A DNA stretch of 64,000 bases from Flavobacteriales bacterium (GTDB taxonomy: Bacteria > Bacteroidota > Bacteroidia > Flavobacteriales_F > PHOS-HE28): positions 1,554,824 to 1,618,823 of the forward strand of contig JADJAA010000001.1 of the NCBI GenBank assembly GCA_016704485.1, read 5' to 3'. This document shows positions 1 through 64,000 of this stretch, in pieces. The position numbers were made by a program, and so were the translations under genes. Numbering within the stretch: position 1 is the first letter of the stretch; every line of letters begins with the position of its first letter. The notes under the pieces were generated by a model. The model was not told the origin of the DNA, did no database searches, and was given only the letters and a program-made list of their open reading frames with translations.

Positions 1-1266
1 TACTGCAAACGCATAGTCGGTGCCATCGTTCGCGTATCCGGCCACAATGATGTTGCCGTCCGGTTGAAGCGCACTCGAATTGGCCATGTCATCGAAACCG
101 TTAAAGTCGGTGATCACGATACCGACCGAGCCAAGATCTGGATCAGGCGTTCCATCCGCGTTGTATCGGACCAATGCAAAATCGGTACTTGCAGCATTAT
201 AGGAAGTCCCTGCCAACAACACTTTCCCGTCCGGCTGCAAGATGACAGAATTGCCCGTATCATCGAATCCGCCCGCGATGTCAGTTGTAATATGGCCGTC
301 CGTTCCGAAATCCGTGTCAGGCGTGCCATCGGTGTTATAGCGGATCAAAACAAAATCACTTGCTGAACCAGAACCGATGCTTCCGGCCAACAGGATCTTC
401 CCGTCCGGCTGGATCACTACTGAATTGCCGTTTCCCTGATCATAACCCAGATCGGTGGTCAATTTTCCATCATCACTAAAGCTGTTGTCCAAGCTGCCAT
501 CAACGTTGTATCTGGCCAGTGCGATGTCAAAGGTCGGAGACCAGTGTGAAACGCCCACCGCTACGATCTTCCCGTCCGGCTGAATGGCGACTGATCGAAT
601 GCGGGCAAAATTATAACCGAACTCCGTTGTCGATCTACCGTCAACACCGAAGTCGGTATCGAGCGTTCCATCCGGGTTGTAACGTACCAGGGCGAAAACC
701 CCGCTTACAATTTGTGACACATCTTCGTACGCACCCCCTGCAGCTATGATCTTCCCATCCGACTGGATCGCCAGTGATCCGACCTCAGCAGGCCCTCCAC
801 TTCCAACGGCAGTTGTCACTTTACCGTCCGTACCAAAACTGGTGTCAAGGGTGCCATCCGGGTTATACCGTGCCAACGCAAAGACGTACGTAGAGCCAAT
901 GTAAGCACCTCCGGCCATGATGATCTTTCCATCCGATTGTACCGCTACTGCATATACGGAGGCATTATTCAGTCCCATGTTGGTAGCCACCTTCCCATTG
1001 GTCCCAAAATCAGTGTCGAGGCTACCATCAACGTTGTAACCGACCGCACCGAAAGCGAAAAGCGAATTGTTCGTTACTGTTCCGACTACGACCAGCTTTC
1101 CGTCCGGCCTAATTGCAACAGATGCTCCTTGAGCATTCATGGATCCAAAATCGGTAGTCACCTTTCCATCTCCATCAAAACTGGCATCCAAGCTACCGGG
1201 TTGTGCGAATGTTGTTGGGCCAAGTGCGAGGAACAATGCGCAAAGGGTTGTTGCTGCGTAGTTCAT
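1..1266 (-). CDS. Secreted delta-60 repeat (beta-propeller-type DxxFGxxGK repeat) protein; C-terminus lies beyond the window start
   Basis: Reverse-complement translation from ATG at 1266..1264 gives MNYAATTLCALFLALGPTTFAQPGSLDASFDGDGKVTTDFG... There are about 8 tandem ~50-aa repeats of the form RYNxDGSLDTxFGxDGKVxT...IQxDGKI, preceded by a signal peptide. The frame stays open to position 1, so there is no stop in the window and the ORF track omits it. Confidence 0.75.
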   Translation of the reverse strand, partial: MNYAATTLCALFLALGPTTFAQPGSLDASFDGDGKVTTDFGSMNAQGASVAIRPDGKLVVVGTVTNNSLFAFGAVGYNVDGSLDTDFGTNGKVATNMGLNNASVYAVAVQSDGKIIMAGGAYIGSTYVFALARYNPDGTLDTSFGTDGKVTTAVGSGGPAEVGSLAIQSDGKIIAAGGAYEDVSQIVSGVFALVRYNPDGTLDTDFGVDGRSTTEFGYNFARIRSVAIQPDGKIVAVGVSHWSPTFDIALARYNVDGSLDNSFSDDGKLTTDLGYDQGNGNSVVIQPDGKILLAGSIGSGSASDFVLIRYNTDGTPDTDFGTDGHITTDIAGGFDDTGNSVILQPDGKVLLAGTSYNAASTDFALVRYNADGTPDPDLGSVGIVITDFNGFDDMANSSALQPDGNIIVAGYANDGTDYAFAV

Positions 1267-1395
1267 GGTGTGTGGGTTTTGCTTGGGAATATAAAAAGCT
1301 TTCGTAAGTAAATTGGTAACAGTTCGGCTCTATGCGCGAGTATGGGCTGCATCGGATGTGTTCATGGGAACATTCGATCTGCTAACGGGTTTTCC

Positions 1396-1695
1396 TCAAT
1401 GCCAATATCGTTTAGCGTTATAACAGATATTCGTTCCGGGATCTTCTTTTACAATGATAGCATTTACTGCTGGCTCTTGGTTCGTAACAAAGTACATCTC
1501 CATTTCACCCTTGCCCTTCGCTTGAACTTTGCCTCTTGGAGTGAAGGTAAGTCCAGGCTCGCTCTTTACCAACGCATAGGTCGCCTCACTGATGTTGACT
1601 TGGCCAACCTCACCGCTGCTCTCCATACGACTTGCCGTGTTCACCGTATCGCCCCAGATGTCGTACTGGAATTTCTTCACGCCTACGAGCCCGCA
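1396..1695 (-). pseudogene. Remnant of the C-terminal ~100 aa of an adenylate/guanylate cyclase catalytic domain (paralog of the 3' end of the 21999..23375 gene)
   Basis: ORF 1396..1782(-) contains GLVGVKKFQYDIWGDTVNTASRMESSGEVGQVNISEATYALVKSEPGLTFTPRGKVQAKGKGEMEMYFV. This is ~75% identical to the C-terminus of the cyclase at 21999..23375 (GIVGVKKFQYDIWGDTVNTASRMESNSEVGQVNISQSTYELVKNVPGLAFTSRGKIPVKGKGELEMYFV). Upstream residues do not match a cyclase, so there is no N-terminal catalytic half. Confidence 0.6.
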
Positions 1696-1819
1696 GTGGG
1701 CGGCTGCCGCGCGGATACCGGATCGCCACGCACAGTTGCCTGCCGAGCTGCTGTGACGCACATAAAAGAACTGGATCATCACTGCACCGCTACCTGCCTA
1801 ACTGCTGCGCCGCGAAGAA

Positions 1820-3292
1820 TTAAAGCACTACTTGCTGAAGAACCCCTAACACCTCCACCATCGCAAGCGTATCCATCTTGCAATAGGCCAACAGGTCGGT
1901 CCGCAGTTGGGGTACGTTGCCGGTGTAGGTGCCGCTGGCGAGTTGCGTGAAGCGCAGACTGGCGGTGCCGCCTTCCTGCACGTTGAGGGTCTTGTAACTG
2001 AGTGTTGGCACTAAGGCAGGGAGTACCGTCTTGATGCCGTACTTGCCGTTCATTTGCGGGGCGTAGTACCAACCGTGTCTGAAGGCATCCATCAGGTCCT
2101 TGATGCGCGGTAGTAGTTGCTGGATGGCTGGTGCATGGTGTGGAAGGTCGCGCGCTAGATCGCGCAGCACCATGCGTTCGAAGGTTGCGTTGTACGCGAG
2201 GATGTCGCCCGTTGGACCAATGTCCTTGAGCAATTGCTGCACGAGTGCTTCGCGTGGATCGCTGGTGCCATCCGCTAGGAACTCATGGTGCGTTGCCGGT
2301 GCACTTGGTGCGGACTGCACATGCAAGCTGTATTGGAAGGGCATCTGCTGGAACGGACGTGTGCCGTCATAGAGCGGTATGCTCGGCATCATTGTCTCGA
2401 AATCGAAATGATGCACCGGGTATTCCAGCGCCGCCAACCACTGGTGTAGCGGTTCGTGCTGGATGTGTCCTTCGCCACTTTTCCATGCATTCACTTGCCG
2501 ACGTTGTGCAGCGCTGAGCTTTTCATTTTCCGGAATGTCCACCAGCTTCAGGATGCCCCGTTGGTACAACGACCATTTCTGTTCAGTAGCACCTGTTAGC
2601 TCGAATACCGACCGCTCCGGAATGTGCAACCAACAGTGTGGTTTGAAGTCGCACGGGTAGGGTGCATCGCATTGCGGACCAATGTCGACAACGGGTGCTT
2701 GCTCTTGTTGCACCACCTGTTTCAGCGCTTCGATGCGCGCGGGTATCGCCGCTTGCTCACGCAGTACCTCCGCAAGTACGGAGGTGCGGTTGAAGAGCTG
2801 CTGCACATCCACCGCGCCCTGTTTCACATAGCTGTTGTTCAAGTACACAATGCTGACATCCGCCAACGCGATGCTGCCCGAGATGACATAGTACTGCAAC
2901 GCAGCATCCTGCACATACACATCCTTCACGCCTGTGCTGCCTTTCACTTCAAATGCTTTCCATCCCTCGGCCGTATGCACCAGCAGGTCCAACGCGGCCA
3001 ACACACCGTCGCGCATGAACGCCGCTTCGTAGATCACCCGCTCACCGCGCGCAATGGCCGCTGCGGTATCCACCACGCTCTGCGCGAACTCGAACGGCGA
3101 AGGCGGCGCACAGTCCACTCCTCCTGGAAAAAGCTGCTGCGCCATCAACCCTACCGACGTGCCCGAATCAAAGATGGCCTGCTGCTGCGCACCGATGGGT
3201 GGCAACAGATCGCGCCGGTGCTTGTACAACCACAACGCCTTGGGACATTGCTTGCCCCGCATGTACGTGCTTTTGGAGAGTAGGTGGGACAT
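1820..3292 (-). CDS. DUF2779-like protein: PD-(D/E)XK / Cas4-like nuclease with a Cys cluster plus a C-terminal RNaseH-like exonuclease fold
   Basis: 490-aa ORF. Its N-terminus MSHLLSKSTYMRGKQCPKALWLYKHR is characteristic of DUF2779 proteins. It has the Cys cluster CDAPYPCDFKPHC and a C-terminal DEDD-like region. Confidence 0.6.
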   Translation of the reverse strand: MSHLLSKSTYMRGKQCPKALWLYKHRRDLLPPIGAQQQAIFDSGTSVGLMAQQLFPGGVDCAPPSPFEFAQSVVDTAAAIARGERVIYEAAFMRDGVLAALDLLVHTAEGWKAFEVKGSTGVKDVYVQDAALQYYVISGSIALADVSIVYLNNSYVKQGAVDVQQLFNRTSVLAEVLREQAAIPARIEALKQVVQQEQAPVVDIGPQCDAPYPCDFKPHCWLHIPERSVFELTGATEQKWSLYQRGILKLVDIPENEKLSAAQRRQVNAWKSGEGHIQHEPLHQWLAALEYPVHHFDFETMMPSIPLYDGTRPFQQMPFQYSLHVQSAPSAPATHHEFLADGTSDPREALVQQLLKDIGPTGDILAYNATFERMVLRDLARDLPHHAPAIQQLLPRIKDLMDAFRHGWYYAPQMNGKYGIKTVLPALVPTLSYKTLNVQEGGTASLRFTQLASGTYTGNVPQLRTDLLAYCKMDTLAMVEVLGVLQQVVL

Positions 3293-3469
3293 GGGGGAGA
3301 ACTGATAGCACGCTCTCCGGGTCGGGGCCCGGAGTGACAGAGTTTAAAGGTGGGATAAACGCAGATAGAAATAGTGAAGGAGAGACCGCGTTCGCTGTCT
3401 TTTGCGAGGCAAGGAGGCTAGGCTCGAAAGCACGTTGTGAATGGTGAACGCACTTGTAGTCCCTCTGCG

Positions 3470-3814
3470 CTACTCGGTATCGATCTTCTTTGGTTCCTTC
3501 ACCGGTTCAGCGGTGCCGGTACCGGTCTCCTTATGCTCGAAGATGAAGTTCAACGGACTCAGTTGCTCTGCTGCAACTGCCACTTCCTTTTGTTGCACCA
3601 CAGCTTTTTCGCCGGTGCCATAGGTTACGTGTACCATGTGATCGCCAACGGGTGCATTGTGCATGAAGGGCGTGCCGGCCACTACTTCACCAACGGCGGT
3701 GCTGTCCACCATCACCTGGGCGTTCACGTTGGACATGACCAGGATCTTGCCGGTGGTCTGCGCTTGGATGAGCGAAGAAAGGAAAACGGTAATGATGATA
3801 ATGGAAGTGCGCAT
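3470..3814 (-). CDS. Small secreted hypothetical protein
   Basis: ORF 3470..3859(-). An internal Met at 3814 starts a signal peptide MRTSIIIITVFLSSLIQAQ. The overlapping + strand ORF lacks such features. Confidence 0.4.
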   Translation of the reverse strand: MRTSIIIITVFLSSLIQAQTTGKILVMSNVNAQVMVDSTAVGEVVAGTPFMHNAPVGDHMVHVTYGTGEKAVVQQKEVAVAAEQLSPLNFIFEHKETGTGTAEPVKEPKKIDTE

Positions 3815-3928
3815 CGGTTGAAATTTTGCGTGGTTTGGTTCCGGTATTTCGGTTGGCATGTCCGAACTTATCGGAATGCGGAGGTGAAGGTATAGTGTAT
3901 GATCACCATCTGCGGTTGGGAGATCGTG

Positions 3929-5674
3929 TTACTGCACCACCACGCTCAAGGTCCGCACGCGTTCACCTGCACGCACCACCACTAGGTAGCGACCTGCTGC
4001 GGCATCGGGCAACTGGATGGCTTGGCTCGGCGTGTTGCGCTGCTGTCCGCTCCAACACACCTTGCCACTTGCATCGAATACGTTGATGCTCGCTTGGTGC
4101 ATGTCCGATGGAAGCACCAAGTTGAAGCGCCCGGTGTTCGGATTCGGAAAGGCGATGATCATCTCCGCATCGACTTCCTCGTTGAGTGCAGTGATGACCA
4201 ACATGTAATCAGTAGTGAGCGTGCAGCCCGTTGCGGTGGTGACGGTAACACTGTATTGCCCACCTGTTGCAGCCACCACGAAAGGGGCGTCCGAGCCGGG
4301 CAAGGGTACGCCGTTCAGGCTCCACGCGTAGCTCTCGAAATCGCCTTGAACCAACAGCACTTGTCCGCTTGCTTCAATGGTGACCGATGGACACACCACG
4401 ATGGTATCGCTGTTAGCAGTACAGCCGAATGCATTCGTTGCAACACCCCACCACAAGCCGGTGCTATCCGTGGGAACGCAAGGGCCGTTCACGTTGGGCA
4501 CCGTGTCGCCGTTGTTGTACCAGACGTAGGTCAACGGAATGGTATCCGTGGCGCAGAGCAATGCTGCGGCGGTGTCATAGCTCGTGGAAAGTTGGGGTAC
4601 AGGGAACACACGGACCGTATCCGTATCGGTGAAGACCAATTGCGGTACCACGGAAATGGTGAGGCTGCCGAAGGTGCCGTTGCCCAACGCGAAAGGTACT
4701 ACGCCATTGCTGCCGGTCGGGATGTTGAACGTGCCGAGGTCATCGTCCTGGCTCACGGGATCTTCATCGAAGAAGGCGATCGAATACGGTGGGTTCGCTA
4801 AGAGGTGGCCCACATCGTTCCAGGTCATGCTCGTGCTGTTGTCTCCAGTGCCACTCGTGGTGCTGTTGCCGTTGCCATCGGTGAGCACGTAGTACAGATC
4901 CGGATCGCCCGTGCACGCACCGAAGAGCGATGGTTCCTCTACATCGCCGCACCAATTGTCGCTCACGCCGCCCAGCACTACATCGTTAAGTACGAAGCCG
5001 CCGATCGTTGTGGTGAGCGCTACCACATGATCGCCCGGCGTATCAAAACTTGCGCTCGGCGTGGCACTGTTGCTCGTGTTCCCGTTGCCAAGGTCCCACG
5101 CATAACTTGTGGGTGCCGGAGCGCCATCGAGCAACGCGGTGAACTGCACATCGGCACTTCCGCATCCGCTGCTGGGTGTGAATGTGAAACTTGCATTTCC
5201 ACCACTGCCCGCTTGCACTACCAACGTGACACCAAACGTCTGCGACACGTTCAACGTGAAACCGCTCGCTTCCACCTGTGCAATGATGTTGATCGCGATG
5301 GTGTACGTGCCACTTCCAATGGGTGTGCCGCACAGCCGCGCGCAACCATACTGGTTCACCTGCGGATAGTAGATGCCCAACGGTTCGTTCGACGTAAGCT
5401 CCATGCCGAAGGGCACCCCCGTGACACTGGTGATCGTCATCTGCAAAAAGTTGACGTTCATTCCCGTTCCCGGATCGGTGAAGTTGGCCGGTAACCAAAA
5501 GGTGATGTCGCTTGCATACGCTTCACCTGCCGTAGCATCGGGTGGTTGCAACGGACACAGGGTAGGGTAGGCCGGCGTGGCAAAACAAGTGGCATCGATC
5601 GCGCAGCTGATGCATTGCGCGTGTACGCTGCCCAACGCGAGCAGCGCAATAGTGAGGAGGAGTGTTCGGATCAT
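3929..5674 (-). CDS. T9SS C-terminal sorting domain-containing secreted protein (PKD/Ig-like repeats)
   Basis: ORF 3929..5743(-). The likely start at 5674 gives signal peptide MIRTLLLTIALLALGSVHAQ. The C-terminus ...AAAGRYLVVVRAGERVRTLSVVVQ is a typical Por/T9SS CTD. The protein is Thr/Gly/Asn-rich with beta-repeat composition. Confidence 0.75.
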   Translation of the reverse strand: MIRTLLLTIALLALGSVHAQCISCAIDATCFATPAYPTLCPLQPPDATAGEAYASDITFWLPANFTDPGTGMNVNFLQMTITSVTGVPFGMELTSNEPLGIYYPQVNQYGCARLCGTPIGSGTYTIAINIIAQVEASGFTLNVSQTFGVTLVVQAGSGGNASFTFTPSSGCGSADVQFTALLDGAPAPTSYAWDLGNGNTSNSATPSASFDTPGDHVVALTTTIGGFVLNDVVLGGVSDNWCGDVEEPSLFGACTGDPDLYYVLTDGNGNSTTSGTGDNSTSMTWNDVGHLLANPPYSIAFFDEDPVSQDDDLGTFNIPTGSNGVVPFALGNGTFGSLTISVVPQLVFTDTDTVRVFPVPQLSTSYDTAAALLCATDTIPLTYVWYNNGDTVPNVNGPCVPTDSTGLWWGVATNAFGCTANSDTIVVCPSVTIEASGQVLLVQGDFESYAWSLNGVPLPGSDAPFVVAATGGQYSVTVTTATGCTLTTDYMLVITALNEEVDAEMIIAFPNPNTGRFNLVLPSDMHQASINVFDASGKVCWSGQQRNTPSQAIQLPDAAAGRYLVVVRAGERVRTLSVVVQ

Positions 5675-5739
5675 GGTGCAATGGCCTGCCCGAAGATCGG
5701 GTTCGGCGGGGGAAGATACTAGGATACAGCGCCCTTCGT

Positions 5740-6642
5740 TCATCGTGTTCTCCGGAGCCGAGAAGGCTCTTCAGACGTTGGCTCTTCGCCCCCGCGCAGA
5801 CCGTGCGCATCGCGCTCATCCAGAGTCCATTTGGGTTTGGCGGTCTTCAATCGCTTTTCCACTTTCTTAATGTGTTCGGCAGGTGGAATGTTCTCCGGTA
5901 GTGTGCCACCAATACGACGGATGGCATCACGCACCTCCTTGCCTACTGACTCGTGTGTGCGTATTGCCTGCTGATCCCCATGCACACCTTCCCGGGCCAA
6001 TTTGTCACGGGTCTGCGTCATGCGGAATTGGTTCGCAGCGAGTTCGGTTGCGTTCATGCGGTCCAGCAATTGCTCTTTGCCAGGGATGCCCTTGCGCTGT
6101 TTGATCTGTGCGTTACCAATACCTCCGTAGAGCCCTTTGTAACCAGCATCGTGGAATACACCGAACATGCGCCCGTTCACCCCAGCCTGTTGTGCAGCAC
6201 CGCTCAATGCTTTGAATTCTTCGGCTGTTTGCTTGCGAATTTGCAGCCGTTCTTTGTCTGCGGCCAATTGGTCATTCACTTCTTGGCGTCTCGCTTGCAC
6301 AACAAAATACTGCTGCGCTAAGGCGATCTCCGGCTTGCGAGGGTCGCCGTTGATGGCGATTAGATAGCAGGCGAATCGGGAGAGGTGGAAATCGGCCAAC
6401 TGGCGCTCACTGCCCGATCCAAGAGGGACCATTTTGCCGGCGCCGGCAAAATGGTCGGTCGGCTCATTCCCTGACTCTCTACACGCATCTTGTGCCCGTT
6501 TGATGGCCTGTTCAAATCGCCGCCATTGGTCATAACCTAACAACGGTTGCAGCGCTCTGGCACTCCAGAACTCGGCACCATGTGAATTGACCTGCTTCAG
6601 TTCTTCGAAGCTGGGCGGGGTAGGGTTCGGTAACTCACTCAT
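5740..6642 (-). CDS. dinD: DNA damage-inducible protein D homolog
   Basis: 300 aa. It is collinear with E. coli DinD: FWSARALQPLLGYDQWRRFEQAIKRAQDACRESG..., LSRFACYLIAINGDPRKPEIALAQQYF, GLYGGIGNAQIKQRKG, ELAANQFRMTQT. Confidence 0.75.
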   Translation of the reverse strand: MSELPNPTPPSFEELKQVNSHGAEFWSARALQPLLGYDQWRRFEQAIKRAQDACRESGNEPTDHFAGAGKMVPLGSGSERQLADFHLSRFACYLIAINGDPRKPEIALAQQYFVVQARRQEVNDQLAADKERLQIRKQTAEEFKALSGAAQQAGVNGRMFGVFHDAGYKGLYGGIGNAQIKQRKGIPGKEQLLDRMNATELAANQFRMTQTRDKLAREGVHGDQQAIRTHESVGKEVRDAIRRIGGTLPENIPPAEHIKKVEKRLKTAKPKWTLDERDAHGLRGGEEPTSEEPSRLRRTR

Positions 6643-6849
6643 TCTGCTGACCGCTTTCTCGTCAACGCGGTTTGCACAATATACAGGCTTTGGACCAACA
6701 AATGAAGCTAACTACAATCCTCTAAAACCTTAATTCAGGAGCCGACCGCTTCGGCGTCTCCACAATCACAATGATCTCACAAATTGCCTACCTTTCATAG
6801 CGGTGTATTTGTAGATGAGGGTGGCATGGTGCAACCAAGATGAGGGAAC

Positions 6850-9003
6850 TTGAACGATCTTCGACCCGAACTAGCGCCCAATGTTACTAGCGCCCCACAA
6901 ACCCATGGATCCTGTCCTATGCGCACCTTAGAGGAAGATGCCTTGCGCTTGTTGCGGAGTTCGGTAGGGGATACCAAGGCCACCTTCAGGGAAGGTCAAC
7001 TGGAAGCCATCGTCGCCCTGGTCCGTGAGCGAAAGCGCTTGCTGGTGGTGCAATGTACCGGCTGGGGCAAGAGCAATGTGTATTTCATCAGTGCGAAGTT
7101 GCTGCGCGAAAAAGGGCATGGACCCACCGTTATCGTTAGTCCGCTATTGGCTTTGATGCGCAACCAATTGCAGGCCGCAGCGCGCATGGAGCTGAAGGCT
7201 ATCACCATCAACAGTGCCAACACGGATGAATGGGAGACGCTGCAAGAGCAGGTGGTATCCGGTGAAGCCGATGTGCTCCTGATCAGTCCGGAACGACTGG
7301 CCAACGAACGTTTTATCGCCGAGGTGCTGTTGCCCATCGCTGGACGCATCGGCATGCTCGTGGTGGACGAAGCGCATTGCATCAGCGATTGGGGGCACGA
7401 TTTCCGGCCCGACTATCGGCGCATCATCGCGATCCTGAAACAACTGCCTGCCAACCTACCGGTACTGGGTACAACCGCCACTGCCAACCAACGCGTGGTG
7501 GACGATCTGAAGGTGCAACTTGGCGACCTCACCATACAACGTGGGACCTTAGTGCGTGACAGTTTGATGCTCGATGCTGTGCAACTCCCCGACCAAGCCG
7601 CACGCCTCGCTTGGCGGACGCACTACCTGCCCCTGCTCCCCGGATCCGGTATCGTGTACACCCTTACCGTGCGCGATGCGGAGCGCGTTGCCGAATGGTT
7701 GCAACAGAACGGGATCGAAGCAAGGGCCTACCATGCCTCCGTCGTTGATACCGAAGATGGCGATCTGCGCGAGCGCTTGGAGCAGCAACTGCTCGATGGA
7801 AGCATCAAGGCCTTAGTTGCCACCACGGCACTCGGCATGGGCTACGACAAGCCCGACCTGGGTTTCGTGATCCACTTCCAAGCTCCCGGCTCCATCATCG
7901 GCTACTACCAACAAGTGGGGCGCGCCGGAAGGGCGATCGAGAAGGCCTACGGGATACTCCTACATGGCGAAGAAGATGCTGAGATCCATGCCTACTTTCA
8001 AGAGAACGCTTTCCCGAACGAGTCGAATGTGCTGCAGATACTGAAGACTTTAGAAGGTGGCAACGGTCTTTCCATCCGGCAACTGGAGCCGACCATGAAC
8101 CTGCGCTACGGGCAGTTGGAACAGGCCTTGAAATTCCTGAGCATGGAGGACCCTGCGCCGGTGGTGTTGCAGGACCATCTGTGGAAGCGCACACCGGTGG
8201 CCTACACCTTGGACCATGCGCACATCCAGCGCCTCATGGAACTACGAGAGCGCGAACGTGAGCAAGTTGTGGCCTACGTGCAACACACTGGCTGCCGCAT
8301 GGAATTCCTTCAACAGGCCTTGGATGATGTCGTGCATGCACCCTGTGGACATTGCGCCAATTGCTTGGACAAGCACTTCAAGGCGGACATGCCCCCAGCG
8401 GAAGTGGCCCGCGCGGCTACCTTTCTGCGCAGCGCGGAGATGGTACTCACCTGTCCGAAGGCACTACCCGCAGGTGGCTTGGATGCGCTCGACATTAAGG
8501 GCAACATACCGCTGGAGTTGCGCCCGCAGCCCGGAAGGATCCTCTGCCGTTGGGGCGACTCCGGTTGGGGCAAGTTGGTGGCGCAACAGAAGCACGACGG
8601 ACACTTCAAAGACGAACTCGTCCACGCCCTTGCCGAAATGGTGAACGAGCGCTGGTGTCCGGATCCGCCCCCAATGTGGGTGACCTGTGTGCCCTCCCTT
8701 CGCCATCCGGAATTGGTTCCCGATCTTGCACGCCGATTGGCCGCCAAGTTGGAACTTCCGTTCCACAACGTGGTGGAAAAGACCCGCCAGAACGAGGCGC
8801 AGAAAGCCATGCAGAACCGCTACCACCAGTGCCATAACCTCGATGGCGCCTTCGCCATCGGTACGGTGCCCGAAGGGCCTGTGCTATTGGTGGACGATGT
8901 GGTGGATTCCGGCTGGACCATTGCCATTCTTTCGGCACAACTGCTACAGGCCGGTTGTACCTTGGTGTACCCTATCGCACTAGCAAGCACCTCCCATACC
9001 TGA
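6850..9003 (+). CDS. RecQ-family SF2 DNA helicase fused to a C-terminal ComFC-like phosphoribosyltransferase (PRTase) domain
   Basis: 717 aa. RecQ motifs present are VVQCTGWGKSNVYFI (motif I), LLISPERL, LVVDEAHCISDWGHDFRPDYRR (DEAH box), and the helicase C region ...YYQQVGRAGR. The C-terminal 130 aa carry the PRTase signature VLLVDDVVDSGWTI. Stop TGA at 9001..9003 overlaps the next start (TGATG). Confidence 0.8.
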   Translation: MNDLRPELAPNVTSAPQTHGSCPMRTLEEDALRLLRSSVGDTKATFREGQLEAIVALVRERKRLLVVQCTGWGKSNVYFISAKLLREKGHGPTVIVSPLLALMRNQLQAAARMELKAITINSANTDEWETLQEQVVSGEADVLLISPERLANERFIAEVLLPIAGRIGMLVVDEAHCISDWGHDFRPDYRRIIAILKQLPANLPVLGTTATANQRVVDDLKVQLGDLTIQRGTLVRDSLMLDAVQLPDQAARLAWRTHYLPLLPGSGIVYTLTVRDAERVAEWLQQNGIEARAYHASVVDTEDGDLRERLEQQLLDGSIKALVATTALGMGYDKPDLGFVIHFQAPGSIIGYYQQVGRAGRAIEKAYGILLHGEEDAEIHAYFQENAFPNESNVLQILKTLEGGNGLSIRQLEPTMNLRYGQLEQALKFLSMEDPAPVVLQDHLWKRTPVAYTLDHAHIQRLMELREREREQVVAYVQHTGCRMEFLQQALDDVVHAPCGHCANCLDKHFKADMPPAEVARAATFLRSAEMVLTCPKALPAGGLDALDIKGNIPLELRPQPGRILCRWGDSGWGKLVAQQKHDGHFKDELVHALAEMVNERWCPDPPPMWVTCVPSLRHPELVPDLARRLAAKLELPFHNVVEKTRQNEAQKAMQNRYHQCHNLDGAFAIGTVPEGPVLLVDDVVDSGWTIAILSAQLLQAGCTLVYPIALASTSHT

Positions 9004-10223
9004 TGGACCTAAGACCGGACGACCAAGCCACCTTGCTGCTTACCGCGCACCTGCCCGGAGGCAACGCCGTGCAGCCGCTCTCCACCGGCGAATGGTCACG
9101 GTTCAGTGCGTGGTTGCTTGCACATGAGCACACACCGGGCGACCTGTTCATTGGCGATCCGAAGCACACGCTGGCCACCTTTCAGGACAAGACCATCACC
9201 CTGGAGCGTATCGCACCGTTGCTGGATCGCGGTTTCCAAGTTGCCTTGTTGCTGGAGAAGTGGCAACGTGCAGGGCTCTGGGTGATCACGCGCTCCTCGC
9301 CGGATTATCCGCAACGGCTCACCACCATGCTCGGCGACCAAGCGCCGCCCTTGTTCCATGGTGCAGGCGACCGCCGCAAGCTGGAGACCAAGGCACTTGC
9401 TGTGATCGGATCGCGCAACGCCGCCGAGGCCGATCTGCACTTCGCCCGCCAACTGGGCCACGCCGCCGCACAACAGGGCTGGTCCATCGTAAGCGGTGGT
9501 GCGCGCGGTGTGGACGAAGCCTCCATGCGCGGTGCCATCGAAGCCAGTGGTACCGTGATCGGGGTGGTGGCCGATAGCCTGCTGAAGATGGCCACCAGTC
9601 ACAAGTACCGCGATGCCATCCAACGCAGTGACATCGTCCTGCTCTGTGCCTCGCACCCCGAAGTGGGTTTCTCCGGGGCCAATGCCATGGCGCGCAACAA
9701 GTATGTGTACTGCCTAAGCCGTGCGGCCGTGGTGGTGTGCTCCGATGCCAACAAGGGAGGTACCTGGGCCGGCGCCACTGAGGACCTGAAGAAGAAGTGG
9801 GTGCCCGTGTGGGTGAAGCACCATCCCGATCCACGCAGCGGCAACCGCGCACTGGTGGATCGTGGCGCACAGCCTTTGCCCGATTCCGATCCGCATGCCT
9901 TGGACATGGAGGACCTCGCCAAGGGTAAACTCTCCAGCGCTCAACTCTTCGAACTGCCCATTGCCTCCGACGTTGCCGCCGTATACCAAGCCTCCGGAAC
10001 CACGGCCCCGAAAGAGCTCACCGAAGCGGATGAGATGGAAGCCATCCTCAAGGCACTTGCCACTCCCATGACCGTGAAGGCCCTTGCCAAACATATCGCC
10101 ATGGACGAGGCCCGCATCAGCCACCTGCTGGACCAATTGGTACACCTGCACAAAGTGGAACCACCAACTGGCCGATCACGCAGCTACGCCCTAGCGGGTC
10201 CGGATCTTTTTAGTGGGGAGTGA
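9003..10223 (+). CDS. dprA-like: DprA/Smf-family DNA-processing protein (SLOG/Rossmann-like fold + C-terminal winged helix)
   Basis: The DprA core is LAVIGSRNAAEADLHFARQLGHAAAQQGWSIVSGGARGVDEASMRGAIEASGTVIGVVADSL...NAMARNKYVYCLS. Start ATG 9003 overlaps the upstream stop, which suggests translational coupling. Confidence 0.8.
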   Translation: MDLRPDDQATLLLTAHLPGGNAVQPLSTGEWSRFSAWLLAHEHTPGDLFIGDPKHTLATFQDKTITLERIAPLLDRGFQVALLLEKWQRAGLWVITRSSPDYPQRLTTMLGDQAPPLFHGAGDRRKLETKALAVIGSRNAAEADLHFARQLGHAAAQQGWSIVSGGARGVDEASMRGAIEASGTVIGVVADSLLKMATSHKYRDAIQRSDIVLLCASHPEVGFSGANAMARNKYVYCLSRAAVVVCSDANKGGTWAGATEDLKKKWVPVWVKHHPDPRSGNRALVDRGAQPLPDSDPHALDMEDLAKGKLSSAQLFELPIASDVAAVYQASGTTAPKELTEADEMEAILKALATPMTVKALAKHIAMDEARISHLLDQLVHLHKVEPPTGRSRSYALAGPDLFSGE

Positions 10224-10663
10224 GTCGTGTCGCTCAGTACAGCTGGATCATGCTCTTCCCGGTTGAATTGGTAGTACGGTGTTTCTGGCATCGTGGCGTT
10301 CGTTCAAGTATGAACTTGCCGTATCTCGAATGATCGTTCCGGCCACGCGGCCTTTGATAGTGTTCTTTGAGAAAGTTAGCTAAGAGCTCTACTGCGTCGT
10401 TTTTCTATTGGTAGTGTTCAGCTCTCACCCCGCCATCAATAGTCATTATGTTCCAAGATCACCTCCGGCGATAGATCCCATACCATGCTCCCCACGTGGT
10501 AACTGAACCATGCGTTAAAGACTTTCCAGCTCCGGTCCACAGGCCAAGTATCCTCATCCGGGCAAGTGCCGAACAGTTCCATCTCGAAAATGAACGGAGC
10601 ATACGGCTTCACCACATCGGCAATGTCCTTCACGGTATTTGATGTTGACCAGCCTTTACCCTG

Positions 10664-13600
10664 TCAACCCAACGTGAACTGCACGCGAGGCAATACCACT
10701 TCATAGCTCTTATCCTTCTCCTTATCGTACCAATGCACAATGTATTCTGCCGTAGCGCCTGAAACACGATATCCCTCATTTGCGAAACGGGGTAGTGTCG
10801 AGTCAATGAACTTGCGCGCGTAGAGCAGCACATTGCCGTTCCCGGTGCCAAGACCAAGTGCACTTCCGTTCGTGAATTGTTTCTCATCCGGCACCATATT
10901 GGAGCCCGCAGAAAGGGATGTGATCCGGTCGGAGTTATATGAACACGATCCCAGGTTCACCTCCTTCATACCAAGCACGTATTCAAGTTTATTGGGCCGA
11001 GGGTATACCACCTCATTCGTTTCTCTGATCAACGAGGCATGTTTGTAGGTGGGAAGGAACTGATCATTCGTGTGGATCACTAATTGGTCCATTGATCTTG
11101 TGCAGGCCACATAGAGTAGGCGGAGGTCTTTGTCCTCCTCCATCGGGTAGTTCTTCTGGTATACGAACACGTTATTGAACTCCTTGCCCTTGCTCTTGTG
11201 CATGGTAGATACATGCACCACTCCTTTCTGTGGTTTCACGGCGTCGCTGATCCTGATCTCACGCACGAAAGCATCCCATTCTGATAGGTCATGTCGCCCT
11301 TGGTTCCCTTTCTTGAAGAGCGCAAGTAGGTCTTTCATGTCCGCCCGCAATGGATTCCCCTTGAGCCCTTCTATATATTCCTTAACGGCATTGTCCCAGA
11401 CCTCCTTGGGAATAACACCAATTCCTGGATGGCGTTCACGAACGAATTGGCCGAACGCTCGGACCTCGCGCAAGCGACCTACGGGGAAGTCATCCGAGCC
11501 ACCGATGTAGCGCGCCTTGACGCCATGTTGCTCCAGCATGGCCGTTGCCATGATCGCCTCATTGTTCGTGCGGGTCAATACACTTGTCGTGCCGGTGAGC
11601 GTCGACCGTGCGACGTCCTTTACCAGTCCTGTCAAATGATAGCCGCCGGAATATCGGACCACACGTTGCACTCCCGGCCGATCGTCATTTGCTACAAGTT
11701 CCTCACCATCTTTTATCCGGACTTTGATCTTGGAGGCAATATGATTCGTCAATCGAACGATCGTCTCCTTGCTCCGGTAATTCACAAGTAGGCTATGCGA
11801 TCGCGCCTTGAAGCGGGTTCGGAATTCCGACATGAATCTTGGCGATGCACCGCGCCATTCATAGATGTTCTGGTCGTCATCACCCACTGCGATGATGCGT
11901 GGTTTCTCTGCGGTCTCAGCAAGCATCTGGATCAGTTGCCATTGCTCCTGATCAACATCTTGGAATTCATCCAATACGATCACGCTTTTGTTCGCAATGG
12001 AGGTGACATCCACTTCGCCGGCATGGATAGCCGCCATGGTGCGGCTGATCACAGTTTCCGACCGGTCCAGATCGCCGAGCTGACCCATCAGTTCAAAACA
12101 CAAGCCATGGAATGTCGTGATCCGGATAAGGCCTCGATACTCCGGAACCATGGCATGGACGCGGTCGCGGAACTCCATTGCCGCAGCCTTCGAGAACGTG
12201 AGCATAAGGAATTGCTCAGGCTTCACATCCTCAATGAGCAGAAGGCTCGCCACCTTATGGACAAGGACCCGGGTCTTACCGCTCCCCGGACCCGCAGCAA
12301 CAAGGATCTGGTCCGTACTATCATTGACCACTCCCAATTGCTTCGTATCCAGATCCCCGAAAAGCTCAGTGAATCTGCTTCGGGTGATAGGCCGTGTGAT
12401 ATCGGTGCTGCGCTTCGGAAAGTATTTCTGCACGAAGACATCGTGCTCGAAGCGGAAATAGTCATCTACGAAAGATAACGCGGCCTGAACGCTTTCCATA
12501 CGGCGTGCTGCATACTCTCCCACCATATGGATCTGTTCCACCCTGTTCTGGTAATGATGCCTCAGGTTACCGTAATCCTCTTGGGTGTATTGCTTCCGTA
12601 CGTTCTGCTCCACGCGCTCCACATTCATCCGTTGGTACATGACCATGAACCCGTCCTGCAGGCTCAGTACATTCATGCCGTGTAGGAACAGCAATGCATC
12701 GGCAATGGCTTTCAGGTCATGCTCTTTGCCGAACATCCCTTCGGCCATTGCCGCTCTCAGCCCCAACAAGGAGAATTTCACACGCAATTCCTGCTTGGCA
12801 TCGTCAGCGAGCTTCGACGTATCGGGTACTAGTTTCTCAAGTTGTTCGAAACAAGCCAAGGCAAGTGCTTGGCGCGCTTCCACCTCCTTCCGTAGTTCTT
12901 CCGGGTCCTTCAATAGTGTTATCCTGTAGCTATCTGCTTGCCGGTCCAGGCGCTTGATCCCTACCAGTCTTCGTTTCTTCCAGATCAGGAACAGTGGCTT
13001 CAGATCCTCTATCCTGCTGTCCACCCCCTGGTCAAGAATGCCTTGGTTCAGCGCGCGATAGGTCACGGTCATTTCCTGTTCGGCCAGGAGCCCTACCAAT
13101 GCCTTTTCGGTATTCAGGATGCGTTGCAACCGTGCTTTGGAACCCGCACGTGGTCGACCATCCACATAGGCGGTCAGGTCCTGCTCATCGTTCAAGACCG
13201 CGATGTTCCGCAACAGTTGTACGGTCTCGATCACATCACGCAACTTCATTCCGAGATGACCCGCGACCACATCGACTTGCGATACACCCACTCCATCCTC
13301 ATCCGGTTTCACTAGTCGCTGCAATACCCGTATGCAATTCTCCTTCTGTTTTTCTGTTAATCCGGTATTGTCCCGTACTATCCGTAAGGCATCCTCCAGT
13401 CCTTTGACCATTAGACCGGTAGCGAAAACCTGCGGGGAGTTCAGCGTGCGCTTTATGTAGCCTCGGTCCTCTAGGGCTGCAAGGGATGCGGCCACGCGGT
13501 TCTGGATATCACGCATCTCTTCATCCCATCCCGCGGCTTTGGCAAGCTCCGAAGCCGAACGACTGATCTTGTCCCGGATCTTGGTCATGCCTTTTACCGC

Positions 13601-15496
13601 ACGCCATACCTGCTGTATCTCCTTTTGATTGAGCTTGGTCCGTTGAAGCAAGTGGAAATGGCCGCCCAGGTCATTCTCATTGTATAGGATGTAGCACTTG
13701 GCATCAATGTCTTTGTTGCGGCCAGCGCGACCGGCTTCCTGTACGTAGCTCTCCAGCGAACTGGAGATGTTGTAGTGGATGACGGATCGCACATCCTCCT
13801 TGTCCACACCCATACCGAAAGCCGAGGTTGCCACCATGACATCCACCTCACCATCCATGAAGCTCTCCTGATTGAGCTGCTTCTCTTCGCGCTCCATCTT
13901 GCCATGAAATCCGCGGACCGATATCCCGATCGCCTTGATGCGATCTACAAGCTCATCAACGCGTTTGGTCCGGCTTGCATACACGATCGCGGGTTTCTCA
14001 CAGGTGTTCAGCAGGCCCAATAACACACGTTGACGGGCTTCGGCAGTGGTGTCCTCCACAGGAAGGACCTCGTACTCCAGGTTCTCCCGCCGCGCTTGGC
14101 TTATATAGGGAATAAGGTCCAGACCAAGGCCATTCTTGAAATAGTTCCGGATGTCTTCCACCACTTGCGGCTTGGCGGTGGCAGTAAAACAGGATACGGG
14201 TATGGGCTTCTCGCGCCCAAGGTCGATCTGAAGCTGTTTCAGATAGGGCGCGATGTACAAGTAGTCCACCCTGAAATCATGCCCCCAACTGGAAAAGCAA
14301 TGGGCCTCATCTATAACGAACCGCGAGATCTGTCTCTTCTGCAGCAGACGGGAAAGCGTGGGAGAACGAAGCGTTTCCGGAGCGATATACAACAGGTGGA
14401 TCCCGCCATCCTCTACTTGCTTCAGGACTTCTTGCCGCTCCAATGGGGAAAGTAGTCCGCTCAGATGGGCCGCACGCACTATCTGGTGCCGATGTTCCAG
14501 CACCTCCACCTGATCTTTCATCAGCGAAACCAACGGCGAGATGACCACGGTGAGCGAACGGGTAAGCGCACCTTCCATTAGAGCAGGCAGCTGGAACGTG
14601 AGCGACTTGCCTCCGCCAGTGGGGAAGACGGTCAGGACCGACTCTCCGGCCAACGCTGAACCGACGGCCTTTTCCTGCACTCCAGCCTGGCTTTCACCGT
14701 CGAACAATCGGAAGTGATCATACCCGAAATACTCCTTCAGTCCGCGCTTTGCATCCATCCAGGTCGCACAGTACTCGCAGCCCGCATCATTACACTGTGC
14801 GAACCGCAGGTTATGCAGTACCTGTTGGGTAAAAGGCAAGCTATGTACGACCCAAGGGGGTAGGATGGATGCTTCATCGGTCGTGTCGATCAGGGCCAGC
14901 GCATGCGCGAGCTCTACAGGTCTATCAGTAGTAAAGCGTTGCAGCGGAGCAGAAGCGCAAATGAGGCCTGAGTAACGCGAGGTGATCAAGTCGGCTACGT
15001 CTGTCTTGTCCTGCTCATGTGCCGCAAGCTCGATCATGCCATCGTACCCTTCCTGTCCGGAAAGCAAACCGGCATAGACCGAACGCATGACAACAGGCAA
15101 ACAATTGAATGTACCTAAAAGTTCTTCCAATAGTTCGCGACACAGTTTTGCGTCACTGAGCGGATCGTTGTCGCCGTCCTCGTTGCGGATCTTGTAGCCC
15201 TTCACCAACTTGTGATAGGGCTTATTGGCGTACAGCAATGCACTCCAACACAAAGTATCCAAGAGCACCTTACCCTTTAATACATTCTGCCCCATGTGCT
15301 TCCGAAGCACAGGCGCATCATGGCCAACAAGGTTGTGCCCGGCGACAATGGTTGCCCTGTCTATCAGCTTCTTAAGTCCATCCAGCTTACGCTTGTGGAA
15401 TTCGCTGCTCCCGAGCACAGCTCCTACGTCCAGGAGTTTTTTACTCCGCTGATCTAACTCGAGATCCAGAATGAGGACCTTGTCCAGTGCGTTCAT
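10664..15496 (-). CDS. 1610-aa multidomain protein: N-terminal DEDD (DnaQ-like) 3'-5' exonuclease + RecQ (SF2) helicase + C-terminal UvrD/PcrA (SF1) helicase
   Basis: Exonuclease motifs: ILDLELD and VAGHNLVGHDAPVL. RecQ motifs: FGYDHFRLFDGESQ, VFPTGGGKSLTFQLPAL, VIDEAHCFSSWGHDFRVDY, and helicase C ending YVQEAGRAGR. UvrD motifs: VAAGPGSGKTRVL (I), LTFSKAAAMEFRDRV (Ia), LDEFQDVD (II), GDDDQNIYEWRGA (III), VNYRS (IV), VSTMHKSKGKEFNNVF (V), LLYVACTRSMDQLVI (VI). Confidence 0.8.
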   Translation of the reverse strand: MNALDKVLILDLELDQRSKKLLDVGAVLGSSEFHKRKLDGLKKLIDRATIVAGHNLVGHDAPVLRKHMGQNVLKGKVLLDTLCWSALLYANKPYHKLVKGYKIRNEDGDNDPLSDAKLCRELLEELLGTFNCLPVVMRSVYAGLLSGQEGYDGMIELAAHEQDKTDVADLITSRYSGLICASAPLQRFTTDRPVELAHALALIDTTDEASILPPWVVHSLPFTQQVLHNLRFAQCNDAGCEYCATWMDAKRGLKEYFGYDHFRLFDGESQAGVQEKAVGSALAGESVLTVFPTGGGKSLTFQLPALMEGALTRSLTVVISPLVSLMKDQVEVLEHRHQIVRAAHLSGLLSPLERQEVLKQVEDGGIHLLYIAPETLRSPTLSRLLQKRQISRFVIDEAHCFSSWGHDFRVDYLYIAPYLKQLQIDLGREKPIPVSCFTATAKPQVVEDIRNYFKNGLGLDLIPYISQARRENLEYEVLPVEDTTAEARQRVLLGLLNTCEKPAIVYASRTKRVDELVDRIKAIGISVRGFHGKMEREEKQLNQESFMDGEVDVMVATSAFGMGVDKEDVRSVIHYNISSSLESYVQEAGRAGRNKDIDAKCYILYNENDLGGHFHLLQRTKLNQKEIQQVWRAVKGMTKIRDKISRSASELAKAAGWDEEMRDIQNRVAASLAALEDRGYIKRTLNSPQVFATGLMVKGLEDALRIVRDNTGLTEKQKENCIRVLQRLVKPDEDGVGVSQVDVVAGHLGMKLRDVIETVQLLRNIAVLNDEQDLTAYVDGRPRAGSKARLQRILNTEKALVGLLAEQEMTVTYRALNQGILDQGVDSRIEDLKPLFLIWKKRRLVGIKRLDRQADSYRITLLKDPEELRKEVEARQALALACFEQLEKLVPDTSKLADDAKQELRVKFSLLGLRAAMAEGMFGKEHDLKAIADALLFLHGMNVLSLQDGFMVMYQRMNVERVEQNVRKQYTQEDYGNLRHHYQNRVEQIHMVGEYAARRMESVQAALSFVDDYFRFEHDVFVQKYFPKRSTDITRPITRSRFTELFGDLDTKQLGVVNDSTDQILVAAGPGSGKTRVLVHKVASLLLIEDVKPEQFLMLTFSKAAAMEFRDRVHAMVPEYRGLIRITTFHGLCFELMGQLGDLDRSETVISRTMAAIHAGEVDVTSIANKSVIVLDEFQDVDQEQWQLIQMLAETAEKPRIIAVGDDDQNIYEWRGASPRFMSEFRTRFKARSHSLLVNYRSKETIVRLTNHIASKIKVRIKDGEELVANDDRPGVQRVVRYSGGYHLTGLVKDVARSTLTGTTSVLTRTNNEAIMATAMLEQHGVKARYIGGSDDFPVGRLREVRAFGQFVRERHPGIGVIPKEVWDNAVKEYIEGLKGNPLRADMKDLLALFKKGNQGRHDLSEWDAFVREIRISDAVKPQKGVVHVSTMHKSKGKEFNNVFVYQKNYPMEEDKDLRLLYVACTRSMDQLVIHTNDQFLPTYKHASLIRETNEVVYPRPNKLEYVLGMKEVNLGSCSYNSDRITSLSAGSNMVPDEKQFTNGSALGLGTGNGNVLLYARKFIDSTLPRFANEGYRVSGATAEYIVHWYDKEKDKSYEVVLPRVQFTLG

Positions 15497-15552
15497 TAGC
15501 TGGGCGCAATGGCGTGGTGGATGAAACGGGCTGCGGAAGAGCTATGCATGGA

Positions 15553-15696
15553 TCACAAATTCAACACTCCTTCAATAACCCGAAAACTCTCCAACCCACT
15601 TTCTAGATCTTCCACGACCTCGGTGGTGCATTCCGTGGTCTGCGCTTGAACCAGCGTAGAAAGAATTACAGTTAGGAAGAGTAGGAGAGTTCGCAT
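15553..15696 (-). CDS. Possible 47-aa secreted small protein
   Basis: Manual translation of the minus strand from ATG at 15696 gives MRTLLLFLTVILSTLVQAQTTECTTEVVEDLESGLESFRVIEGVLNL*. It has a clear signal-peptide-like N-terminus, lies in the gap between two defense genes, and is below the ORF-track length cutoff. Confidence 0.3.
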   Translation of the reverse strand: MRTLLLFLTVILSTLVQAQTTECTTEVVEDLESGLESFRVIEGVLNL

Positions 15697-15719
15697 GGGG
15701 TGGTGCTGGTTGTTGAAAT

Positions 15720-17534
15720 TTACAAGCCTTCGTAATAGCCCTTGATCTTTTGTGCCATCAGGTGTTTGCGTTCCTCCAAAAAGGTCTGGTAGCTTTTTAC
15801 ATCATAGTCGAAGATAGCTGTTGGGATGCAGTTCTCGCGCATGTTCTTGCGCAGGTCGGCCATGTTACGCAGACCACCGATGTCACCTTTGCCTTGCTCA
15901 AGCTTGTCCGCAACGGTCGTAAAGTATACCGCTGGCGTTTTGTCACCGATCTTGATGTTTCCGGGTTGGTCCATGTACACCAGATTGCTCACGCGATTGT
16001 ACAGACTGCGACCCAAGCCATTCTTCTTCAACAAGCTGCGGGGGAAGATGTGGTGTACATCTCCGCGTGTAAGCAACATGTCGTTCACGGTGAGGTGCCG
16101 ACTGAACAGACCATGGTCGTTCGCGTTGGCTTGGGCAGCTAGGAATACGCCGAAGAACGGACTGCTCATCACTGGGCTTTCCAAATGCCCTGGAAGTACA
16201 GAATTCCAGAACGCATCACTCAGGTCACCTGCTTCGATCTCGGCTAAGTAGTCGGAAGCATTGCGTTCGTTCAGCCGTTTGATGTCAAAGTCGAATTGGC
16301 TTTCGAAGCTGCCCGTTGCACGTTCGGTCAAGATGCTCATAACGTACCAACGGCGCACCAAGCTTTGTAATTCATTGCCTCGGTCCATTCCTTGACGACG
16401 CAAATGCAGGTACAAGAAATAGGCGAAGTTGATCGCGTTCTTACTGCGCATCAACTTGCTGCGCACGAAGCCTGCCGACCGAAGGATCAACGTGAAGAAC
16501 TTGAAGTCAGTCTCATTCATGAAGCGGGCCACACCAGCGTCCAACTGCTTGAAAGAATTTTCCATAATGGTCTCCTCGAACGTGCGGTTCACGAAATCGC
16601 GTCCACTAAGTAGGCTGACCAGGTCGCTCATTTTACCACGACCGAATTCCACACCGCTGGCAACACGCAACATATCCGTGTAGGCCGGGTCATAGAGATC
16701 TTCGGTTTCGCTGCGTAGCCACTTCATGTTCTTGAAGTGCTCCGTGGCTGCGAACTCGGGGTCGTTCTCCTTGATGTGCTCGTAGTACTGCGGCTCTTTG
16801 CTCAGGTGGCAGAAGTAATCGATGGCCTTGCGCAGAACCGGACCACCATGGTGCTCGTTGCTGGCGATCTTGCTCATGGCAAAGTCCGCTTGGCTCAATA
16901 CGACTCCTTTGCTGTTGATGCGGATGAAGATCTCCGTTACCGTCTCTATGTCCAGTTCGTGGTTCAGTTCGATCACGCCGATCTGCCGCTTGGCTAAATT
17001 GGCCAATTGCCCAAGGCTGCTCTCCACAAGCTCGGCATCTGCATCCGGGTTTGCTGCGGTGTATGCTTTGTTCAATTTGATCAAGCTGAAACCACTCCCA
17101 AAGAACACCGCGATATCCGGCAACCACGCCTTGTCCTTTTGGATGATGGGCGTTTGCACCTCGAACTTCTGGGTGATGGGATGGAACGCGATCTTGATCT
17201 TGATCCGCGCATAATCCTTGTCCACCACGTATTCATCCATTAAAGCAGCACGCAATGCTGTTATGCGTTGTTGCCCATCGATCAAGATCTTCTTGCCGCT
17301 GCCAATGCTGCCATCTTTCAAGCGCACATCCGGGTTCTTCCATGTAATAATGTAGCCCACTGGAAAACCTTGGTAGATGCTATCCATCAGATCGCGGACT
17401 TTGCTCTTATCCCAAACGAATGGGCGCTGGATCTCGGGTATCGCGATCTCTTTCTCTTTCACCCACGACAATAAACTTTCGATAAGCGGCTGTTGGATAC
17501 TGTATTTCTGTGTTTGCATGATCGTGTTGAACAA
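15720..17534 (-). CDS. GmrSD/BrxU-like type IV (modification-dependent) restriction endonuclease, DUF262 (ParB-like NTPase) + DUF1524 (HNH-like)
   Basis: 604 aa. The N-terminus IPEIQRPFVWDKSKVRDLMDSIYQGFPVGYII...IDGQQRITAL is the DUF262 DGQQR motif. The C-terminus ...GDVHHIFPRSLLKKNG is the DUF1524 His-Me finger. Confidence 0.75.
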   Translation of the reverse strand: MFNTIMQTQKYSIQQPLIESLLSWVKEKEIAIPEIQRPFVWDKSKVRDLMDSIYQGFPVGYIITWKNPDVRLKDGSIGSGKKILIDGQQRITALRAALMDEYVVDKDYARIKIKIAFHPITQKFEVQTPIIQKDKAWLPDIAVFFGSGFSLIKLNKAYTAANPDADAELVESSLGQLANLAKRQIGVIELNHELDIETVTEIFIRINSKGVVLSQADFAMSKIASNEHHGGPVLRKAIDYFCHLSKEPQYYEHIKENDPEFAATEHFKNMKWLRSETEDLYDPAYTDMLRVASGVEFGRGKMSDLVSLLSGRDFVNRTFEETIMENSFKQLDAGVARFMNETDFKFFTLILRSAGFVRSKLMRSKNAINFAYFLYLHLRRQGMDRGNELQSLVRRWYVMSILTERATGSFESQFDFDIKRLNERNASDYLAEIEAGDLSDAFWNSVLPGHLESPVMSSPFFGVFLAAQANANDHGLFSRHLTVNDMLLTRGDVHHIFPRSLLKKNGLGRSLYNRVSNLVYMDQPGNIKIGDKTPAVYFTTVADKLEQGKGDIGGLRNMADLRKNMRENCIPTAIFDYDVKSYQTFLEERKHLMAQKIKGYYEGL

Positions 17535-17620
17535 CCTATGTATTGTCCTTCGTGTGATTATTGTTCAGCGCTGTATCAGTTAGCTGCGTGGCGAAGATGC
17601 GCCTAAAGTATTTGTTCAGA

Positions 17621-20600
17621 TCAAGCACTGCGCTCACCCGGCTGTGCGTTCCCTTGCACCCACTCCACTACCGAGATGATCTTATCCTGATCATTCTCAT
17701 TCGGGAATAGGCCGAAGATCCCTTCTTGGTGTAGGTCCGTGAACGTTGAACCCGGCTCTGCGAGCATGCGTTTGTCGATCACGCCGTTCACCGTGAGGTG
17801 CCGAATGATGGAATCGATGAAGTGGATCTGCGTAGCACTGAAGATGGAGCCGGACAAGAATTCGCCGAAGGCTGCTTTTGCTGCGCCTTCATCAAGGCCG
17901 ATGATGCTGCGAATGAAATAGCCTAGTGGCCGTTCCTCGCCAAGTTCCTTCATCAAAGCCTCCTTCGTGCCGCGTTCGTCTCCATCGAACAGGATGCGTT
18001 CCAGTTCCACTAGCTCAGCGGTCGTGATCGGCTCATTGGTGTATAGTTTGTGAATGGTAAGCTGGTGTTTGTGCGAGCGGATGAACTCCTCTACACGCAT
18101 CCGATAGCTACGCATGGTGTAGCTACCTGGCATGGAGATGATATCCTCACCCTCGCTCACCAACTCATCTCTCAGGTCCGAGTATACCACTTTGCGTTCC
18201 TCGCGCGGTATCAAGCGCACTAGATCGCGCAATTGTTTTCGTGTGAATTCCAAGGCTTCCAGACCGAACACAGCGGCTCGTTGTTGTTGATCATTTGCGA
18301 CATCAAGAACTGCTTTGATCGCTGGATACCGCTCCTGCACTACGGGAATGTTGGAGAGCCGGGCAAGCTGTGTGGCGGTTGAGGCCAACGTGCGGAACAG
18401 GCGATCTACTGACGGCGCCTCTTGGGCCACAGCAATTTCCAGATCGAGCATAAGTAGGTCAAATCGTTTGGCCAGCTCGTCCTTGTCCGGTAGTTCGATC
18501 AAGTGACCAACGGTCTCGAACAGATCACTGATCCCGCTTTTTGATAACGCATTCCATGCGGTACGTTCACGGTAGTGATCGAGCACACGTTGCGCAGGAC
18601 GAATGCGCACGGTGTGCCGCAATTCCCAAAGTGCCTGGACCCAACTATGCGCACTATTCAAAAGCTCAACGCGTAGTGCTTGATCTTTTGGTACCTGATG
18701 GGCTGGTTCACGCAGTTGTTCACTAAGTAGGATAGTTGCTTCAAAGATCCGTTGCGATAGGCTGGGGGAGCGCACAGGTTCAATGCCTTCCGGCCGCAGG
18801 TTGAAGAAGCTGTAGTTGCCACAGAGATCGAAGATCCTGAAGTTCTCCTTGTGCTGGCCGGGACCGAACAGATCCGGGCATAAGCGTGTGCCGCGGCCAA
18901 CCATTTGCCAGAACTTGGACTTGCTATAGACCGGTTTAAAGAACACCAAGTTCACGATCTCAGGAATATCAATACCCGTATCCAACATATCCACACTCAC
19001 GGCGATCTGTGGATACCGGTCCTTATCACTGAAATTATCTATGATGCTCTGGGAGTATTGCTCCTTACTGTGTACCACCGACATGAAATGCCCACCGTAC
19101 TGCGGGAACTGATCTTCAAAACGGTTCTGTATGGCCCGGGCATGGTCTATGTTCCTTGCAAAGACAACGGTCTTGCCCAGCTTCTCACCACCTTCCACTT
19201 TGATCCCGTTCTCCATCACATAGGCCAACACCTGATCGATGGTGTTCGAGTTGAAGAGCCAGTTATTGATCGCGGGCGCTCCGATCTCTTCGGGTATATT
19301 CCCTTGGTCGTCCCGGAAGGTCTCTTCGTAATGTGTCCTATCGCTCTCACTCAGGTCATCGTAGCGGATACCGCGTTGCAGAAAGCCGAAGTCCACTGCT
19401 TTGCCAATGGGCGGCACCAGAAAACGATCGGCTACGGCCTGCCCTAATTCATAGAACGATGTCGGGTTATGCTCTTCGCAATCGAACAAGGCATAGGTAT
19501 CCCGATCCCCTTGGTCGTGTGGTGTTGCAGTAAGGCCGACCAACAAGGAATCGAAATAGGTGAAAATAGCACCGTACCGATCGTACACTGAGCGATGCGC
19601 CTCATCCACAATGATCAGATCGAAGTGACCGACACCGAAGGTCTTCACATCATCACTCCGCACTTGGTCCACGCGGTTCATTACCGTGGGGTAGGTGCTG
19701 AAGACCACCCGTGCGCTTTCATCATAGCGCTGTTTGGTGAGATCCAATGTGGTAACATTCGGCAGGTTCTTCTCAAAGGCCCGTTTTGCCTGTGTGACCA
19801 AGGCATTGCGATCAGCGAGAAAGAGCACACGCTTCGCCCAATTCGCTTTCAGTAGAAGGTCCACTAACGCGGCAACGGTACGCGTCTTGCCAGCCCCAGT
19901 GGCCATTACGATCAATGCTTTTCGCTTAAGACCGCGCATGCCATCTTCATCCACCCAACTTTCTGCAACCCGCTTGATCGCTTGATGTTGGTAATAGCGT
20001 TCCACGATCTGCTCATCGATCGGCACATGCCGAATGTTCACACGACCGATACGCCGATCAACGACCCGTTGCAATTCGTCCCGCGTGTAAATGCCCTGTA
20101 CAGCGCGTGGACCATAAAAGGTGTCATCCCAGATCCACGTATCGAAACCGTTGCTATAGAATATCACCGGGCGCTGTCCGGTCATGCGTTCCAGGCAATC
20201 AGCGTAAAGGCTTGCTTGCACACGGCCTTGTTGGGCATCGTGGGTGGTGCGCTTGGCCTCTACTACGGCCAGCGGTTTACCATCTGCACCCCAGAGCACG
20301 TAATCTACCTTGCCGTTGCCGTTGGGATTGGTGCTCAATGGCATCCCTGTTACCGGGTATTCGATCACGTTGGATGCGGCAGGGTCCCAGCCTGCTTCGC
20401 GCAACAGTTCATCAATGAAGAGTAACCGTGTATCCGCCTCCGAATATTCAGAAGCAGGTATGGGTATGTTCTCATGGCGCTCCTTGCGCTCCTGGATCGC
20501 TGCCAGGCGTTCTGCCAATATCTGCTTTTCTCCTTCTAATTTCAACCGTTGCTCGCGCTCGGTCTCCATCGCTACACGTTGCGCTTCATAACGCTCCTGT

Positions 20601-21079
20601 AACTGTTGAAGCTCCGCGCTGTTCGGAACTTCCTTCACTTTCACTTGTACTATGAGTGCCTCCTCTTGGAATGTTCCTACCTCGATGTCGAATGCGCTGT
20701 ACGTACGACCCATCCATTTCAAGAACCGGAACAAGAGGCGCAATGAGGCTACGCTCTGGCTCTCCACCACCTTCTTATCATGCGCAGCGGCATTGCCGGT
20801 ACGCCGGATGTACTGCAGGTCGATGTAGATGGGTGGTGGTATCAGTACCCGGAAGGACCGTTCATCCATCAACGCGCTCAACTGGCTGTTGTAAGGGCGC
20901 TGTAGGTCACTGTCGTTATCATACAGCCAGTGCACGGTACGTTCCAACGCACGGCGGGCATACACGGCAGAGGCGATCGGTGCGGCCAAGGCATACCGCT
21001 CCGCGTCCATGGCCTCCTTCGCAATGGAGGGCCACTCTTCAACGAGGAAGCGGAAGTTGCTCGGGGTGCTCAACGACAT
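17621..21079 (-). CDS. hsdR: Type I restriction enzyme R subunit (EcoEI/COG4096-like, with EcoEI_R_C C-terminal domain)
   Basis: 1152 aa. The N-terminus is SNFRFLVEEWPSIAKEA. The PD-(D/E)XK nuclease motif is GKVDYVLWGADGKPLAVVEAKRT. The SF2 helicase motifs are VMATGAGKTRT and LIIVDEAHRS. A long C-terminal helical domain is present. Confidence 0.8.
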   Translation of the reverse strand: MSLSTPSNFRFLVEEWPSIAKEAMDAERYALAAPIASAVYARRALERTVHWLYDNDSDLQRPYNSQLSALMDERSFRVLIPPPIYIDLQYIRRTGNAAAHDKKVVESQSVASLRLLFRFLKWMGRTYSAFDIEVGTFQEEALIVQVKVKEVPNSAELQQLQERYEAQRVAMETEREQRLKLEGEKQILAERLAAIQERKERHENIPIPASEYSEADTRLLFIDELLREAGWDPAASNVIEYPVTGMPLSTNPNGNGKVDYVLWGADGKPLAVVEAKRTTHDAQQGRVQASLYADCLERMTGQRPVIFYSNGFDTWIWDDTFYGPRAVQGIYTRDELQRVVDRRIGRVNIRHVPIDEQIVERYYQHQAIKRVAESWVDEDGMRGLKRKALIVMATGAGKTRTVAALVDLLLKANWAKRVLFLADRNALVTQAKRAFEKNLPNVTTLDLTKQRYDESARVVFSTYPTVMNRVDQVRSDDVKTFGVGHFDLIIVDEAHRSVYDRYGAIFTYFDSLLVGLTATPHDQGDRDTYALFDCEEHNPTSFYELGQAVADRFLVPPIGKAVDFGFLQRGIRYDDLSESDRTHYEETFRDDQGNIPEEIGAPAINNWLFNSNTIDQVLAYVMENGIKVEGGEKLGKTVVFARNIDHARAIQNRFEDQFPQYGGHFMSVVHSKEQYSQSIIDNFSDKDRYPQIAVSVDMLDTGIDIPEIVNLVFFKPVYSKSKFWQMVGRGTRLCPDLFGPGQHKENFRIFDLCGNYSFFNLRPEGIEPVRSPSLSQRIFEATILLSEQLREPAHQVPKDQALRVELLNSAHSWVQALWELRHTVRIRPAQRVLDHYRERTAWNALSKSGISDLFETVGHLIELPDKDELAKRFDLLMLDLEIAVAQEAPSVDRLFRTLASTATQLARLSNIPVVQERYPAIKAVLDVANDQQQRAAVFGLEALEFTRKQLRDLVRLIPREERKVVYSDLRDELVSEGEDIISMPGSYTMRSYRMRVEEFIRSHKHQLTIHKLYTNEPITTAELVELERILFDGDERGTKEALMKELGEERPLGYFIRSIIGLDEGAAKAAFGEFLSGSIFSATQIHFIDSIIRHLTVNGVIDKRMLAEPGSTFTDLHQEGIFGLFPNENDQDKIISVVEWVQGNAQPGERSA

Positions 21080-21301
21080 GGAGGCGCAATTGACGATATT
21101 CTAAGCACTTGTACAATTACAAGATGCGAATAAGTCGAGCCTATGATGTGCGGCTTGTGATGGTAACTGCCGCGTGTGGCCCTTTACGGCTCTAAAATAC
21201 ATGTGGATACTTCAGAACCGGTCTTCTTGCTGCTAAGAGAATGCTAATTCCTCTGAAGCACTACATTGCGGACATGTGCACCCACACACGCCTGCTATTA
21301 G

Positions 21302-22063
21302 TTGCGATCGCCATTTTTGGTCGTAGGGCTATGCACGGCGCAACAAGATGGACCAACCGAGGAGGAGCAGCCAACAATTATCACGGCGGAACAACTGCAG
21401 GACTTTAATTCGGTAGTGCCCGGCATGGGTCGACAGATCCCGGGAATATACTTGTCCAACTACGGGCTTCTGTGTTACCACTTTGGGGATGATGGCACAT
21501 TCGCATCGCGCGACTTGAATGATTCCGGTTGGGTCGCAGCCGGTTCATGGTATGCGCCCATCACGTTGCCAAAGGAACAATTGGACACTGCGCAAGCCCT
21601 GTGGGTGCGGTACCATCTTCTCTGCGACAGTTCCCTGCGCGGTAGCCCATTGACACTAAGTTTGGGATCCATTGCCGGTATTGAGATCTTTTTGAACGGC
21701 CATCGGTTGGTGCACGTCCGGGAATTGCCGCCGGTTGTTCATGATCTTGATCAACCAATTTGGGACACGCTGCGGCGCTTTACCCTACCGATCACATTCG
21801 CGTGCCAAGGCGAACCAGAAGTGCTCGCTATTCGGATAGATCCGGCAAGGAATGGAATTCCCTACCCCACTTTGCACTATACGAACTTCGCCTACAACGT
21901 ACAGCTGTCCGCGATGCACTATGGTGTCTTCATCGGGGTCAACGCCATCATCTTTTGCTCGCCTTGGTCCTCTGGTCTTTGGACCGGAATGATAAGCAGT
22001 GGTGGCTACTGGCCCTGCTGGCCTTCGTTACAGGATCAGGGTATGCGCCAAGTTGACCAGTGA
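21302..22063 (+). CDS. 7TMR-DISM extracellular (DISMED2-like) sensor domain; probably the N-terminal part of a single frameshifted gene with 21999..23375
   Basis: 253-aa ORF ending in a first TM-like segment HYGVFIGVNAIIF. The downstream ORF, in another frame, supplies 6 further TM helices. That gives 7 in total, as in 7TMR-DISM receptors. Confidence 0.5.
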   Translation: MRSPFLVVGLCTAQQDGPTEEEQPTIITAEQLQDFNSVVPGMGRQIPGIYLSNYGLLCYHFGDDGTFASRDLNDSGWVAAGSWYAPITLPKEQLDTAQALWVRYHLLCDSSLRGSPLTLSLGSIAGIEIFLNGHRLVHVRELPPVVHDLDQPIWDTLRRFTLPITFACQGEPEVLAIRIDPARNGIPYPTLHYTNFAYNVQLSAMHYGVFIGVNAIIFCSPWSSGLWTGMISSGGYWPCWPSLQDQGMRQVDQ

Positions 22064-23375
22064 GATGGGCTTGTTGGGTTTGCCGTGGCCCACCATCCAG
22101 GTCATTGGCATTATTGACAAGATCCTCCTTCTATGGCCTATGTATGTGCTTATCATGGTCTTGTGGCGCATGCTAGGTGGGTTATCAAGTCGGCGCGCCT
22201 TTTGGCTCACCTTCGGTGTCTTGTTCGTTTCGGCAACCAGCGCTGGCCGCTTGTACTTTTTCGGGAAGATCTCCTGGTCATTTTCGGAGATCACGGGGGA
22301 ATACAGCATAGATGCAGGTTTGTCCGATGATCAGTGGCCACTTTTGGTCGCACTGGTGGTTGGTGCGGTACTGCGCTATTCCATAGCGCTCTGGTTCGCG
22401 ATCGAATTGATCCGACTTGGCATTCGCCTGGTGCGTAAGAAGGGTTTCGGACGTTGGATCGGGGCAGGGGCGCTTGTGTCCAGTCTGTTGAGTTTCCTCT
22501 TGACGTGCTTCGGCCTGGTCACTGAAATACCATCTACGACATGGCTCACACTTTCCGATTATCTCGCCTATGTTGCTGTGCCGGTTTCAGTCGTCATTTA
22601 TCTGGCCGTCACTGCCGCTCAAAACAACAAGCTGGTAGCGCGTCAACGGGATGATCTTGATCGCGAGGTGGACGACCGTACCGCCGAACTTGTAGCGGAG
22701 AAACAAGCGGTGTTGCGCGAGAAAGAACGCAGCGATGAACTACTCCTCAACATCCTGCCATCCGAAGTGGCGGAAGAACTAAAAGCCAACGGTTCGGCAA
22801 AGGCGCGGGACTTCGATCCCGCCACCATCCTGTTCACCGACTTCAAAGGCTTCACGGAGCTATCCGTGCAATTAAGTGCTCAGGATCTGGTGGCCGAGAT
22901 CAATACGTGTTTCGAGGCGTTCGATGGGATAATTTCCCGGTACGGTGTGGAGAAGATCAAGACCATTGGCGATGCTTACATGGCGGCAGGTGGCGTGCCT
23001 GATCCTCTGCGCGGATCACCGGCAGGTGTTGTAGAGGCCGCGTTGGAGATGCAGGAATTCATGGTCAGGTACAAAGCGCAACGAACAGCCTTGAACAAAC
23101 CGGCCTTCGAGATGCGTCTCGGTGTTCACACCGGCCCAGTGGTGGCGGGCATCGTGGGTGTGAAGAAGTTCCAGTACGATATCTGGGGCGACACCGTGAA
23201 CACGGCCAGCCGCATGGAGAGCAATAGCGAAGTGGGCCAAGTAAACATCTCGCAGAGCACCTATGAACTGGTGAAGAACGTGCCGGGACTTGCCTTCACA
23301 TCGCGAGGCAAAATACCAGTGAAAGGGAAAGGAGAGCTGGAAATGTACTTCGTAAAGAGAGGGCCGGTCGCATAG
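21999..23375 (+). CDS. 7TMR-DISM_7TM membrane domain + class III adenylate/guanylate cyclase catalytic domain
   Basis: There are six hydrophobic helices, followed by a coiled-coil and the cyclase core FTDFKGFTELS...KTIGDAYMAAGG...GVHTGPVVAGIVG...WGDTVNTASRMES. Confidence 0.75.
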   Translation: MVATGPAGLRYRIRVCAKLTSEMGLLGLPWPTIQVIGIIDKILLLWPMYVLIMVLWRMLGGLSSRRAFWLTFGVLFVSATSAGRLYFFGKISWSFSEITGEYSIDAGLSDDQWPLLVALVVGAVLRYSIALWFAIELIRLGIRLVRKKGFGRWIGAGALVSSLLSFLLTCFGLVTEIPSTTWLTLSDYLAYVAVPVSVVIYLAVTAAQNNKLVARQRDDLDREVDDRTAELVAEKQAVLREKERSDELLLNILPSEVAEELKANGSAKARDFDPATILFTDFKGFTELSVQLSAQDLVAEINTCFEAFDGIISRYGVEKIKTIGDAYMAAGGVPDPLRGSPAGVVEAALEMQEFMVRYKAQRTALNKPAFEMRLGVHTGPVVAGIVGVKKFQYDIWGDTVNTASRMESNSEVGQVNISQSTYELVKNVPGLAFTSRGKIPVKGKGELEMYFVKRGPVA

Positions 23376-23382
23376 CCATTTC

Positions 23383-23470
23383 CGATCCCTACTCCCCCCA
23401 AAACGCCCCCTGCAGCAAAAGCCCGAACAAGTCCTCGCTCCGGCGTAGGTTCGCAGTGGAACACCGGTAG
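23383..23470. repeat. Direct repeat copy 1 (~60-80 bp, ~80% identical to copy 2 at 24305..24395) flanking the 23477..24274 gene
   Basis: CCCCCCAAAACGCCCCCTGCAGCAAAAGCCCGAACAAGTCCTCGCTCCGGCGTAGG here versus CCCCCCGGAACGCCCCCTGCAACAAACTCCCGAACAAGCCCTCGCTCTGGTGTAAG at 24319. Confidence 0.6.
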
Positions 23471-23476
23471 TGCTGT

Positions 23477-24274
23477 CTATCCACTCCACTTCACGATATC
23501 CGCCACTACCGTCTTGTAGCTCAAGCCACGCAGCCGTTTCACCACCACGATGCGGGTATCTCCGTACTGCTCTGCGCGTTCGACCGACGAGTCAGTTGGT
23601 CTACTTTCCTTGATCCCCAGCCCCGTGCGAAAATGCGACCACCACGTATCGTTGGTGAGCACCACACAGAGTTTCGGCTGTAATTCCTCCAGTTCCATGC
23701 GCACCAGATCCACGCATTCGGGTCGTTGCAGGATGCGCTCGTCCACATCCGGATTGGCCACTTCGCCACGGTTCTGCGGTGCGATCTTGTAGAGGTTGGA
23801 CCATACCAGTTGACGGTTCCATTCCCACGCGTCCTCATTTGTGATGCCGTGCCGAACCTGCATCAGCTTGACCGTGGCCTGCCAGAAGAACGATGACCAA
23901 GCGCGGTAGTTCTTCTCCCGTTCGGTATACCAGGCTTGTTCTTCCGGGCTACACTTGTTCAAGGTAGTGTTCGTCCACAACACGTTCACCCAATCCAACG
24001 GGGAGTGGTCTTTGAAGGGTTCGTTGGAGTAGCGCTTGCTCTCTTCTATGCGGCCCCTCGGTACTGCCTTCGTGAAGTCCCACTCCGGGTGCCAACCACC
24101 CACGGCCTGGCCGTAGACCAGCACATCAACCGGTTCATTCGTTCGCGTACCGATGCTCGGATAGAAGTCTGTGAAGTGGGTGCGTTGCGGAAAGGTGCGC
24201 GCCAGTCGACGTTGAAAGGCTTCCAAGTGTTGCTGGTAGGCGGCGTTATAGGTTGGTGAGAGGGTGCGATACAT
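23477..24274 (-). CDS. Hypothetical protein (cassette-like gene flanked by direct repeats, between hsdS and the cyclase gene)
   Basis: ORF 23477..24451(-). The first 59 codons read through repeat copy 2 and look non-coding (Arg/Gly/Ser-rich). Probable start MYRTLSPTYNAAYQQHLEAF at 24274. No family recognised. Confidence 0.5.
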   Translation of the reverse strand: MYRTLSPTYNAAYQQHLEAFQRRLARTFPQRTHFTDFYPSIGTRTNEPVDVLVYGQAVGGWHPEWDFTKAVPRGRIEESKRYSNEPFKDHSPLDWVNVLWTNTTLNKCSPEEQAWYTEREKNYRAWSSFFWQATVKLMQVRHGITNEDAWEWNRQLVWSNLYKIAPQNRGEVANPDVDERILQRPECVDLVRMELEELQPKLCVVLTNDTWWSHFRTGLGIKESRPTDSSVERAEQYGDTRIVVVKRLRGLSYKTVVADIVKWSG

Positions 24275-24302
24275 TATGTCCGTGCTGCGTGATCCTCTTC
24301 CG

Positions 24303-25448
24303 TTAGTTCCCCAACTCCCCCCGGAACGCCCCCTGCAACAAACTCCCGAACAAGCCCTCGCTCTGGTGTAAGCTTGCTGCAATGCAGGTGCGCTGCTTTT
24401 GGATGTTATGGAGTAATGTTCCGAACCGTTCCTGCGCTTTGAGTGGAACAAGTGGAATACGCATTCTTCGGATCTCTTCTGTTGTGATATTCTTGAAGAT
24501 GGCTCCCACCGACTTATCGCTGACCCCTACGGCGAGCATATTCAGATAATGGTAAATGAACCTCAGGTCAAAGCCTTTGTCAAAGTCACGAAATCCTGCA
24601 AATCCATCGTGTATGCAACAGTCGACCATCAGGATCGCTGGCAGGCCTGGCTTCCCACTTACAGCCATCACCAAGTCACCACGTTTCATTGGACGACTGC
24701 GCTGTGAGCCTTCAATCGTGAGTGAATCGATCTGAGGTGTCACATACATCCCATCACGGGTCAAGTCTGCAACCATTAGGCGAGGCACGGGACCTCCAAA
24801 GTATCGCGCATCACCCTGTGGTCTTGGACTGCTCCCACGGACGACCTCACACAACGAACCCAAGTCTACAGTTTCCCACCCCCTCTCATTCCGCACCGGA
24901 TCCCCGAACAGCTCCAAGAACAGGCTCTTGGCAAGTTGGTCGTAAACCGCCAAGGTTCGCCGGTCGTTGGCCACCAGCGCCTGCGCCTTGTCCAAGATCG
25001 CCGCGATGCGACGCTGCGTGGGGAGGGCGGGCGGAGCAAAAGGTAAGCTGCGGATATCTTCTATCTTGAAGCCTTTCACCGTCGCTCCGTTTCCACGCGA
25101 AATGAAGTAATTCTCTTTCGCAAATAGAAAGTAATAGAGATAGGTCTGGTCAACCTTGCCATTTATAACAAGCGCCTTCAGATCCTGATTGAATGCCATC
25201 GGCACGTTCGTGATCGACATGCGCCCAAGAGCCATGCGTGTTGCAATCAATAACGTTCCGGCTGGAACTATCTGTGTCGCACAATTATCTACACCGCGTT
25301 CAGTGATCGACTCGTACGTCTCCGAAATATGCTTTGATGTAAGATCCTTCACCGTAGCCCATGGGACATCACCTTCCCAATAGCCCTCGATATCGCGATT
25401 AGGAGTACCACCACCAAGTATCTGGATATAATTGCCCAGCACGCTCAT
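24303..25448 (-). CDS. hsdS: Type I restriction-modification specificity subunit (two TRDs)
   Basis: 381 aa. Two target-recognition-domain halves are each followed by the conserved HsdS helix LPTQRRIAAILDKAQAL. Its start overlaps the hsdM stop by 4 nt (25445..25448). Confidence 0.8.
   Translation of the reverse strand: MSVLGNYIQILGGGTPNRDIEGYWEGDVPWATVKDLTSKHISETYESITERGVDNCATQIVPAGTLLIATRMALGRMSITNVPMAFNQDLKALVINGKVDQTYLYYFLFAKENYFISRGNGATVKGFKIEDIRSLPFAPPALPTQRRIAAILDKAQALVANDRRTLAVYDQLAKSLFLELFGDPVRNERGWETVDLGSLCEVVRGSSPRPQGDARYFGGPVPRLMVADLTRDGMYVTPQIDSLTIEGSQRSRPMKRGDLVMAVSGKPGLPAILMVDCCIHDGFAGFRDFDKGFDLRFIYHYLNMLAVGVSDKSVGAIFKNITTEEIRRMRIPLVPLKAQERFGTLLHNIQKQRTCIAASLHQSEGLFGSLLQGAFRGELGN
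24305..24395. repeat. Direct repeat copy 2 (partner of 23383..23470)
   Basis: See copy 1. It lies immediately downstream of the hsdS stop (24303) and upstream of the proposed start at 24274. Confidence 0.6.
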
Positions 25449-27004
25449 TTCAACAACGCCTCCAATTCGTCCAACAATTTCACACGGTCGGCGGCCAATT
25501 GGCGCAGGCCGGGTTCTCCCTTTTTGCCGTTGATCAGCTCGGCGGGCGTGGCATACTTCACTTGCTCGTACACCACCTCCTTGTAGCGGTTTATGCTGAG
25601 GTCCCAGTTGTTGGCCTTCAAGTCCGCAAAGGGCACCAGAAAGCTCTGGTCGGTTCGTGCACGTTTGCTTTCACCTTTCGCACCGAAGCGCGCTAGGATG
25701 TCGGCGATGTTGCTTTTCTCGTGCAGCGTTTTCGCTCCCTTGGTGGGCTCGGTGTATTGGAGTTCAAGCTGTTCTTCGGTGAGTTGCGGTGTGCGCTTAT
25801 CATCCAACGAGAAACCGTCGGCACGCATGTCGTAGAACCACACGTTGTCGGTACCGCCGCTATCGGTCTTGGTAAAGATCAGCACCGCGGTGCTCACCCC
25901 TGCATAGGGTTTGAATACGCCGCCGGGCATGCTGATCACCGCTTGCAATTGCTGGCGTTCGATCAGTTCCTGCCGCAGTTGCTTGTGCGCCTTGCTGCTG
26001 CCGAAGAGCACACCATCGGGCACGATCACAGCTGCGCGGCCACCTGTGCGGAGCATGCGCAGGATCAGACCTAGGAAGAGCAACTCGGTCTTCTTGCTGC
26101 TCACTGTGCGCAAGATCGCAGGGTCCACAGCGTCGTGGTCCAAGCTGCCTTTGAACGGCGGGTTCGCTAACACCAGCGAGAAGCGCTCACTGATGTGGCC
26201 TTGCTCTTTGCTAAGCGCATCCTGCCCGATCAGTTGCGGGTGCTCAATGCCGTGCAACATCATGTTCATGGCACCAATGCGCAACATGCTGGAGTCGAAC
26301 TCGACCCCGGTGAAGAGGTTGGTGTTGTAATGCTCGCGGAACTTCTTCTCGTGGAAGCTGTCCGGGTGCGTGCGCCGTATCTCTTCGCTTGCCGCCACCA
26401 AGAAACCGCACGTGCCGGCACTGGGATCGCAGATGGTATCGGTGGGTTGCGGAACCATCAGTTGCACCATCATGCGGATGATGTGGCGCGGTGTGCGGAA
26501 CTGGCCGTTGCGTCCTGCCGTAGCGATCTTGCCCAGCAGGTATTCATAGAGGTCGCCCTTGGTGTCGCGGTCGGCCATGTCCAGCGCGGCGATCATTTGC
26601 ACGGCGCGGTCCAGCAACCGCGCGGAGGGGATCATGAACGTAGCACCCTTCATGTGCTCACTGAACACGCTGCCCTCGCGCCCCATCTGCTTCATGAAAT
26701 CGAAGACCGTGAGGTTATCGTTCTTCGCATCAGGCCGCGTAAAGAGCGCGAACAATGTATCCGGGTCCTTGTCCTTGAAACTGCTCCACCGCAACGCCTT
26801 GTACTTGGGCGGGTAAATGGGATCCTTGATGGGCCCACCGAGCTTGGCGCTCTGCTTCTCTTTGGTGGTCTGGATCTCATCCATCCGGCGCAAAAAGAGC
26901 AAGTAGGTGATCTGTTCGATAACCGTGAGCGGATTGGCGATGCCGCCAGTCCAGAAGGCCTCCCAGAGGCGGTCGACGTCGGAGCGGAGTGTTCCGTTTA
27001 TCAT
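25445..27004 (-). CDS. hsdM: Type I restriction-modification N6-adenine DNA methyltransferase subunit
   Basis: 519 aa. It has the HsdM N-terminal domain, GQFRTPRHIIRMMVQL, motif I DPSAGTCGFL, motif IV LANPPFKG, and the C-terminus AAVIVPDGVLFGSS...AVISMPGGVF. Confidence 0.85.
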   Translation of the reverse strand: MINGTLRSDVDRLWEAFWTGGIANPLTVIEQITYLLFLRRMDEIQTTKEKQSAKLGGPIKDPIYPPKYKALRWSSFKDKDPDTLFALFTRPDAKNDNLTVFDFMKQMGREGSVFSEHMKGATFMIPSARLLDRAVQMIAALDMADRDTKGDLYEYLLGKIATAGRNGQFRTPRHIIRMMVQLMVPQPTDTICDPSAGTCGFLVAASEEIRRTHPDSFHEKKFREHYNTNLFTGVEFDSSMLRIGAMNMMLHGIEHPQLIGQDALSKEQGHISERFSLVLANPPFKGSLDHDAVDPAILRTVSSKKTELLFLGLILRMLRTGGRAAVIVPDGVLFGSSKAHKQLRQELIERQQLQAVISMPGGVFKPYAGVSTAVLIFTKTDSGGTDNVWFYDMRADGFSLDDKRTPQLTEEQLELQYTEPTKGAKTLHEKSNIADILARFGAKGESKRARTDQSFLVPFADLKANNWDLSINRYKEVVYEQVKYATPAELINGKKGEPGLRQLAADRVKLLDELEALLK

Positions 27005-27017
27005 GGGGTGAAGATGG

Positions 27018-28226
27018 TCAATGTTTGGTGATGGTGGTAAATTCCCATTTAGACTGTCCGTTCAGTTCGACTTGTTTGACTTGGCCGGAAACGAGGTCGC
27101 CATCCACAAGGCTGTGTAGTTTTATCAGATCCTTGTTGATGTAGGCATCGCCAGCATGGGCGTAGGTGTTATCGTTGCGTTTCTTGACCACGACGCGGCC
27201 CAGTTCTTTGGTATCACCGTCGAGTAGGGGAACTCCGTCGCTGCCTACCGCTTCCTCGTGTAGCCAGGTTCGGTTCGCCTTGGGGTCTGGATACTTTGCT
27301 GCGAACTTCTTGAACCAGACCAACACGTCCATGAGCTGGAACACGATGGTGCTCAAGAGGTAAGGCGTTACACCATGCTCGTGTAGTGCTTCGAGATTGT
27401 CCAAGCTGTAATTGGAATCCTCAGCGGTCTCGTCCGCATGCGAGCTTTCGCTGGTTACCCGCAGAATATTGTCCAGTGCATCGGCAACGATCCGGGGCAT
27501 CATCGGGCGGTCACACTTCAAGGCCACCGTGGCCGAAGAACGGCTCGGATAAAGCACGCGCTCGCCCCGCAGGAACAGTGCTGACAAGCGTTGGTTGACC
27601 CTCGGCTTTACAAGGACATCGGGTAGTAACCCGTGCCGATGCGCGGCATAGAAGAAGTGCTCCACTACCTGACGCAAAGGATTCATGAATAAGCGATCAC
27701 TACCGGACTTGTCCCCGCGATCCACAAAGCGCAATGCGTCCATGAACATAGGGTCGGCAACGGCATCCAAATAAGGAACTTGGAGCACTGCGAACACATC
27801 GGCATACCTATCACGAAGCGCTTGCTCGTTGCTTCGATCAACAAGGCTCTGTAGTTCCGCGTATAGGTCCTTCTCGTTCCCTTTCAAGTACCGCCGCTCA
27901 TCACGACGGTTCTTTGTTGCACCTTCGTCAAAGCCGGTATTGATCACATACGGAATATGAATGTTCGCTCCTTTCCATTGGTCCAGATCCCTGCGGGCTT
28001 CATGCAGGTGGTCGATGTCCTCGGTGGGTGAATGTTCATCCACCTGCCCTCTGGCATCGAGGATCAAGGCTTTGAAACGCTTTTCTCGGATCGGTTCCTT
28101 AGCCTCGGCCCAGGTCTTGAACCAAGTCACTTCGAAACCGTGCGCGACCGCCTTAGCAATTTGGGCTTTGGCGTATGCTTCATCGTCATCTACTAAGGCG
28201 ATCGGAACCAGGTCAAACAGTGTCAT
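27018..28226 (-). CDS. Response-regulator receiver (REC) domain protein with an uncharacterised ~280-aa C-terminal (effector?) domain
   Basis: ORF 27018..28289(-). Start at 28226 gives MTLFDLVPIALVDDDEAYAKAQIAKAVAHGFEVTWFKTWAEAKEPIREKRFKALILDARGQ, with an acidic pocket DDD and a phospho-acceptor-like D in ILDARG. The remainder has no recognisable family. Its start overlaps the stop of the upstream kinase gene by 14 nt. Confidence 0.65.
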   Translation of the reverse strand: MTLFDLVPIALVDDDEAYAKAQIAKAVAHGFEVTWFKTWAEAKEPIREKRFKALILDARGQVDEHSPTEDIDHLHEARRDLDQWKGANIHIPYVINTGFDEGATKNRRDERRYLKGNEKDLYAELQSLVDRSNEQALRDRYADVFAVLQVPYLDAVADPMFMDALRFVDRGDKSGSDRLFMNPLRQVVEHFFYAAHRHGLLPDVLVKPRVNQRLSALFLRGERVLYPSRSSATVALKCDRPMMPRIVADALDNILRVTSESSHADETAEDSNYSLDNLEALHEHGVTPYLLSTIVFQLMDVLVWFKKFAAKYPDPKANRTWLHEEAVGSDGVPLLDGDTKELGRVVVKKRNDNTYAHAGDAYINKDLIKLHSLVDGDLVSGQVKQVELNGQSKWEFTTITKH

Positions 28227-30909
28227 GCGAAATGGGAAGGTCAATGGTGAAGTGGACAAACATTTGAGTGGATACAGCTTCCCGGTCAAATGGTATCCAA
28301 TGATTCTCGTCTATACGTTGATCGCGTTCAAAACTCGATCGGTACTTGTCATCGCTCACTGGCAGGTTACCCGACACGAACTTTCCGCCGTGGTTGGCAA
28401 TGATCCGATCGATCAGATAGCCGCCTATGCCATTGCCCTTTTTCATGTCCAGACGCTTGCCAAAGGTGATGAAGTGCTCATGGGTAAAACCTTCCGGAAA
28501 GGGTTTGCCGTTGTTCTCGATGGTGATAACCAATCGCGTTCGTTGAGGTTCAATACGCGTTGATACCCTCACCCGTACGACCAATTGTTCCTGATCCGAT
28601 CGAAGGCCGTGTTTGGCCATATTGATGAACAAGTTCTGGATGACAAGTGCGAACTGTTGTTGATCGACATGTGCGATCACTCCTTCAGTGGTTTCTAGTC
28701 CAGCTTCACATTCGAAAATGACCATAAGCGCTTTCACCTGGTCGGCAAGTCCGCGCAATTCCGTTCGGAACAGTCGACGAAGGTCGATGGGCACTGGTCT
28801 TAGACTCTCCTTATCTGATCGGATCACCGCATTGATCAATTGAAAGAGACCGCGCATGCGATCCAATCCACTATTCATTGTATCTAGGGCGGTGGTGATC
28901 GTAGACTTTTCAACTGGGCCCAAACTGTTGAGTACTGCATGGATCTCGGCCATGGGTTGCTCCAGAAGCGCCACCACCGGGCGGAAGCTGTGCTCCACTG
29001 CACCAAGGATCTGCCACTCATCAGTGGAGAGGCCATGCTGTTTTTCCTGCCTAGCGATCTCCTCCTTCTTCGCCAATAGAATGGATTCCTTCCGTTCGCG
29101 AACAATGCGCAGTTGATCCTTGAGTTCGGGTAAGCGAACCCGAATTCTCAGAACGTCTGCTTTGGCTATGAAAGCGATCGTACTTCCTTGGTGGTATGCG
29201 TCGAGCTGATCTTGGATCGTGGGCGTTCTTAGTTCTGTTGCGAGGTATTCGGTATTAGCACGAGCCGCATCCACACGGAACATGAATACATTGCTTCCCA
29301 CGGCGATCGGTCCATCTACCGGGTCGAATAAGGTCGGCTTCAACTTTCCGCCCACCCGTGCAAGTAGCAGTGCTGGCACATCCAATCTCTTCAGTCCCTT
29401 CTTGACAGAACCGGTTTCATGTTGCCCATCACGCGCCGTGCGCCTCATGTCGAGGACATCCGTTGAAAGCTCGGAGACCTGGAAGAGCGGCAGACCGGCG
29501 AGGTCGCCCATGGAGAGGATATCGTCCGAAAGCACGGTGCCGAGTTCAACCACGTCCACACCATCCGCTTCGGCCACGATATGGGCTTGTTGAAGCAGGC
29601 TGGCAAACCGACTCATGCTCCAAGACACATGCTCGTCGGAACGGATGTCAGAAACCTTCACGTCCAAAACACCTTGTAAGGTATAAGTGCTATCCAACGC
29701 CTGCAGCACGCTGCTAACATCGAGTGTTATTTCGGATCGCGTCTTGTATGTGACATGCAAACCCGCATCCACGAATCGGACAGGCGCATTCGTTGGCCGT
29801 GATCCATTCAAAACAATGATCGAGGTCTTTATCCCTGAGTAGGGTGTGAAGGATCCTGCTGGCAACGAGATCACTGCTTCGAGCAACCCTAGGTCAAGAA
29901 TCTGTTTGCGTAGATGCGCTCTGTTGATGCCGAACAACATACTCTCGGGCACAAGGATCACCGCCTTCCCCTCGGGTGCAAGCCGCTTGAGGATCTGGTT
30001 GATCGCTATCTCATAGGGTTCTATCGCGCGTAGCCTTCCTTCCTCTTTCACTCGACCACCGAAAGGTGGTGCACTAATGCAATGCGTATACTTCTTGTTG
30101 GAAGCACCGGGTGCTGATGGTTCGTTCAAGGCGGCGTTCAGGTCTGCCCCGAGAATACGTGCTTGCAGCGTATTGAAGAAGAATGCGAATTGGTTGAAGA
30201 ATACCGCGTCGAGCTTTACAGAATGTGGCGCACGCGCTGCGAGCACTGCTGGCAATACGCTCGCATCCGCAGCTGGGTCGAATACCTCTTCCACGTCTCC
30301 GAGCAGCCGCGCCATAAGCATTGCAACGGACCATGGCGTACAGAACTGGCCCATGTGACTATCGCGCAAGAGGAGGCTACGCATTTCTTCCACATACTCG
30401 ATCGGTTCCAAACCCGCTGATGCCATGAGAAAAAGCTCAGTTTGTACTGGGCTTGTTGCCAGTGCGCCGCCATTTTTAAGAAGATACGAATGCTGCTCCC
30501 CAAAGTCCTTAAACTCCTCTGCCAATTCATTCAAGGTGGACCATAATCCTTCTCCTCTTTGAGCGATCGTAGGCAACACTCCTGCTGGGCGCACGGCCAA
30601 GGCATAAATGAGTGCCAGCTCCAAGCCAACGGTCTGCGCGAAGGGCATGGATCGTAGCGCATTGCGCAATTCCCATGCGTGGGCCTGAAAAAAACGGACC
30701 CGGTTCAACATACGTTCTGGATCCAACTGTAAACTACCGTCATCGGATATACTAACACGCCCACCAGACAACTCCACCTCAGCAAGCAAGCTCGATGGCT
30801 CAACGTCCTTCTGGCTCAATAAGACCTTGACGATATTACAGACACCCTCCAAAGTATCCGAGCCGTTCTTCAGGCGAAGGGCACATATTATGGCGTCTAT
30901 CAGTTTCAT
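28213..30909 (-). CDS. Fusion protein: HsdM-like N6-adenine MTase domain (degenerate catalytic motifs) + HsdS-like target-recognition domain + HisKA/HATPase_c histidine kinase
   Basis: 898 aa. It has an HsdM N-terminal helical domain. Motif X is GQFCTPWSVAMLMARLL. Motif I is degenerate, VFDPAADASVLP (no GxGxF). Motif IV is CISAPPFGG, APPF instead of NPPF. The HsdM C-terminal region is AVILVPESMLFGINRAHLRKQILDLGLLEAVISLPAGSFTPYSGIKTSIIVL. The HsdS-like conserved helix is VRLPELKDQLRIVRERKESI. The H-box is AVEHSFRPVVALL. The GHKL ATPase region is LFINMAKHG (N-box), ...IENNGKPFPEGF...GNGIGGYLIDRIIANHGGK (G1/G2). Confidence 0.75.
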   Translation of the reverse strand: MKLIDAIICALRLKNGSDTLEGVCNIVKVLLSQKDVEPSSLLAEVELSGGRVSISDDGSLQLDPERMLNRVRFFQAHAWELRNALRSMPFAQTVGLELALIYALAVRPAGVLPTIAQRGEGLWSTLNELAEEFKDFGEQHSYLLKNGGALATSPVQTELFLMASAGLEPIEYVEEMRSLLLRDSHMGQFCTPWSVAMLMARLLGDVEEVFDPAADASVLPAVLAARAPHSVKLDAVFFNQFAFFFNTLQARILGADLNAALNEPSAPGASNKKYTHCISAPPFGGRVKEEGRLRAIEPYEIAINQILKRLAPEGKAVILVPESMLFGINRAHLRKQILDLGLLEAVISLPAGSFTPYSGIKTSIIVLNGSRPTNAPVRFVDAGLHVTYKTRSEITLDVSSVLQALDSTYTLQGVLDVKVSDIRSDEHVSWSMSRFASLLQQAHIVAEADGVDVVELGTVLSDDILSMGDLAGLPLFQVSELSTDVLDMRRTARDGQHETGSVKKGLKRLDVPALLLARVGGKLKPTLFDPVDGPIAVGSNVFMFRVDAARANTEYLATELRTPTIQDQLDAYHQGSTIAFIAKADVLRIRVRLPELKDQLRIVRERKESILLAKKEEIARQEKQHGLSTDEWQILGAVEHSFRPVVALLEQPMAEIHAVLNSLGPVEKSTITTALDTMNSGLDRMRGLFQLINAVIRSDKESLRPVPIDLRRLFRTELRGLADQVKALMVIFECEAGLETTEGVIAHVDQQQFALVIQNLFINMAKHGLRSDQEQLVVRVRVSTRIEPQRTRLVITIENNGKPFPEGFTHEHFITFGKRLDMKKGNGIGGYLIDRIIANHGGKFVSGNLPVSDDKYRSSFERDQRIDENHWIPFDREAVSTQMFVHFTIDLPISHDTV

Positions 30910-30971
30910 GCAACGGGGGTCAAAGTAAGCGGTGGAGGGTTATGGTGTAGATGTGTTTGCAGGTTATGATC

Positions 30972-32234
30972 TCAAGCGACTTTCTCCAGTCGGTTTGTCG
31001 GCAGAAGTTGGGCAGCCATACGATCCATGACCTCCCATTCCGGACGTGTGTACGAGTTGCTCTCCGTGACCACCGGGATCCTGAATTCGCCCATGGCATC
31101 CTCGCGCATAGCCCATTGATCCTTCTGGTCGTAGAGCTTTGTTCCGGGCAAAAGCATCAGCGGCCAAGCCTTAACGTCCCTGCAGCCTTTGGATAAGAGG
31201 TGGTCGATACTACGCTGGAAACTTTCCAAGGTCTGTCCGGGCAACCCGTAGATCAAACTCACTTCGAAAGGAATCTCGCGCTCCACAAGCTGTTCAATAG
31301 CAGCATCGACAAGATCCATCCGATTGGCGCGGTCAATTTTCTTGGACACTGCATGGTCCGTGGTCTGCAACCCGAACTCCAAGTGGAAGTTGGCTTGCGT
31401 ACAAAGGTCCAGGAATGCATTAACCTGTTGGCCTCGGATATTCTCAAAGCGCGATTGCAGGGTGAAGGTGGAGCGCGTACGGAGTTGAACGATCTCTTGC
31501 ATTATATCCAGGCACTCCTTCCCAGCGTTGAAGATGGGGTCGAGTATGTTCACGCGTTGCACACGATGTTCAGTGAGAAATGCTAACTCTTTAAAGACTT
31601 TATCCAGTGGGTGCTTATGCACGCGGTGAGTGGCGAGGTCGCGGTGTGCGCAAAATGAACACCGGTAGGGGCAGCCGCGTTTGGTCTCCAACCGTACCAT
31701 ACCGGCTCCCATTGGTACAGGCAATTCGCCAGTGAGATACGGTGAGGCCAGTTGTGTGAAGTCCACTGGTACGTTCACGAACACGGGTTCGTCGGCATCG
31801 AGATGGTCCGTCAATTCGGCAAAGGCTTGTTCGGCTTGTCCGGAGATGAAGACCTGGCAATCCGGATACCGACGCAGCAATTCTGCTCGGTTCCCGTAGG
31901 TGACTTGATACCCTCCGAGGACCACCTTGCCAAGGAACCCAAGACGACGAAGCAATGCGATGATGCCATTGGTGAGGTACTCGTTCCAGATGTAAGCCGA
32001 GAGCGCGATGGCGTTAAAGCGGCTCACATCAAGCGCCGCGAGTTGCACTTCGAATTGCTCGGGTGTGGCCGTGCCGCCGTGTTCGAGCATGTTGATCGAG
32101 AGGTGTTCCACGTGCATCTGTCCACGCAGCCGTTCATTACTCCGTTGGTGTGCCAAGAGAGATGCGATCGCCAAGGGCTTGGTGATCTCACCGTGCCGGA
32201 TCAGGTCGAAGGATATGATGAGCGTGTTCGTCAT
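30972..32234 (-). CDS. B12-binding domain radical SAM protein
   Basis: ORF 30972..32282(-). There is an N-terminal cobalamin-binding-like Rossmann region. The radical SAM cluster motif is RGCPYRCSFCAH (CxxxCxxC). It sits 62 bp upstream of the MTase-kinase gene, which is co-oriented. Confidence 0.75.
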   Translation of the reverse strand: MTNTLIISFDLIRHGEITKPLAIASLLAHQRSNERLRGQMHVEHLSINMLEHGGTATPEQFEVQLAALDVSRFNAIALSAYIWNEYLTNGIIALLRRLGFLGKVVLGGYQVTYGNRAELLRRYPDCQVFISGQAEQAFAELTDHLDADEPVFVNVPVDFTQLASPYLTGELPVPMGAGMVRLETKRGCPYRCSFCAHRDLATHRVHKHPLDKVFKELAFLTEHRVQRVNILDPIFNAGKECLDIMQEIVQLRTRSTFTLQSRFENIRGQQVNAFLDLCTQANFHLEFGLQTTDHAVSKKIDRANRMDLVDAAIEQLVEREIPFEVSLIYGLPGQTLESFQRSIDHLLSKGCRDVKAWPLMLLPGTKLYDQKDQWAMREDAMGEFRIPVVTESNSYTRPEWEVMDRMAAQLLPTNRLEKVA

Positions 32235-32343
32235 TGGTCCTCGCCACCAAGGGTCTATATGGTTGGATAATCGCTCAACCAACGAACTTCCCTATGGCAA
32301 CGGACCAAAAGTCCCGGTCACCTGTGCAGTCTATCTGCACAGT

Positions 32344-33354
32344 TCATTTCGCGTAGTTCTTCTTCATTTCCATCACCCGCAAAAGCAGCGCTTGGCGTAG
32401 TTCTTCCGGCGCAATAACCTGTAGCCCTTCTCCATAAGATAACAACAAGGCTTGTAGCTCGTAGTTCAGCTTCACTTCTAAACGAATAGTCGCGCCGCCG
32501 TCTTTTCTCTTCACTACTTTCTGCGAACCGTGTATAGGCTTTGACTCCAAATAAGGCCAAAGTCTATCCGTGACTTGGATCTTGACAACAACAGCTTCTT
32601 GATCCGCAGGTACACTTACACCAACAACATCCTCAAAATACTCCGTGAAATCCACCTCATCGTTCGGTATGTATTTCACCTTACTGGGTACAATATCCCG
32701 GATCCGGTCCAAGGCCATATTGACAATACGCCCCTCTTCCTCAAGACCAAAAACAAACCAACGGTTGTTATACTGTTTCAAGTAATACGGATGGAGCAAC
32801 ACAATGCTAGGCGCATTTTGCTTGAAGCCTTGGTAAGATATTTCCAAGGCTTGCTCATTGATGATCGAATGAAATAATGTGGTAATGTGCTCGGCACCTT
32901 TCAAATACGGGTTCTGCTCAAACTCGATGACCTGAGCAGCCCCTTGTTTCAGCCCGAAACCAGCTTCCAACCGAGCAACTAATTCATCTACCCATTCAAA
33001 CTGCGGCATGCCCTTAAATCGGCTCAGCGTTAAGAGCGCCTCCTTCAATTGTTCCGCTTCGCTCTCGTTCAGCGGTCGCTTGTTGATAGAGAATTCAAGG
33101 TCACTGTACCGGTAAAAAGTACGCTTTCCGTCTTTGTGTTTCTCCAGCGGGATAGCCCATCCTTGTTCGCTCTCCATGTACTTGATGTCCTCGAAAACTT
33201 GGCGGCGGCTGATGCTTGCACCTGCTCCGGTGAACTCCTCCAACGCCATGTTGCAAGCTTCCATCAGGTCTTCGATGAAATACTCGCGCCCACGGTTCGC
33301 AAAGCAACGGTCCATTGTCTGATAGCGAATAAGGGCATTCTTATTTACGGGCAT
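32344..33354 (-). CDS. WYL-domain transcriptional regulator (N-terminal wHTH + WYL + C-terminal WCX-like)
   Basis: 336 aa. The WYL signature is LLHPYYLKQYNNRWFVFGL, with an N-terminal HTH-like region. It has BrxR/CapW-like architecture. It is the first gene of the co-oriented block 33354->24303. Confidence 0.75.
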   Translation of the reverse strand: MPVNKNALIRYQTMDRCFANRGREYFIEDLMEACNMALEEFTGAGASISRRQVFEDIKYMESEQGWAIPLEKHKDGKRTFYRYSDLEFSINKRPLNESEAEQLKEALLTLSRFKGMPQFEWVDELVARLEAGFGLKQGAAQVIEFEQNPYLKGAEHITTLFHSIINEQALEISYQGFKQNAPSIVLLHPYYLKQYNNRWFVFGLEEEGRIVNMALDRIRDIVPSKVKYIPNDEVDFTEYFEDVVGVSVPADQEAVVVKIQVTDRLWPYLESKPIHGSQKVVKRKDGGATIRLEVKLNYELQALLLSYGEGLQVIAPEELRQALLLRVMEMKKNYAK

Positions 33355-33487
33355 CTCGGGTGGCTGAAATTAGGGCTGAACGGTGTTACCAGCCTCGTCT
33401 TTTATGGTCCTTCAGAAATACAAAAAACGGACTAATGCTTCTGCGCTCACTTTTCAAAAATCAATTGCATAGAGCAAATTAATCTTC

Positions 33488-33900
33488 CGCTGCCAGCTGG
33501 GTGGTAACCTGCACCAAGCTTGATGGTACCACACACCAAGCTTAGTGGTACCCTGTGCCAAGCTTAGTGGTACCTTGCACTAAGCTTGATGGTACCCTGC
33601 ACTAAGCTTAGTGGTACCCTGCACTAAGCTTAGTGGTACTCTGCACTAAGCTTAATGGTACCCTGCACCCAGTTGGGTGGTACCCTCCACCCAGCAGGGT
33701 GGTACCCTGCACCCAGTTGGGTGGTACCCTGCACTAAGCTTAGTGGTACCCTGCACTAAGCTTAGTGGTACTCTGCACTAAGCTTAATGGTACCCTGCAC
33801 CCAGTTGGGTGGTACCCTGCACCCAGTTGGGTGGTACCCTGCACCCAGTTGGGTGGTACCCCGCACTAAACTTAATGGTACCCGACACCAAGCTCAATAG
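33488..33900. repeat. Tandem array of ~19 copies of a 22-bp unit GGTACCCTGCACTAAGCTTAGT (variant units GGTACCCTGCACCCAGTTGGGT)
   Basis: Read directly from the sequence. Each unit contains the palindrome GGTACC plus either the 10-bp palindrome CTAAGCTTAG or the near-palindrome CCCAGTTGGG. A ~90-bp higher-order block (A-A-A-B) is itself duplicated. There are no unique spacers. It is non-coding because the unit length is not a multiple of 3. Confidence 0.9.
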
Positions 33901-33984
33901 TGCATTCCATTGATCTTGAGGGAGTTCACCTGAACCAGCATTGCGCTTGTGCCTCGGGAACTTGAGGAAGTAAAAGGTGAAATG

Positions 33985-34202
33985 GTCCGCTATCTATACC
34001 ATACTACTATAGGGCACATTGAACCTTAGTCTGGACTTCCGCCTTCGGAACTGCATTCGCTGCCAGATGATCATTGGGGTGCAATTATCCCAAACCTATA
34101 CCATATTACTATAGGGGGCATAAGCCTCCATCTCCGGCTCGTGAACTTTGGAGGTAAAGATGGTGTGATTTGACCTACTACCTATACCATATTACTATAT
34201 GG
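33985..34202. repeat. Three dispersed copies (~100 bp spacing) of a 20-nt near-palindromic motif CCTATACCATAYTACTATAGGG
   Basis: Copies are at ~33985 (ctataccatactactataggg), ~34089 (cctataccatattactataggg) and ~34178 (cctataccatattactatatgg). They lie between the two tandem arrays. Confidence 0.7.
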
Positions 34203-34287
34203 TGCTTTGCACCGTGCGCCTCGTGGTGCACACTTGTGGTTCAGAACTGCTTCATGTAGGCCTGGTGCAAGAGGCTGTATTTGTTCC

Positions 34288-34758
34288 ATTGGTACATGGC
34301 CTTGTCCCGTAAGTACATGTACTTGTGCCTTTGGTACATGTACTTGTCCCGTGAGTACATGTACTTGTCCCGTAAGTGCATGTACTTGTCCCGTGAGTAC
34401 ATGTACTTGTCCCGTGAGTACATGTACTTGTCCCGTAAGTACATGTACTTGTCCCGTAAGTACATGTACTTGTGCCGTTGGTACATGTACTTGTCCCGTA
34501 AGTACATGTACTTGTGCCGTTGGTACATGTACTTGTGCCGTTGGTACATGTACTTGTGCCGTGAGTACATGTACTTGTGCCGTGAGTACATGTACTTGTC
34601 CCGTAAGTACATGTACTTGTGCCGTTGGTACATGTACTTGTCCCGTAAGTACATGTACTTGTCCCGTAAGTACATGTACTTGTCCCGTAAGTACATGTAC
34701 TTGTCCCGTAAGTACATGTACTTGTGCCGTGAGTATGTGTACCTGTACCATGTGTAAC
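34288..34758. repeat. Tandem array of ~22 copies of a 21-bp unit TACATGTACTTGTCCCGTAAG (variants GTGCCGTTGG / CCGTGAG)
   Basis: Read directly from the sequence. Each unit contains the perfect 10-bp palindrome GTACATGTAC. Because 21 bp equals 7 codons, all frames are open, which explains four overlapping artefactual ORFs in the track (34182..34788). Confidence 0.9.
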
Positions 34759-35042
34759 GATACTTCAAGTTACAGTACACTTACTTGATACAGAGGTGCT
34801 TATGCCATTGCGTGGGGTATGCCTGCTTGTAACACGGGGACTGATAACCCACTCAGCGTCAGGCGTAAAGAGTGATCCGAACGTTGCCCGTGCTGCATAA
34901 CCCATCCTCGAGCGGCCGCGTGCGGGCTACAGTAAATGAAAAGAACCCCGGCCAGTTGTGCTAGGATTCTTCCGTTCGGGGATGGTGTATGAGTGGCAGG
35001 GTCGTCTGCTATGCGGCAGACTGACCCTGAGCGGGTTTAAAA

Positions 35043-35327
35043 ATGCGCCGCTGCACTACGCAATGGGTAGCGGATGCGCAGTTCGCTTACCTGGTGGACC
35101 CCGCATCGCCCGAAGCGGAACTTCCGCACAAAGCAACCCTCTTGGTGCACTGCCCGGAACGCGGCGAGATCCGGCTGAATATATTGTCCAACGGTTCCAT
35201 CGCCGAACTACAGTTCACGGACTGCTATGAACCGATGTCCAGAACCACCAGCATAGCAGAAGAATCCGATCCGATGTCTCCTTTTACCGTGGTACATCGG
35301 CATTGGGATCACGGCAGTGAGGTGTAG
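35043..35327 (+). CDS. Possible small protein (94 aa), followed by an intrinsic terminator
   Basis: The ORF has mixed amino-acid composition and ends 22 nt upstream of a strong hairpin + T8 terminator. No homology recognised. A 13-bp-stem hairpin (34996..35028) lies just upstream. Confidence 0.3.
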   Translation: MRRCTTQWVADAQFAYLVDPASPEAELPHKATLLVHCPERGEIRLNILSNGSIAELQFTDCYEPMSRTTSIAEESDPMSPFTVVHRHWDHGSEV

Positions 35328-35348
35328 GTGTGCCCCTCATTTGAATGG

Positions 35349-35389
35349 AACGACCCCGCTGTTTTTGCTGGGTCGTTTTTTTTGCTGGG
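35349..35389 (+). terminator. Rho-independent terminator (stem ACGACCC/GGGTCGT, 13-nt loop, T8 tail)
   Basis: The sequence reads aACGACCCcgctgtttttgctGGGTCGTtttttttg. Confidence 0.6.
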
Positions 35390-35457
35390 GGGCGCGAGAG
35401 ACGAGCTTCCATTCTTGCAGACCATGGATCAATGGGCATTGGATGGAATGTAAATTG

Positions 35458-36426
35458 TCAAGCCTTTATGAACTCGTTCACAAAAGCTTGTACAAATTGC
35501 TTGGCTAAAGCAGAGTAAGGCTTGGTCGGCTCTGTCAGTTGCATCAGCAATTCCACCTCTTGCTCGATCATCGCCTCAATTGTTCCTGTGGTCTTTTTTA
35601 CAAGTTTGTTCAATGTACGTGTTGGTACTTTATCCTTGAATGATCTGATATCCTTACCGATCTCGTTCGATAGGTCGATCAATTTCAAGATCATCTCAAA
35701 ACGCATTTTTAATCGCAGAATGTATTCTCTGCGCATATCGACCAACCCCTTTCTATTCAAGCCGTAGATCTCAATGGAACGGATCGCTTTTTGCCAATGG
35801 ATCTCCCTTTTTATCACGTTCTCTGATGAGGGCAAAGCAATGGCCTTCATTACTCCTGAGTCATCGTATTCCAAGTATTTGCTAGGTTCGTCCGTACAAG
35901 GGTTCAACAACAAACATTGTTCGCCTGAAATATCGAACAGCGGCGCACTCGCACGCATTGTTTCATCAAACAATGGAAAAGAGTTTGCCTTTCCTTGTTT
36001 TAGCTTTTTCCATTGATAGGACCCATCTATGGGGTTCTTTCGATACACATATTGATAGCGCGCTCTATTGCAGTCTATGCATGAAGGGAGTAGATTATCC
36101 CATTCCATTGCGAGCTTAGCATATACACCTACTTTAGTTTCGGTCTTGTTCGTCAATTCTACGAGCACTTCGGATTTGGGTCTGAAATGCTCAATATCCA
36201 GCGGTTGTGTGCGCGTGTAAGGTGATTCGCAATATGCACATTTACCATGGAACATAAGCTCCAACAACTCAGGCACTTTTTCGTGCTTGTAAAGCTTGAA
36301 ATCGGGCTTTAGGTCCTTGTGGAAATCGCTTCGAAGCCATGCTTCCACCTCTTCCTTTTCTTTGTTGAAGGCATCCGAGGTTATGGTAAGTGCCTGCGGG
36401 GCATTTACGCGTTTTCGTTTGATCAT
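35458..36426 (-). CDS. HNH endonuclease-domain protein, PtuB-like (TIGR02646-type)
   Basis: 322 aa. The HNH motif is GKCAYCESPY...DIEHFRPKS...NLLPSCIDCN. The central region is paralogous to the N-terminal domain of the upstream 795-aa protein. Confidence 0.7.
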   Translation of the reverse strand: MIKRKRVNAPQALTITSDAFNKEKEEVEAWLRSDFHKDLKPDFKLYKHEKVPELLELMFHGKCAYCESPYTRTQPLDIEHFRPKSEVLVELTNKTETKVGVYAKLAMEWDNLLPSCIDCNRARYQYVYRKNPIDGSYQWKKLKQGKANSFPLFDETMRASAPLFDISGEQCLLLNPCTDEPSKYLEYDDSGVMKAIALPSSENVIKREIHWQKAIRSIEIYGLNRKGLVDMRREYILRLKMRFEMILKLIDLSNEIGKDIRSFKDKVPTRTLNKLVKKTTGTIEAMIEQEVELLMQLTEPTKPYSALAKQFVQAFVNEFIKA

Positions 36427-36434
36427 TGAAGAGC

Positions 36435-38822
36435 TCAGTTGTTCAGGCGCCAGGAAGCATCCGTTAAAGCCTCTATTATCTTCTTAGTGGGTTTGGGAAA
36501 TCGTACGTTGGTCGGTGACTTCATCAAGTGCTCATCGATCAGCCTCAACAAGTACATATCACGCCGACTACTACCGAGAATGCTCTTTCTGTTGAGTCGT
36601 TCATGTAGATCCTTCAGTTGTGCCTTACCCGAATCATCTAACGCCGATGCCTTCGCTATGAGGTTGTAATAGCGGTCAAAGAATTCAGCTGTGCGCGGGT
36701 CCAGGGTTGTACTTAATCCGAATAATTCTGAGGTAAGGAGCTGGTCGGAACGTAAGCCAGCCGGCGAATCCATGTCGTCGTGTACTGTAGCCATGGAAGG
36801 GTCGTCCACATTTCTCTTGACCAATGCTACTTCACCAGCACCCAGCCCATGCAGGCATAGTGGCTCATGGGTGCTCGCGATGAATTGGATAAGCGGAAAT
36901 GTCTGTTCCAATCTTCTTAAGATGCTCATGCGCCAACTCGGGTGCAGATGTGCACCGATCTCATCAATTAGTACCACGCCTCTAATTTGATGCGTATCCG
37001 TTGGATTGCCTGCCATTATATCACAGGCTAGACCAACCATGGTCTTGTAACCCGCACTAAAATGCTTTAAGCGGGTGAATGACCCGTTCACGAAAAGCCC
37101 GAATTGTGTTGGCTTGTTGTTTTCAAATTGAAAGTCGAGACGTGTAGAATTATCTGTAAGATCCAGCAGGTCCTTCAAGGCCACACAAACATCGAAGAAC
37201 TGCTGTTGATTCTTTACCACTATGGTACGTAACCACTCTTCGGCATCTACCATGGGATAGAACGGGTCAAAGAGGTTCTGGATGTTCTTATTCACTCCCC
37301 TTTTCTCTAACAGATCAGAACTCTTGCCTTTTTGCGGCAGCAATCGAACAGGCCCGTATGCACGAAGAAATATATTCGGGACCTCACCTTGCTCCCATTT
37401 TAATCCGCTATTCGTGATGTTCACTACGATAGGATCTGTTCGCTGATGAAAGTAGACTTCAATTCTACCTGACGTAGCTCCACGCCTCAAGCTAGTGCTG
37501 AAATGCTCCTTCATCTTACTCAAGGCTTTCTTGCCGCTGAGTATCAATGCAAGTGCTTCGAGCAGCGAACTTTTTCCTGACCCGTTCTCACCCAGCAGCA
37601 TTTTCCAACCGCTGTGTCGAAAGGTTTCCTGTTGTGGAGATTCGGAGCCGTTTTCGTCGATCGTCTTCCGGCGTTCCTCTTGATTGCCTCCCGCTGTTTC
37701 CGTGTTCAAGTCTAAGTTCAGTTCACGTTCTGTGTCTACTAGGTCTTTCGGGCGTTCTTGGGGGATCAAGAATACAGCCTTCTCGAAGATCCTGTAATTC
37801 TCAACTATTAATTTGCTAATGGTCAGCGCTTGATGCGCGACTTTCTCCTTGGACGGCGCATTCTCTGTGGCGGTTTTCGGAGGAGTTCTTTGCGCCTCGG
37901 AACTCGTCTTCTTTGGAGACTCCTTATTAGCGCGTGTTGATCCCGGTTTCGTACGCGCTCCGGTCTCAGCTTCTAATAAGGACCCAGGCTTATTGAGCCC
38001 TTTGCTTATTGTTTCGACGTGCAGGCCGTCGCCTTGAATGAGGATTTTTAGTCCGAAGTCCTCCTTAAGAACATGGTTACTCAGATTCCGCATTGGACTT
38101 TGCGGGTCTATCAGTCCTTTCAAGAAGTGATCTTCTTCTACGGTTCGAGGTAGTTTCTCACCCTTTTTTTTAAGAACCAGAGACTTTGTCAAGTCGCGAA
38201 CTCGGTGAACCATATCACTCCTTCTATTGATGGCGGATTTCCGGTTCAGGTCCAGAGTTTCAATGGTCACCTCGGCTCGTCGCTTCTGCATGTGCCCTAA
38301 AGTGGAACGAGGCTTTATCATTCCATTAGATGAATAGTCGAAGTACTCCTCCGGATCGTCTTCATAAGGATTCAGCAAATACGGTTCTTCTTTCTCGAGC
38401 GCACTCCCCCGAGGCTGGTCATCAGCATGCTTGATAGGAACACGTTTTCCGGCGATGGGAAACTGTGCTCCCTTTGCAAAACTGCACTCATTGCATATGG
38501 GTAGCATGTTCTGCCAATCAAACAATAGCCACCAATAGTGGTCGCCAACCTGCTCATTTGGTTCCACTTTTACCGGTCGGTACAGGTCGATGTGTACCGT
38601 CTTTTCATTCAAGGGTGCTTCGCAATACGCACATGCATTATTGGAGGTTTCCAGAAGATCTCGGTTTACATCACGAGAATACTGTGGAGCCTTGTGTCTT
38701 ATCTGGCTTCGCTTCTCTAAAGGTTGCGCATAAAACTTCCGAAGTTCATTGAACGTCTTCTCTCCTTCCGTACTGTACTGTAGGTCTGGTGGAGATACTT
38801 TACTTCGGTTCAGTTTTCTCAT
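36435..38822 (-). CDS. Fusion of an N-terminal HNH (PtuB-like) domain with an AAA15/ABC-type ATPase (PtuA-like)
   Basis: 795 aa. The N-terminus has NACAYCEAPL...HIDLYRPV...NMLPICNECS (HNH). The ATPase has Walker A LLGENGSGKSSLLEALALIL, Walker B VVLIDEIGAHLHPS, and ASTHEP (a D-loop/H-motif region). Its stop (36435) is 9 nt from the downstream HNH gene start. Confidence 0.7.
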   Translation of the reverse strand: MRKLNRSKVSPPDLQYSTEGEKTFNELRKFYAQPLEKRSQIRHKAPQYSRDVNRDLLETSNNACAYCEAPLNEKTVHIDLYRPVKVEPNEQVGDHYWWLLFDWQNMLPICNECSFAKGAQFPIAGKRVPIKHADDQPRGSALEKEEPYLLNPYEDDPEEYFDYSSNGMIKPRSTLGHMQKRRAEVTIETLDLNRKSAINRRSDMVHRVRDLTKSLVLKKKGEKLPRTVEEDHFLKGLIDPQSPMRNLSNHVLKEDFGLKILIQGDGLHVETISKGLNKPGSLLEAETGARTKPGSTRANKESPKKTSSEAQRTPPKTATENAPSKEKVAHQALTISKLIVENYRIFEKAVFLIPQERPKDLVDTERELNLDLNTETAGGNQEERRKTIDENGSESPQQETFRHSGWKMLLGENGSGKSSLLEALALILSGKKALSKMKEHFSTSLRRGATSGRIEVYFHQRTDPIVVNITNSGLKWEQGEVPNIFLRAYGPVRLLPQKGKSSDLLEKRGVNKNIQNLFDPFYPMVDAEEWLRTIVVKNQQQFFDVCVALKDLLDLTDNSTRLDFQFENNKPTQFGLFVNGSFTRLKHFSAGYKTMVGLACDIMAGNPTDTHQIRGVVLIDEIGAHLHPSWRMSILRRLEQTFPLIQFIASTHEPLCLHGLGAGEVALVKRNVDDPSMATVHDDMDSPAGLRSDQLLTSELFGLSTTLDPRTAEFFDRYYNLIAKASALDDSGKAQLKDLHERLNRKSILGSSRRDMYLLRLIDEHLMKSPTNVRFPKPTKKIIEALTDASWRLNN

Positions 38823-38823
38823 C

Positions 38824-40638
38824 TTAACTATGTGCTATTCTGTGGAACGTGTTCGCCAAATAGTGCTTCGGGTTAGTCCTGGCGATCAGGTCGAATTGTG
38901 CTTCGCTCAGGCCGGCCAGCATATTGGCATAGAGCTCCTTTTCTGATAGGTGGTTCCTCACGACAAAAAAGTCTGTACCGAACAGGACCCGTTCACCGAG
39001 TTTCTTCACTGAATGGTCGATCGTCTTTTTCAGTAACGGTTGTATCCACGGATCGTGCAATATGTAACTGATATCTGCATAAACGTTCTCATAGCGCAAC
39101 ATCATACTGCAAATGATCGTGTACCAGTCAGCTTCCATCCAGTGAGCGTAGACACGTGTCCATTGGATGCGCTTGTGTTCGTTGTCATAATACGATCGAT
39201 GAAATAATCCGCTTTCAGCATGCAGGTTCAGATCTTGGTTGTACTGGTCATTATCGGCTTCTAAATGTCGTTTCCATTCATCAACACCACCAAAATGTGC
39301 CAAGCAGATCTTCAATTGAGAAAGTGATCGGAATTTTTCATCGGGACCTTTTTCGAACAACGTTTGAATTCGGGGTTGGCAGCTCACGAGGTGCTCCCTC
39401 AAGAGGTCATCATCCAGCAGGCAGAGGTAGTTCAATGGATGTGTGTAGTTCTTTTGAAAGTCGATTCCGCGAAGTTCCAACAGGTCAATGGGTGCGATCA
39501 CCGTATCGTCATGTGCGTCCTCTATTCCGGTTGAACGCTTGAAGACAGGATGCTTTGCCATTTCATCAGTGATCTTGTCTCGGGAATATATTGTGCCATG
39601 CACGCAATGGGTCATGATCGGTAAACCTTCCTGAGCTGCATACGCCCACACGGGCAATAGGTCTTCATCGAAAGGATAATAACCTAAAGCCGGGTAGATC
39701 TTGAATCCGCAGCAACCATTGCTTAGATACTTCTGGACTTTACATTCAAGCAAGACTACTTTACCGTATTCTACTTTCCACTTGAAGAAGTCATCCTCTT
39801 CACGAATTCGGCGTGGATCAATGAAGATGAAAGGCAGTATTTGATGTCCATGATCTTCACCTTTGGTAAGTTTTACAAGCCCTTCCATTTGTTTGTGGAA
39901 ATCACCTAATCGGTGGACCTTCCCCGCACCCATGTATTTCATATCCATTGGTAGAACAATGAATTTGGTTTCGGCTGGGTACTGGGCCCGGAGTTTTTGA
40001 AAGAGTAGACTTAGTCGCCTTTGGTCATCACCGGTTTTCGCACTTTTCGTCTCGTAACCATAAGAGCTGAAGCGTGCGATAAGTACGTATCGCTCCAAAA
40101 GGTCCATGTACTCCGTAGCAGGAAAGCTCTTGATCATTGGAACAAACTTTTGTAGAAGGAACCAGATCTGTCTTCGAACGGCTGGGATGAATGCAATAAT
40201 TGCTGCTACGAATATGGTCTTGATCGCCCAGTGTAATTCATGAAAGTATAATTTATACTTTACAAGTAACGCCAAGAACGCCGCGATATATTTCGACCCG
40301 CCATAGAAGGTGCTTTCAACCAAAACTTCATAAAGGAATAATAACACATAGATCGTAACGATCAAATTAAACGCACCTCGTACAAACTTCAAGAAGCTGT
40401 TTCGTTGGATCCTGTTCTGCGCCTTTACCTTGTTTATGCGTATGGTTTCTTGTGCCGGTTCATACCGCTCGGCATACTTCCGTCGGTTGCACTTCACGTA
40501 AAGTTTCATGAAGTAATCCATTCGCGCCCACTTGTACAACGGCCACGGAAGAATACCCTTTGCATGCTCTGGAGGCACGTGATAGTTGTTGAACAAGTGC
40601 ACGTGGCAGTTCACTATGGGGTCCTTCACTTTACTCAT
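38824..40638 (-). CDS. Membrane-anchored amidohydrolase-superfamily (metal-dependent TIM-barrel hydrolase, Amidohydro_2-like) protein
   Basis: 604 aa. The N-terminal metal-binding motif is VNCHVHLF. A ~80-aa insertion carries 2-3 TM helices (LIVTIYVLLFLY, IFVAAIIAFIPAV). Then come IMTHCVHG, CLAHFGG and VLFGTDFF. It ends 2 nt before the start of the HNH-ATPase gene. Confidence 0.6.
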   Translation of the reverse strand: MSKVKDPIVNCHVHLFNNYHVPPEHAKGILPWPLYKWARMDYFMKLYVKCNRRKYAERYEPAQETIRINKVKAQNRIQRNSFLKFVRGAFNLIVTIYVLLFLYEVLVESTFYGGSKYIAAFLALLVKYKLYFHELHWAIKTIFVAAIIAFIPAVRRQIWFLLQKFVPMIKSFPATEYMDLLERYVLIARFSSYGYETKSAKTGDDQRRLSLLFQKLRAQYPAETKFIVLPMDMKYMGAGKVHRLGDFHKQMEGLVKLTKGEDHGHQILPFIFIDPRRIREEDDFFKWKVEYGKVVLLECKVQKYLSNGCCGFKIYPALGYYPFDEDLLPVWAYAAQEGLPIMTHCVHGTIYSRDKITDEMAKHPVFKRSTGIEDAHDDTVIAPIDLLELRGIDFQKNYTHPLNYLCLLDDDLLREHLVSCQPRIQTLFEKGPDEKFRSLSQLKICLAHFGGVDEWKRHLEADNDQYNQDLNLHAESGLFHRSYYDNEHKRIQWTRVYAHWMEADWYTIICSMMLRYENVYADISYILHDPWIQPLLKKTIDHSVKKLGERVLFGTDFFVVRNHLSEKELYANMLAGLSEAQFDLIARTNPKHYLANTFHRIAHS

Positions 40639-40766
40639 TTTTGATCCAGTGCGTACTGATCACTTATAGAGATCTTATGATGCCAGTACTATCGGTCAGA
40701 AATGCATTGACTTGCCACCACATTATTGTGATGGCTCATGGTCGAATGGAACGTAAATCTGTGGAG

Positions 40767-41864
40767 TTAAGAATTAGGTACTATCTGCACACCAAACCGG
40801 AACTGGAAATTCTTCTTCACGAAATCATCTCCGGAATACCAATTAGCCACTATTCGAACGACGCTATTCAATGCTAAACCTGCGCTGAATTGCCAAAGAT
40901 CGATACCTCCCTCTGACGTACGATCAAGATTATGCCAAAAAACAGCATTTCCACTTATGTGAGAATAGCGCACTTGACCAAAAAGAGCCATGCGATCCTT
41001 AATCCCAGTAAGTGAAAATACCATTTCTGCACCATTATCAAAGTTTTGGCCAACGACATTTGTGTCTACCCCGATCTTAGGAAGATCGAAGGATAATCGA
41101 GGTGCATAATGCAAGCGAATGGACAATCGACGGTTCAGTGAGGTAAATCCGACAATTGGCACACCGAAATTCAAAACCCCGTTTCCGCCACCGCCAAGAA
41201 TACGTTGCACCTGATCTTGGAAAGTGGCGCTGGAGTCTGAAACTGGCACTGTATCTGGCTCACTCGTCTTGTTGCTGATCAGCGCACCAAAACCCATTCG
41301 CACTGGTCCGAAATAATCATAAACAACCTCCGAGTATAGAGATGCTTTCTGTGCTTGCCCACTATACGTGAGGAGATTATTCTTTAGGAGTTTTCCCCGT
41401 TCCTCTTCAGAACTGAAACCATCGTAGAAATATTCCGTCGCAATTCGCCGGACCGCCAAGCCATAAAGCCCTTCTGTTACATCCGGATCGAACCGGATGC
41501 GCAACAATTCTTCTCTGTACGACTGGAAATCCTGCCTTCGCTGTCGATATGCGGCTTTCAGTGAATCGATCAGTTCTTTTGAATCGGCGGAGCGGTCATT
41601 ATCCAGTGCTTGGAACGAAGCTCTTCGGAATGCTTGTTTGTGTTTCTTGTTTTCGGCTCGATCGTCTTTCAAAAATGCATATACACTCTTTACTTGTATT
41701 GACGAATCAGACGGTTCAAGGAATTTATTCAGTTCAACTTTTGTTAAGTCTATGTTGCTTTTCCGAGACTCACTGTTTGGAAAAACAAATGGCCCCGTTT
41801 GTGCGAACATTGTGCATGAGGTTGAAAGCAGGAATATCGCAATTGTTGTTCGTCTCATTGTCAT
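40767..41864 (-). CDS. Secreted hypothetical protein (signal peptide; possible outer-membrane beta-rich protein)
   Basis: 365 aa. The N-terminus MTMRRTTIAIFLLSTSCTMFAQ. No family recognised. Confidence 0.5.
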   Translation of the reverse strand: MTMRRTTIAIFLLSTSCTMFAQTGPFVFPNSESRKSNIDLTKVELNKFLEPSDSSIQVKSVYAFLKDDRAENKKHKQAFRRASFQALDNDRSADSKELIDSLKAAYRQRRQDFQSYREELLRIRFDPDVTEGLYGLAVRRIATEYFYDGFSSEEERGKLLKNNLLTYSGQAQKASLYSEVVYDYFGPVRMGFGALISNKTSEPDTVPVSDSSATFQDQVQRILGGGGNGVLNFGVPIVGFTSLNRRLSIRLHYAPRLSFDLPKIGVDTNVVGQNFDNGAEMVFSLTGIKDRMALFGQVRYSHISGNAVFWHNLDRTSEGGIDLWQFSAGLALNSVVRIVANWYSGDDFVKKNFQFRFGVQIVPNS

Positions 41865-41884
41865 ATACTTTTCAGTTCAATTAT

Positions 41885-42676
41885 TTAGACTTCTACACCA
41901 TAAGATTCCGTGAACGCCGCTTCAGCGTATGATTTGCTGGCGTAAGCAAACCCTTTGTCTCCCCACAGAGTGGTTCCCCAACTGTTTCGCACGATGAAAT
42001 GATCAGGCGTGTATCCGACAATAGAGACAGCGTGGCCACCTAGGTTGTCGCTGGCACGGTAGCGCGCTAGTTTGCCCCGTGTCTCTTTCGCATCCATAAA
42101 GGCGTTGTCACAGTTCAGCCGGGTGAGAATGGGGCCTTTGTTGGCGATCCAGCGCCGCCATTCATTCAGGTCTTGGCCTAATGAGAAGTAGCGCATCACC
42201 TTCAACTGCGCAGCAATCGCGTAGAACACATCGGTCTCATCCGGATAGAGTATTCCGCGACCGAAAGGCAACACGCTATCCAGCACTGCGCCGTATTTGC
42301 GCGATACATCGAGTGCTGCTTTCAGACTGGTTCCATCGCTTTCAATGAATGAGGTTGGTTTGTCGGTGAATTCATCGATCTCCTTTGCGGCCATCCATGT
42401 AAAGCGCGTGCTAAGCCTACGGTTGGTGGCGATCCTTCCGGCTTTTGCGAAATGCCAACGCAGCACACCTTCGGCGCAAGCCCAGCCAACGCACGAGCCG
42501 GTACTTCCTTGGTCGCCAATGGTCCACCAATCTTCTCGCAAGTCTTTTTTAGGCGGAGGTGGTGCTGGTGCGCGTAGTGCGCCAGCGGCACGTGCTGTGT
42601 GCAAGTTCCAATCGTTTGCGGTGTTCAATGAAGGAAGGCAATTGAGGACGCGGGGAGGTGATTTCTTTGTTGCCAT
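41885..42676 (-). CDS. Papain-like cysteine peptidase (C1 family)
   Basis: Catalytic Cys context QGSTGSCVGWA. His context GGHAVSIVGY. Asn/Trp NSWGTTLWGDKGFAYASKSY. Confidence 0.7.
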   Translation of the reverse strand: MATKKSPPRVLNCLPSLNTANDWNLHTARAAGALRAPAPPPPKKDLREDWWTIGDQGSTGSCVGWACAEGVLRWHFAKAGRIATNRRLSTRFTWMAAKEIDEFTDKPTSFIESDGTSLKAALDVSRKYGAVLDSVLPFGRGILYPDETDVFYAIAAQLKVMRYFSLGQDLNEWRRWIANKGPILTRLNCDNAFMDAKETRGKLARYRASDNLGGHAVSIVGYTPDHFIVRNSWGTTLWGDKGFAYASKSYAEAAFTESYGVEV

Positions 42677-42708
42677 TTTTTTGAGGAATTTGTTGACTTA
42701 AGCTTCGT

Positions 42709-43362
42709 TCATGCGCTCCACCGCCACCCCAACACATCACTCGCCGGGTAACTACTTACACAAACACTATTACTCTGATTACCGCCTAACACCATGATGC
42801 CGGTACCGCGCGTTTCGAGGTAGAAGGCCACATGGCCACTGGTGGTGCTGTTGCCGCGTTTGAAGACTGCGATGCATCCGGGAACGGGCTCGTTAATTTT
42901 TTTGCCCCATTGCAACCAGCTGCGAGCGGCGGCGGAGTTGGTGCCGCGCAAGTTTGCTTTGGTGATGCACCAGTTAACGAATGACGAGCACCATGCCACC
43001 TCATCGGTGGTTGCTTTGAGACCTGTAGTACTGTGGTATTCAATTATGCGCTGGTTATGCTCAGGACCTGGATATTCCTTAACACCGATCTCTGCACGGG
43101 CGATCTTCAACCAAGCAGGCTCATCTATCGGTGGAGCGGTGGCAACCGGTTCGATGTAGGTGGTGCTTACCCAACCGGTAAGTGTGCCATCGCGCAATTT
43201 TGCGCTCACTTGCGCCCAACCATTCCGCGGTCCTTGCAAGAGGTCCAATGCGGTATGCTGCGGTAGGCGACCGATGATGGATCGATTGGTACTTGGGCCT
43301 TCGCGAAGGCGAAGTACAGAGGCGGTGGTGCGGTGAGTTGGCATGGTGTTTCGTTCGAACAA
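42709..43362 (-). CDS. SH3b domain + TIGR02594/CHAP-like amidase (putative peptidoglycan hydrolase)
   Basis: The N-terminal SH3b region is ASVLRLREGPSTNRSIIGRLPQHTALDLL...GWV. The C-terminal region has EVAWCSSFVNWC...GHVAFY (Cys/His of the CHAP/NlpC-P60 fold). Confidence 0.6.
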   Translation of the reverse strand: MFERNTMPTHRTTASVLRLREGPSTNRSIIGRLPQHTALDLLQGPRNGWAQVSAKLRDGTLTGWVSTTYIEPVATAPPIDEPAWLKIARAEIGVKEYPGPEHNQRIIEYHSTTGLKATTDEVAWCSSFVNWCITKANLRGTNSAAARSWLQWGKKINEPVPGCIAVFKRGNSTTSGHVAFYLETRGTGIMVLGGNQSNSVCVSSYPASDVLGWRWSA

Positions 43363-44064
43363 AAGTCACGAGAGGATGATCTGCTCACAATACCCAGTTA
43401 CAGGTATTCTGATATTACAGCTGGATATGTTTATAGTAGAAACCAAGTTGAAGCCGACGTTAAGCAGTGCAAATGGTACGCATGCGCATTCGGGCTTTAA
43501 TACCTCCCGCCCATTCCCATCCAAGAAACTTCTATCGATCCATTGTGCATTCATGTGGTACTTCTTGTTGGTGTTACACAAGTACTTCTTCCACCACGTC
43601 GCAGGATCATGTGCGGGTTCTTCTGTCAGCAGGCCAGGAACCCATGATCGGTGTGATCAACTTCTTTGCAAAGGCGAAATAAGCGCATTGTTGAATGCGC
43701 CTACTCCCGAAAAACCCTAGGGTACTACTCCCGAAAAATCATAGGGGTGGAGACCTATACTAACAGTGCGGATTGTCGCGGAAAATGTGTATTGCGTTCT
43801 GCGCGTTGCGATGAATTCGTTGTGCTTTTGTGCAGGATACGATCAGGTACATAGAGGGGAATATCCAAGTACAGCAATGGTTATCGGTGGTCGGTCGGTT
43901 ACGGCTTGGCGTTGTGCAGGAGGTTGCATGGTGCATTACGCGCTTTCGTTGGGTTGCATTTTGTCGGGAGATCCGTAACATAATTTCTGGAATAGCACTG
44001 CGTGTTTTTCGGGAGTACCCCCCTATGAAAAACACGCAGTGCCACCTCGAACGGGGCCGGTACT

Positions 44065-44865
44065 TTGGCCGCCAGAATAGAACCACATTCCATGACCCAG
44101 TTCCGGTACGTCCCCAAGAAAGAATTCACGTGTATCTCGCGTGATTTTTCCCTTCATATTCAACGCGGTCCGGTTGCTTCTCCCCAACCGATCGTGGTGC
44201 CCCAGCTGCGCTTTTCGGTCGACGATGTCAGTAGAGCGCTGGATTCGTTGGCTACTTGCGCGGCTGGGCAAGGGAACCTGCGCGGCATCACCGTTCACTT
44301 CGGGTTGGATAGGAATGGCGCGCTGGATCTGGTATTGCAGTTCGTCTGCATGTACCCGGTAAACGGCACGGCCGATACCTACACCTATACGCCTACCGCT
44401 ACCTACTATGTTATTGTTGGTGGTCATTTGGTGCGTGCACCTGATGCCATAACGAATTGGTTGGCGGATAGCGGCGACCGGTATACGAAGGAGGTGGTGA
44501 AACGCCGCACGGACGGCCCAACGTGGGAGCCTTTCCGGTCGGGTGTGGATGTTACGAGCATCACGTTCCTCTACGAGGGTGAGTTGGATCTGTTGATCGC
44601 CGAGAACGGATTGACCGGGAGCGACCTGCTGGAACTGGTGCCTGCTGCGGAGCCGGCAACATGGAAAGAGGATGGTCACGGTGGCATTGAGGAGAAGGAC
44701 TTTTACCAGAGCCTCTGTTGGGTTGGTGTAGGGGTGGAATTGGATGATGTGGATCACACTGAGAAGTTCAAGAACAAGGGGGCGGATCTGGGTTCGCTCT
44801 GCCCGCCGAATTGTGCATTGCTTTATTTACCGGAAAGAGGGCAACCCCGCAGGCCTGGCTGTTGA
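44065..44865 (+). CDS. Hypothetical protein
   Basis: 266-aa ORF with balanced composition. The overlapping minus ORF 44023..44757 is Arg-rich and looks antisense. The true start may be at 44092 (MTQFRYVP). Confidence 0.4.
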   Translation: MAARIEPHSMTQFRYVPKKEFTCISRDFSLHIQRGPVASPQPIVVPQLRFSVDDVSRALDSLATCAAGQGNLRGITVHFGLDRNGALDLVLQFVCMYPVNGTADTYTYTPTATYYVIVGGHLVRAPDAITNWLADSGDRYTKEVVKRRTDGPTWEPFRSGVDVTSITFLYEGELDLLIAENGLTGSDLLELVPAAEPATWKEDGHGGIEEKDFYQSLCWVGVGVELDDVDHTEKFKNKGADLGSLCPPNCALLYLPERGQPRRPGC

Positions 44866-44886
44866 ACGCATGCGGTTCCTGCACAT

Positions 44887-45546
44887 GTGGTATACTTGGG
44901 CATGGGCGCAGCCGATATCAATAGGATACTCCTCTTAGTGAGCATGAGCATAGCGCTGGGTTTTTGGTTACGGATACCGGTACCTCGCCAACCGGCGTTC
45001 CGGGTGGTGGGTCTGCTGATCGGTGCCGGGCTGCTCATGGAACTAATGGGTGCTGCACTGGCATGGCGAAGCGTGAATAACACCGCGTTCTACAATGGTT
45101 ACGCATTGGTCGATTGCTTGATCGCGCTATGGATCTGCTACCTGATGGTGCCTGCACGGATCCTGGTGGTAGCGATCGGTGCAGCACTCGTGGTCAGTGC
45201 AATGGCATGGGATTTTATGGACCGGGACGCTGACCCGAACGTATTTCTTGGTCGCGGTATCGTGCTTAGCGCGGTAGTACTTACTCTGGTGCTTATGGCC
45301 GTGCTGTGGCAGTTGGCGCAGACCAGTGCTGTGCCGTTGCAGCTCGTGCCAGGGTTCTGGCTCTTCATGGGGCTATTGGTCTACTTCGGTTGCATGTCGC
45401 CGATCCTCACCATCATCGATCGCGTGTACGCGCAGGACCATGCGCTTGCCCAACGGCTCTACCAGATCATGCCGATGCTGTGTGTAACGCGTTATGCCAT
45501 CACTGCATTTGCCTGTAAATTGGAAAGCAGTACCGCACATGGATGA
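44887..45546 (+). CDS. Polytopic membrane protein (possible sensor module of the adjacent histidine kinase)
   Basis: 219 aa with 5-6 hydrophobic helices. Its stop overlaps the kinase start by 8 nt. Confidence 0.55.
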   Translation: MVYLGMGAADINRILLLVSMSIALGFWLRIPVPRQPAFRVVGLLIGAGLLMELMGAALAWRSVNNTAFYNGYALVDCLIALWICYLMVPARILVVAIGAALVVSAMAWDFMDRDADPNVFLGRGIVLSAVVLTLVLMAVLWQLAQTSAVPLQLVPGFWLFMGLLVYFGCMSPILTIIDRVYAQDHALAQRLYQIMPMLCVTRYAITAFACKLESSTAHG

Positions 45547-46321
45547 TCCTTCGCTCATATTCGCTATGCTGATCGGCACGTTGCTGCTGGTGATCATGAT
45601 CAGCATCACGGGACTCTTGCTTGTGGTGAATGCGAACAAGCGCCATAAGCACCGTGCTGAAATGGCCGAGGCGGACCTTCGGCGCAAGCAGGAAGTAGTA
45701 AGTGCGGATCGCGATTCGCGCGAACAGACTTTGAGCATCATCGGTCGCGAGCTGCATGACAGTGTGGGGCAGTTGCTCACCGCTGCGCGCATGGGCTTTT
45801 CCACCGTACCGGAATATACGGATGAGCCACGCATCATGGCCATGGGGGCCTTGAAGGAAGCCATTGACGAAGTGCGGTTGTTGGGGAGGACCTTGAACAA
45901 TGATAAGTGGAAGACCCGCACCTTGGCGATGGCGATCACCGATGAGGCCAACCGCATCATGCGCATCCGTACGGTGCACGTGGAGGTGGAGATAGAAGAT
46001 GATCCGTTGGATCCACCTACGGATACGAAGATCATTCTTTATCGCTCGTTCCAAGAGGCGCTGAACAATGCACTGAAACATGCGGATGCCCAACACATCC
46101 GTGTACGCATGAGCGGCGTTGTACAGCACACGCTATCCATTACGGATGATGGGTGCGGGTTCGATCCGCTCGCGGTAACGGAGGGCACCGGTTTGCTGAA
46201 TATCCGCAACCGCTGCGCACTGATCGGTTACGATGCTACCTTGGTGACCGCCATGGGCACTGGTTGCTCCTGGACATTTAGCCCTCTCCCCAATGGAAAC
46301 ATCCGTAGCGCTGATCGATGA
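45539..46321 (+). CDS. Sensor histidine kinase, NarL/DesK-type (HisKA_3 + HATPase_c)
   Basis: One TM helix, then the H-box GRELHDSVGQLL, then ...ALNNALKHA...ITDDGCGF...GTGLLNIRNR. Confidence 0.75.
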   Translation: MDDPSLIFAMLIGTLLLVIMISITGLLLVVNANKRHKHRAEMAEADLRRKQEVVSADRDSREQTLSIIGRELHDSVGQLLTAARMGFSTVPEYTDEPRIMAMGALKEAIDEVRLLGRTLNNDKWKTRTLAMAITDEANRIMRIRTVHVEVEIEDDPLDPPTDTKIILYRSFQEALNNALKHADAQHIRVRMSGVVQHTLSITDDGCGFDPLAVTEGTGLLNIRNRCALIGYDATLVTAMGTGCSWTFSPLPNGNIRSADR

Positions 46322-46961
46322 CCACCACATGGTGCGCAAAGGCCTGGCCAGCATCGTGAACAGTATGGAAGGGTACCGGGTTACCATGGATTTCCCGAAC
46401 GGCAAGGAATTCGTGGACGCGTTGAATGTTACCAACTTGCCGCAGATCGCGATCGTGGACCTGAGCATGCCCGTCATGAACGGGTTCGAGACCATGGATT
46501 GGCTCCGGAAAAATGCGCCTTCGGTGCGTGCGTTGGCCTTGACCTTCGATGCGGCGGAAGATGCCATGGTGCGTGCGATACGCTCCGGTGCACGCGGGTT
46601 CCTATTGAAGGAAGCGCCGCCATCGGAACTAAAGCTCGCACTGGATAGTTTGATGTTGACGGGCTACTACCACACCGAGGATGTGCTGCAGGGCATGATG
46701 AATTCCAATGAAGAGAAGACCGTGTACGAACGCCAAAGCGAAGAACTGGGTGGACTACTGACGGCACGCGAAATGGAGTTCCTGCTATTGGTATGTGCAG
46801 CGGAAGAACATACCTACGAACACGTGGCGGAATTAATGGGCATCCAAGGCCGCACCGTGGATTACTACCGCAAAAGCCTCTTCGAGAAACTCAACGTAAA
46901 GAGTAAGGTGGGCATGGTGCTCTTCGCCGCGCGGCACGGGCTTTTGCCGTTGGACGCGTGA
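46293..46961 (+). CDS. Response regulator, NarL/LuxR family (REC + LuxR-type HTH)
   Basis: The N-terminus is VALIDDHHMVRKGL...IAIVDLSMP. The C-terminus is LTAREMEFLLLVCAAEEHTYEHVAELMGIQGRTVDYYRKSLFEKLNV. Confidence 0.8.
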   Translation: METSVALIDDHHMVRKGLASIVNSMEGYRVTMDFPNGKEFVDALNVTNLPQIAIVDLSMPVMNGFETMDWLRKNAPSVRALALTFDAAEDAMVRAIRSGARGFLLKEAPPSELKLALDSLMLTGYYHTEDVLQGMMNSNEEKTVYERQSEELGGLLTAREMEFLLLVCAAEEHTYEHVAELMGIQGRTVDYYRKSLFEKLNVKSKVGMVLFAARHGLLPLDA

Positions 46962-47054
46962 ATGGAGTTAGTGTTTCTGACTGCTGTTCACGTGTGAAGA
47001 GCAATTGGATAGCGATGCGGCTCGATGTTTATATTTACATATCCCTTTCGAACA

Positions 47055-47822
47055 ATGAAGACCTCCAGCATCCTTATTCTCTGTACATTCCTACTCAGCA
47101 CCTCCTGTCGGAAGGATATCGCGATCGAAGATGATCCGGGGATCGATCCATCGCCGATGACAAGTATTGCCAACATCGGTGATACGATCGAATTCGGGCT
47201 GGTGGACAATATGCTGATCGATAGCGATTCGATCGTGCTTCAGCCTGGCATAAACCAGTCGCTTACGCATAACATGGATGTGGATGCGGATGGGGTCACG
47301 GACTTTCAGATCTTTATGCAAACCTCTGTTTCCTTGGGTGCCGGTTTCCAGGCTTATTCGTTTATGCGGAGCGTGCATCCGAATGCCACAGTGCGCGGTC
47401 TGCTGCGGCCCGATACGACGTTCGTTCATGATGATACGGTAAGTGTCGATAACATCATCCACCGGGTCTACTCGTGCAGACGGGTGGGACCATTGGATCC
47501 GATCAGTTCCATCGTGCCGGACGTTACGAAGATCCTTCCGTTCCAAAGTGGTGACGAGCTCACCGTAATGGATGCGTTCTACGCGGATACGATCGCTTTG
47601 CGTCGCACGAACTATTCATCGCCCGTTCCGAACTATGAACCACCTTACCAAATACAGACTACAGGCGATAGTGATTGCTTCCTGCTTCCACTTGGCGAGG
47701 TGGTGTACATCGGCTTCGCGATGATGGATGGAAGCGGCAGTGAACGCTTGGGCTGGTGGAAGCTGAACCATGTTACCGCTTCCAGGATCGTGATCTACGA
47801 ACAGGCGATACAAGCGCCGTAG
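47055..47822 (+). CDS. Lipoprotein, paralog A
   Basis: Lipobox signal peptide MKTSSILILCTFLLSTSCRK. It is ~70% identical to the 48014..48778 product and shares the C-terminus ERLGWWKLNHVTASRIVIYEQAIQ. Confidence 0.65.
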   Translation: MKTSSILILCTFLLSTSCRKDIAIEDDPGIDPSPMTSIANIGDTIEFGLVDNMLIDSDSIVLQPGINQSLTHNMDVDADGVTDFQIFMQTSVSLGAGFQAYSFMRSVHPNATVRGLLRPDTTFVHDDTVSVDNIIHRVYSCRRVGPLDPISSIVPDVTKILPFQSGDELTVMDAFYADTIALRRTNYSSPVPNYEPPYQIQTTGDSDCFLLPLGEVVYIGFAMMDGSGSERLGWWKLNHVTASRIVIYEQAIQAP

Positions 47823-48013
47823 GGTAGTGTGAACACGATCGTGTGTGCGTACATCGAAACGTTGGGTATCAGCGGCACCGATGAATATGTCGCAGGGTCC
47901 TGAAGGGGAGAGCCGACGAAGGTTTGGTGCGACGGCGAAGGTTGAATTGATCGTGTAGTTCAACAACGCATTCACAATGCATCAGTGCATACATTTACAT
48001 ATTCTCCCATGCC

Positions 48014-48778
48014 ATGAAGAACTCCAGCATTCTAATTTTCTGTGCGATCATTCTCAGCACTTCATGCCGAAAGGAACATGGAATTGAGGATCCTGCGGGT
48101 AGCGGTCCCTCGCCGGTGCAGACAACGATCAACGTGGGTGATACGATCACCTTCGGGTTGGTGGACAATATGCTGATCAACGGAGATTCCGTCGTTCTGG
48201 AACCGATGATCAACCAATCGGTCACGCATGACATGGACGTGGATGCGGATGGGATCACGGACTTTCAGATCTTTCTGCAAACGAACTTTTCCATGGGTGG
48301 CGGTTTCCAGGCCTATTCCGTCCTGACGAGCCAACATGCGAATGCTACCCTGCGCAGTTTTCAACGTTCTGATACGTCATTCGTTCATGACGATACGGTC
48401 AGTGTATCCATGATCCACCGTGTCTATTCCTGTCGGCGCTTGGCACTGGTTGATCAGATCAGCTCCATAGTACCGAACGTTACGAAGATCCTGTGGTTCC
48501 ACACTGACTACATGCTCACCAGTGAGGATGCATTCTACGCGGATGCAATACAATTAAGGCGCACCAATTCAGGAGTATCAACTCCGAACTATGAACCTCC
48601 TTATCAGATCGTGTCGGAAACAATTAATGATTGCTTCCTGTTACCACTTGGTGAGGTGCTGTATATAGGCTTCGCGATGGTGGATGGTAACGGCAGTGAG
48701 CGCTTGGGCTGGTGGAAGCTGAACCATGTGACTGCTTCCAGGATCGTCATCTACGAACAGGCGATACAAGTACCTTAG
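48014..48778 (+). CDS. Lipoprotein, paralog B (tandem duplicate)
   Basis: The N-terminus is MKNSSILIFCAIILSTSCRK. It is collinear with paralog A. Both genes are preceded by the shared upstream motif ACATTTACATAT. Confidence 0.65.
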   Translation: MKNSSILIFCAIILSTSCRKEHGIEDPAGSGPSPVQTTINVGDTITFGLVDNMLINGDSVVLEPMINQSVTHDMDVDADGITDFQIFLQTNFSMGGGFQAYSVLTSQHANATLRSFQRSDTSFVHDDTVSVSMIHRVYSCRRLALVDQISSIVPNVTKILWFHTDYMLTSEDAFYADAIQLRRTNSGVSTPNYEPPYQIVSETINDCFLLPLGEVLYIGFAMVDGNGSERLGWWKLNHVTASRIVIYEQAIQVP

Positions 48779-49019
48779 ATAGGGAGTTGGAGGTCAGTTC
48801 GCGTGCGACCTCAAACCGCTGCTTCAAGCTTTTGCTGGGTATCTCAAAGAGGACCCCGCAGTTGCTGTTCATTGCGCCAATGAGAAACTGGGTCGCTGCC
48901 GGAAGGAAGAAGCCCAGGCAAAGGTTTGATGAGTCGCAGGGTCCTGAAGCGGAGACCAGGCGAAGGTATGAGATCCGGTGAAGGTTTGATGCGAACGTGA
49001 CGATCCAGCGATAGCAGAT

Positions 49020-49253
49020 TCACCCCTTTTTCGGTGGGAAGGGCTTGATCCGCTCCGATATGTATTCGGAGGTCTCTTCCAAGTTGCCGGGTTGTTCGCC
49101 GGTGCCGGAATCCACTCGTCCTAATTCCACTTCATCGTCATCCATTTTCATGCTCGCCATGTAGTAGCCGCCGGGCCCTTTTACGTGGTGGAATCCTGGT
49201 ACACCTTCCGCAGCAACGTTCGGATTAACGGGTGTGTGCTTCTGCTTTTTCAT
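49020..49253 (-). CDS. Small hypothetical protein (77 aa)
   Basis: The ORF has mixed composition. No family recognised. Confidence 0.35.
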   Translation of the reverse strand: MKKQKHTPVNPNVAAEGVPGFHHVKGPGGYYMASMKMDDDEVELGRVDSGTGEQPGNLEETSEYISERIKPFPPKKG

Positions 49254-49437
49254 GGTGATGGTGGTTGGTATTATTTACACGGCATATTCAAAGGTACTAC
49301 TCGCGTGCCATGTTCTTGTGCATAGCTACTGCAAGATCTGTTCCTTTCATTGATTGATCGCTTCTTGACGATCCATTCCTGTTTTAGTTTTTATTTTGTT
49401 CGTTGTGTTTCGCGGGATCATGATGGTGTTGAATGAG

Positions 49438-49470
49438 AATAGGCGGTCTGCTCCCGCAGACCGCCTATTC
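49438..49470. terminator. Perfect 14-bp-stem hairpin (AATAGGCGGTCTGC/GCAGACCGCCTATT) downstream of csbD
   Basis: Read directly. It lies 56 nt past the csbD stop on the minus strand. Confidence 0.5.
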
Positions 49471-49525
49471 CTATTTCTTGCTACTTGCTTTGTAGCAAGT
49501 TCATGTACTGAGGTGATCGGCACGA

Positions 49526-49753
49526 TCAGTGCGCCTGTTTTTCTTTGTTGAATGCAGACCGCATATCTTCTACGATATCGCGCACTTGATCTTTGGTCTT
49601 GCCCAACTTCTGCTGCATCTTACCATATAGCTCATCCTCTTTTCCTTCAGCGTAGGTCAGATCATCATCGGTCAACTCGCCGTACTTCTGCTTTAGTTTA
49701 CCTTTCAGTTCGTTCCAGTTGCCTTTCAACTTGTCTTCGGTTGGTGTGCTCAT
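49526..49753 (-). CDS. csbD: CsbD-family general stress protein
   Basis: 75 aa. The signature is [46 protein letters not shown]. Confidence 0.75.
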
Positions 49754-50082
49754 CTTTATTGGGGTTTTAGTTAATGATTCGTGTTAACACTTTAATGGGT
49801 GCACGTGCCATGCCATGGAGTTCGTAAGGGTGGTCATGCCCACTGTACGCGGGGCTTACGAGGCATTCGGCACCTTGCTCTGGCGTTCCTGAATTGTGGA
49901 ACCAAGCCACACGTTGGGGTGTAGGTTCCACATGATGCGTTCATTCCGGCACGGACCTCGTGATCTTCTTGTTCGTGCTACACGCTTACGTAGATAGGGT
50001 GTGTATGCCGCCGACGCCTATTCGTAAAGGATCGGTACGCGAATGGTAATGAACCCAGCGAACCCTTAAAAACACCAACCAA

Positions 50083-50574
50083 ATGAAAATGTTGAAGAGC
50101 AATTTGATAATGGCCTCGCTAGTAGCCGGGTCTTTTCTTGTAGTGAGCTGCAACAACACGCCAGCAGAGCAGCGCGACGAGATGAATGATAAAGTGGAAA
50201 AGATCGAGGACAAAGCGATCGACGCGACGACCGCACGGGATTGGCAAGCCGAACGCACGGAGATCATGAACGACCTACGCGACCTGCGCACGAAGGTTGA
50301 CAACAAGCTCGCGGAGGTGAATGAGGACCTTGCGAATACGGATATCAAGCCAAGTGTGAAAGCGGACAAGGAGGCAATGAAAGCTGAATTGACCAAGGAG
50401 CTGAACATGTTGGACGAGAAGATCGGTAACGTTGAGAATGCGACCGCCGATGCTTGGGATATGACCAAGTCCGATGCCGAGAACACCTCGAAAGAAGTGA
50501 AGTCCTGGTGGGAGACCCAAAAGGAAAAGGTGGATGCGGAGACCGATGCCGACCATGACAAGGACGGACATTAA
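50083..50574 (+). CDS. Lipoprotein of unknown function (acidic, coiled-coil-like)
   Basis: Lipobox signal peptide MKMLKSNLIMASLVAGSFLVVSCNN. The overlapping minus ORF (49986..50561) is Ser-rich antisense noise. Confidence 0.6.
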   Translation: MKMLKSNLIMASLVAGSFLVVSCNNTPAEQRDEMNDKVEKIEDKAIDATTARDWQAERTEIMNDLRDLRTKVDNKLAEVNEDLANTDIKPSVKADKEAMKAELTKELNMLDEKIGNVENATADAWDMTKSDAENTSKEVKSWWETQKEKVDAETDADHDKDGH

Positions 50575-50637
50575 TTCGAATATGATGTTGAGGTGAAAGT
50601 TGACATCATCACTCCCGTTGAACGTTCGGGAGAAGAT

Positions 50638-52446
50638 CAGAAGGGGCTGTCTCGAAAGGGATGGCCCCTTCTTGTTTTGATGGGGATTGGATGTGGTGCT
50701 GATTCAGAGACCTACCAGATCGGGATTATTTGCGGCCTTGCCCGTGTAAAGGACAGGACCGAACCCAAGGCACTTTTTAGACGTTCCTCAGCCCTTTTTT
50801 GAAGGATCCTGACCAACTTCTTCAGGTTGATCGCAGTTGCAAGTAGTCCGGTTTCCAAGGCGACTTTATCGAGTCCCCTTAGCATGAACCGGGTGAAGCC
50901 TTTGTTCTGCTTGAGGTTACCGAAGGCCGATTCCACTTCCACCGGTCTAGCGCTTCGGTGCATTAGACCTTCTTCGCTGGTGAGCTTTTCTCGGGCTTGG
51001 GCTTTAAGTTCGTTAAGCCGATGGTTCACTTCGATGATCCGGTTACCCTTGGCCTTGTGGCAAACACCATTCATGGGGCATGTGGCGCAGTTGCTTGCTT
51101 GGTAGCGCGATACGGTTTGCACATACCCGGCCTTTGTTGTTGAGCGCTGGTCACCGATATGCCGCATGGGCTGGCCTATGGGGCAGGTATACTCGTTCCT
51201 TGCAGCGTTGTAGTGGAGTCTGTTTTGTACAAAGGGGTGTTTTTCCCAGTAGCTCTTTTGTTGTTCACGGTGGAAGTAGTTGTACTTCACAAAAGCCTCC
51301 ACGCCCTCGCCTTCCAAGTATTCGTAATTCTGCTCCGAGCCATAGCTCCGCCATGCGGCGGACCACAGCCGCTTGGGGCAGTTTGCCCAACTGGGCTTGT
51401 AGTTCCTTGTAGTGGGGATCAGTGTCTTGGTGTCGGTGGTGTCCTGATGTAGGCTGTAGTGTATGATGAACTGGTTCTGGGTGCTCCATTGCACGTTGTA
51501 GCCGGCCTTGAGTTGTCCGTTGCCCATGTGGTCGTCCTTCATGCGCATGAAGGTGGCTCCGCGATCGGTCTTCGAGTAGCTACCGCGCTCGCCCAAGATG
51601 GACTCTTGCATCTTGTACTTGCGCACGTTGTCCGGCCAGTTCCTCTTGGCGTAAGAGAGCTTTTGCTTGGTCTTCGGATCGATCTTCTTGTCCTTGAGCG
51701 CGGCGTTGATCGCATCAATGGTCTGGGCCACTTTCTTCGGGTCGAGTTCTTCCATCTCACCGGGGTCATCGCCCTGTAGTTCTTCAGCGGCTACTCCTTG
51801 GGTGTAGTTCCAGAGCTCCTCCAACTGGGCTTTCATTTTCTTCTTGTTGGTGGCAATGCTCTTGGCCCAAACGAAGGTGTACTTATTGGCATTGGCCTCG
51901 ATCTTGGTGCCATCGGTGTACACTGCTTTGAGATCCACATGACCCGCTTCCATCAACAACAGAACCACTTGGCTGAACACTTCTTTGATGTGGTTCTTGA
52001 GCCGCTGGGCACGGAACCGATTGACCGTGTGGTGATCCGGACGCTTCATCCCGGCAAGCCACATGAAATGGATGTTCTCCTGGATCGCTGCCTCGATCTT
52101 ACGCGAGGAGTAGATGTTGTTCAGGTAAGCATAGACCAATACCTTGAGCAACATACGCGGGTGGTAACTAGAGGTGCCGCCACCCTTGTACGTGTCGGCC
52201 AGCGAACCGATGTCGATCTGGTCGATAACCGAACCAACTACACGTACGGCATGTGTCTTTGAGATGAGTTCTTCCAACGATGGTGGCAAGAGCATCGCTT
52301 GACTCGGGTCGTAGTCCTTGAACACGACTTTTCTTTGTGAAGCCATGCCCGAAGGTCGATCACCCAAAACGAGTTGTCAAGATCAACTTCCAACGGCTTT
52401 TCAACAAAATGAAAAGGGCTGCCTCTTTTGAGACAGCCCCTTCTTT
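50638..52446. mobile_element. IS1182-family insertion sequence (~1.8 kb) with ~19-bp terminal inverted repeats embedded in hairpin-forming ends
   Basis: Left end GAAGGGGCTGTCTCGAAAG (50639..50657). The reverse complement of the right end is GAAGGGGCTGTCTCAAAAG (52425..52443). These are 18/19 identical. A single transposase gene lies inside. Confidence 0.55.
50712..52367 (-). CDS. IS1182-family (DUF772 N-terminal + DDE) transposase
   Basis: 551 aa. The N-terminus is YDPSQAMLLPPSLEELISKTHAVRVVGSVIDQI (DUF772). The DDE region includes VYTDGTKIEANANKY. The C-terminal zinc-ribbon-like region is CPIGQ...CATCP. Confidence 0.75.
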   Translation of the reverse strand: MGDRPSGMASQRKVVFKDYDPSQAMLLPPSLEELISKTHAVRVVGSVIDQIDIGSLADTYKGGGTSSYHPRMLLKVLVYAYLNNIYSSRKIEAAIQENIHFMWLAGMKRPDHHTVNRFRAQRLKNHIKEVFSQVVLLLMEAGHVDLKAVYTDGTKIEANANKYTFVWAKSIATNKKKMKAQLEELWNYTQGVAAEELQGDDPGEMEELDPKKVAQTIDAINAALKDKKIDPKTKQKLSYAKRNWPDNVRKYKMQESILGERGSYSKTDRGATFMRMKDDHMGNGQLKAGYNVQWSTQNQFIIHYSLHQDTTDTKTLIPTTRNYKPSWANCPKRLWSAAWRSYGSEQNYEYLEGEGVEAFVKYNYFHREQQKSYWEKHPFVQNRLHYNAARNEYTCPIGQPMRHIGDQRSTTKAGYVQTVSRYQASNCATCPMNGVCHKAKGNRIIEVNHRLNELKAQAREKLTSEEGLMHRSARPVEVESAFGNLKQNKGFTRFMLRGLDKVALETGLLATAINLKKLVRILQKRAEERLKSALGSVLSFTRARPQIIPIW

Positions 52447-52754
52447 TTGGTTGAAGGTGTTGCCGGTGTTGCGCATGATCGGGGAATTCTCGCACAGGGT
52501 ATTTTTAAGGAAGTGCCTATGCATGCGGCTTCCACCCTTCGGCATGAACTATGTTCCAGTATAGGCATCATGGAAAAGCCATCAATGAAACCCCAAGAAC
52601 GTGGTGATCGAACGGTTCCGAAGAAAGAGCACACGCCACCAATTAAACCCAGAAAGCAGCCGCGCGCACCACGACCGGACCGCGGCGTTGCACCCGGAAT
52701 TACAGGGTGACGTGAACACGATCAACATACACGAACAGTTAAAGAACACATACA

Positions 52755-53318
52755 ATGAACAACGAATTGAAAGGAAAGAAAGTAGCCATACTGGCAACGA
52801 ACGGATTTGAGGACAGTGAACTACGCAGCCCAAAGGAAGCATTGGAAAAAGCCGGTGCAACCACCCACATCGTATCACTGGAAAGTGGTTCCATCAAAGG
52901 ATGGAAAGATGGTGATTGGCACGGGTCGATCGAAGTGGATACGACCGTGAAAGAGACGACGAGCGATGCGTACGATGCCCTGGTTCTTCCCGGCGGAGTG
53001 ATAAACCCGGACCTATTGCGCGCCAACGCCGATGCCGTGAACTTCGTGAAGGCATTCTTCAAACAGAAAAAGCCCGTGGCCGCAATTTGTCATGGTCCGT
53101 GGATGCTTGCAGAAGCAGGCGTACTGGAAGGTAGAGGCATAACCAGTTACAAGAGCATAAAAACCGATATGGTAAATGCCGGCGCGATCTGGGTGGATGA
53201 TGAAGTAGTGGTGGATGAAGGTCTTGTGACCAGCCGCTCGCCCAAGGATCTCCCTGCATTCAATGCCAGATTGGTAGAAGAAGTTGCAGAAGGCAAGCAC
53301 GCGAAACAAACGGCGTAG
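52755..53318 (+). CDS. DJ-1/PfpI family protein (class I glutamine amidotransferase-like)
   Basis: 187 aa. The N-terminus is KKVAILATNGFEDSEL. The nucleophile elbow is AAICHGPWML. Confidence 0.8.
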   Translation: MNNELKGKKVAILATNGFEDSELRSPKEALEKAGATTHIVSLESGSIKGWKDGDWHGSIEVDTTVKETTSDAYDALVLPGGVINPDLLRANADAVNFVKAFFKQKKPVAAICHGPWMLAEAGVLEGRGITSYKSIKTDMVNAGAIWVDDEVVVDEGLVTSRSPKDLPAFNARLVEEVAEGKHAKQTA

Positions 53319-53337
53319 TGCTGGGATATTAAAAAGA

Positions 53338-53376
53338 TAAAGGCGCCATTCGGATCCGGGTGGCGCCTTTTTGTGA
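53338..53376 (+). terminator. Rho-independent terminator after the PfpI-family gene
   Basis: The sequence reads AAGGCGCCAttcggatccgggTGGCGCCTTtttgtg. Confidence 0.6.
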
Positions 53377-53539
53377 TCTCGTAATGGAGTGATTTCCGCG
53401 TAAATCGTATGGCTAACACTGTTCTAGTTGAGCGCGTGTTGAAAACGGGTAAAGCAAGAAGCACAATGGGGAACATTTGCCGCGTTGATAGAGCATCCGA
53501 ACAGGGCATACTAAGAAATATGCGGGGCATAGCATTTGC

Positions 53540-54169
53540 TTGAGTACCATGAATAAAATTCCTCACATGCGCTATTCCATTAAACTTCTCGCTTTTGCTT
53601 CGTTTCTCATGGGTACTTCCGCCGCTGCACAGAATTGGGGCATCGGTTTCCGGCTAGGCGATCCGAGCGGATTGACCTTGAAACACTACTGGAACAACAA
53701 AGCCCTTGAAGTGAGCGTCGGACGCGCCCAGTTCTTTACAGGGAACAGTTTCTACAACAGGCAATATCAGCGGTGGTATGATCGCCGTGGCTATAACTAC
53801 GATAAGCACGAGTTCCTGGGGTACGGTACTTCGGTGCCGATCGGGGTGCAGGTCCATTACCTTATTCAGAACCCTATTGGTAATGTAAATGGTCTGAGTT
53901 GGTATTTCGGTTTCGGAGGGCAAGCACATGTTGCGAGCTATCGGTTCAGCTACCGCTACAAATTACCGAACGACAATGACTGGATCTATGTGAGCGATGA
54001 GCGTGTGAGCAGTGTCGACTTGGGAATTGATGCCGTTCTTGGTATAGAATACACCTTCCCGAAAGCGCCGGTATCCCTCTTTGCGGATGGAACAGTGTAC
54101 ATGGAACTGTTCGATGATCCGTTCGTTTTCTTTTTGCAACCGGGTACTGGGGTGCGGTTCCGGTTCTGA
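53540..54169 (+). CDS. Outer-membrane beta-barrel protein (porin-family-like)
   Basis: Signal peptide (MRYSIKLLAFASFLMGTSAAAQ from the internal Met at 53567). Aromatic-rich alternating pattern with a C-terminal ...VRFRF. Confidence 0.6.
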   Translation: MSTMNKIPHMRYSIKLLAFASFLMGTSAAAQNWGIGFRLGDPSGLTLKHYWNNKALEVSVGRAQFFTGNSFYNRQYQRWYDRRGYNYDKHEFLGYGTSVPIGVQVHYLIQNPIGNVNGLSWYFGFGGQAHVASYRFSYRYKLPNDNDWIYVSDERVSSVDLGIDAVLGIEYTFPKAPVSLFADGTVYMELFDDPFVFFLQPGTGVRFRF

Positions 54170-54239
54170 GGATATGTGATACTATTGACTACAGCGAAAC
54201 GTATATCGTGTAAAACGTGAGAATAGTAATTGGTTGGTT

Positions 54240-55724
54240 CTAATGCGCTACGACCAAACGGCCAACAAGCAGCTCCTTAACGGTTCTCACTATCACTGTA
54301 TAATTTCCGTTTGAAAGGTCGCTAACATACAGCACGTGTTCACGCGCACCGGACATTATCTGCTCTTGGTGTGACATTTTCCCAGTGGCATCGATCACCT
54401 CTATGTGAATTGGACCTGCAAGTGGTGGTATTTGTACGCGCACCTGTTGGTCAGCGGGTACCGGGTAGATTAGAAGTAATTCGTTGTTCAGTTGGTACTC
54501 GGCAATTCCGACGGTGCTGCTTAATGTGTCCCATGTCAAGAATAGACGGGGCGGTACAGAACCCGAATACATATCCTTCGTCCCGAACGCCACGAAACCA
54601 TCATTGGTCACCAGCATGCTCGTTCCCCGGTCACGGAGCGAGTCGCCATAAACCCGTGACCAAATGGAATCGCCATTGGCCGCTACAGCAGTAACACAGA
54701 GTTGATTCATGTCCGGTGTCACAAAGCTTCCGCTTGTTCCAACGAGCAAGTACGTACCGTCCGACAAGGACAGCGCTTGTTGAAACCGGGTGGCATACTG
54801 GCGATCCCATAAGGTGGCACCAAGTGTATCCGTATGGATCAGTCGACTAGTTGAGTATTCGTTGCTCAGCGTCATCAACAGACCATTATCCACCGTAGTT
54901 ATAATGTCCACGACCGTTCTGATCGAGGAATCGGTTACCGTTACAAAACCCAGCGGAACTCCATCATCGTCCAGCTTTCCAAGTCTTACGTAGCTGTTAT
55001 TCTGGCCCACCGTGTCCAACGCTGTGGCCAGTAAATAACGCCCTGCCCGGTGACCCGCACTACCTATGCAGGCCCCAAAGAAAGGATCGGACTCCTGGAT
55101 CATAGCCATGTTAATGGTATTACCCTGTGTATCCAACGTGTAATTCTCGAACCACGTCGGTTGAATATAACCGACCACGATGTTCGGCTCTTGGGTATCC
55201 AGAGCAAGCAGGTGTATTTCCTGATCGTCCGTTTCCCATGCGTCGGCCAATATTCTGGCGCAGGGTAGGTCGTACACATGCCTCCAGAGAATAGTTCCTT
55301 GCTGATCGATCTTCATGGCGAAAACTTGGGGCATAGGGATGGTCGAGTACGCAAAACCACAATAGGTCCAATTCATGCTTGCCGTTCCGGCGATCAGGGT
55401 ATTCCCATCGAATAGATCAACAACATGTGAAATAGTGTAGGGCACCAACGAATCGATCCGTTGGGTCCACAGGGTATCGCCATTGGGCTGTGTTTTCAGT
55501 AAGTACGTAGCGAGGGGTGGGTCCTCGAAAGGAATCCCGCTTCCGGTTGTCCAACCACCATGAATACTGGCGCATAGCAATAAGTTCCCATCGCTGGTAC
55601 GGTGCATGGTATGCGCATAGACACGTCTTCCCGCGTATGGGTATTGATTACTCCAGTCGACCCATTGCGTGCTGGCTGAAATGAACAAAAGGCAACCCAG
55701 TCCAGCTAATACGATCCGTACCAT
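54240..55724 (-). CDS. T9SS C-terminal sorting domain-containing secreted beta-propeller-like protein
   Basis: 494 aa. Signal peptide MVRIVLAGLGCLLFISAST. The C-terminus ...LIYPVPADQQVRVQIP...GNYTVIVRT...GRLVVAH is typical of T9SS type A CTDs. Confidence 0.7.
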   Translation of the reverse strand: MVRIVLAGLGCLLFISASTQWVDWSNQYPYAGRRVYAHTMHRTSDGNLLLCASIHGGWTTGSGIPFEDPPLATYLLKTQPNGDTLWTQRIDSLVPYTISHVVDLFDGNTLIAGTASMNWTYCGFAYSTIPMPQVFAMKIDQQGTILWRHVYDLPCARILADAWETDDQEIHLLALDTQEPNIVVGYIQPTWFENYTLDTQGNTINMAMIQESDPFFGACIGSAGHRAGRYLLATALDTVGQNNSYVRLGKLDDDGVPLGFVTVTDSSIRTVVDIITTVDNGLLMTLSNEYSTSRLIHTDTLGATLWDRQYATRFQQALSLSDGTYLLVGTSGSFVTPDMNQLCVTAVAANGDSIWSRVYGDSLRDRGTSMLVTNDGFVAFGTKDMYSGSVPPRLFLTWDTLSSTVGIAEYQLNNELLLIYPVPADQQVRVQIPPLAGPIHIEVIDATGKMSHQEQIMSGAREHVLYVSDLSNGNYTVIVRTVKELLVGRLVVAH

Positions 55725-55899
55725 GTATTGTGTCCTTTACACGAATGTAGTCGCTTTATTGTAGTGCAAGATCACCGCGGCTATATTAACTCTATGCTAA
55801 GATCATGCACCCGGTTATTAAGGCTGGCGGCAACCCACCCCGTTGCAACGATACTCCTTGGTATCATAATCTCCAAATAATATCAACAGCAACAATCTC

Positions 55900-56727
55900 C
55901 TACCCACCCAACTCCAACACCTCATCCCCATCTCCCCAAACAGCCCCGCGAACTTCCATCTGCTCCAACCCAAGTAGTGGCAACAACGCCGTGAACTGTT
56001 CCGTAGCGCCACTTGTGTAAGCAACCAAGCCACCAACTTGCTTCGCGGGTGCGTTCAGGTCGCGCTGTTCAAGGATCCGGTCGACCTGTTTTGCAACGGC
56101 AGGTGCCGGGTCGATGATGCGGACACTAGGGCCAAGGATGCGTTCGATCAACGGGCGTACGAACGGGTAGTGCGTGCAGCCCAATACCAATGCGTCGATG
56201 TTCTTGGCCAGCATCGGTTCCAGCCAACCGCGCAGCATTTTTTCTGTATGATCGGTCTCTAACTCGCCGGCTTCTATTTGTTGCACCAGGCCGGGGCAAG
56301 GTTGGTGGATCACTTCAACATCCTTCGCAAAGCGACCGACCACACTGGCATAGACAGCGCTTTGGAAAGTGGCCGTGGTGGCGATAACGCCCACGACACC
56401 GCTGAGCGTTTGTTCCACGGCCGGTTTTACTGCTGGCTCCATGCCGACGAACGCGACGGTAGGGAAGTGTGCGCGCAAGTGGGCGAGTGCTGCGGCAGAA
56501 GCGGTGTTGCACGCTATCACAATGAGTTTGCAATCCGCTGCGATCAATACCCGGGTTATGGCGGTGCTGAATTGACGTACTTCCTCCAACGAACGCTGTC
56601 CGTAGGGAATGTGTACCGTATCCGCGAAATAGAGCAGGCGCTCCGTAGGGAGCGCCTGCTGCATTGCATTGGTCACTGTTAACCCACCGATCCCGCTGTC
56701 GAAGATACCGATGGGACGTGGGTCCAT
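55900..56727 (-). CDS. murI: Glutamate racemase
   Basis: The N-terminus is IGIFDSGIGGLTV. Also ...YFADTVHIPYG...IACNTASA...LGCTHYP. Confidence 0.85.
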   Translation of the reverse strand: MDPRPIGIFDSGIGGLTVTNAMQQALPTERLLYFADTVHIPYGQRSLEEVRQFSTAITRVLIAADCKLIVIACNTASAAALAHLRAHFPTVAFVGMEPAVKPAVEQTLSGVVGVIATTATFQSAVYASVVGRFAKDVEVIHQPCPGLVQQIEAGELETDHTEKMLRGWLEPMLAKNIDALVLGCTHYPFVRPLIERILGPSVRIIDPAPAVAKQVDRILEQRDLNAPAKQVGGLVAYTSGATEQFTALLPLLGLEQMEVRGAVWGDGDEVLELGG

Positions 56728-56731
56728 CTGA

Positions 56732-57247
56732 TCAAGGGATCTTCAATTCGGCTTTTACCAACGGTAGAATGTCCTCACCTTTATCGTAGTACAGGACAAA
56801 GCCCGTGCTTACATCGAAGATGTAGACGAAGTTGTTCGCTTCAGCTACTTTCTTGATCGCCGCGTTGGTCTCCGTTACCATAGGACGCAACAATTCCTCT
56901 TCCTGCTTGGCTAGGTCCTCCTGTGCTTTTTCCTGCGCTGCTTGGATGCGTTGCTCCAGATCTTGGATCTCCGTCACAACCATATCTTTTTGTGTCTGGG
57001 TCATGTCCGGGGCATCTTTTTGTGCATCGGCAACTTTTTGCTGGTACTCGGCACCCATCGCTTTCAAGCGATCATCCAAGGTCTTGGCAAAGTCCTGCAT
57101 TTTCGTTTCAGCTGCTTTGCGGCCAGGTAGCAAGAGCATCAATTGCTGGCGATCGATGTGACCGAGCTTCTGTGCGGTGGCCATCGGTACGGTGCTCAGC
57201 AATAAGCCGAGTGCGAGAAATACAGTTTTCATTGTTCGTTTGTTCAT
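56732..57247 (-). CDS. OmpH/Skp-family periplasmic chaperone
   Basis: 171 aa. Signal peptide, coiled-coil core, and the C-terminus FVYIFDVSTGFVLYYDKGEDI. It lies upstream of murI as in many Bacteroidota. Confidence 0.75.
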   Translation of the reverse strand: MNKRTMKTVFLALGLLLSTVPMATAQKLGHIDRQQLMLLLPGRKAAETKMQDFAKTLDDRLKAMGAEYQQKVADAQKDAPDMTQTQKDMVVTEIQDLEQRIQAAQEKAQEDLAKQEEELLRPMVTETNAAIKKVAEANNFVYIFDVSTGFVLYYDKGEDILPLVKAELKIP

Positions 57248-57897
57248 CGTGGTTTTACTTCGTCCTTGCCGCCTCTAGGGTCAATTCCGCCCTTTCCGGG
57301 ATCAGGCTTTTCTTCTTCCGGCGGGTCTTCGCCGAATTTCTCATCGTCGTTCGCGCCATCGGTCCCTTCCTTTCCCGGACGGATACCAAGCTTGCGCAGA
57401 ACAGTATCGCTCTTATCGTATTTCTCACTGGCGAACAACAGATTGCTGCTGCTTCCGCCCAGGTCGAACACAGCGATATAGCTGGTTCCTGCTATTTCCT
57501 TGATCGCATCGTATACGCGGTCCTGGATCGGCTTGATGAGTTCTTCGCGCTTCTTGAAGAGATCACCACCAGGGCCGAATCTGCGTTTCTGCAGGTCACG
57601 TGCTTCGCGTTCGCGACGATCGATCTCCTCCATGCGACTGCGCTTCATCTCTTCCGTAAGGAGGATCGCTTCCGCATTGTACGACTCACGCATCCGTTTG
57701 ATCCCCAGATGCCGTTCATCGATCTCCTCCTGCCACTGCGCACTCGAGCGATCGAGCTCTTTCTGTGCCGTACTGTATTCCGGCATATTATCCATGATGT
57801 ACTTGGTGTTCACGAATGCGATCCGTTGTGCATCCATCTTTGGGGCGAATGCAAAAGCAGCTAGCAGAGCGATCGTATATATGAGGTTGTTCTTCAT
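57244..57897 (-). CDS. OmpH/Skp-family periplasmic chaperone (second copy, extended acidic/Pro-rich tail)
   Basis: 217 aa. Signal peptide MKNNLIYTIALLAAFAFAPKMDAQ. RIAFVNTKYIM...YIAVFDLGG. It overlaps the downstream skp-like gene by 4 nt. Confidence 0.75.
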   Translation of the reverse strand: MKNNLIYTIALLAAFAFAPKMDAQRIAFVNTKYIMDNMPEYSTAQKELDRSSAQWQEEIDERHLGIKRMRESYNAEAILLTEEMKRSRMEEIDRREREARDLQKRRFGPGGDLFKKREELIKPIQDRVYDAIKEIAGTSYIAVFDLGGSSSNLLFASEKYDKSDTVLRKLGIRPGKEGTDGANDDEKFGEDPPEEEKPDPGKGGIDPRGGKDEVKPR

Positions 57898-57926
57898 GCG
57901 GAGCCGTCGAAAATAGGTGATCCGGT

Positions 57927-60467
57927 CTATAACTCGCCAAGATCTATGCCGATCGTGAAATGGAACTGACTTTTGGCCATGCTCGGAAGATTCGGTACAT
58001 CATCCAAACGCCACCCGTAATCCAAGCCCATGGGGCCGAACATCGGGAGGTTCAATCGCAATCCTATACCAGCTGAACGGTATAGTTTGAAGGGGTCGAA
58101 ATCATTGAAACTGCCGTAGCTGTTACCGGCTTCCAGGAACGCAAGGGTGAAAATGGTGGCCGATGGGTTCAAGGAGATCGGGTAGCGCAATTCCGCGGTG
58201 TATTTGGCCACTACGAAATTCCCGGTGTTCGGTGCGAGCGAGAAATCATCATAGCCGCGTAAGCCCAATATCTCACGACCATCCAACTGGAAGCCCGTTA
58301 ACGCACTTCCACCCAAATAGAACCGCTCGAACGGCGAATCGCCCAACGAACTGTTGTACCTTCCCAAGAAGCCGAATCCGGCACGGGTCATCAACACCAA
58401 ACTGCGACCGCTTTTCGGGTTGGTGAGCTTATTGAACCACTGCGTACTGAATTTCCATTTGTGGAACTCCGCCCATTCGTAACGCTGCTCCGGTTCCAGA
58501 TCCGCCCAATCGCGCTCCGGTTGGAAGAGCGAATAGGGTGGGGTGGCCTTCACGGATATCGTGGTGTTCGATCCTGTTCTGGAGAAGAACGGTTGGTCGA
58601 TGGAGCTACGCGATAACTGGAGCGTGTAGGAAAGCACATTGCTGACACCGTTCGTGAACGAGAAGACCACGGCTCCGCTCGAATAGTTCTTCAGATCGTA
58701 CAATTGATAGCCCAAGGTCTGGCGGAGGATGAAATAGTTGTCCGGCCACTGCAGACGCTTGCCGATGCCTAGGGTTACACCTGTAATGATCAAGGATTGG
58801 CGCAATGGGTTTGCTATGCGGCCATCTTCGGTGTCTATGAACCTGTTCTCGCCATTGGTCTGTACACTGCGATACGCGGATATGCTGAGCGCATTCGGTT
58901 TCCGGCCACCCAACCAAGGTTCCACGAAGGATAAGCTGTACGATTGGAAGAACCGTCCGTTGGTCTGTGCTCTAAGGTTCAACGTCTGGCCATCTCCGCT
59001 AGGCAAAGGTGTCCATGCCGAACCTTTGAACAGATTCCGCATGCTGAAGTTGGTGAACGATAGGCCCAATGAGAGCACTACGCGCCCTGCGCCCCAACCA
59101 CCGCTCAATTCCAATCGGTCACTTGGTTTTTCCTCTACGGTGTACTCCAGATCCACGGTGCCGGTACGTGCATCCTGGATCGGATTCACACCCATAGATT
59201 CCGGATTGAAGTAACCCAAGGTGGAGAGCTCCCGCTGTGTACGGATCACATCACTGCGGTTGAACAATTGTCCCGGCTTTGTGTAGATCTCTCTGCGGAT
59301 CACATGTTCCGTGGTCTTCGTATTGCCTTTTATGATCACGTTCCGGATGCGGTATTGTTTGCCCTCGCGGATCCGGATATCGATATCGATGCTATCGCCA
59401 GGTACAAGTAGCTCAATGGGGTCCGGATAGAACGCCAGGTAACCATCATCCATGTACAACGAGCTGATGTCGCGGCCTGCTTGGTTCATGTACAATCTGC
59501 TGTCCAGCAATTTCTTGTTGTAGATATCGCCTTTGTTGATGTTCATGATCTCCGCCAACTGCGCATCCGAGTGCTTGCTGTTGCCGGTGTAGGTGATGTT
59601 GCGGAAACGGAATTCAGGACCTTCATCCATGGCGATCTCCACCCTTACCCGTTTCTCCCTCACGAAATACATGGTATCCGACACGATGGCCGCGTTGCGA
59701 TAGCCTTTTTCATTGTACAGGTCCAACACGCTGTTCTTGTCGTTCCTGTACTCGCTCCATAGGAATTTGCTGCTGCCGAAGAAATTCCACCAGCGCTTCT
59801 GGCGGGTCTTCTTCATCGCCTTGCGCAGCTTTCTCGATTTGATATTGTTGTTCCCGGTGAACACCACATCCTTGATCTTCACTTTCTTGTTCTTCTCCAC
59901 CTCAAGGATCAACAGTACACTATTCTCCGGTGCGGTCTTTACCGTGTCATTGATCTGGATGATGTTCACGCTGGCCTTCAGGAATCCTTTATCGATGTAA
60001 TAGCGTTCGATCGCATTCGAGGCATTGGCGATCAGGGCATCATTCACTTGTTGCCCGCGGACCAATTGGATCTCTTCGCGCAATTTATCAGCTTCGCTCT
60101 TGTTCGGGCCCTTGAACTTGAAACGCGATAGGCGAGGCTTTTCGACCACAATGATGTTCAGGAAGATGACTCGCCCACGGATCTCCGCTGCATCGATGCG
60201 GACATCGCTGAACAACTGCTGGTCCCACAATTGGCGGATCGCGTTGGTGATCCGTTCGCCGGGCACCGTGACCTTATCACCTACTTGCAGCCCTGTGAAC
60301 AGTTTTACGGCGTTAGGATCCGTAGTAACGGTGCCGCTAACGGTGATCCCACCGATCTCATATTCCGATGCATGCGCCGGATCCATGGTAGGCCCGCTGG
60401 TCTGTGCGAAAGCTGAACCGCCGATGAACACTAGAAGAAGTACGATATACCAACGCATTGCTTTCAA
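57927..60467 (-). CDS. bamA: Outer membrane protein assembly factor BamA (POTRA repeats + Omp85 beta-barrel)
   Basis: 846 aa. Signal peptide, five POTRA-like repeats, and a C-terminal barrel ending ...QFHFTIGIDLGEL. Conserved position upstream of the skp genes. Confidence 0.85.
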   Translation of the reverse strand: MKAMRWYIVLLLVFIGGSAFAQTSGPTMDPAHASEYEIGGITVSGTVTTDPNAVKLFTGLQVGDKVTVPGERITNAIRQLWDQQLFSDVRIDAAEIRGRVIFLNIIVVEKPRLSRFKFKGPNKSEADKLREEIQLVRGQQVNDALIANASNAIERYYIDKGFLKASVNIIQINDTVKTAPENSVLLILEVEKNKKVKIKDVVFTGNNNIKSRKLRKAMKKTRQKRWWNFFGSSKFLWSEYRNDKNSVLDLYNEKGYRNAAIVSDTMYFVREKRVRVEIAMDEGPEFRFRNITYTGNSKHSDAQLAEIMNINKGDIYNKKLLDSRLYMNQAGRDISSLYMDDGYLAFYPDPIELLVPGDSIDIDIRIREGKQYRIRNVIIKGNTKTTEHVIRREIYTKPGQLFNRSDVIRTQRELSTLGYFNPESMGVNPIQDARTGTVDLEYTVEEKPSDRLELSGGWGAGRVVLSLGLSFTNFSMRNLFKGSAWTPLPSGDGQTLNLRAQTNGRFFQSYSLSFVEPWLGGRKPNALSISAYRSVQTNGENRFIDTEDGRIANPLRQSLIITGVTLGIGKRLQWPDNYFILRQTLGYQLYDLKNYSSGAVVFSFTNGVSNVLSYTLQLSRSSIDQPFFSRTGSNTTISVKATPPYSLFQPERDWADLEPEQRYEWAEFHKWKFSTQWFNKLTNPKSGRSLVLMTRAGFGFLGRYNSSLGDSPFERFYLGGSALTGFQLDGREILGLRGYDDFSLAPNTGNFVVAKYTAELRYPISLNPSATIFTLAFLEAGNSYGSFNDFDPFKLYRSAGIGLRLNLPMFGPMGLDYGWRLDDVPNLPSMAKSQFHFTIGIDLGEL

Positions 60468-61219
60468 CCCGGGGTCACTTGTTCACTGATAAGGCCGAAG
60501 CGACGCTCACGGTTCTGATAATCGAGTATGGCACTGTAGAGATGCTCTTTCTTGAAATCCGGCCACAGTACAGGCGTGAACCAGAGTTCCGCATAGGCGA
60601 TCTGCCACAGCAGGAAATTGCTGATCCGTTGCTCTCCACTGGTGCGGATCAATAGTTCCGGATCGGGGATACCGGCGGTGGTGAGTTCGTTGCCGATCAT
60701 TTGCTCATCGATCTCTTCCGGATCGATCTCGCCGTTCTTGGCAGCCCTTGCAAGGTTGCGGGCCATGCGCAGGATCTCCCAACGTGAACTGTAGCTCAGG
60801 GCCAGTACCAAGGTTATCCGATCGTTCTTGGCGGTATTGTCGATCGCATTGCGCAGGGTATCCCGGCATGTAGCAGGAAGGCTTTCAACATCGCCGATCG
60901 CTTGCAGCCGAACGCCGTTCTTGTTCAATTCCTCCAGCTCACCCGCTATGGTCTGCACCAAGAGGTCCATCAATGCAGCGACTTCATTCGCTGGTCGGTT
61001 CCAGTTCTCCGTGCTGAATGCGTAGAGCGTTAAGTATTCCACGCCCACCTCCGTAGCAGCAACCAAGGCTTCGCGTACACTGCGTACACCGGTGGCGTGG
61101 CCCACTACGCGGTGCTCGCCGTTCGCCTTGGCCCAACGCCCATTGCCATCCATAATGATAGCAATATGCTTCGGCACCTTGGTGGTGTCGATGCGGCCAA
61201 GTATTTCTTCGGTGGTCAA
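60464..61219 (-). CDS. uppS: Isoprenyl transferase (undecaprenyl diphosphate synthase)
   Basis: HIAIIMDGNGRWAK...LTLYAFSTENWNRP...ALSYSSRWEI. The motifs are canonical. Confidence 0.9.
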   Translation of the reverse strand: MTTEEILGRIDTTKVPKHIAIIMDGNGRWAKANGEHRVVGHATGVRSVREALVAATEVGVEYLTLYAFSTENWNRPANEVAALMDLLVQTIAGELEELNKNGVRLQAIGDVESLPATCRDTLRNAIDNTAKNDRITLVLALSYSSRWEILRMARNLARAAKNGEIDPEEIDEQMIGNELTTAGIPDPELLIRTSGEQRISNFLLWQIAYAELWFTPVLWPDFKKEHLYSAILDYQNRERRFGLISEQVTPG

Positions 61220-61262
61220 GGGCGTATTAAAATGGGGTGCAAAGGTCGCGAAATTCGCGGTA

Positions 61263-62105
61263 TCAATTTCTTCGACGCATCCAGTTGTACTGTTCGTCGC
61301 AATCGGAGAATCTGCTCAGGATGTAAGTGATCGAAAATCCGGTGTACTGGTACCAATCGCGTGTGTTCGTATCGCCCCGTGCACGGCCTGCATTGGAGAT
61401 GCCCGCCTGGGGCAGTCCACTGCGGTCCGCGTAGATCGCAGCGATGGGTCCGTTCTCGAACTCTAGCAATCCATTATCCACGTATTTCCCGCTCACATCG
61501 TCGATATAATCCGTCCAGGTGCGACGTAGTCCCCATTCCAACTGGAAGTCGAACCGGCCCACATTGGCCTTCAACCCGGCACCGAACGGAATGGCGATCT
61601 GATCGATCTTGTAGATGTCCCTATCTGCTACCGTTGTGCCTTGGCCCTCTGTTCCTAATGGTTGTAACCGGATCCAGGTATCACCCAGTTGCGCTTGCGG
61701 GTCGGCCCTGAAATAAGCAAGCCCACCAAAAATGAACGGTGTCCAGAATTTGCCTTCTTTGCCTTTGTCGCGGTATTTGAAGAAATTGATCTCAAATAGA
61801 ACGGCAGCCTCGAACAAGCGGGAACGGAAGCTCAGGTTGCGTAGCTGTTGTAGGCTATCCGGACTATTGCTGTCCGAAGCCTGTAAAGTTCCGTAAAGCC
61901 CTTGAAGGCGAATGGCATAGCGATCGTTGATGTTATGCCGGAACACAATGCCGACCGCTGGTTTAGTGCCTTTTGGATAGTGCCGCGTAGGATTCAGGTC
62001 ACCGATGTAGTACATAAGGCCACCGGTGATGCCGATCTCATTCACTTGGGCGTGAACCTGTATCAGCGAGCCGATCACAATGAGTAGGCAGATCTTGCGT
62101 AGCAT
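61263..62105 (-). CDS. DUF6089-family outer-membrane beta-barrel protein
   Basis: ORF 61263..62210(-). The internal start at 62105 gives signal peptide MLRKICLLIVIGSLIQVHAQ. It occupies the conserved position between uppS and nadK in Bacteroidota. Confidence 0.6.
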   Translation of the reverse strand: MLRKICLLIVIGSLIQVHAQVNEIGITGGLMYYIGDLNPTRHYPKGTKPAVGIVFRHNINDRYAIRLQGLYGTLQASDSNSPDSLQQLRNLSFRSRLFEAAVLFEINFFKYRDKGKEGKFWTPFIFGGLAYFRADPQAQLGDTWIRLQPLGTEGQGTTVADRDIYKIDQIAIPFGAGLKANVGRFDFQLEWGLRRTWTDYIDDVSGKYVDNGLLEFENGPIAAIYADRSGLPQAGISNAGRARGDTNTRDWYQYTGFSITYILSRFSDCDEQYNWMRRRN

Positions 62106-62206
62106 CCCGGTACCAACGTTCGTAGCCCGGAATTGGTATGTCCTAGCTAGCGAGCGCGAAGGTAATCTGGATCCGCAACCTCTGAGTCCTTCTACTGACC
62201 TACATA

Positions 62207-63109
62207 TCAACGTTTAGCGTTCTTTTCCACTTTCGGACTCCGGATATCCAAGCCCCAATTGAGCTTTGCCCGTAACGTGGGTAGGAATTCCCCTTCTTCG
62301 ATCTGGATCATCTTTACCACAAAATCGGCCTTGCGCACGGTGACCATGCTTTGTCCGTGGATCGCATGGCTGCGCGAATCGAGATTCAATAGGCACTTGG
62401 CCGAACGCGCCTCCAGTTGAAGGTGGAGCGTTAAATGATTGGGGACCACAAAGGGCCGCACATTGAGGTTATGCGGACTGATGGGTGTGATGATCAGCGC
62501 ATTGTTCGATGGGTCCAGCACAGGGCCGCCACAACTGAGTGAATAGGCGGTGGATCCAGTGGGTGTGGCAATGATCAATCCATCGGCCCAATACGTGTTC
62601 AGGTAGGTCTCGCCCAAGTGTACATGCACGGCAAGCATGCTCGCACTGTCCCGTTTGTGAAGGGTTACCTCGTTCAGCGCGAAATTCTGCGTGCTCAGTA
62701 TATCCGCATGGTTCGTAACTTCTACCAACGAGCGGTCCAATATGGTGTGCTTGCCTTGTTTGATCACCGCGAGTGCTTCGTCCACTTCCTCTAAGCGAAC
62801 ATTGGATAAGAAGCCCAACCGGCCCAAGTTGATCCCTACTACGGGTACTTCGGATCGGCCTACCATGGCCACGGTATCCAGCAAGCTGCCATCGCCACCA
62901 AGGCTGATCATCATATCCAACCCCTGTGCCTCGAGCGGCGCTTCAGTGAGGACCTTCCACGGAATTGATCCCGCAGTCTCATTGAGCCAAGTGGCCATAT
63001 CGGGAGTCAATGCCAACTCAAGCCCAGCTGCATGGATCTGTTCCAATACACGGATAACAGCAGGTGTGCCGCTAATATCCTTTGCTCTACCATTTACACC
63101 TACGCGCAT
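62207..63109 (-). CDS. nadK: NAD kinase
   Basis: 300 aa. Motifs GGDGSLL, NEVTLH and DGLIIATPTGSTAYSLSCGGP. Confidence 0.85.
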   Translation of the reverse strand: MRVGVNGRAKDISGTPAVIRVLEQIHAAGLELALTPDMATWLNETAGSIPWKVLTEAPLEAQGLDMMISLGGDGSLLDTVAMVGRSEVPVVGINLGRLGFLSNVRLEEVDEALAVIKQGKHTILDRSLVEVTNHADILSTQNFALNEVTLHKRDSASMLAVHVHLGETYLNTYWADGLIIATPTGSTAYSLSCGGPVLDPSNNALIITPISPHNLNVRPFVVPNHLTLHLQLEARSAKCLLNLDSRSHAIHGQSMVTVRKADFVVKMIQIEEGEFLPTLRAKLNWGLDIRSPKVEKNAKR

Positions 63110-63211
63110 CCGTTGGTCGTTGGGTTCCGTCCAAAGATATTGCAGTTGGGTGTATTCCCATTTCGCGTGTTGCGAACATGCTTACATCCAAGAATAAGTT
63201 CAAGGTGCGTG

Positions 63212-64000
63212 CTAGAATGGATGCGTAAAATGCAAAAAGAAACCGCTCTCGCCCAAGGCATTGAAGGTGTATTCCAACCGTGCTACCTGATCATAACTGG
63301 TAACTAGGTCCAGACCAAGGCCATAGCCGGACATGGGTGAATTCGCCAGAAAGTTCTGATCGGCATAGCGGCTATCCCATACGTAACCCGCATCCACGAA
63401 TGCATCCAAGTACAACGCGAAATACACGGTGCGGAAACTCTCAATGGGAATGAACTCCACCCGGAAGGTCTTCGGTTTGAACAACGCGAACAGGAAGTTG
63501 GCCTTGCCCAATGCATAATGATCACCGTCGATCACATAGTACTCATAGCCTCGCACTGAATTGCGGTATCCCAATCCTTGTTGCACATAATAAGGCTGCC
63601 TACCGAAGGTGCGTTTGCCGCGTGCGCCCAGAGCGAAGGTGAAGCGTTCGTTCAATTTGAACCAACGGGTAGCTTCCAGGTAGGCCGTGGTAACTTCCGG
63701 TGCATTCTTGTCCAATAGCCCTAATCCGTAACGGTCCAGTCTTAGCTCAGCAAAATGACCTTTCGTCGGGAACGATCGGAGGTTCCGTTTATCCCAGGTC
63801 ACGGAATAAGTGAGGCTCAGGTAACGGGTGGTGTTGGAGTTGCCGTTGAAATAATCCTCAGCCACGTGTACGATCGTATCCGCCACTTCGGCCTGTGTGA
63901 AGCCCAATCGCCAGCTATGTCGGAAATCATGGGTCTTGCGCAAGGTTGCGCCGATGTCGGCGCTCCACACATCCCTGTTGCTCCCATCCGGGTTCCGGAT
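63212..64000 (-). CDS. Omp85/bacterial surface antigen (D15)-family outer membrane protein, C-terminal part (N-terminus beyond window end)
   Basis: The C-terminal beta-barrel ends ...ESGFFLHFTHPF. The ORF remains open through position 64000. Confidence 0.55.
   Translation of the reverse strand: MRNPDGSNRDVWSADIGATLRKTHDFRHSWRLGFTQAEVADTIVHVAEDYFNGNSNTTRYLSLTYSVTWDKRNLRSFPTKGHFAELRLDRYGLGLLDKNAPEVTTAYLEATRWFKLNERFTFALGARGKRTFGRQPYYVQQGLGYRNSVRGYEYYVIDGDHYALGKANFLFALFKPKTFRVEFIPIESFRTVYFALYLDAFVDAGYVWDSRYADQNFLANSPMSGYGLGLDLVTSYDQVARLEYTFNALGESGFFLHFTHPF

What the first reader, a model, noticed from the sequence alone, without database searches (positions are those of the whole stretch)
1820..43362. 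~41-kb defense and DNA-processing island delimited by T9SS/secreted-protein genes and housekeeping loci
Between a delta-60 repeat gene and the NarL-type two-component system, almost every gene is a nuclease, helicase, methyltransferase, restriction enzyme or a regulator of these. They include DUF2779, DinD, RecQ-PRT/DprA, Exo-RecQ-UvrD, GmrSD, Type I RM, MTase-HK/REC, rSAM, WYL and the Septu-like genes. A gene remnant (1396..1695) and an IS nearby (50.6 kb) are interspersed. Such clustering is the hallmark of defense islands, and it raises the prior that the uncharacterised members are also immunity-related. Those members are the REC-effector C-terminal domain, the cassette protein at 23477..24274, the amidohydrolase and the 47-aa peptide.
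Basis: inference. Interest (0 to 1): 0.6.

Follow-up and report, generated by a model that had tools for sequence, protein, structure and literature searches.

The report
Strain-variable anti-phage defence island
This stretch is a real, strain-variable cluster of mostly known anti-virus (phage defence) genes in an uncultured sludge bacterium. That is an ordinary kind of feature, but it holds one rare, conserved gene cassette next to a restriction system that deserves a closer look.

Summary
The island is real, but its edges are wrong. A conspecific genome (GCA_963852075.1; flanks 99.4-99.9% identical) carries about 39 kb of different DNA between window ~5,752 and ~43,492. So the variable cargo is about 37.7 kb. 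DUF2779, the cyclase remnant and the PKD/T9SS gene are conserved flank, not island.

In the cargo, 14 of 23 proteins hit PADLOC models, against 0 of 12 right-flank proteins (Fisher p = 6e-4). Recognised systems are PsyrTA, a DinD/PDC-S13 homologue, a GmrSD-like type IV enzyme, a complete type I RM and Septu (PtuAB).

Not every gene is defence. The cargo also holds an adenylate cyclase, an outer-membrane-like protein, a C1 peptidase and an SH3-CHAP hydrolase. The 1610-aa RecQ-UvrD helicase has relatives that sit alone beside plasmid maintenance genes. The amidohydrolase is not a Septu partner in any of three homologues sampled.

I found no integrase, tRNA gene or junction repeats, so this fits a chromosomal defence hotspot between core genes.

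The most interesting part is a cassette conserved in four contexts: WYL regulator, B12-type radical SAM enzyme, apparently dead methyltransferase fused to a histidine kinase, then a receiver protein with HEPN-like and OB domains, always followed by hsdM-hsdS.

Verdict: a new member of a known kind, of moderate interest.

The parts
1..1270 (-). Left flank: 5' part of a delta-60/DUF5122 T9SS protein gene. It runs off the window.
   Evidence: Translation. A 524-aa product with DUF5122 + Por_Secre_tail is called in public contigs. Present in both island alleles.
1396..1779 (-). Left flank: 3' remnant of an adenylate/guanylate cyclase gene (127 aa).
   Evidence: Guanylate_cyc hit on the called product. 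The identical protein is indexed in 59 blocks of the collection, including the alternative-allele genome. About 80% aa identical, by eye, to the C-terminus of the cyclase at 21999-23375.
1820..3292 (-). Left flank: DUF2779 protein with a Cas4-like N-terminus. Conserved, not island cargo.
   Evidence: PF11074 5.2e-42. Weak Cas4 hit 5.4e-4. Present at 99.35% nt identity in GCA_963852075.1.
3929..5743 (-). Left flank: PKD/T9SS secreted protein. This is the junction gene and is more diverged than the rest of the flank.
   Evidence: PKD + Por_Secre_tail. 92.5% nt identity to the alternative-allele genome, against 99.4% further out. Homology ends 8-10 nt upstream of its ATG.
5752..43492 (.). Strain-variable segment (island cargo), about 37.7 kb.
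   Evidence: No homology to GCA_963852075.1 between these points except about 350 bp at 78.7% identity. That genome has about 39 kb of other DNA here.
5740..6642 (-). DinD (DNA-damage-inducible protein D, Bro-N domain). This is the PADLOC single-gene candidate PDC-S13.
   Evidence: NCBIfam PRK11525 equivalog, 364.5 bits against a cutoff of 242. PDC-S13 3.8e-110.
6919..10223 (+). PsyrTA (RqlH/RqlI-type) toxin-antitoxin defence pair: PsyrT (RecQ helicase + PRT) and PsyrA (DprA/SLOG).
   Evidence: PsyrT 4.9e-287 over 3-686 of 689 profile positions. PsyrA 1e-124 over 1-387 of 398. Pfam domains. Called as 694 aa and 406 aa in public contigs.
10664..15496 (-). 1610-aa fusion: DEDD-exonuclease-like N-terminus, RecQ core, linker, UvrD core and an unassigned C-terminus. 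Role uncertain.
   Evidence: Pfam DEAD/Helicase_C and UvrD domains. Only domain-level PADLOC hits: DpdF-like and GajB-like. Exonuclease hit is weak, E = 1.6. Full-length relatives stand alone on plasmids beside ParA/ParB/Rep.
15720..17534 (-). GmrSD-like type IV (modification-dependent) restriction enzyme candidate.
   Evidence: GmrSD_N 2.6e-31. HEC-05 1.7e-30. GmrSD_C only E = 0.0076.
17621..21079 (-). Type I restriction subunit HsdR, with an N-terminal DUF4145 domain and a C-terminal EcoEI_R_C domain.
   Evidence: REase_I 2.7e-160, full length. Pfam domains.
21302..23375 (+). 7TM membrane adenylate/guanylate cyclase. It is split into two ORFs in the window (21302-22063 and 21999-23375). Non-defence cargo lying between hsdR and hsdS.
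   Evidence: Guanylate_cyc 7e-56. Only a domain-level PycC hit, 1.2e-15. Called as one 700-711-aa gene in other assemblies.
23477..24274 (-). 265-aa protein of unknown function, downstream of hsdS.
   Evidence: No PADLOC or NCBIfam hit. Faint UDG-superfamily hint, E = 0.098. A 59%-identical homologue sits in the same position in L025. The gene is flanked by a 68-nt repeat of the hsdS 3' end.
24303..27004 (-). Type I RM specificity (HsdS, 24303-25448) and methyltransferase (HsdM, 25445-27004) subunits.
   Evidence: Methylase_S 2.7e-31 and N6_Mtase 1.6e-57. PADLOC Specificity_I 1.9e-66 and MTase_I 1.7e-168. HsdM has an intact NPPF motif.
27018..28226 (-). REC-X: a response regulator made of a receiver domain, a HEPN-like helical domain and an S1/CSD-like OB fold.
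28213..30909 (-). Sensor kinase: an N6-MTase-like domain with degenerate motifs I and IV, one TRD, an H-box and HATPase_c.
   Evidence: N6_Mtase 5.7e-15 and HATPase_c 1.7e-8. Specificity_I hits at residues 472-640. Motif IV reads APPF/KPPF/APPF in three orthologues, against NPPF in HsdM. The H-box EHSF/LRP is conserved.
30972..32234 (-). B12-binding-type radical SAM enzyme (PADLOC candidate PDC-M51A).
   Evidence: PDC-M51A 6.6e-117 over 6-413 of 420 profile positions. Radical_SAM and a weak B12-binding hit. KedN5-family C-methyltransferase-like, 1.2e-32, below the cutoff.
32344..33354 (-). WYL-WCX transcription regulator, first gene of the cassette.
   Evidence: WYL 3.3e-10 and WCX 1.7e-11. 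64-68% identical homologue at the head of the cassette in L025, L026 and L036.
33501..34746 (.). Two tandem-repeat arrays (22 nt x ~18 and 21 nt x ~22) in the 2.1-kb gap between the cassette and Septu.
   Evidence: Copy number differs among conspecific assemblies, and several contigs break here.
35458..38822 (-). Septu: PtuB (HNH nuclease, 35458-36426) and PtuA (HNH-like N-terminus + ABC/SMC-type ATPase, 36435-38822).
   Evidence: PtuB 1.2e-68, full length. PtuA 1.6e-157. AAA_21 and SMC_N. Low GC, 0.43-0.48.
38824..40638 (-). Membrane-associated Amidohydro_2 protein, 1 nt upstream of ptuA. Not a conserved Septu partner.
   Evidence: PF04909 3.8e-11. No PADLOC hit. 838 relatives in Bacteroidota. 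None of three sampled relatives is next to PtuAB.
40767..43362 (-). Non-defence cargo: an OMP-like 365-aa protein, a papain-family C1 peptidase and an SH3-CHAP peptidoglycan hydrolase.
   Evidence: Pfam. No PADLOC hits. Absent from the alternative allele.
43493..46961 (+). Right flank: two lineage-specific genes (257 and 214 aa) and a NarL-type two-component system.
   Evidence: 99.87% nt identity to GCA_963852075.1 from 43493 onward. HisKA_3/HATPase_c and Response_reg/GerE. No PADLOC hits.

Best explanation
Window ~5,752-43,492 is the cargo of a chromosomal defence hotspot in an uncultured Flavobacteriales bacterium from activated sludge. Two conserved flanks hold alternative gene sets of about 38-39 kb in different strains of one species. 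The left flank is delta-60, cyclase remnant, DUF2779 and the PKD/T9SS gene. The right flank is two small genes plus a NarL-type two-component system.

The allele in the window is a mosaic of independently acquired modules:
- DinD/PDC-S13.
- PsyrTA.
- A giant RecQ-UvrD helicase.
- A GmrSD-like type IV enzyme.
- A type I RM system whose hsdR is separated from hsdMS by an inserted cyclase gene.
- Septu (PtuAB).
- An amidohydrolase.
- A small cell-envelope/peptidase block.

Each recognised system presumably works as its family does; this is inferred from family membership. Type I RM and GmrSD cut unmodified or modified foreign DNA. PsyrTA and Septu act as ATPase, nuclease or toxin modules triggered by infection.

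Because I found no integrase, tRNA gene or junction repeat, the cargo is most likely exchanged by homologous recombination in the conserved flanks (inferred).

The type I M/S genes are the tail of a conserved cassette: WYL regulator, B12-type radical SAM enzyme, pseudo-methyltransferase+TRD fused to a histidine kinase, and a response regulator with HEPN-like and OB-fold domains. I infer the following chain. The dead MTase/TRD module reads DNA. It activates the kinase. The kinase phosphorylates Asp57 of the regulator. The regulator's HEPN-like/OB output then acts on RNA, causing growth arrest or regulation alongside restriction. The anatomy and the synteny are shown. The signalling chain and the RNA target are inferred.
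For: Variability:
- A conspecific genome shares 99.35% identity (window 1-3714) and 99.87% identity (43493-56960) but has unrelated DNA in between. Record coordinates place its two junctions about 39 kb apart.
- The edges of that alternative cargo carry defence-like genes: PLD nuclease, Ser/Thr kinase-AAA, HSP70 and SNF2 helicase.

Defence content:
- Full-length PADLOC, NCBIfam and Pfam matches support PsyrT/PsyrA, DinD/PDC-S13, HsdR/M/S, PtuA/PtuB, GmrSD_N, PDC-M51A and WYL.
- 14 of 23 cargo proteins hit PADLOC, against 0 of 12 flank proteins, p = 6e-4.

No mobility hallmarks:
- 0 tRNA genes.
- No recombinase domain among the cargo proteins.
- No repeats at the junctions.
- The junction gene is more diverged (92.5%), as expected at a recombination edge.

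Mosaic origin:
- The Septu/amidohydrolase/OMP block has GC 0.43-0.48, against 0.50-0.58 elsewhere.

Cassette:
- The same gene order occurs in L025, L026/L027, L033 and L036.
- In L026/L027 it is followed by an unrelated hsdM-hsdS family.
- Motif IV of the MTase is degenerate in all three orthologues aligned, and the H-box is conserved.
- D57, K115, R185, E189 and H263 are conserved across 148 distant relatives.
- The kinase and regulator diverge together and much faster than their neighbours. In L033 they are each 62% identical, while the rSAM is 94% and HsdM 100%.
Against: - Only one alternative allele was seen, in 1 of about 23 contigs read, and only about 13 kb of its roughly 39 kb could be read. 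Its defence content is therefore judged from the edges.
- No sister species could be compared. The species is absent from the GTDB-representative scan.
- Most of the island is compositionally like the core.
- Several cargo genes have no defence link: the cyclase, the OMP-like protein, the C1 peptidase and the CHAP hydrolase.
- Relatives of the 1610-aa helicase sit in plasmid-maintenance contexts.
- DinD is also an SOS protein.
- The contiguous Rx4-6H motif typical of HEPN RNases is not conserved. H190 varies.
- hhalign found no link to the DUF4145 domain of the neighbouring HsdR.
- Nothing here tests phosphotransfer, DNA sensing or phage protection.
- The role of the radical SAM enzyme is unexplained.
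Confidence: 0.85

Rival explanations
1. The segment is, or was, an integrative mobile element (ICE, prophage remnant or transposon-borne island) that inserted site-specifically. It is not a recombination-exchanged chromosomal hotspot.
For: - It has a discrete size of about 38 kb, with an alternative of similar size (~39 kb) at the same site.
- The Bro-N domain in DinD and the SH3-CHAP and C1 peptidase genes could be phage-derived.
- An IS lies 7 kb to the right.
- Part of the cargo has lower GC.
Against: - No integrase, recombinase, relaxase or phage structural domain among the cargo proteins scanned.
- No tRNA gene in 64 kb.
- No direct or inverted repeats at the junctions.
- The cargo is a patchwork of different compositions, not one unit.
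Confidence: 0.08
2. The clustering is largely a DNA repair, replication and housekeeping neighbourhood that only looks like defence, because helicases, nucleases and methyltransferases hit defence models at the domain level.
For: - DinD is an SOS protein in E. coli (NCBIfam equivalog).
- The 1610-aa helicase matches defence models only by domain, and its relatives lie beside plasmid partition and replication genes.
- DUF2779 is conserved flank.
- The cyclase hit to PycC is at domain level only.
Against: - Full-length, very strong matches to bona fide systems: PsyrT 4.9e-287, PsyrA 1e-124, HsdR 2.7e-160, HsdM 1.7e-168, PtuA 1.6e-157, PtuB 1.2e-68.
- The whole segment is dispensable and replaced in a conspecific strain.
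Confidence: 0.05
3. For the cassette only: the kinase/REC-X pair is not an immune effector. It is a regulatory two-component system that tunes expression or activity of the adjoining type I RM, for example after a change of specificity or DNA damage. REC-X would act as an RNA- or ssDNA-binding regulator through its OB fold.
For: - The cassette is always adjacent to hsdM-hsdS, including two unrelated hsdM families.
- It is headed by a WYL regulator, a class known to control defence operons (BrxR is cited in PMC12839542).
- The OB domain resembles the Rho and cold-shock RNA-binding domains.
- The contiguous HEPN Rx4-6H motif is not conserved.
Against: - The helical domain has three near-invariant polar residues (R185, E189, H263) across 148 distant relatives, which suggests catalysis rather than binding alone.
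- The kinase and regulator diverge far faster than their neighbours, a pattern more typical of arms-race sensor/effector pairs than of housekeeping regulators.
Confidence: 0.3

Closest known systems
Core defence hotspots / defence islands between conserved core genes (e.g. P. aeruginosa cDHS, PMC10250203; E. coli hotspots, PMC10121019)
   Same: - A fixed chromosomal site bounded by conserved genes.
- Alternative cargos in conspecific strains.
- Several unrelated defence systems side by side.
- No integrase needed.
   Different: - The host is an uncultured Flavobacteriales lineage.
- Only two alleles have been seen so far.
- The cargo also carries non-defence genes (cyclase, OMP-like protein, peptidases).
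PsyrTA / RqlHI (Millman et al. 2022, bioRxiv 10.1101/2022.05.11.491447; RqlH/RqlI, PMC4670107)
   Same: RecQ-like helicase with a C-terminal PRT domain, followed by a DprA-like partner. Both match the PADLOC models over their full length.
   Different: No difference detected at the sequence level. The function in this host is untested.
Septu (PtuA ATPase + PtuB HNH nuclease; e.g. PMC12819146, PMC12640716)
   Same: Adjacent, co-oriented ptuA and ptuB with full-length model matches. PtuA belongs to the subfamily that carries an extra HNH-like N-terminus.
   Different: - An amidohydrolase gene sits 1 nt upstream. It is not found beside PtuAB in its sampled relatives.
- No retron RT or ncRNA nearby. 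Rfam gave 0 matches.
Type I restriction-modification (HsdR/HsdM/HsdS)
   Same: All three subunits are present and intact. HsdM has an NPPF motif and HsdS has two TRDs.
   Different: - hsdR is separated from hsdMS by 3.2 kb that carries an oppositely oriented cyclase gene and a 265-aa gene.
- hsdMS is co-oriented with, and immediately follows, a four-gene cassette that is conserved elsewhere.
Detocs (defensive two-component system; bioRxiv 10.1101/2023.01.24.525353)
   Same: A histidine kinase and a receiver-domain effector encoded in a defence context. The proposed logic is the same: sensing, then phosphotransfer, then effector activation.
   Different: - No Hpt/buffer protein was identified.
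- The kinase here is fused to a degenerate N6-MTase+TRD instead of Detocs' sensor.
- The effector is HEPN-like/OB, not a nucleosidase.
- There is no PADLOC hit to any Detocs model.
- This is a resemblance in logic, not in membership.
PADLOC candidate system PDC-M51
   Same: The radical SAM protein matches PDC-M51A over its full length (6.6e-117).
   Different: - No neighbouring protein here matched another PDC-M51 model.
- No paper describing PDC-M51 was found.
- More distant rSAM relatives stand alone beside other RM or BREX-like genes.

Membership tests
Defence island / chromosomal defence hotspot | Several distinct defence systems clustered more densely than in the surrounding genome. | tested here: met
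   At least five recognised systems or candidates lie in 37.7 kb. PADLOC hits 14 of 23 cargo proteins against 0 of 12 flank proteins, p = 6e-4.
Defence island / chromosomal defence hotspot | Variable content between conserved flanks in closely related genomes. | tested here: met
   GCA_963852075.1 has flanks 99.4-99.9% identical and about 39 kb of different DNA between them. Only one alternative allele was seen.
Defence island / chromosomal defence hotspot | Anti-phage function of the cargo. | not testable with these tools
   This needs phage challenge of strains or heterologous expression.
Integrative mobile element (ICE / prophage / genomic island with integrase) | Integrase or recombinase, att repeats, often a tRNA target. 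| tested here: not met
   0 tRNA genes. No recombinase domain in the cargo. No junction repeats.
PsyrTA | PsyrT (RecQ helicase + PRT) adjacent to PsyrA (DprA-like), both matching the family models over their full length. | tested here: met
   PsyrT 4.9e-287 (3-686 of 689). PsyrA 1e-124 (1-387 of 398). The genes are adjacent and co-oriented.
Septu | PtuA ATPase adjacent to PtuB HNH nuclease. | tested here: met
   PtuA 1.6e-157 and PtuB 1.2e-68, with an 8-nt gap and the same strand.
Type I RM | HsdR, HsdM and HsdS all present. | tested here: met
   REase_I 2.7e-160, MTase_I 1.7e-168, Specificity_I 1.9e-66. hsdR is not contiguous with hsdMS.
GmrSD type IV restriction enzyme | N-terminal DUF262 (GmrSD_N) NTPase domain plus C-terminal DUF1524 (GmrSD_C) His-Me nuclease domain. 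| tested here: inconclusive
   GmrSD_N 2.6e-31 passes the cutoff. GmrSD_C scores only E = 0.0076, 16.6 bits against a cutoff of 23. An HH...N motif is visible in the sequence.
PDC-M51 (PADLOC multi-gene candidate) | PDC-M51A together with its partner gene or genes. | tested here: inconclusive
   The A component is met (6.6e-117). No partner model hit was found among the neighbours. The composition of the system could not be looked up.
Detocs | DtcA kinase, DtcB Hpt buffer and DtcC receiver-effector matching the family models. | tested here: not met
   No Detocs model was among the PADLOC hits of the kinase fusion, which were all MTase or specificity models. REC-X had no PADLOC hit even at E <= 1.
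HEPN RNase superfamily (for the REC-X output domain) | Four-helix HEPN fold with a conserved Rx4-6H catalytic motif. | tested here: inconclusive
Active N6-adenine DNA methyltransferase (for the kinase fusion) | Motif I (FxGxG-like SAM loop) and motif IV (D/N/S)PP(Y/F/W). | tested here: not met
   Motif IV is APPF, KPPF and APPF in three orthologues, and motif I is degenerate (DPAADAS). The adjacent HsdM has NPPF and DPSAGTCGF. Loss of activity is inferred from the motifs, not measured.

The most novel reading that the evidence does not exclude
The conserved cassette is a previously undescribed restriction-coupled immune module. Its parts are a WYL regulator, a B12-type radical SAM enzyme, a pseudo-methyltransferase/TRD-histidine kinase and a REC-HEPN-like-OB response regulator, always placed just upstream of type I hsdM-hsdS. 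In this reading, a catalytically dead DNA methyltransferase has been repurposed as a sequence- or methylation-reading sensor. It signals by phosphorelay to an RNA-targeting effector, giving an abortive-infection or backup layer to type I restriction. The fast co-divergence of kinase and regulator would reflect an arms race with phage.
Probability: 0.3. Interest if true: 0.7.

Novelty: new member of a known kind. Interest (0 to 1): 0.4.

Why it matters
Defence islands and core-flanked hotspots are well known, so the island itself mainly adds a documented hotspot in a poorly studied, uncultured Flavobacteriales lineage from wastewater.

Its practical value is as a pointer to untested genes:
- A cassette that joins a dead methyltransferase to a histidine kinase and a HEPN-like response regulator beside type I RM genes. 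If functional, it would show two-component signalling wired to DNA-modification sensing in immunity.
- A radical SAM family (PDC-M51A) that recurs next to RM or BREX-like loci, with no known role.

The work also gives negative results that stop over-annotation. The amidohydrolase is not a Septu component. The giant RecQ-UvrD helicase is not established as defence.

Tried and rejected
- Sister-species synteny. A scan of GTDB species representatives with the 257-aa right-flank protein found nothing. A second scan with the REC-X alignment found only one genome. So only conspecific comparisons were possible.
- Cyclase remnant as a footprint of inversion or insertion. The remnant (1396-1779) is only a paralogue of the full cyclase, with no DNA repeat found. 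It is present in both alleles. Rejected.
- Retron or ncRNA beside Septu, or in the 2.1-kb gap. Rfam gave 0 matches over the window and there is no RT gene. Rejected.
- Amidohydrolase as a Septu accessory. None of three homologues has PtuAB neighbours. Rejected.
- REC-X helical domain related to the DUF4145 domain of the adjacent HsdR. hhalign probability 0.1%. Only 1 of 19 relatives had a weak Pfam hit. Rejected.
- REC-X, rSAM and the helicase on plasmids. REC-X gave none. The rSAM gave only a distant Streptomyces KedN5 enzyme. The helicase did give full-length hits, but in plasmid-maintenance contexts.
- The 1610-aa protein as Gabija GajB or Dpd DpdF. Matches are partial and domain-level only, and no partner genes are present. 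Rejected as membership.
- Literature on PDC-M51, or on a WYL + rSAM + kinase + type I cassette. No description was found.
- The 265-aa protein. There was no PDB relative and only a faint UDG hint.
- Whole-island compositional signal (GC, GC3, codon distance). Only the 35.4-41.9 kb block stands out.

Full report
**What is in the window.**

The 64-kb window comes from an uncultured Flavobacteriales bacterium known from activated-sludge metagenomes. It is 99.7-99.8% identical to GCA_016708985.1 contig JADJER010000001.1 and up to 99.98% identical to several metagenome contigs. A source names one of its proteins 'MAG ... [Flavobacteriales bacterium]'.

ORF listing and Pfam, PADLOC and NCBIfam scans give the map below, from left to right.

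| Coordinates (strand) | Gene |
|---|---|
| <1-~1270 (-) | delta-60/T9SS gene |
| 1396-1779 (-) | 3' remnant of a cyclase gene |
| 1820-3292 (-) | DUF2779 |
| 3470-3859 (-) | 129-aa secreted protein |
| 3929-5743 (-) | PKD/T9SS protein |
| 5740-6642 (-) | DinD |
| 6919-10223 (+) | PsyrT and PsyrA |
| 10664-15496 (-) | 1610-aa RecQ+UvrD fusion |
| 15720-17534 (-) | GmrSD-like protein |
| 17621-21079 (-) | HsdR |
| 21302-23375 (+) | membrane adenylate cyclase |
| 23477-24274 (-) | 265-aa unknown |
| 24303-27004 (-) | HsdS and HsdM |
| 27018-28226 (-) | receiver-domain protein (REC-X) |
| 28213-30909 (-) | N6-MTase/HATPase fusion |
| 30972-32234 (-) | radical SAM enzyme |
| 32344-33354 (-) | WYL regulator |
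| 33501-34746 | two tandem-repeat arrays |
| 35458-38822 (-) | PtuB and PtuA |
| 38824-40638 (-) | amidohydrolase |
| 40767-43362 (-) | OMP-like protein, C1 peptidase, SH3-CHAP hydrolase |
| 44.1-47 kb (+) | two small genes and a NarL-type two-component system |
| 50712-52367 | IS |
| 55.9-61.2 kb | core genes murI, ompH x2, bamA, uppS |

**Checking the observation.**

- Full-length matches support PsyrT (4.9e-287), PsyrA (1e-124), DinD/PDC-S13 (3.8e-110; NCBIfam DinD equivalog above cutoff) and HsdR (2.7e-160).
- They also support HsdM (1.7e-168), HsdS (1.9e-66), the radical SAM enzyme as PDC-M51A (6.6e-117), PtuA (1.6e-157) and PtuB (1.2e-68).
- As a control, none of 12 right-flank proteins hit any PADLOC model at E <= 1e-3, against 14 of 23 proteins in the variable segment. 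Fisher's exact p = 6e-4.

Weaker points:
- The 'Exo' label for the N-terminus of the 1610-aa protein rests on DEDD-like motifs and one PDB hit at E = 1.6.
- The nuclease half of the GmrSD-like protein is only weakly detected.
- The cyclase, the 265-aa protein, the amidohydrolase, the OMP-like protein, the peptidase and the CHAP hydrolase have no defence-model match, or only a domain-level one.

**Is it a variable island, and where are its edges?**

Exact-protein look-ups of the right-flank response regulator and of the left-flank cyclase remnant both returned contig CAWKSF010000029.1 of GCA_963852075.1.

Alignment with that contig gives:
- 99.35% identity over window 1-3714.
- 92.5% over 3916-5750, the PKD gene.
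- No similarity from ~5,752 to ~43,492, apart from about 350 bp at 78.7%.
- 99.87% from 43,493 to 56,960.

The record coordinates place the two junctions about 39 kb apart in that genome. A different cargo of similar size therefore occupies the same site. Its readable edges encode a PLD-family nuclease, a Ser/Thr kinase-AAA protein, an HSP70, an SNF2 helicase and a second LuxR-type regulator.

That condition is not met, and the island is real.

The boundaries differ from those proposed. DUF2779, the cyclase remnant and the PKD/T9SS gene are conserved flank. The cargo runs from just upstream of the PKD start codon to about 130 nt beyond the SH3-CHAP gene.

Among roughly 23 contigs read at each flank, only this one carried the alternative allele. 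No sister species could be examined, because two scans of GTDB representatives did not find the species.

**How the island is built and moves.**
- There is no tRNA gene in the window.
- There is no integrase, recombinase, relaxase or phage structural domain among the cargo proteins.
- There is no repeat shared by the two junctions.
- The gene at the left junction is markedly more diverged than the rest of the flank. This fits allele exchange by homologous recombination through the flanks, as described for core defence hotspots in other bacteria (PMC10250203, PMC10121019).
- Composition is not uniform. The Septu/amidohydrolase/OMP block (35.4-41.9 kb) has GC 0.43-0.48. PsyrA is at 0.62. The rest is close to the core at 0.50-0.58. 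The cargo is therefore a mosaic assembled in several steps.
- Small scars support this. A 68-nt copy of the hsdS 3' end flanks the 265-aa gene. A 68-nt relic of the 129-aa gene's 5' end lies at 15635-15702.

**The uncharacterised members.**

*(a) REC-X and its neighbours.*

Close homologues of REC-X are rare. There are about 20 clusters among 5.8 billion proteins, one among 185,579 species representatives, and three JGI metagenome contigs.

Every neighbourhood that could be read shows the same order: WYL, radical SAM, MTase-kinase, REC-X, hsdM, hsdS.
- L025 (a Flavobacteriales MAG) also carries a 59%-identical homologue of the 265-aa protein.
- In L026/L027 the cassette is followed by an unrelated hsdM/hsdS family, two GmrSD-like genes and hsdR.
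- L033 shows the same order over the part that was read (rSAM to hsdM).
- L036 has an extra DUF2130 gene.

The MTase-like domain of the kinase fusion has lost the catalytic Asn/Asp of motif IV. It reads APPF, KPPF and APPF, against NPPF in the adjacent HsdM. The glycine loop of motif I is also lost. One TRD, an H-box (EHSF/LRP) and the ATPase domain are retained.

The REC-X model (pLDDT 78.5) has three parts:

An exhaustive HMMER search shows a wider superfamily of about 500 clusters at E <= 1e-10. In 148 distant members the phosphorylation residues are conserved: D13, D14, D57, T/S97 and K115. Three output-domain residues are also near-invariant: R185, E189 and H263. H190, which would complete a classical Rx4H motif, is not conserved.

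Kinase and regulator diverge together and much faster than their neighbours. In L033 each is 62% identical while the rSAM is 94% and HsdM 100%. In L036 the kinase is 24% identical and REC-X is detectable only by profile, while HsdM is 86%.

I read this as a two-component module in which a dead methyltransferase/TRD senses DNA and a phosphorylated HEPN-like/OB regulator acts on RNA. The anatomy and synteny are shown. The signalling and the target are inference.

Foldseek gave no significant hit. hhalign found no link to the DUF4145 domain of HsdR.

*(b) The radical SAM enzyme.*

It is a B12-binding-type enzyme and matches PADLOC's PDC-M51A over its full length. No neighbour here matches another PDC-M51 model, and no paper on PDC-M51 was found.

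More distant relatives (49-56% identity) stand alone, but they lie beside other defence genes:
- Type I RM and a TIR protein in Roseivirga.
- SNF2+PglZ and an MTase-helicase in a metagenome contig.

Its role is unexplained.

*(c) The amidohydrolase.*

It belongs to a large Bacteroidota family with 838 hits at about 40% identity. Three sampled relatives lack PtuAB neighbours. They follow other partners instead: a caspase-like peptidase with Y4kD_C and a lactamase-like protein; two unknown proteins; or they precede a PLD-SNF2 protein and a type IIG RM. It is therefore not a Septu accessory, though its contexts look conflict-related.

*(d) The 265-aa protein.*

It is conserved once in the cassette context and gives only a faint UDG-superfamily hint at E = 0.098.

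*(e) The 47-aa ORF.*

The 47-aa ORF at 10459-10602 overlaps a 59-65-aa ORF that public gene callers prefer. Nothing could be learned about either.

*(f) The 1610-aa helicase.*

Full-length relatives (31-38% identity, 99% coverage) occur on Bacteroides, Phocaeicola and Aliarcobacter plasmids. They are solitary genes beside ParA/ParB, replication and SSB genes, and are annotated simply as RecQ-family helicases. A defence role is not established.

**Comparison with known systems.**

The island as a whole matches the known concept of a chromosomal defence hotspot between core genes. Membership is met for:
- PsyrTA, Septu and type I RM as systems.
- DinD/PDC-S13 as a single-gene candidate.

The GmrSD assignment is incomplete, because the C-terminal domain is only weakly detected.

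The kinase/REC-X pair works like Detocs in logic (bioRxiv 10.1101/2023.01.24.525353), but it is not a member. It has no model hits, a different sensor, a different effector and no Hpt protein.

**Verdict.**

The finding is a genuine but ordinary kind of feature with corrected boundaries: a new member of a known kind.

Its added value is the conserved, rare RM-adjacent cassette and several negative results that prevent over-annotation. I rate the interest as moderate (0.4). The most novel reading still open is that the cassette is a new restriction-coupled two-component immune module. I give that about 0.3 probability.

Noticed in passing
window 33501-33894 and 34292-34746: Two long tandem arrays lie in the 2.1-kb gap between the WYL gene and ptuB. 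One is 22 nt x ~18, with a unit containing GGTACC and AAGCTT. The other is 21 nt x ~22, with a unit containing the palindrome GTACATGTAC. Copy numbers differ among conspecific assemblies (e.g. 21.7, 14.7 and 6.6+9.7 copies), and several public contigs end here. The arrays are absent upstream of WYL in L025, L026 and L036. The alternative island allele has its own 21/63-nt array (L001 2209-2616).
   Followed up: partly
window 23387-23454 and 24310-24377: A 68-nt direct repeat (82% identical) of the 3' end of hsdS brackets the 265-aa gene. This suggests the gene was inserted at, or recombined into, the end of an hsdS gene.
   Followed up: no
window 3753-3820 and 15635-15702: A 68-nt stretch that encodes the signal-peptide end of the 129-aa flank gene recurs at 72% identity in the gap between the 1610-aa helicase gene and the GmrSD gene. 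It looks like a relic of a paralogue.
   Followed up: no
window 21302-23375: The membrane cyclase is split into two overlapping ORFs in different frames (21302-22063 and 21999-23375). Other assemblies call a single 700-711-aa gene. It could be a true pseudogene or a sequencing error. No fetched locus covers the frameshift site.
   Followed up: partly
window 35043-35327 (+); L001 3832-4179: A 94-aa ORF convergent with ptuB is the only sequence shared (78.7% nt identity) between the two alternative island cargos.
   Followed up: no
window 47025-47822 and 48014-48778: Two tandem paralogous genes (about 255 aa, 76% nt identity) with no Pfam or PADLOC hit lie just right of the NarL-type two-component system.
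   Followed up: no
window 4516-4605: The window has 90 bp in the PKD/T9SS gene that JADJER010000001.1 lacks. Gene calls for this protein vary from 491 to 604 aa among assemblies, and it is fragmented in the alternative-allele genome.
   Followed up: no
window 50712-52367: The IS transposase (DDE_Tnp_1_6 + DUF772, 551 aa) is intact here but is called as two fragments (360 + 120 aa) in GCA_963852075.1. Its region has no gene calls in JADJER010000001.1.
   Followed up: no
L036 8740-9987 (GCA_016718545.1): One version of the cassette carries an extra DUF2130 gene between WYL and the radical SAM gene, and a PDDEXK/REase-ARP nuclease downstream of hsdS.
   Followed up: no
L028 (Aquimarina) 2234-7740; L029 (Kriegella) 2441-7773: Relatives of the amidohydrolase are the last gene of small operons with varying partners. 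In Aquimarina these are a caspase-like Peptidase_C14, Y4kD_C and a lactamase_B-like protein. In Kriegella they are two proteins with no Pfam hit, with a patatin gene nearby. This hints at a separate, undescribed conflict-type module.
   Followed up: partly

Follow-up and report, generated by a model that had tools for sequence, protein, structure and literature searches.

A RecQ-like helicase–PRTase fusion overlapping a DprA-like gene, very probably a PsyrTA (RqlHI) module, in a Flavobacteriales defence island

What is the function of a RecQ-type helicase that carries a ComFC-like PRTase domain and whose stop codon overlaps the start of a DprA-like gene? Such a pair lies in the 64,000-nt window, the whole stretch of Flavobacteriales DNA analysed here. 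The original prediction saw in it a competence-like ssDNA-processing module, repurposed or duplicated in an immunity context and divergent from the SOS-type gene dinD. Our analysis indicates that the two genes very probably form a PsyrTA (= RqlHI) toxin–antitoxin/abortive-infection module (Sberro et al, 2013; Russell & Mulvey, 2015, PMC4670107; Millman et al, 2022, bioRxiv 10.1101/2022.05.11.491447), and further literature favors the same reading (Rousset et al, PMC9122126). The pair is already known: it is an ordinary copy of a published system and not a new discovery.

Identity and architecture of the gene pair

A PADLOC search, proposed earlier as a check for a defence system, matched both proteins end to end to the models of this family. 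PsyrT aligns with residues 3-693 to profile positions 3-686 of 689 (E 4.7e-287, 951.9 bits), and PsyrA with residues 1-387 to positions 1-387 of 398 (E 9.1e-125, 414.9 bits). As in PsyrTA, a RecQ-like SF2 helicase and a C-terminal PRTase are joined in one polypeptide, and the DprA-like gene follows directly 3' on the same strand, overlapping the toxin stop. Moreover, the Walker A lysine (K51), the DEAH aspartate (D150), and the PRPP-loop aspartates (D659/D660/D663) are intact; the role of these residues is known from mutants of RqlH, in which the loop reads DIVD (PMC4670107). No sequence feature contradicts membership in the family.

The genes are contained in the plus-strand ORFs 6850..9003 and 8955..10223, and both starts were revised (Table 1). 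TTG 6850, originally taken as the helicase gene start, was rejected in favor of ATG 6919 on the grounds that all homologue N-termini align there, that the PADLOC match begins at residue 3, and that the nearest public record calls the psyrT homologue at 694 aa. For psyrA, the mechanical ORF start TTG 8955 was replaced by ATG 9003, yielding a protein of 406 aa.

Pfam assigns DEAD, Helicase_C, RecQ_Zn_bind, and Pribosyltran domains to PsyrT. The protein passes the NCBIfam recQ_fam model TIGR00614 (242.9 bits versus a cut-off of 219.8), falls short of the RecQ equivalog TIGR01389 (273.2 versus 640 bits), and has no Pfam match to HRDC or RQC domains, while PDB sequence matches of the helicase are the RecQ, BLM, and RECQ1 cores. 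A 7-sequence alignment shows no variation at K51, D150-H153, and the QQVGRAGR motif. Across the PsyrT family alignments, the invariant elements comprise Walker A, DEAH, the Arg-finger, the DDxxDSGWT loop, and the four zinc cysteines (C459, C476, C479, and C482), the latter within a subdomain whose RecQ_Zn_bind score of 24.4 bits lies slightly below the 25-bit Pfam cut-off.

The helicase–PRTase gene contains the motif VLLVDDVVDSGWTI, as originally given. A profile check of the PRTase domain gave a divided answer: On the PsyrT sequence alone, Pribosyltran reaches 19.3-21.6 bits, under the Pfam gathering score of 26.3, whereas 7 of 7 family members match PF00156 (best E 7.6e-11). The domain also matches the NCBIfam models GntX (E 9.7e-5; 21.9 bits, cut-off 304) and comF (E 4.9e-4), the subfamily model TIGR00201 scoring 20.1 bits against a cut-off of 233.55. 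As a sequence-only PDB profile search with the domain returned weak PRT matches (E about 0.01), a structure model was used for the fold search. Among the matches listed for this AF2 model (pLDDT 94.9), H. pylori ComF (7p0h) is the best, and all others are of PRT fold, including ShosT (8zvd). The assignment is secure because the relatives consistently match PF00156 and the high-confidence model finds PRT folds, ComF first. Furthermore, D659, D660, and D663 are invariant in the alignments. The predicted fusion of a RecQ-type helicase to a ComFC-like PRTase is hence borne out by Pfam, TIGR00614, the family-wide PF00156 matches, and the structure model, according to which the PsyrT C-terminus adopts a ComF-like PRT fold; the likeness to ComF is at the fold level only.

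PsyrA matches Pfam DNA_processg_A (E 6.8e-36) and SLOG cluster 4. Its AF2 model (pLDDT 86.5) has fold matches to DprA (3maj), ShosA (8zva), and DprA (3uqz), consistent with a three-domain DprA/ShosA fold. Scores far below the canonical dprA equivalogs (88.9 versus 191.15 bits for TIGR00732, 53.6 versus 495 for NF008007) support the earlier assignment as a DprA paralogue, not canonical DprA. Synteny around psyrA is not conserved, its neighbors being variable defence genes.

Table 1. Features of the psyrTA locus and its divergent neighbor (positions in the window).
Feature	Position	Strand	Basis or location
DinD-like Bro-N protein, neighbor outside PsyrTA; PADLOC candidate family PDC-S13	5740..6642	-	NCBIfam, Pfam Bro-N, PADLOC
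Divergent intergenic region, 276 bp	6643..6918	.	
10-bp direct repeat ACTAGCGCCC	6870-6879 and 6886-6895		intergenic region upstream of psyrT
psyrT (rqlH), RecQ-like SF2 helicase with C-terminal PRTase, predicted toxin/effector gene, 694 aa	6919..9003	+	PADLOC, TIGR00614
Helicase core, residues 22-356	6982..7986	+	Pfam DEAD 25-196, Helicase_C 242-339
Walker A TGWGKS	7057-7074	+	helicase core of PsyrT
DEAH box	7366-7377	+	helicase core of PsyrT
RecQ zinc-binding subdomain, residues 445-483	8251..8367	+	Pfam RecQ_Zn_bind E 4.9e-5
ComF-like PRTase domain, residues 497-694	8407..9000	+	Pfam family matches, NCBIfam, structure model
PRPP-binding loop VLLVDDVVDSGWT	8881-8919	+	PRTase domain of PsyrT
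TGATG stop/start overlap psyrT–psyrA	9001..9005	+	read from sequence
psyrA (rqlI), predicted DprA-like antitoxin, 406 aa	9003..10223	+	PADLOC PsyrA, Pfam DNA_processg_A
psyrA helical N-domain	9003-9272	+	
psyrA Rossmann/DprA domain	9273-9902	+	
psyrA disordered linker	9945-10013	+	
psyrA winged-helix C-domain	10023-10193	+	

Coupling, conservation, and genomic setting

The TGATG overlap of helicase stop and DprA-gene start was confirmed by reading the sequence: The last base of the psyrT stop (9001-9003) is also the first base of the psyrA ATG at 9003. In relatives, the two genes either overlap by 4 nt or are separated by 2-6 nt. Co-occurrence of the fusion with DprA, suggested earlier as a check, was assessed in 80 PsyrA loci from other genomes of diverse phyla, 71 of which include enough upstream DNA. 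At 68 of these 71 loci, the DprA-like gene is immediately preceded by a PRTase domain encoded on its own strand; at 66, a helicase lies directly upstream. The order psyrT–psyrA recurs in Flavobacteriales relatives, on an E. coli IncF plasmid within a type I R-M operon, on an Acinetobacter plasmid within BREX, and on a Nostoc plasmid. A RecQ-family/DprA pair of E. coli shares 54.9% identity over 99% of PsyrT. Compared with the nearest public genome (GCA_016718615.1, contig JADKDA010000001.1), the pair shows 14 nucleotide differences and 1 amino-acid change; it is under purifying selection.

The pair resides in a defence island, as predicted, with type I R-M, GmrSD-like, Septu, and other defence genes as neighbors. 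Close relatives differ in the genes that flank it, as in a mobile defence hotspot. The island, for which the PsyrTA pair serves as a marker, extends over ~35-40 kb and includes several uncharacterised neighbors. Pfam searches of the unassigned parts of a 1610-aa neighbor and of three other ORFs gave marginal matches in two ORFs, well below the cut-offs, and the window gave no Rfam or tRNA match. No competence genes were found near the pair.

The divergent neighbor was correctly called dinD: It scores 364.5 bits against the cut-off of 242 of the NCBIfam DinD equivalog NF008573 and matches PADLOC PDC-S13 with E 3.8e-110. Its distance to psyrT had been given as 208 bp; with the psyrT start at ATG 6919, the gap measures 276 bp. 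None of the 80 PsyrA loci from other genomes has a DinD homologue at a distance of up to 7 kb from the pair. Among the Flavobacteriales relatives and the three plasmids that were inspected, the gene calls likewise show no DinD adjacent to it. In close Flavobacteriales relatives, hsdM or an unrelated ORF occupies the position of dinD. DinD was therefore rejected as a conserved partner of PsyrTA, and its adjacency is peculiar to the source genome.

Proposed mechanism and alternative readings

In published PsyrTA systems, toxicity resides in the PRTase domain, and the DprA-like protein acts as the antitoxin (PMC4670107; bioRxiv 10.1101/2022.05.11.491447). RqlH alone leads to SOS induction, filamentation, and loss of viability. 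The PRPP-binding loop is necessary for this toxicity, and RqlI, a binding partner of RqlH, suppresses it; toxicity, neutralization, and interaction were demonstrated for the E. coli F11 homologues only (PMC4670107). PsyrTA is also among the two-gene toxin–antitoxin systems reported in phage resistance (bioRxiv 10.1101/2022.05.11.491447), so the proposed immunity context has a published counterpart. For the PsyrTA system of E. coli NILS69, neither deletion in this native host nor expression in K-12 revealed detectable protection against the phages used (bioRxiv 10.1101/2024.12.20.629700).

For the Flavobacteriales host, toxin–antitoxin and anti-phage functions are predicted from these homologues. 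PsyrT would be a RecQ-like 3'-5' DNA helicase with the C-terminal ComF-like PRTase as toxic effector. PsyrA, composed of a helical N-domain, a Rossmann ssDNA-binding domain, and a winged helix, would be made from the psyrT transcript via the overlapping stop/start and would keep PsyrT harmless. By analogy to ShosTA (PMC11961720; PMC12961424), infection may disturb the antitoxin, the DprA-like protein being titrated away by phage ssDNA or by replication intermediates; alternatively, host expression shut-off combined with antitoxin decay could be the trigger. The freed, helicase-tethered PRTase might then consume PRPP or modify a nucleotide or DNA substrate, and the resulting DNA damage and growth arrest would abort the infection. 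The PDB searches returned no solved structure of the PsyrTA family, and the proposed steps after antitoxin loss follow the analogy to ShosTA.

Other readings of the locus have to be weighed against this one. In a DNA-repair or genome-maintenance module, the helicase–PRTase would act on damaged or stalled DNA, the DprA-like partner would load or modulate RecA, and toxicity of the helicase alone would arise as a side effect when the two are out of balance rather than as a means of defence. RqlH forms a genuine helicase clade and occurs without RqlI in many genomes, including many Gram-positive bacteria (PMC4670107), so that the helicase–PRTase is not necessarily always a toxin. Further, ShosA works via RecA and recombination (PMC11961720, PMC12961424), a DinD-like gene adjoins the pair, and the native-host assay yielded no phage phenotype. 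We nevertheless consider this reading unlikely in view of the surrounding R-M, GmrSD-like, Septu, and other defence genes, the plasmid-borne homologous pairs embedded in operons of type I R-M and BREX, the hotspot-like turnover of neighbors between close relatives, and the reported role in phage resistance. Even less plausible, to the point of being extremely improbable, is a competence-type module for ssDNA uptake or processing, comparable to ComFA, ComFC, and DprA, or a locus with housekeeping synteny that encodes the sole DprA of the organism. ComF is the best solved-structure match of the PRTase domain among those listed, GntX and comF are its sole NCBIfam PRTase matches, and PsyrA is modeled with a full DprA fold. 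Yet both proteins miss the dprA and comF cut-offs by a wide margin, variable defence genes take the place of competence genes around the pair, the helicase is RecQ-like and not ComFA-like, and E. coli strains with rqlI also possess a canonical dprA (PMC4670107).

The DinD-like gene could also belong to a three-part, SOS-wired unit in which it works together with PsyrTA or serves as its co-regulated sensor. The divergent arrangement around a common 276-bp region would fit such a unit, as would the modulation of RecA filaments by E. coli DinD. Positions 6643-6918 were searched, following the original proposal to look for a LexA box in the intergenic region, with ten LexA-type patterns from the literature, one mismatch being tolerated in the four main motifs. 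Neither the E. coli-type CTGT-N8-ACAG, nor the Gram-positive-type GAAC-N4-GTTC, nor CTAA-N5-TTAG was found there, one mismatch allowed. The sole match is GGA-N5-TCC at 6907-6917, a Flavobacteriaceae SOS motif (PMC8565304), which adjoins the psyrT start and not dinD. With 6 specified bases and 0.12 occurrences expected by chance, it was rejected as SOS evidence. The same region contains one sigma-70-like match (6691-6718), not above chance in shuffles, and no Bacteroidota TAnnTTTG promoter element. Together with the absence of DinD from all 80 related loci, its replacement in close relatives, and the listing of the DinD family among the defence-island candidates of PADLOC, the lack of a convincing SOS box leaves the SOS link unsupported and the three-part unit highly improbable. 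In a lineage-specific variant, very unlikely as well, the DinD-like gene would have been recruited to PsyrTA as a third component directed at RecA or as a regulator responding to damage, and the two copies of ACTAGCGCCC, which is absent upstream of psyrT in relatives, would be an operator, e.g., for the PsyrA winged helix. Such a recruitment would tie a PRTase toxin–antitoxin directly to RecA-filament sensing.

Comparison with known systems

The assignment to PsyrTA sets the pair apart from three related systems. With canonical bacterial RecQ, PsyrT has in common the SF2 core, the zinc-binding subdomain, the recQ_fam match, and the PDB matches to RecQ and BLM; in contrast, it misses the equivalog, matches neither HRDC nor RQC, and carries a PRTase domain instead. 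The combination of a helicase, a ComF-type PRTase fold, and a DprA fold recalls ComFA/ComFC/DprA, an analogy already drawn by Russell & Mulvey (2015; PMC4670107, discussion) and Iyer et al (2017; PMC5512222). However, the helicase is of the RecQ family, the scores against the comF and dprA equivalogs fall well short of the cut-offs, a competence context is absent, and the published role of the PsyrTA pair is toxin–antitoxin and defence. Of the repurposed competence module, the ComF-like domain, the coupled pair, and the immunity context stand, whereas the system is a named one, PsyrTA, with antagonistic partners in place of a cooperative ssDNA-uptake machine.

ShosTA, a sister system of PsyrTA, likewise combines a DprA-like antitoxin with a PRTase-domain toxin, and PRPP binding is required for ShosT toxicity (PMC11961720; PMC12961424; PDB 8zva, 8zvd, 9vzo). 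The fold of the PsyrT C-domain matches ShosT 8zvd, and PsyrA matches both the ShosA structure and the PADLOC ShosA profile (E 6.5e-23), the latter partially (residues 82-258) and far more weakly than the PsyrA profile. ShosT, however, has no helicase, its PRTase being fused to a pyrophosphatase-type domain; ShosA reportedly neutralizes ShosT without binding, unlike RqlI, which binds RqlH; and PsyrA has an additional C-terminal winged helix. Assignment to ShosTA was rejected on account of the helicase in the toxin and the partial ShosA match.

The likeness to PsyrTA/RqlHI extends over the two-gene order and tight coupling, a toxin with RecQ-like core, zinc subdomain, and C-terminal PRTase with the DDxxDSGWT loop, and an antitoxin with DprA homology and a C-terminal HTH. 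As a textbook case of an already catalogued system, the pair is picked up automatically by PADLOC-type tools, and it adds one more Bacteroidota example to the family. In public records, the genes are named "RecQ family helicase" and "DNA-processing protein DprA"; these names point misleadingly to repair and competence and should be corrected accordingly. What distinguishes this copy from other PsyrTA pairs is its host, an uncultured Flavobacteriales bacterium, and its neighbors, including the upstream DinD-like gene, and not its structure.

Identity and anatomy of the gene pair

The helicase–PRTase/DprA-like pair is an already named and characterised system: PsyrTA and RqlHI are one system under two names. 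In PADLOC-DB, the predicted toxin PsyrT (RqlH) matches its profile with an E-value of 4.7e-287 and 951.9 bits, residues 3-693 aligning with positions 3-686 of 689, and the predicted antitoxin PsyrA (RqlI) does so with 9.1e-125, residues 1-387 aligning with positions 1-387 of 398; weaker matches of the pair are to DpdF-type helicases and ShosA. Millman et al. (bioRxiv 10.1101/2022.05.11.491447) include PsyrTA in their set of two-gene toxin–antitoxin systems with a part in phage resistance and describe its antitoxin as DprA-like and its toxin as bearing a PRTase domain. In E. coli F11, where rqlH and rqlI form an operon, RqlH alone leads to SOS, filamentation, and viability loss. The PRTase domain and, within it, the DIVD loop that binds PRPP are required for this toxicity. 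RqlI, which combines DprA homology with a C-terminal HTH, suppresses it and binds RqlH (Russell & Mulvey, PMC4670107). Across 240 genera, rqlI always lies downstream of rqlH, usually near or overlapping (PMC4670107). The original prediction rightly saw a DprA paralogue in an immunity context, but the module already has its name. Its competence analogy had likewise been published: the comparison with ComF, DprA, and natural transformation stands in the discussion of Russell & Mulvey (PMC4670107) and was restated for a conflict-system setting by Iyer et al (PMC5512222).

The gene anatomy first described is present, with corrected coordinates. Both mechanical ORFs, 6850..9003 (+) and 8955..10223 (+), occur in the window, the translated former including VLLVDDVVDSGWTI, and the helicase-gene TGA (9001-9003) shares a base with the ATG at 9003 in the string TGATG. 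We place the psyrT start at ATG 6919 (694 aa) because all homologues start at the equivalent M..I..AL.LLR, the PADLOC profile alignment begins at residue 3, and the nearest public record has a 694-aa product; the dinD–psyrT gap is therefore 276 bp. PsyrA starts at ATG 9003 (406 aa). Pfam finds DEAD (E 2.6e-22), Helicase_C (E 5e-14), RecQ_Zn_bind (24.4 bits vs cut-off 25), and Pribosyltran (19.3 bits vs cut-off 26.3) in the helicase–PRTase protein, and DNA_processg_A (E 6.8e-36) and SLOG cluster 4 in the DprA-like protein.

Motifs and predicted folds of PsyrT and PsyrA

When PsyrT is aligned with six homologues, three of them from Flavobacteriales MAGs and the others from plasmids of E. coli, Nostoc, and Acinetobacter, Walker A TGWGKS (K51), VDEAHCISDWGHDFRPD (D150-H153), QQVGRAGR, cysteines 459, 476, 479, and 482, and the PRPP loop residues D659, D660, D663, S664, W666, and T667 are invariant in all seven sequences. 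Despite the sub-threshold score of the window's own protein, the PRTase assignment holds: PF00156 is matched by 7/7 family members (best E 7.6e-11) and has precomputed matches on many database fragments of the family, and an AlphaFold2 model of residues 497-694 (50 sequences; mean pLDDT 94.9) has a PRT fold. For this model, Foldseek ranks H. pylori ComF (7p0h, E 8.4e-4) first in the PDB, and the other 49 matches listed are all PRT-fold, including PRPP synthetase, APRT, HGXPRT, PurF, OPRT, and ShosT (8zvd). The C-domain resembles ComF in fold but scores 20 bits on the comF model TIGR00201 (cut-off 233); the structure model justifies the term “ComF-type” for the fold, not for family membership.

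In the PsyrA model (pLDDT 86.5), residues 1-90 form a helical N-domain, 91-300 a Rossmann domain, 315-337 a disordered linker, and 341-397 a winged helix; in fold it is matched best by R. palustris DprA (3maj), ShosA (8zva), and S. pneumoniae DprA (3uqz). With 88.9 bits on TIGR00732 (cut-off 191.15) and 53.6 bits on NF008007 (cut-off 495), PsyrA is, judged by NCBI criteria, not a canonical DprA. E. coli strains bearing rqlI have a canonical dprA too (PMC4670107). In a PDB sequence search, the nearest solved structures for the two proteins were RecQ-type helicase cores and DprA/ShosA.

Conservation, the dinD neighbour, and the surrounding island

The window is part of a Flavobacteriales MAG. 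Its PsyrA has a GenBank protein match of 100% identity, and the locus shares 99.7% identity with contig JADKDA010000001.1 of GCA_016718615.1. Between the two, psyrTA differs at 14 nucleotides with only one amino acid change (V35G in PsyrT), which fits purifying selection. The pair is retained in related Flavobacteriales loci (PsyrT 62-72%, PsyrA 66-80% identity) among different neighbours, namely hsdM or an unrelated 179-aa ORF upstream and hsdR, GmrSD, or a CD-NTase/TIR-STING (CBASS-type) pair downstream. On plasmids, the pair lies within a type I R-M operon (E. coli), within a BREX-1 operon (Acinetobacter), or beside ParAB (Nostoc), and one E. coli allele occurs in 53/5426 complete genomes. 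A PsyrA profile scan of GTDB species genomes yielded 80 loci from Proteobacteria, Cyanobacteria, Bacteroidota, Chloroflexota, Verrucomicrobia, Spirochaetes, Latescibacterota, and others. In the 71 loci whose upstream sequence spans 2.3 kb or more, a RecQ-like core lies on the same strand upstream of PsyrA in 66, and a PRTase domain ends just before PsyrA in 68.

Some relatives carry a broken toxin gene beside an intact PsyrA. In E. coli NZ_CP124405.1 (locus L027/H27), an IS3-family insertion splits the toxin gene, and PGAP calls the C-terminal piece “ComF family protein”; GTDB loci L045 and L068 keep a PRTase remnant of only ~65 residues, and L026, L054, and L079 have PsyrA without detectable PsyrT upstream.

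The dinD call itself was correct (NCBIfam DinD equivalog, 364.5 bits vs cut-off 242), but the proposed SOS link is unsupported. None of the 80 loci has a DinD homologue within ~7 kb of PsyrA, and the adjacency is idiosyncratic to the window. The DinD-like protein also strongly matches the PADLOC candidate defence family PDC-S13, and this Bro-N protein aligns over residues 12-273 to the N-terminal 277 of 717 positions of a PADLOC type I specificity-subunit model (E 1.3e-77), so some type I S subunits carry a fused DinD-like domain. From these matches, the gene looks like another island gene. In relatives, hsdM takes its place upstream of psyrT. The LexA-type boxes searched for in 6643-6918 (CTGT-N8-ACAG, GAAC-N4-GTTC, CTAA-N5-TTAG) are absent even with one mismatch, and five other published LexA-type patterns have no exact match there. 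The sole hit is the Flavobacteriaceae SOS motif GGA-N5-TCC (PMC8565304) at 6907-6917, adjoining the psyrT start; the motif has just six specified bases, and 0.12 occurrences are expected by chance. Promoter scans of the region gave none assignable. An exact 10-bp direct repeat with a period of 16 bp, ACTAGCGCCC, lies at 6870-6879 and 6886-6895, 24-49 bp before the psyrT start codon. It has just two copies in the 64-kb window and none in front of psyrT in relatives. An operator function is possible, as is an origin by chance or an indel.

As originally proposed, the pair sits in a defence island, with R-M, Septu, GmrSD_N/HEC-05, and candidate defence families around it.

Features of the island and its surroundings
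Feature	Position	Strand	Remarks
DinD-like gene (PDC-S13)	5740-6642	-	island member
PsyrTA	6919-10223	+	island member
RecQ-like + UvrD-like double helicase, 1610 aa	10664-15496	-	single ORF, convergent with psyrA
GmrSD_N/HEC-05 protein			island member
HsdR	17621-21079	-	type I R-M
253-aa ORF	21302-22063		between hsdR and hsdS; no family match
Class III nucleotide cyclase	21999-23375	+	between hsdR and hsdS; Guanylate_cyc E 7e-56, weak PycC match 1.2e-15
324-aa ORF	23477-24451		between hsdR and hsdS; marginal UDG match only, E 0.14
HsdS	24303-25448	-	type I R-M
HsdM	25445-27004	-	type I R-M
N6-methyltransferase + HATPase_c protein, 898 aa	28213-30909		island member
Radical-SAM/B12-binding protein	within 30972-33354	-	PDC-M51A (PADLOC) full length, E 6.6e-117
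WYL/WCX regulator	within 30972-33354	-	adjoins radical-SAM protein
PtuB/HNH (Septu)	35458-36426	-	E 1.2e-68
PtuA (Septu)	36435-38822	-	E 1.6e-157
DDE transposase (DDE_Tnp_1_6/DUF772)	50712-52367	-	beyond island

In the 1610-aa protein, residues ~250-650 form a RecQ-like SF2 core (recQ_fam 283.8 bits vs cut-off 219.8; DpdF-like in PADLOC) and ~1045-1480 a UvrD/GajB-like SF1 helicase, with no family match in 1-245, 650-1040, or 1480-1610; on visual inspection, the N-terminus (LILDLE...GHNLVGHDAPVL) resembles a DEDD exonuclease. This gene is intact in the window, but in GCA_016718615.1 a 100-bp deletion and three 1-bp indels split it into three calls. The type I R-M system (17621-27004, -) is interrupted between hsdR and hsdS by genes that may be a Pycsar-like insert without a recognisable effector. 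Upstream of the radical-SAM/WYL pair lie the N6-MTase/HATPase protein and a 423-aa ORF whose sole match, Rho RNA-binding/S1-like, is weak. Septu lies in a stretch (34-42 kb) of 44-48% G+C vs ~53%, which suggests its separate acquisition. After it come an amidohydrolase-domain protein, a papain-like peptidase, and an SH3+CHAP protein. A DUF2779 protein (490-492 aa, weak Cas4-like match) is encoded a few kb upstream of psyrTA in the window (1820-3292, -) and in two related Flavobacteriales loci (L005, 3797-5275; L006, 143-1621). The intervening genes differ, the relatives having RES-Xre and HicAB toxin–antitoxin pairs, and the DUF2779 gene may delimit a shared integration hotspot on one side. 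Near the DDE transposase are a two-component system (45494-46961) and T9SS-tailed proteins. tRNA and Rfam scans gave no hit anywhere in the 64 kb.

Possible mechanism and comparison with ShosTA

The window itself provides the architecture, intact catalytic motifs, gene coupling, conservation, and defence context, while it is from homologues (PMC4670107) that we take the PRTase-dependent genotoxicity of the fused helicase and the role of the DprA-like partner, which neutralises it by binding it directly. One native-host study saw no phage phenotype for PsyrTA (bioRxiv 10.1101/2024.12.20.629700). In ShosTA, ShosT binds PRPP and requires this binding for toxicity, ShosA binds ssDNA and RecA, and the toxin is released by host shut-off or phage ssDNA (PMC11961720, PMC12961424). 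By analogy with ShosTA, PsyrA would be titrated or removed on infection, the helicase-tethered PRTase would then harm DNA or nucleotide metabolism, and the infection would be aborted.

What the first reader, a model, noticed from the sequence alone, without database searches (positions are those of the whole stretch)
10664..15496. Single 1610-aa polypeptide combining DEDD exonuclease, RecQ (SF2) and UvrD (SF1) helicase domains
All seven UvrD motifs and the RecQ DEAH and helicase-C motifs are intact, behind an N-terminal DnaQ-like domain whose exo III region appears to lack the usual His/Tyr. Two helicases of different superfamilies, and presumably opposite polarity, fused with an exonuclease is a rare architecture. 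It is reminiscent of a bacterial WRN-like exonuclease-helicase with an extra motor. Its position between a DprA/RecQ-PRT pair and a type IV restriction enzyme argues for a role in processing incoming DNA rather than housekeeping repair.
Basis: partly seen in the sequence, partly recalled or inferred. Interest (0 to 1): 0.7.

Follow-up and report, generated by a model that had tools for sequence, protein, structure and literature searches.

The report
Exonuclease fused to two DNA helicases
This is a real, conserved and uncharacterised 1610-residue enzyme that joins a DNA-trimming nuclease to two different DNA-unwinding motors; it moves between bacteria on plasmids and genomic islands, often beside restriction systems, so it is a plausible but untested anti-invader or DNA-end-processing machine.

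Summary
The ORF at 10664-15496 (minus strand) is intact. It has well over 100 full-length relatives (1593-1628 aa, 44-77% identity), so the fusion is not an assembly artefact.

Five modules were found:
- An N-terminal DnaQ-like DEDD exonuclease fold. The four acidic residues are conserved, but the canonical His/Tyr is missing.
- A RecQ-family SF2 core.
- A roughly 400-aa linker with no detectable relatives.
- A UvrD-type SF1A core.
- A small beta-rich C-terminal domain with weak HIRAN-like structural similarity.

All ATPase motifs are invariant, and this holds even in relatives at about 30% identity on proteobacterial plasmids.

The family is patchy, not syntenic, and has no conserved partner gene. 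It is almost absent from phages. Restriction-modification (R-M) or McrBC genes lie within 10 kb in at least 28% of loci. Six of 11 fully annotated loci are defence or integrative islands, and five sit among housekeeping genes.

Its "opposite polarity" inference does not, because RecQ and UvrD-type motors both move 3'-5'. A defence role is plausible but unproven; accessory repair is a serious rival. No paper on this architecture was found.

The parts
10664..15496 (-). Whole gene: 1610-aa exonuclease-RecQ-linker-UvrD-tail polypeptide (stop codon at 10664-10666)
   Evidence: ORF list and translation. More than 120 full-length homologues of 1593-1628 aa at 44-77% identity. Relatives at 29-38% identity over the full length lie on Bacteroides, Aliarcobacter, Allochromatium and Cereibacter plasmids.
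15101..15496 (-). Residues 1-132: DnaQ-like DEDD 3'-5' exonuclease core. Exo I is D11/E13, Exo II is N55/H59/D60, Exo III is D115. The canonical His/Tyr is absent. There is an invariant loop P93-Y94-H95-K-L-V-K99-G-Y101.
14711..15100 (-). Residues 133-262: helical subdomain with invariant Cys cluster C180, C235-x4-C240-x2-C243. A metal site is inferred here, not shown.
   Evidence: The AF2 model is helical over residues 112-257. 212 residues aligned with S. aureus DinG. The cysteines are invariant in Bacteroidota, Allochromatium and Cereibacter members but lost in Aliarcobacter.
13577..14710 (-). Residues 263-640: RecQ-family SF2 helicase core (two RecA-like lobes), without a detectable Zn-binding, RQC or HRDC module
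   Evidence: Pfam DEAD 1.4e-29 and Helicase_C 1.6e-22. TIGR00614 scores 283.8 bits, above the 219.8 cut-off; the RecQ equivalog scores 312.8, below its 640 cut-off. PADLOC DpdF and PsyrT models cover residues 247-651 only. Motifs are invariant.
12359..13576 (-). Residues 641-1046: conserved linker of unknown fold (61% mean column identity, many invariant residues)
   Evidence: No Pfam hit. No PDB profile hit. No PHROG hit. No similarity to the PsyrT C-terminal part. No internal repeats by hhalign. Conservation.
11057..12358 (-). Residues 1047-1480: UvrD/Rep/PcrA-type SF1A helicase core
   Evidence: Pfam UvrD-helicase 1.3e-40, AAA_19 and UvrD_C 6.1e-17. NCBIfam UvrD, PcrA and Rep partial matches. 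PADLOC GajB models match at domain level. All motifs from Q to VI are invariant.
10667..11056 (-). Residues 1481-1610: small beta-rich C-terminal domain with invariant Y1576, Y1585, W1589 and P1603; weak HIRAN-like similarity (tentative)

Best explanation
The gene encodes a stand-alone, horizontally mobile exonuclease-dual-helicase that needs no dedicated partner gene. It belongs to the accessory genome (defence islands, integrative or conjugative elements, megaplasmids). It most likely acts in conflicts with foreign DNA.

Proposed mechanism (inferred, not shown):
- The enzyme engages DNA with a free or recessed 3' end, such as a linear end, a gap, a rolling-circle intermediate or a fork. The C-terminal beta domain may help recognise that end.
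- The two ATP-driven 3'-5' motors (UvrD-type SF1A and RecQ-type SF2) unwind the duplex.
- The N-terminal DEDD domain degrades the released 3'-ended strand.

Shown: the architecture, the folds of the two terminal domains, the integrity and conservation of all catalytic motifs, the absence of a conserved partner, and the mobile, R-M-associated distribution.

Inferred: the polarity of each activity (from the characterised families), the substrate, the cooperation between modules, and the biological role.
For: - Real and fused.
- Domain identities.
- All exonuclease acidic residues and all ATPase motifs of both motors are kept down to 29% identity across phyla. All three activities are therefore under selection together.
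- The N-terminal domain is found almost only in proteins of 1580-1780 aa.
- No conserved neighbour: 460 neighbouring genes fall into 398 clusters, and the largest cluster (HsdM) occurs in 6 of 69 loci.
- The recurrent neighbours are type I R-M subunits, McrBC, Dcm, type IV secretion coupling protein and DUF5712.
- R-M or McrBC genes lie within 10 kb in 19 of 69 loci, and in 16 of 50 loci with full flanks. This is a seed-limited lower bound.
- Six of 11 Pfam-annotated loci are defence or integrative islands. The window has PsyrTA, GmrSD_N and type I R-M. L001 has MmeI, McrBC and DarTG. L003 and L006 have type I R-M, AbiEii and RT. L095 has a Schlafen-type helicase and HsdS. L096 has AAA_21, an RNase_H_2-helicase and an integrase.
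- Plasmid copies occur in at least 28 records.
- The family is essentially absent from phages: 0 full-length matches in 50,697 phage records, and 1 match in 2.9 million viral contigs.
- Distribution is patchy: 215 matches in 185,579 species genomes.
- In Flavicella marina a second, 97%-identical copy shares homology only across the coding sequence.
Against: - No experiment exists, and no PADLOC model covers the whole protein.
- Five of 11 annotated loci (L004, L008, L009, L097, L098) sit alone among housekeeping genes.
- The measured R-M adjacency (28-32%) is below what is usual for validated defence families, although my detection was incomplete.
- The exonuclease lacks the canonical general base, so it could be weak or inactive.
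- The 400-aa linker is unexplained.
- Some plasmid copies lie next to par/rep or ssb genes. This fits a maintenance function as well as a defence function.
- The genome scan was pattern-limited and misses Bacteroides-type relatives (RPYHKLVK), so true prevalence is unknown.
Confidence: 0.45

Rival explanations
1. It is an accessory DNA-repair or fork-rescue enzyme. On this view it is a bacterial analogue of WRN (exonuclease plus RecQ) combined with UvrD-like protein-clearing or unwinding activity and an HLTF-like 3'-end grip. It would process stalled or reversed forks, gaps or G4/secondary structures for the host, and would be acquired sporadically by horizontal transfer.
For: - The exonuclease-plus-RecQ order mirrors WRN, and the top structural hit is firmicute DinG, a replication-stress exonuclease-helicase (PMC3270479, PMC12345164, PMC12525004).
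- Five of 11 annotated loci lie among housekeeping genes.
- L097 lies about 7 kb from a Y-family polymerase gene.
- All enzymatic motifs are conserved.
Against: - Distribution is patchy with no synteny.
- The gene is enriched next to R-M and McrBC systems and in conjugative elements.
- No conserved upstream operator such as an SOS box was found in 67 upstream regions.
- RQC and HRDC modules typical of repair RecQ helicases are absent.
Confidence: 0.3
2. It is a function that benefits the mobile element carrying it: replication, establishment or stabilisation of plasmids and conjugative elements. Examples would be unwinding and trimming of transferred or rolling-circle ssDNA, or protection against host nucleases or defences.
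For: - In Aliarcobacter pACIB the gene is directly beside parA/parB and near rep and a T4SS coupling protein.
- In the B. finegoldii plasmid it borders a block with two ssb genes and parA/parG.
- In five Flagellimonas or Galbibacter loci it sits with a T4SS coupling protein and DUF5712.
- At least 28 plasmid records carry the family.
Against: - Most chromosomal loci show no mobile-element genes within 10 kb.
- Many carrying plasmids are large non-mobilizable chromid-like replicons, where cargo genes of any function accumulate.
- Defence genes are themselves common cargo of such elements, so this context does not discriminate.
Confidence: 0.12
3. It is a self-contained toxic, abortive-infection-type RecQ-like helicase related to PsyrT/RqlH. 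The extra modules would keep it inactive until infection.
For: - The RecQ core matches the PADLOC PsyrT model (240.6 bits, residues 272-637) and DpdF models.
- A genuine PsyrTA pair lies next door in the window.
Against: - The match is confined to the generic RecQ core.
- The protein lacks the PRTase-like tail of PsyrT, and its linker shows no similarity to the PsyrT C-terminal part.
- There is no conserved antitoxin-like neighbour.
Confidence: 0.05
4. It is an assembly or annotation artefact: two or three adjacent genes read as one.
For: Two relatives (L010, L053) are split into two ORFs.
Against: - 75 of 89 independent loci carry one intact ORF of about 1600 aa, from isolates as well as MAGs.
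- RefSeq annotates the same single gene on complete plasmids.
- The two split cases come from records whose contig names suggest long-read assemblies. They could be frameshift errors or pseudogenes; this was not checked.
Confidence: 0.01

Closest known systems
WRN (Werner syndrome protein) and other exonuclease-RecQ fusions
   Different: - WRN is DEDDy; here the Tyr/His position is not conserved.
- No RQC or HRDC was detected here.
- This protein adds a 400-aa unknown linker, a complete SF1A UvrD-type motor and a C-terminal beta domain.
- It is a mobile bacterial accessory gene.
Firmicute DinG (S. aureus and B. subtilis DinG: DEDD exonuclease fused to an XPD-like SF2 helicase)
   Different: - The helicase partner in DinG is XPD/DinG-type (5'-3'), not RecQ.
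- DinG has no second motor.
- DinG is a conserved chromosomal gene of bacilli, not a patchy island or plasmid gene.
UvrD-type and RecQ-type helicases of defence systems (Gabija GajB, DRT-associated helicase, PsyrT/RqlH, DpdF)
   Same: The best PADLOC matches are DpdF (327 bits), PsyrT (241 bits) and GajB (165 bits). The gene shares their defence-island context.
   Different: - The matches cover single domains only.
- Those helicases work with dedicated partners (GajA, PsyrA, the Dpd operon). This gene has no conserved partner and carries its own nuclease.
RecBCD / AddAB / AdnAB two-motor helicase-nucleases
   Same: They also combine two ATP-driven motors with nuclease activity to process DNA ends, and they have a known role in destroying linear foreign DNA.
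   Different: - Those are multi-subunit SF1-only machines with PD-(D/E)xK nucleases. RecBCD has motors of opposite polarity.
- Here one chain carries one SF2 and one SF1A motor (both expected to be 3'-5') and a DEDD nuclease.
HLTF / Rad5 (HIRAN domain plus motor)
   Different: - The similarity is weak and unsupported by Foldseek, Pfam or hhalign.
- The motor in HLTF/Rad5 is SNF2-type, and its HIRAN domain is N-terminal.

Membership tests
DnaQ-like DEDD 3'-5' exonuclease superfamily | RNase H-like alpha/beta fold of the exonuclease core | tested here: met
DnaQ-like DEDD 3'-5' exonuclease superfamily | Four acidic metal ligands (Exo I DxE, Exo II D, Exo III D) | tested here: met
   D11, E13 and D60 are invariant, and D115 is at least 90% conserved, in 43 sequences. 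They are also present in relatives at 29-38% identity.
DnaQ-like DEDD 3'-5' exonuclease superfamily | Fifth residue, His (Hx4D) or Tyr (Yx3D), in Exo III | tested here: not met
   The corresponding positions are N110 and D111/N111. The invariant Y94/H95/Y101 in the preceding loop might substitute; this is an inference.
DnaQ-like DEDD 3'-5' exonuclease superfamily | Curated sequence model (Pfam RNase_T / DNA_pol_A_exo1 etc.) above threshold | tested here: not met
   RNase_T E 0.28, 12 bits against a cut-off of 24. One of 15 relatives reaches E 0.1. The PDB sequence profile search is negative.
DnaQ-like DEDD 3'-5' exonuclease superfamily | Mg-dependent 3'-5' exonuclease activity | not testable with these tools
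   Needs biochemistry.
RecQ family (SF2) helicases | Helicase motifs 0, I, Ia, II (DEAH), III-VI, and the curated family model | tested here: met
   TIGR00614 scores 283.8 bits, above the 219.8 cut-off. Motifs are invariant.
RecQ family (SF2) helicases | RecQ C-terminal modules: Zn-binding subdomain, RQC winged helix, HRDC | tested here: not met
   No RecQ_Zn_bind, RQC or HRDC hit in Pfam at E<=1. The linker has no PDB profile match. The RecQ equivalog score of 312.8 is far below its 640.2 cut-off. A divergent fold cannot be excluded without a structure.
UvrD/Rep/PcrA (SF1A) helicases | Q motif and motifs I-VI; UvrD-helicase and UvrD_C domains | tested here: met
   Pfam 140.3 and 62.5 bits, above the cut-offs. 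Motifs are invariant. It is not an orthologue of UvrD, PcrA or Rep: 132-139 bits against cut-offs above 900.
HIRAN domain | HIRAN fold and sequence signature (Pfam PF08797) | tested here: inconclusive
Known anti-phage defence systems (PADLOC-DB 2.0.0) | Full-length match to a system protein, and presence of the system's partner genes | tested here: not met
   Only domain-level hits were found (DpdF, PsyrT, GajB, C3a193). No conserved neighbour.
Known anti-phage defence systems (generic criterion) | Consistent co-localisation with known defence genes | tested here: inconclusive
   R-M or McrBC lies within 10 kb in 19 of 69 loci, a lower bound. Six of 11 annotated loci are islands. No background control could be run.
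RecBCD/AddAB-type bipolar helicase-nuclease | Two motors of opposite polarity plus a PD-(D/E)xK nuclease | tested here: not met
   The motors are RecQ-type and UvrD-type. Both families are 3'-5' by established knowledge. The nuclease has a DEDD fold.

The most novel reading that the evidence does not exclude
The family is a new class of single-protein immune or anti-mobile-element system. It would be one polypeptide that recognises 3' DNA ends or replication intermediates of invaders through a HIRAN-like reader, drives two same-polarity motors of different superfamilies, and destroys the DNA with a non-canonical DEDD exonuclease. It would be spread by horizontal transfer across at least four phyla.
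Probability: 0.3. Interest if true: 0.75.

Novelty: new variant of a known kind. Interest (0 to 1): 0.55.

Why it matters
Helicase-nuclease machines are central to both DNA repair and bacterial immunity. All characterised examples use either one motor, or two motors on separate subunits.

This protein places an SF2 RecQ motor and an SF1A UvrD motor, both expected to run 3'-5', in one chain with a 3'-5' exonuclease. That combination has been kept intact from Bacteroidota to Proteobacteria. It therefore poses a clear mechanistic question: why are two same-polarity motors needed?

It is also a tractable single-gene candidate for a defence or plasmid-conflict function. Public annotation calls it only 'RecQ family helicase', and I found no paper on it.

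Tried and rejected
1. Sequence-only identification of the N-terminal domain failed with Pfam on the query and on 15 members, and with a PDB sequence profile. Structure and PHROGs were needed.
2. Linker 598-1047: Pfam, PDB profile, PHROGs, hhalign against the PsyrT C-terminal part and hhalign self-comparison of six segments were all negative. My guess of repeated winged-helix units is unsupported and has been dropped.
3. HIRAN assignment of the tail: Foldseek/PDB, Pfam and hhalign against HLTF HIRAN were negative. The afdb50 library was unavailable. The assignment is kept only as a tentative lead.
4. A conserved partner gene is rejected.
5. A conserved upstream operator or SOS box: a k-mer and palindrome scan of 67 upstream regions found nothing beyond AT-rich promoter-like words.
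6. The sigma-70 promoter and terminator scan around the gene gave no more than shuffled controls.
7. No tRNA or Rfam element in the window marks an integration site.
8. Literature searches for RecQ-UvrD fusions, protein accessions and B. fragilis RecQ paralogues found no description of this architecture.
9. A phage origin is rejected.
10. The RecBCD-like bipolar model is rejected on family polarity.

Full report
**Observation**

The window contains one uninterrupted ORF at 10664..15496 on the minus strand, ATG to stop, 1610 codons. Its translation aligns end to end with more than 120 database proteins of 1593-1628 aa at 44-77% identity. Where they are named at all, they are all called 'RecQ family ATP-dependent DNA helicase'. 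Of 89 fetched loci, 75 hold an intact ORF of about 1600 aa. The fusion is therefore genuine and not an assembly artefact.

**Anatomy: helicase cores**

Pfam places DEAD and Helicase_C at residues 273-594, and UvrD-helicase, AAA_19 and UvrD_C at 1050-1477.
- The RecQ-family subfamily model TIGR00614 is passed (283.8 bits against 219.8). The RecQ, UvrD, PcrA and Rep orthologue models are missed by a wide margin.
- No RecQ_Zn_bind, RQC or HRDC is detected.

**Anatomy: N-terminal domain**

The N-terminal 262 residues give nothing significant with Pfam or a PDB sequence profile.
- An AlphaFold model built on 15 homologues (pLDDT 84.7) has the beta-beta-beta-alpha-beta-alpha-beta-alpha core of the DnaQ-like exonucleases.
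- PHROGs adds a sequence-level match to phage polymerase exonuclease subunits (E 4.8e-05).

**Anatomy: conserved residues**

In a 43-sequence alignment:
- D11 and E13 (Exo I) and N55, H59 and D60 (Exo II) are invariant. D115 (Exo III) is at least 90% conserved.
- The usual Hx4D or Yx3D residue is absent, with N110 and D111/N111 in its place.
- An invariant loop P93-Y94-H95-K-L-V-K99-G-Y101 and an invariant cysteine set (C180, C235, C240, C243) are family signatures whose roles I can only guess at.
- All RecQ motifs and all UvrD motifs are invariant.

**Anatomy: C-terminal domain and linker**

The 400-residue linker (641-1046) is well conserved. It matched nothing and shows no internal repeats.

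**Family and distribution**

- A profile of the N-terminal domain finds 1437 clusters (50% identity) at E<=1e-3 among 1.84 billion representatives. Almost all complete hits are 1580-1780 aa, so this domain exists essentially only in this architecture.
- A pattern-limited scan of one genome per species found 215 loci in 185,579 genomes. Nearly all are Bacteroidota (Flavobacteriales, Saprospiraceae, Cytophagales, Bacteroidales) and Ignavibacteriota, with a few stray MAGs of other phyla. This scan misses Bacteroides-type relatives, whose motif is RPYHKLVK, so prevalence is a lower bound.
- Full-length relatives at 29-38% identity lie on plasmids of Bacteroides, Phocaeicola, Aliarcobacter, Allochromatium and Cereibacter. 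Matches covering 78-90% of the query, or the N-terminal domain, lie on plasmids of Thiothrix, Sulfitobacter, Rhizobium, Paracoccus and Croceicoccus, with partial matches in cyanobacteria. The four relatives that I aligned keep every catalytic motif.
- There is no full-length match among 50,697 phage records, and one match among 2.9 million viral contigs.

**Neighbourhoods**

- Four genes on each side in 69 non-redundant loci give 460 proteins in 398 clusters. The most frequent cluster, HsdM, is present in six loci. There is no conserved partner and no synteny.
- Recurrent neighbours are type I R-M subunits, McrBC, a C5 methylase, a type IV secretion coupling protein and DUF5712, beside ordinary ABC-F and TonB-receptor genes.
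- With a limited seed set, R-M or McrBC genes lie within 10 kb in 19 of 69 loci (16 of 50 with full flanks). Conjugative-element genes are present in five loci.
- Among 11 loci with full Pfam annotation, six are defence or integrative islands and five are solitary insertions among housekeeping genes.
- In the window itself the gene sits in a long mosaic island. This holds a DinD-like gene, PsyrT/PsyrA, the fusion gene, a GmrSD_N protein, type I HsdR/HsdS/HsdM, a methylase-HATPase protein, a radical-SAM protein, a WYL regulator and an AAA_21/SMC-like ATPase.
- In Flavicella marina a second copy 41 kb away is 97% identical. The homology begins inside codon 12 and ends 4 bp after the stop. The duplicated unit is thus the coding sequence alone, and this copy has lost the Exo I motif.

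**Interpretation**

The three enzymatic modules are conserved together across phyla and never need a neighbour. The protein is therefore best seen as a self-sufficient nuclease-helicase.
- By established knowledge of the families, DEDD nucleases digest 3'-5', and both RecQ-family and UvrD/Rep/PcrA helicases translocate 3'-5'.
- Everything in the protein points at 3' ends. I therefore propose a 3'-end-directed unwinding-and-resection machine. All steps of this mechanism are inferred.
- The biological role is uncertain. The patchy, non-syntenic distribution, the plasmid-, island- and ICE-borne copies, the enrichment beside R-M systems and the near absence from phages favour a conflict or defence function (confidence 0.45).
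- The WRN-, DinG- and HLTF-like parts, and the many loci among housekeeping genes, keep accessory repair or fork processing alive (0.3).
- The par/rep/ssb neighbours on some plasmids allow an element-maintenance role (0.12).

**Comparison and novelty**

The closest known systems are:
- WRN (exonuclease plus RecQ);
- firmicute DinG (DEDD exonuclease plus SF2 helicase; PMC3270479, PMC12345164, PMC12525004);
- defence helicases of the GajB, PsyrT and DpdF types, which match at domain level only;
- RecBCD/AddAB.

The protein is a member of the DEDD fold superfamily (with a non-canonical Exo III), of the RecQ family (core only) and of the UvrD-type SF1A family. It is not a member of any described defence system.

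Five literature searches found no description of this architecture. I rate it a new variant of a known kind. It is of moderate-to-good interest (0.55) as a single-gene candidate with a clear mechanistic puzzle.

Noticed in passing
window 6850-10223 (+): A complete PsyrTA (RqlHI-type) pair. PsyrT is a RecQ-like helicase with a PRTase/ComF-like tail (PADLOC 952 bits). PsyrA is DprA/SLOG-like (415 bits). The segment has GC of about 61%, against 52-56% in the flanks, which suggests separate acquisition.
   Followed up: partly
window 15720-17534 (-): A 604-aa protein with a GmrSD_N (DUF262) domain and PADLOC HEC-05 matches. No C-terminal DUF1524/HNH domain was detected. It is on the same strand as the fusion gene, 223 bp upstream of it, but it is not a conserved neighbour elsewhere.
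   Followed up: partly
window 17621-27004: The type I R-M system is split. HsdR (17621-21079, -) is separated from HsdS (24303-25448, -) and HsdM (25445-27004, -) by an oppositely oriented pair, an unknown 253-aa ORF and a 458-aa adenylate/guanylate-cyclase-domain protein (21999-23375, +), and by an unknown 324-aa ORF.
   Followed up: no
window 27018-33354 (-): A run of same-strand genes: an unknown 423-aa protein, an 898-aa N6_Mtase-plus-HATPase_c protein, a radical-SAM protein and a WYL-WCX regulator. This may be another, unclassified defence module.
   Followed up: no
window 34000-42000: A low-GC stretch (44-48% against 52-56% elsewhere). It carries a 795-aa AAA_21/SMC-like ATPase (36435-38822), a weak HNH-like ORF (35458-36426) and a 604-aa protein with a partial Amidohydro_2 match (38824-40638). 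It looks like a separately acquired island segment.
   Followed up: no
window 5740-6642 (-) and 1820-3292 (-): A DinD-like protein (NCBIfam 364 bits; PADLOC PDC-S13; Bro-N domain), and a DUF2779 protein with a weak Cas4-like match. They lie at the left edge of the island, next to a T9SS-secreted protein.
   Followed up: no
L047 9995-14818 and L048 about 9988-14776 (Flavicella marina, same contig, 41 kb apart): Two copies of the fusion gene are 97% identical. DNA homology is confined to the coding sequence. The second copy starts after a stop codon at the equivalent of residue 15, so it lacks the Exo I DxE motif.
   Followed up: yes
L010 9989-14828; L053 9992-14835: The closest N-terminal relatives include two genes that are split into two ORFs (734+870 aa and 636+947 aa). 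The contig names suggest long-read assemblies. Whether these are frameshift errors or pseudogenes is undecided.
   Followed up: partly
L096 5272-8628: The island neighbour of one homologue is another exonuclease-helicase fusion: an RNase_H_2 (PolB-exonuclease-like) domain plus an AAA_11/AAA_12 SF1B-type helicase, 1118 aa. It lies next to an AAA_21 protein and a tyrosine integrase.
   Followed up: no
L091 9001-13800 (Aliarcobacter cibarius pACIB): This relative has lost the Cys cluster that is invariant elsewhere. It lies directly beside parA/parB, near rep and a T4SS coupling protein.
   Followed up: partly
L031, L080, L083, L086: Family members at 34-41% N-terminal identity occur on contigs binned as Halioglobus, Riflebacteria, Acholeplasma and Erysipelotrichaceae MAGs. 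This is either horizontal transfer out of Bacteroidota or binning contamination.
   Followed up: no
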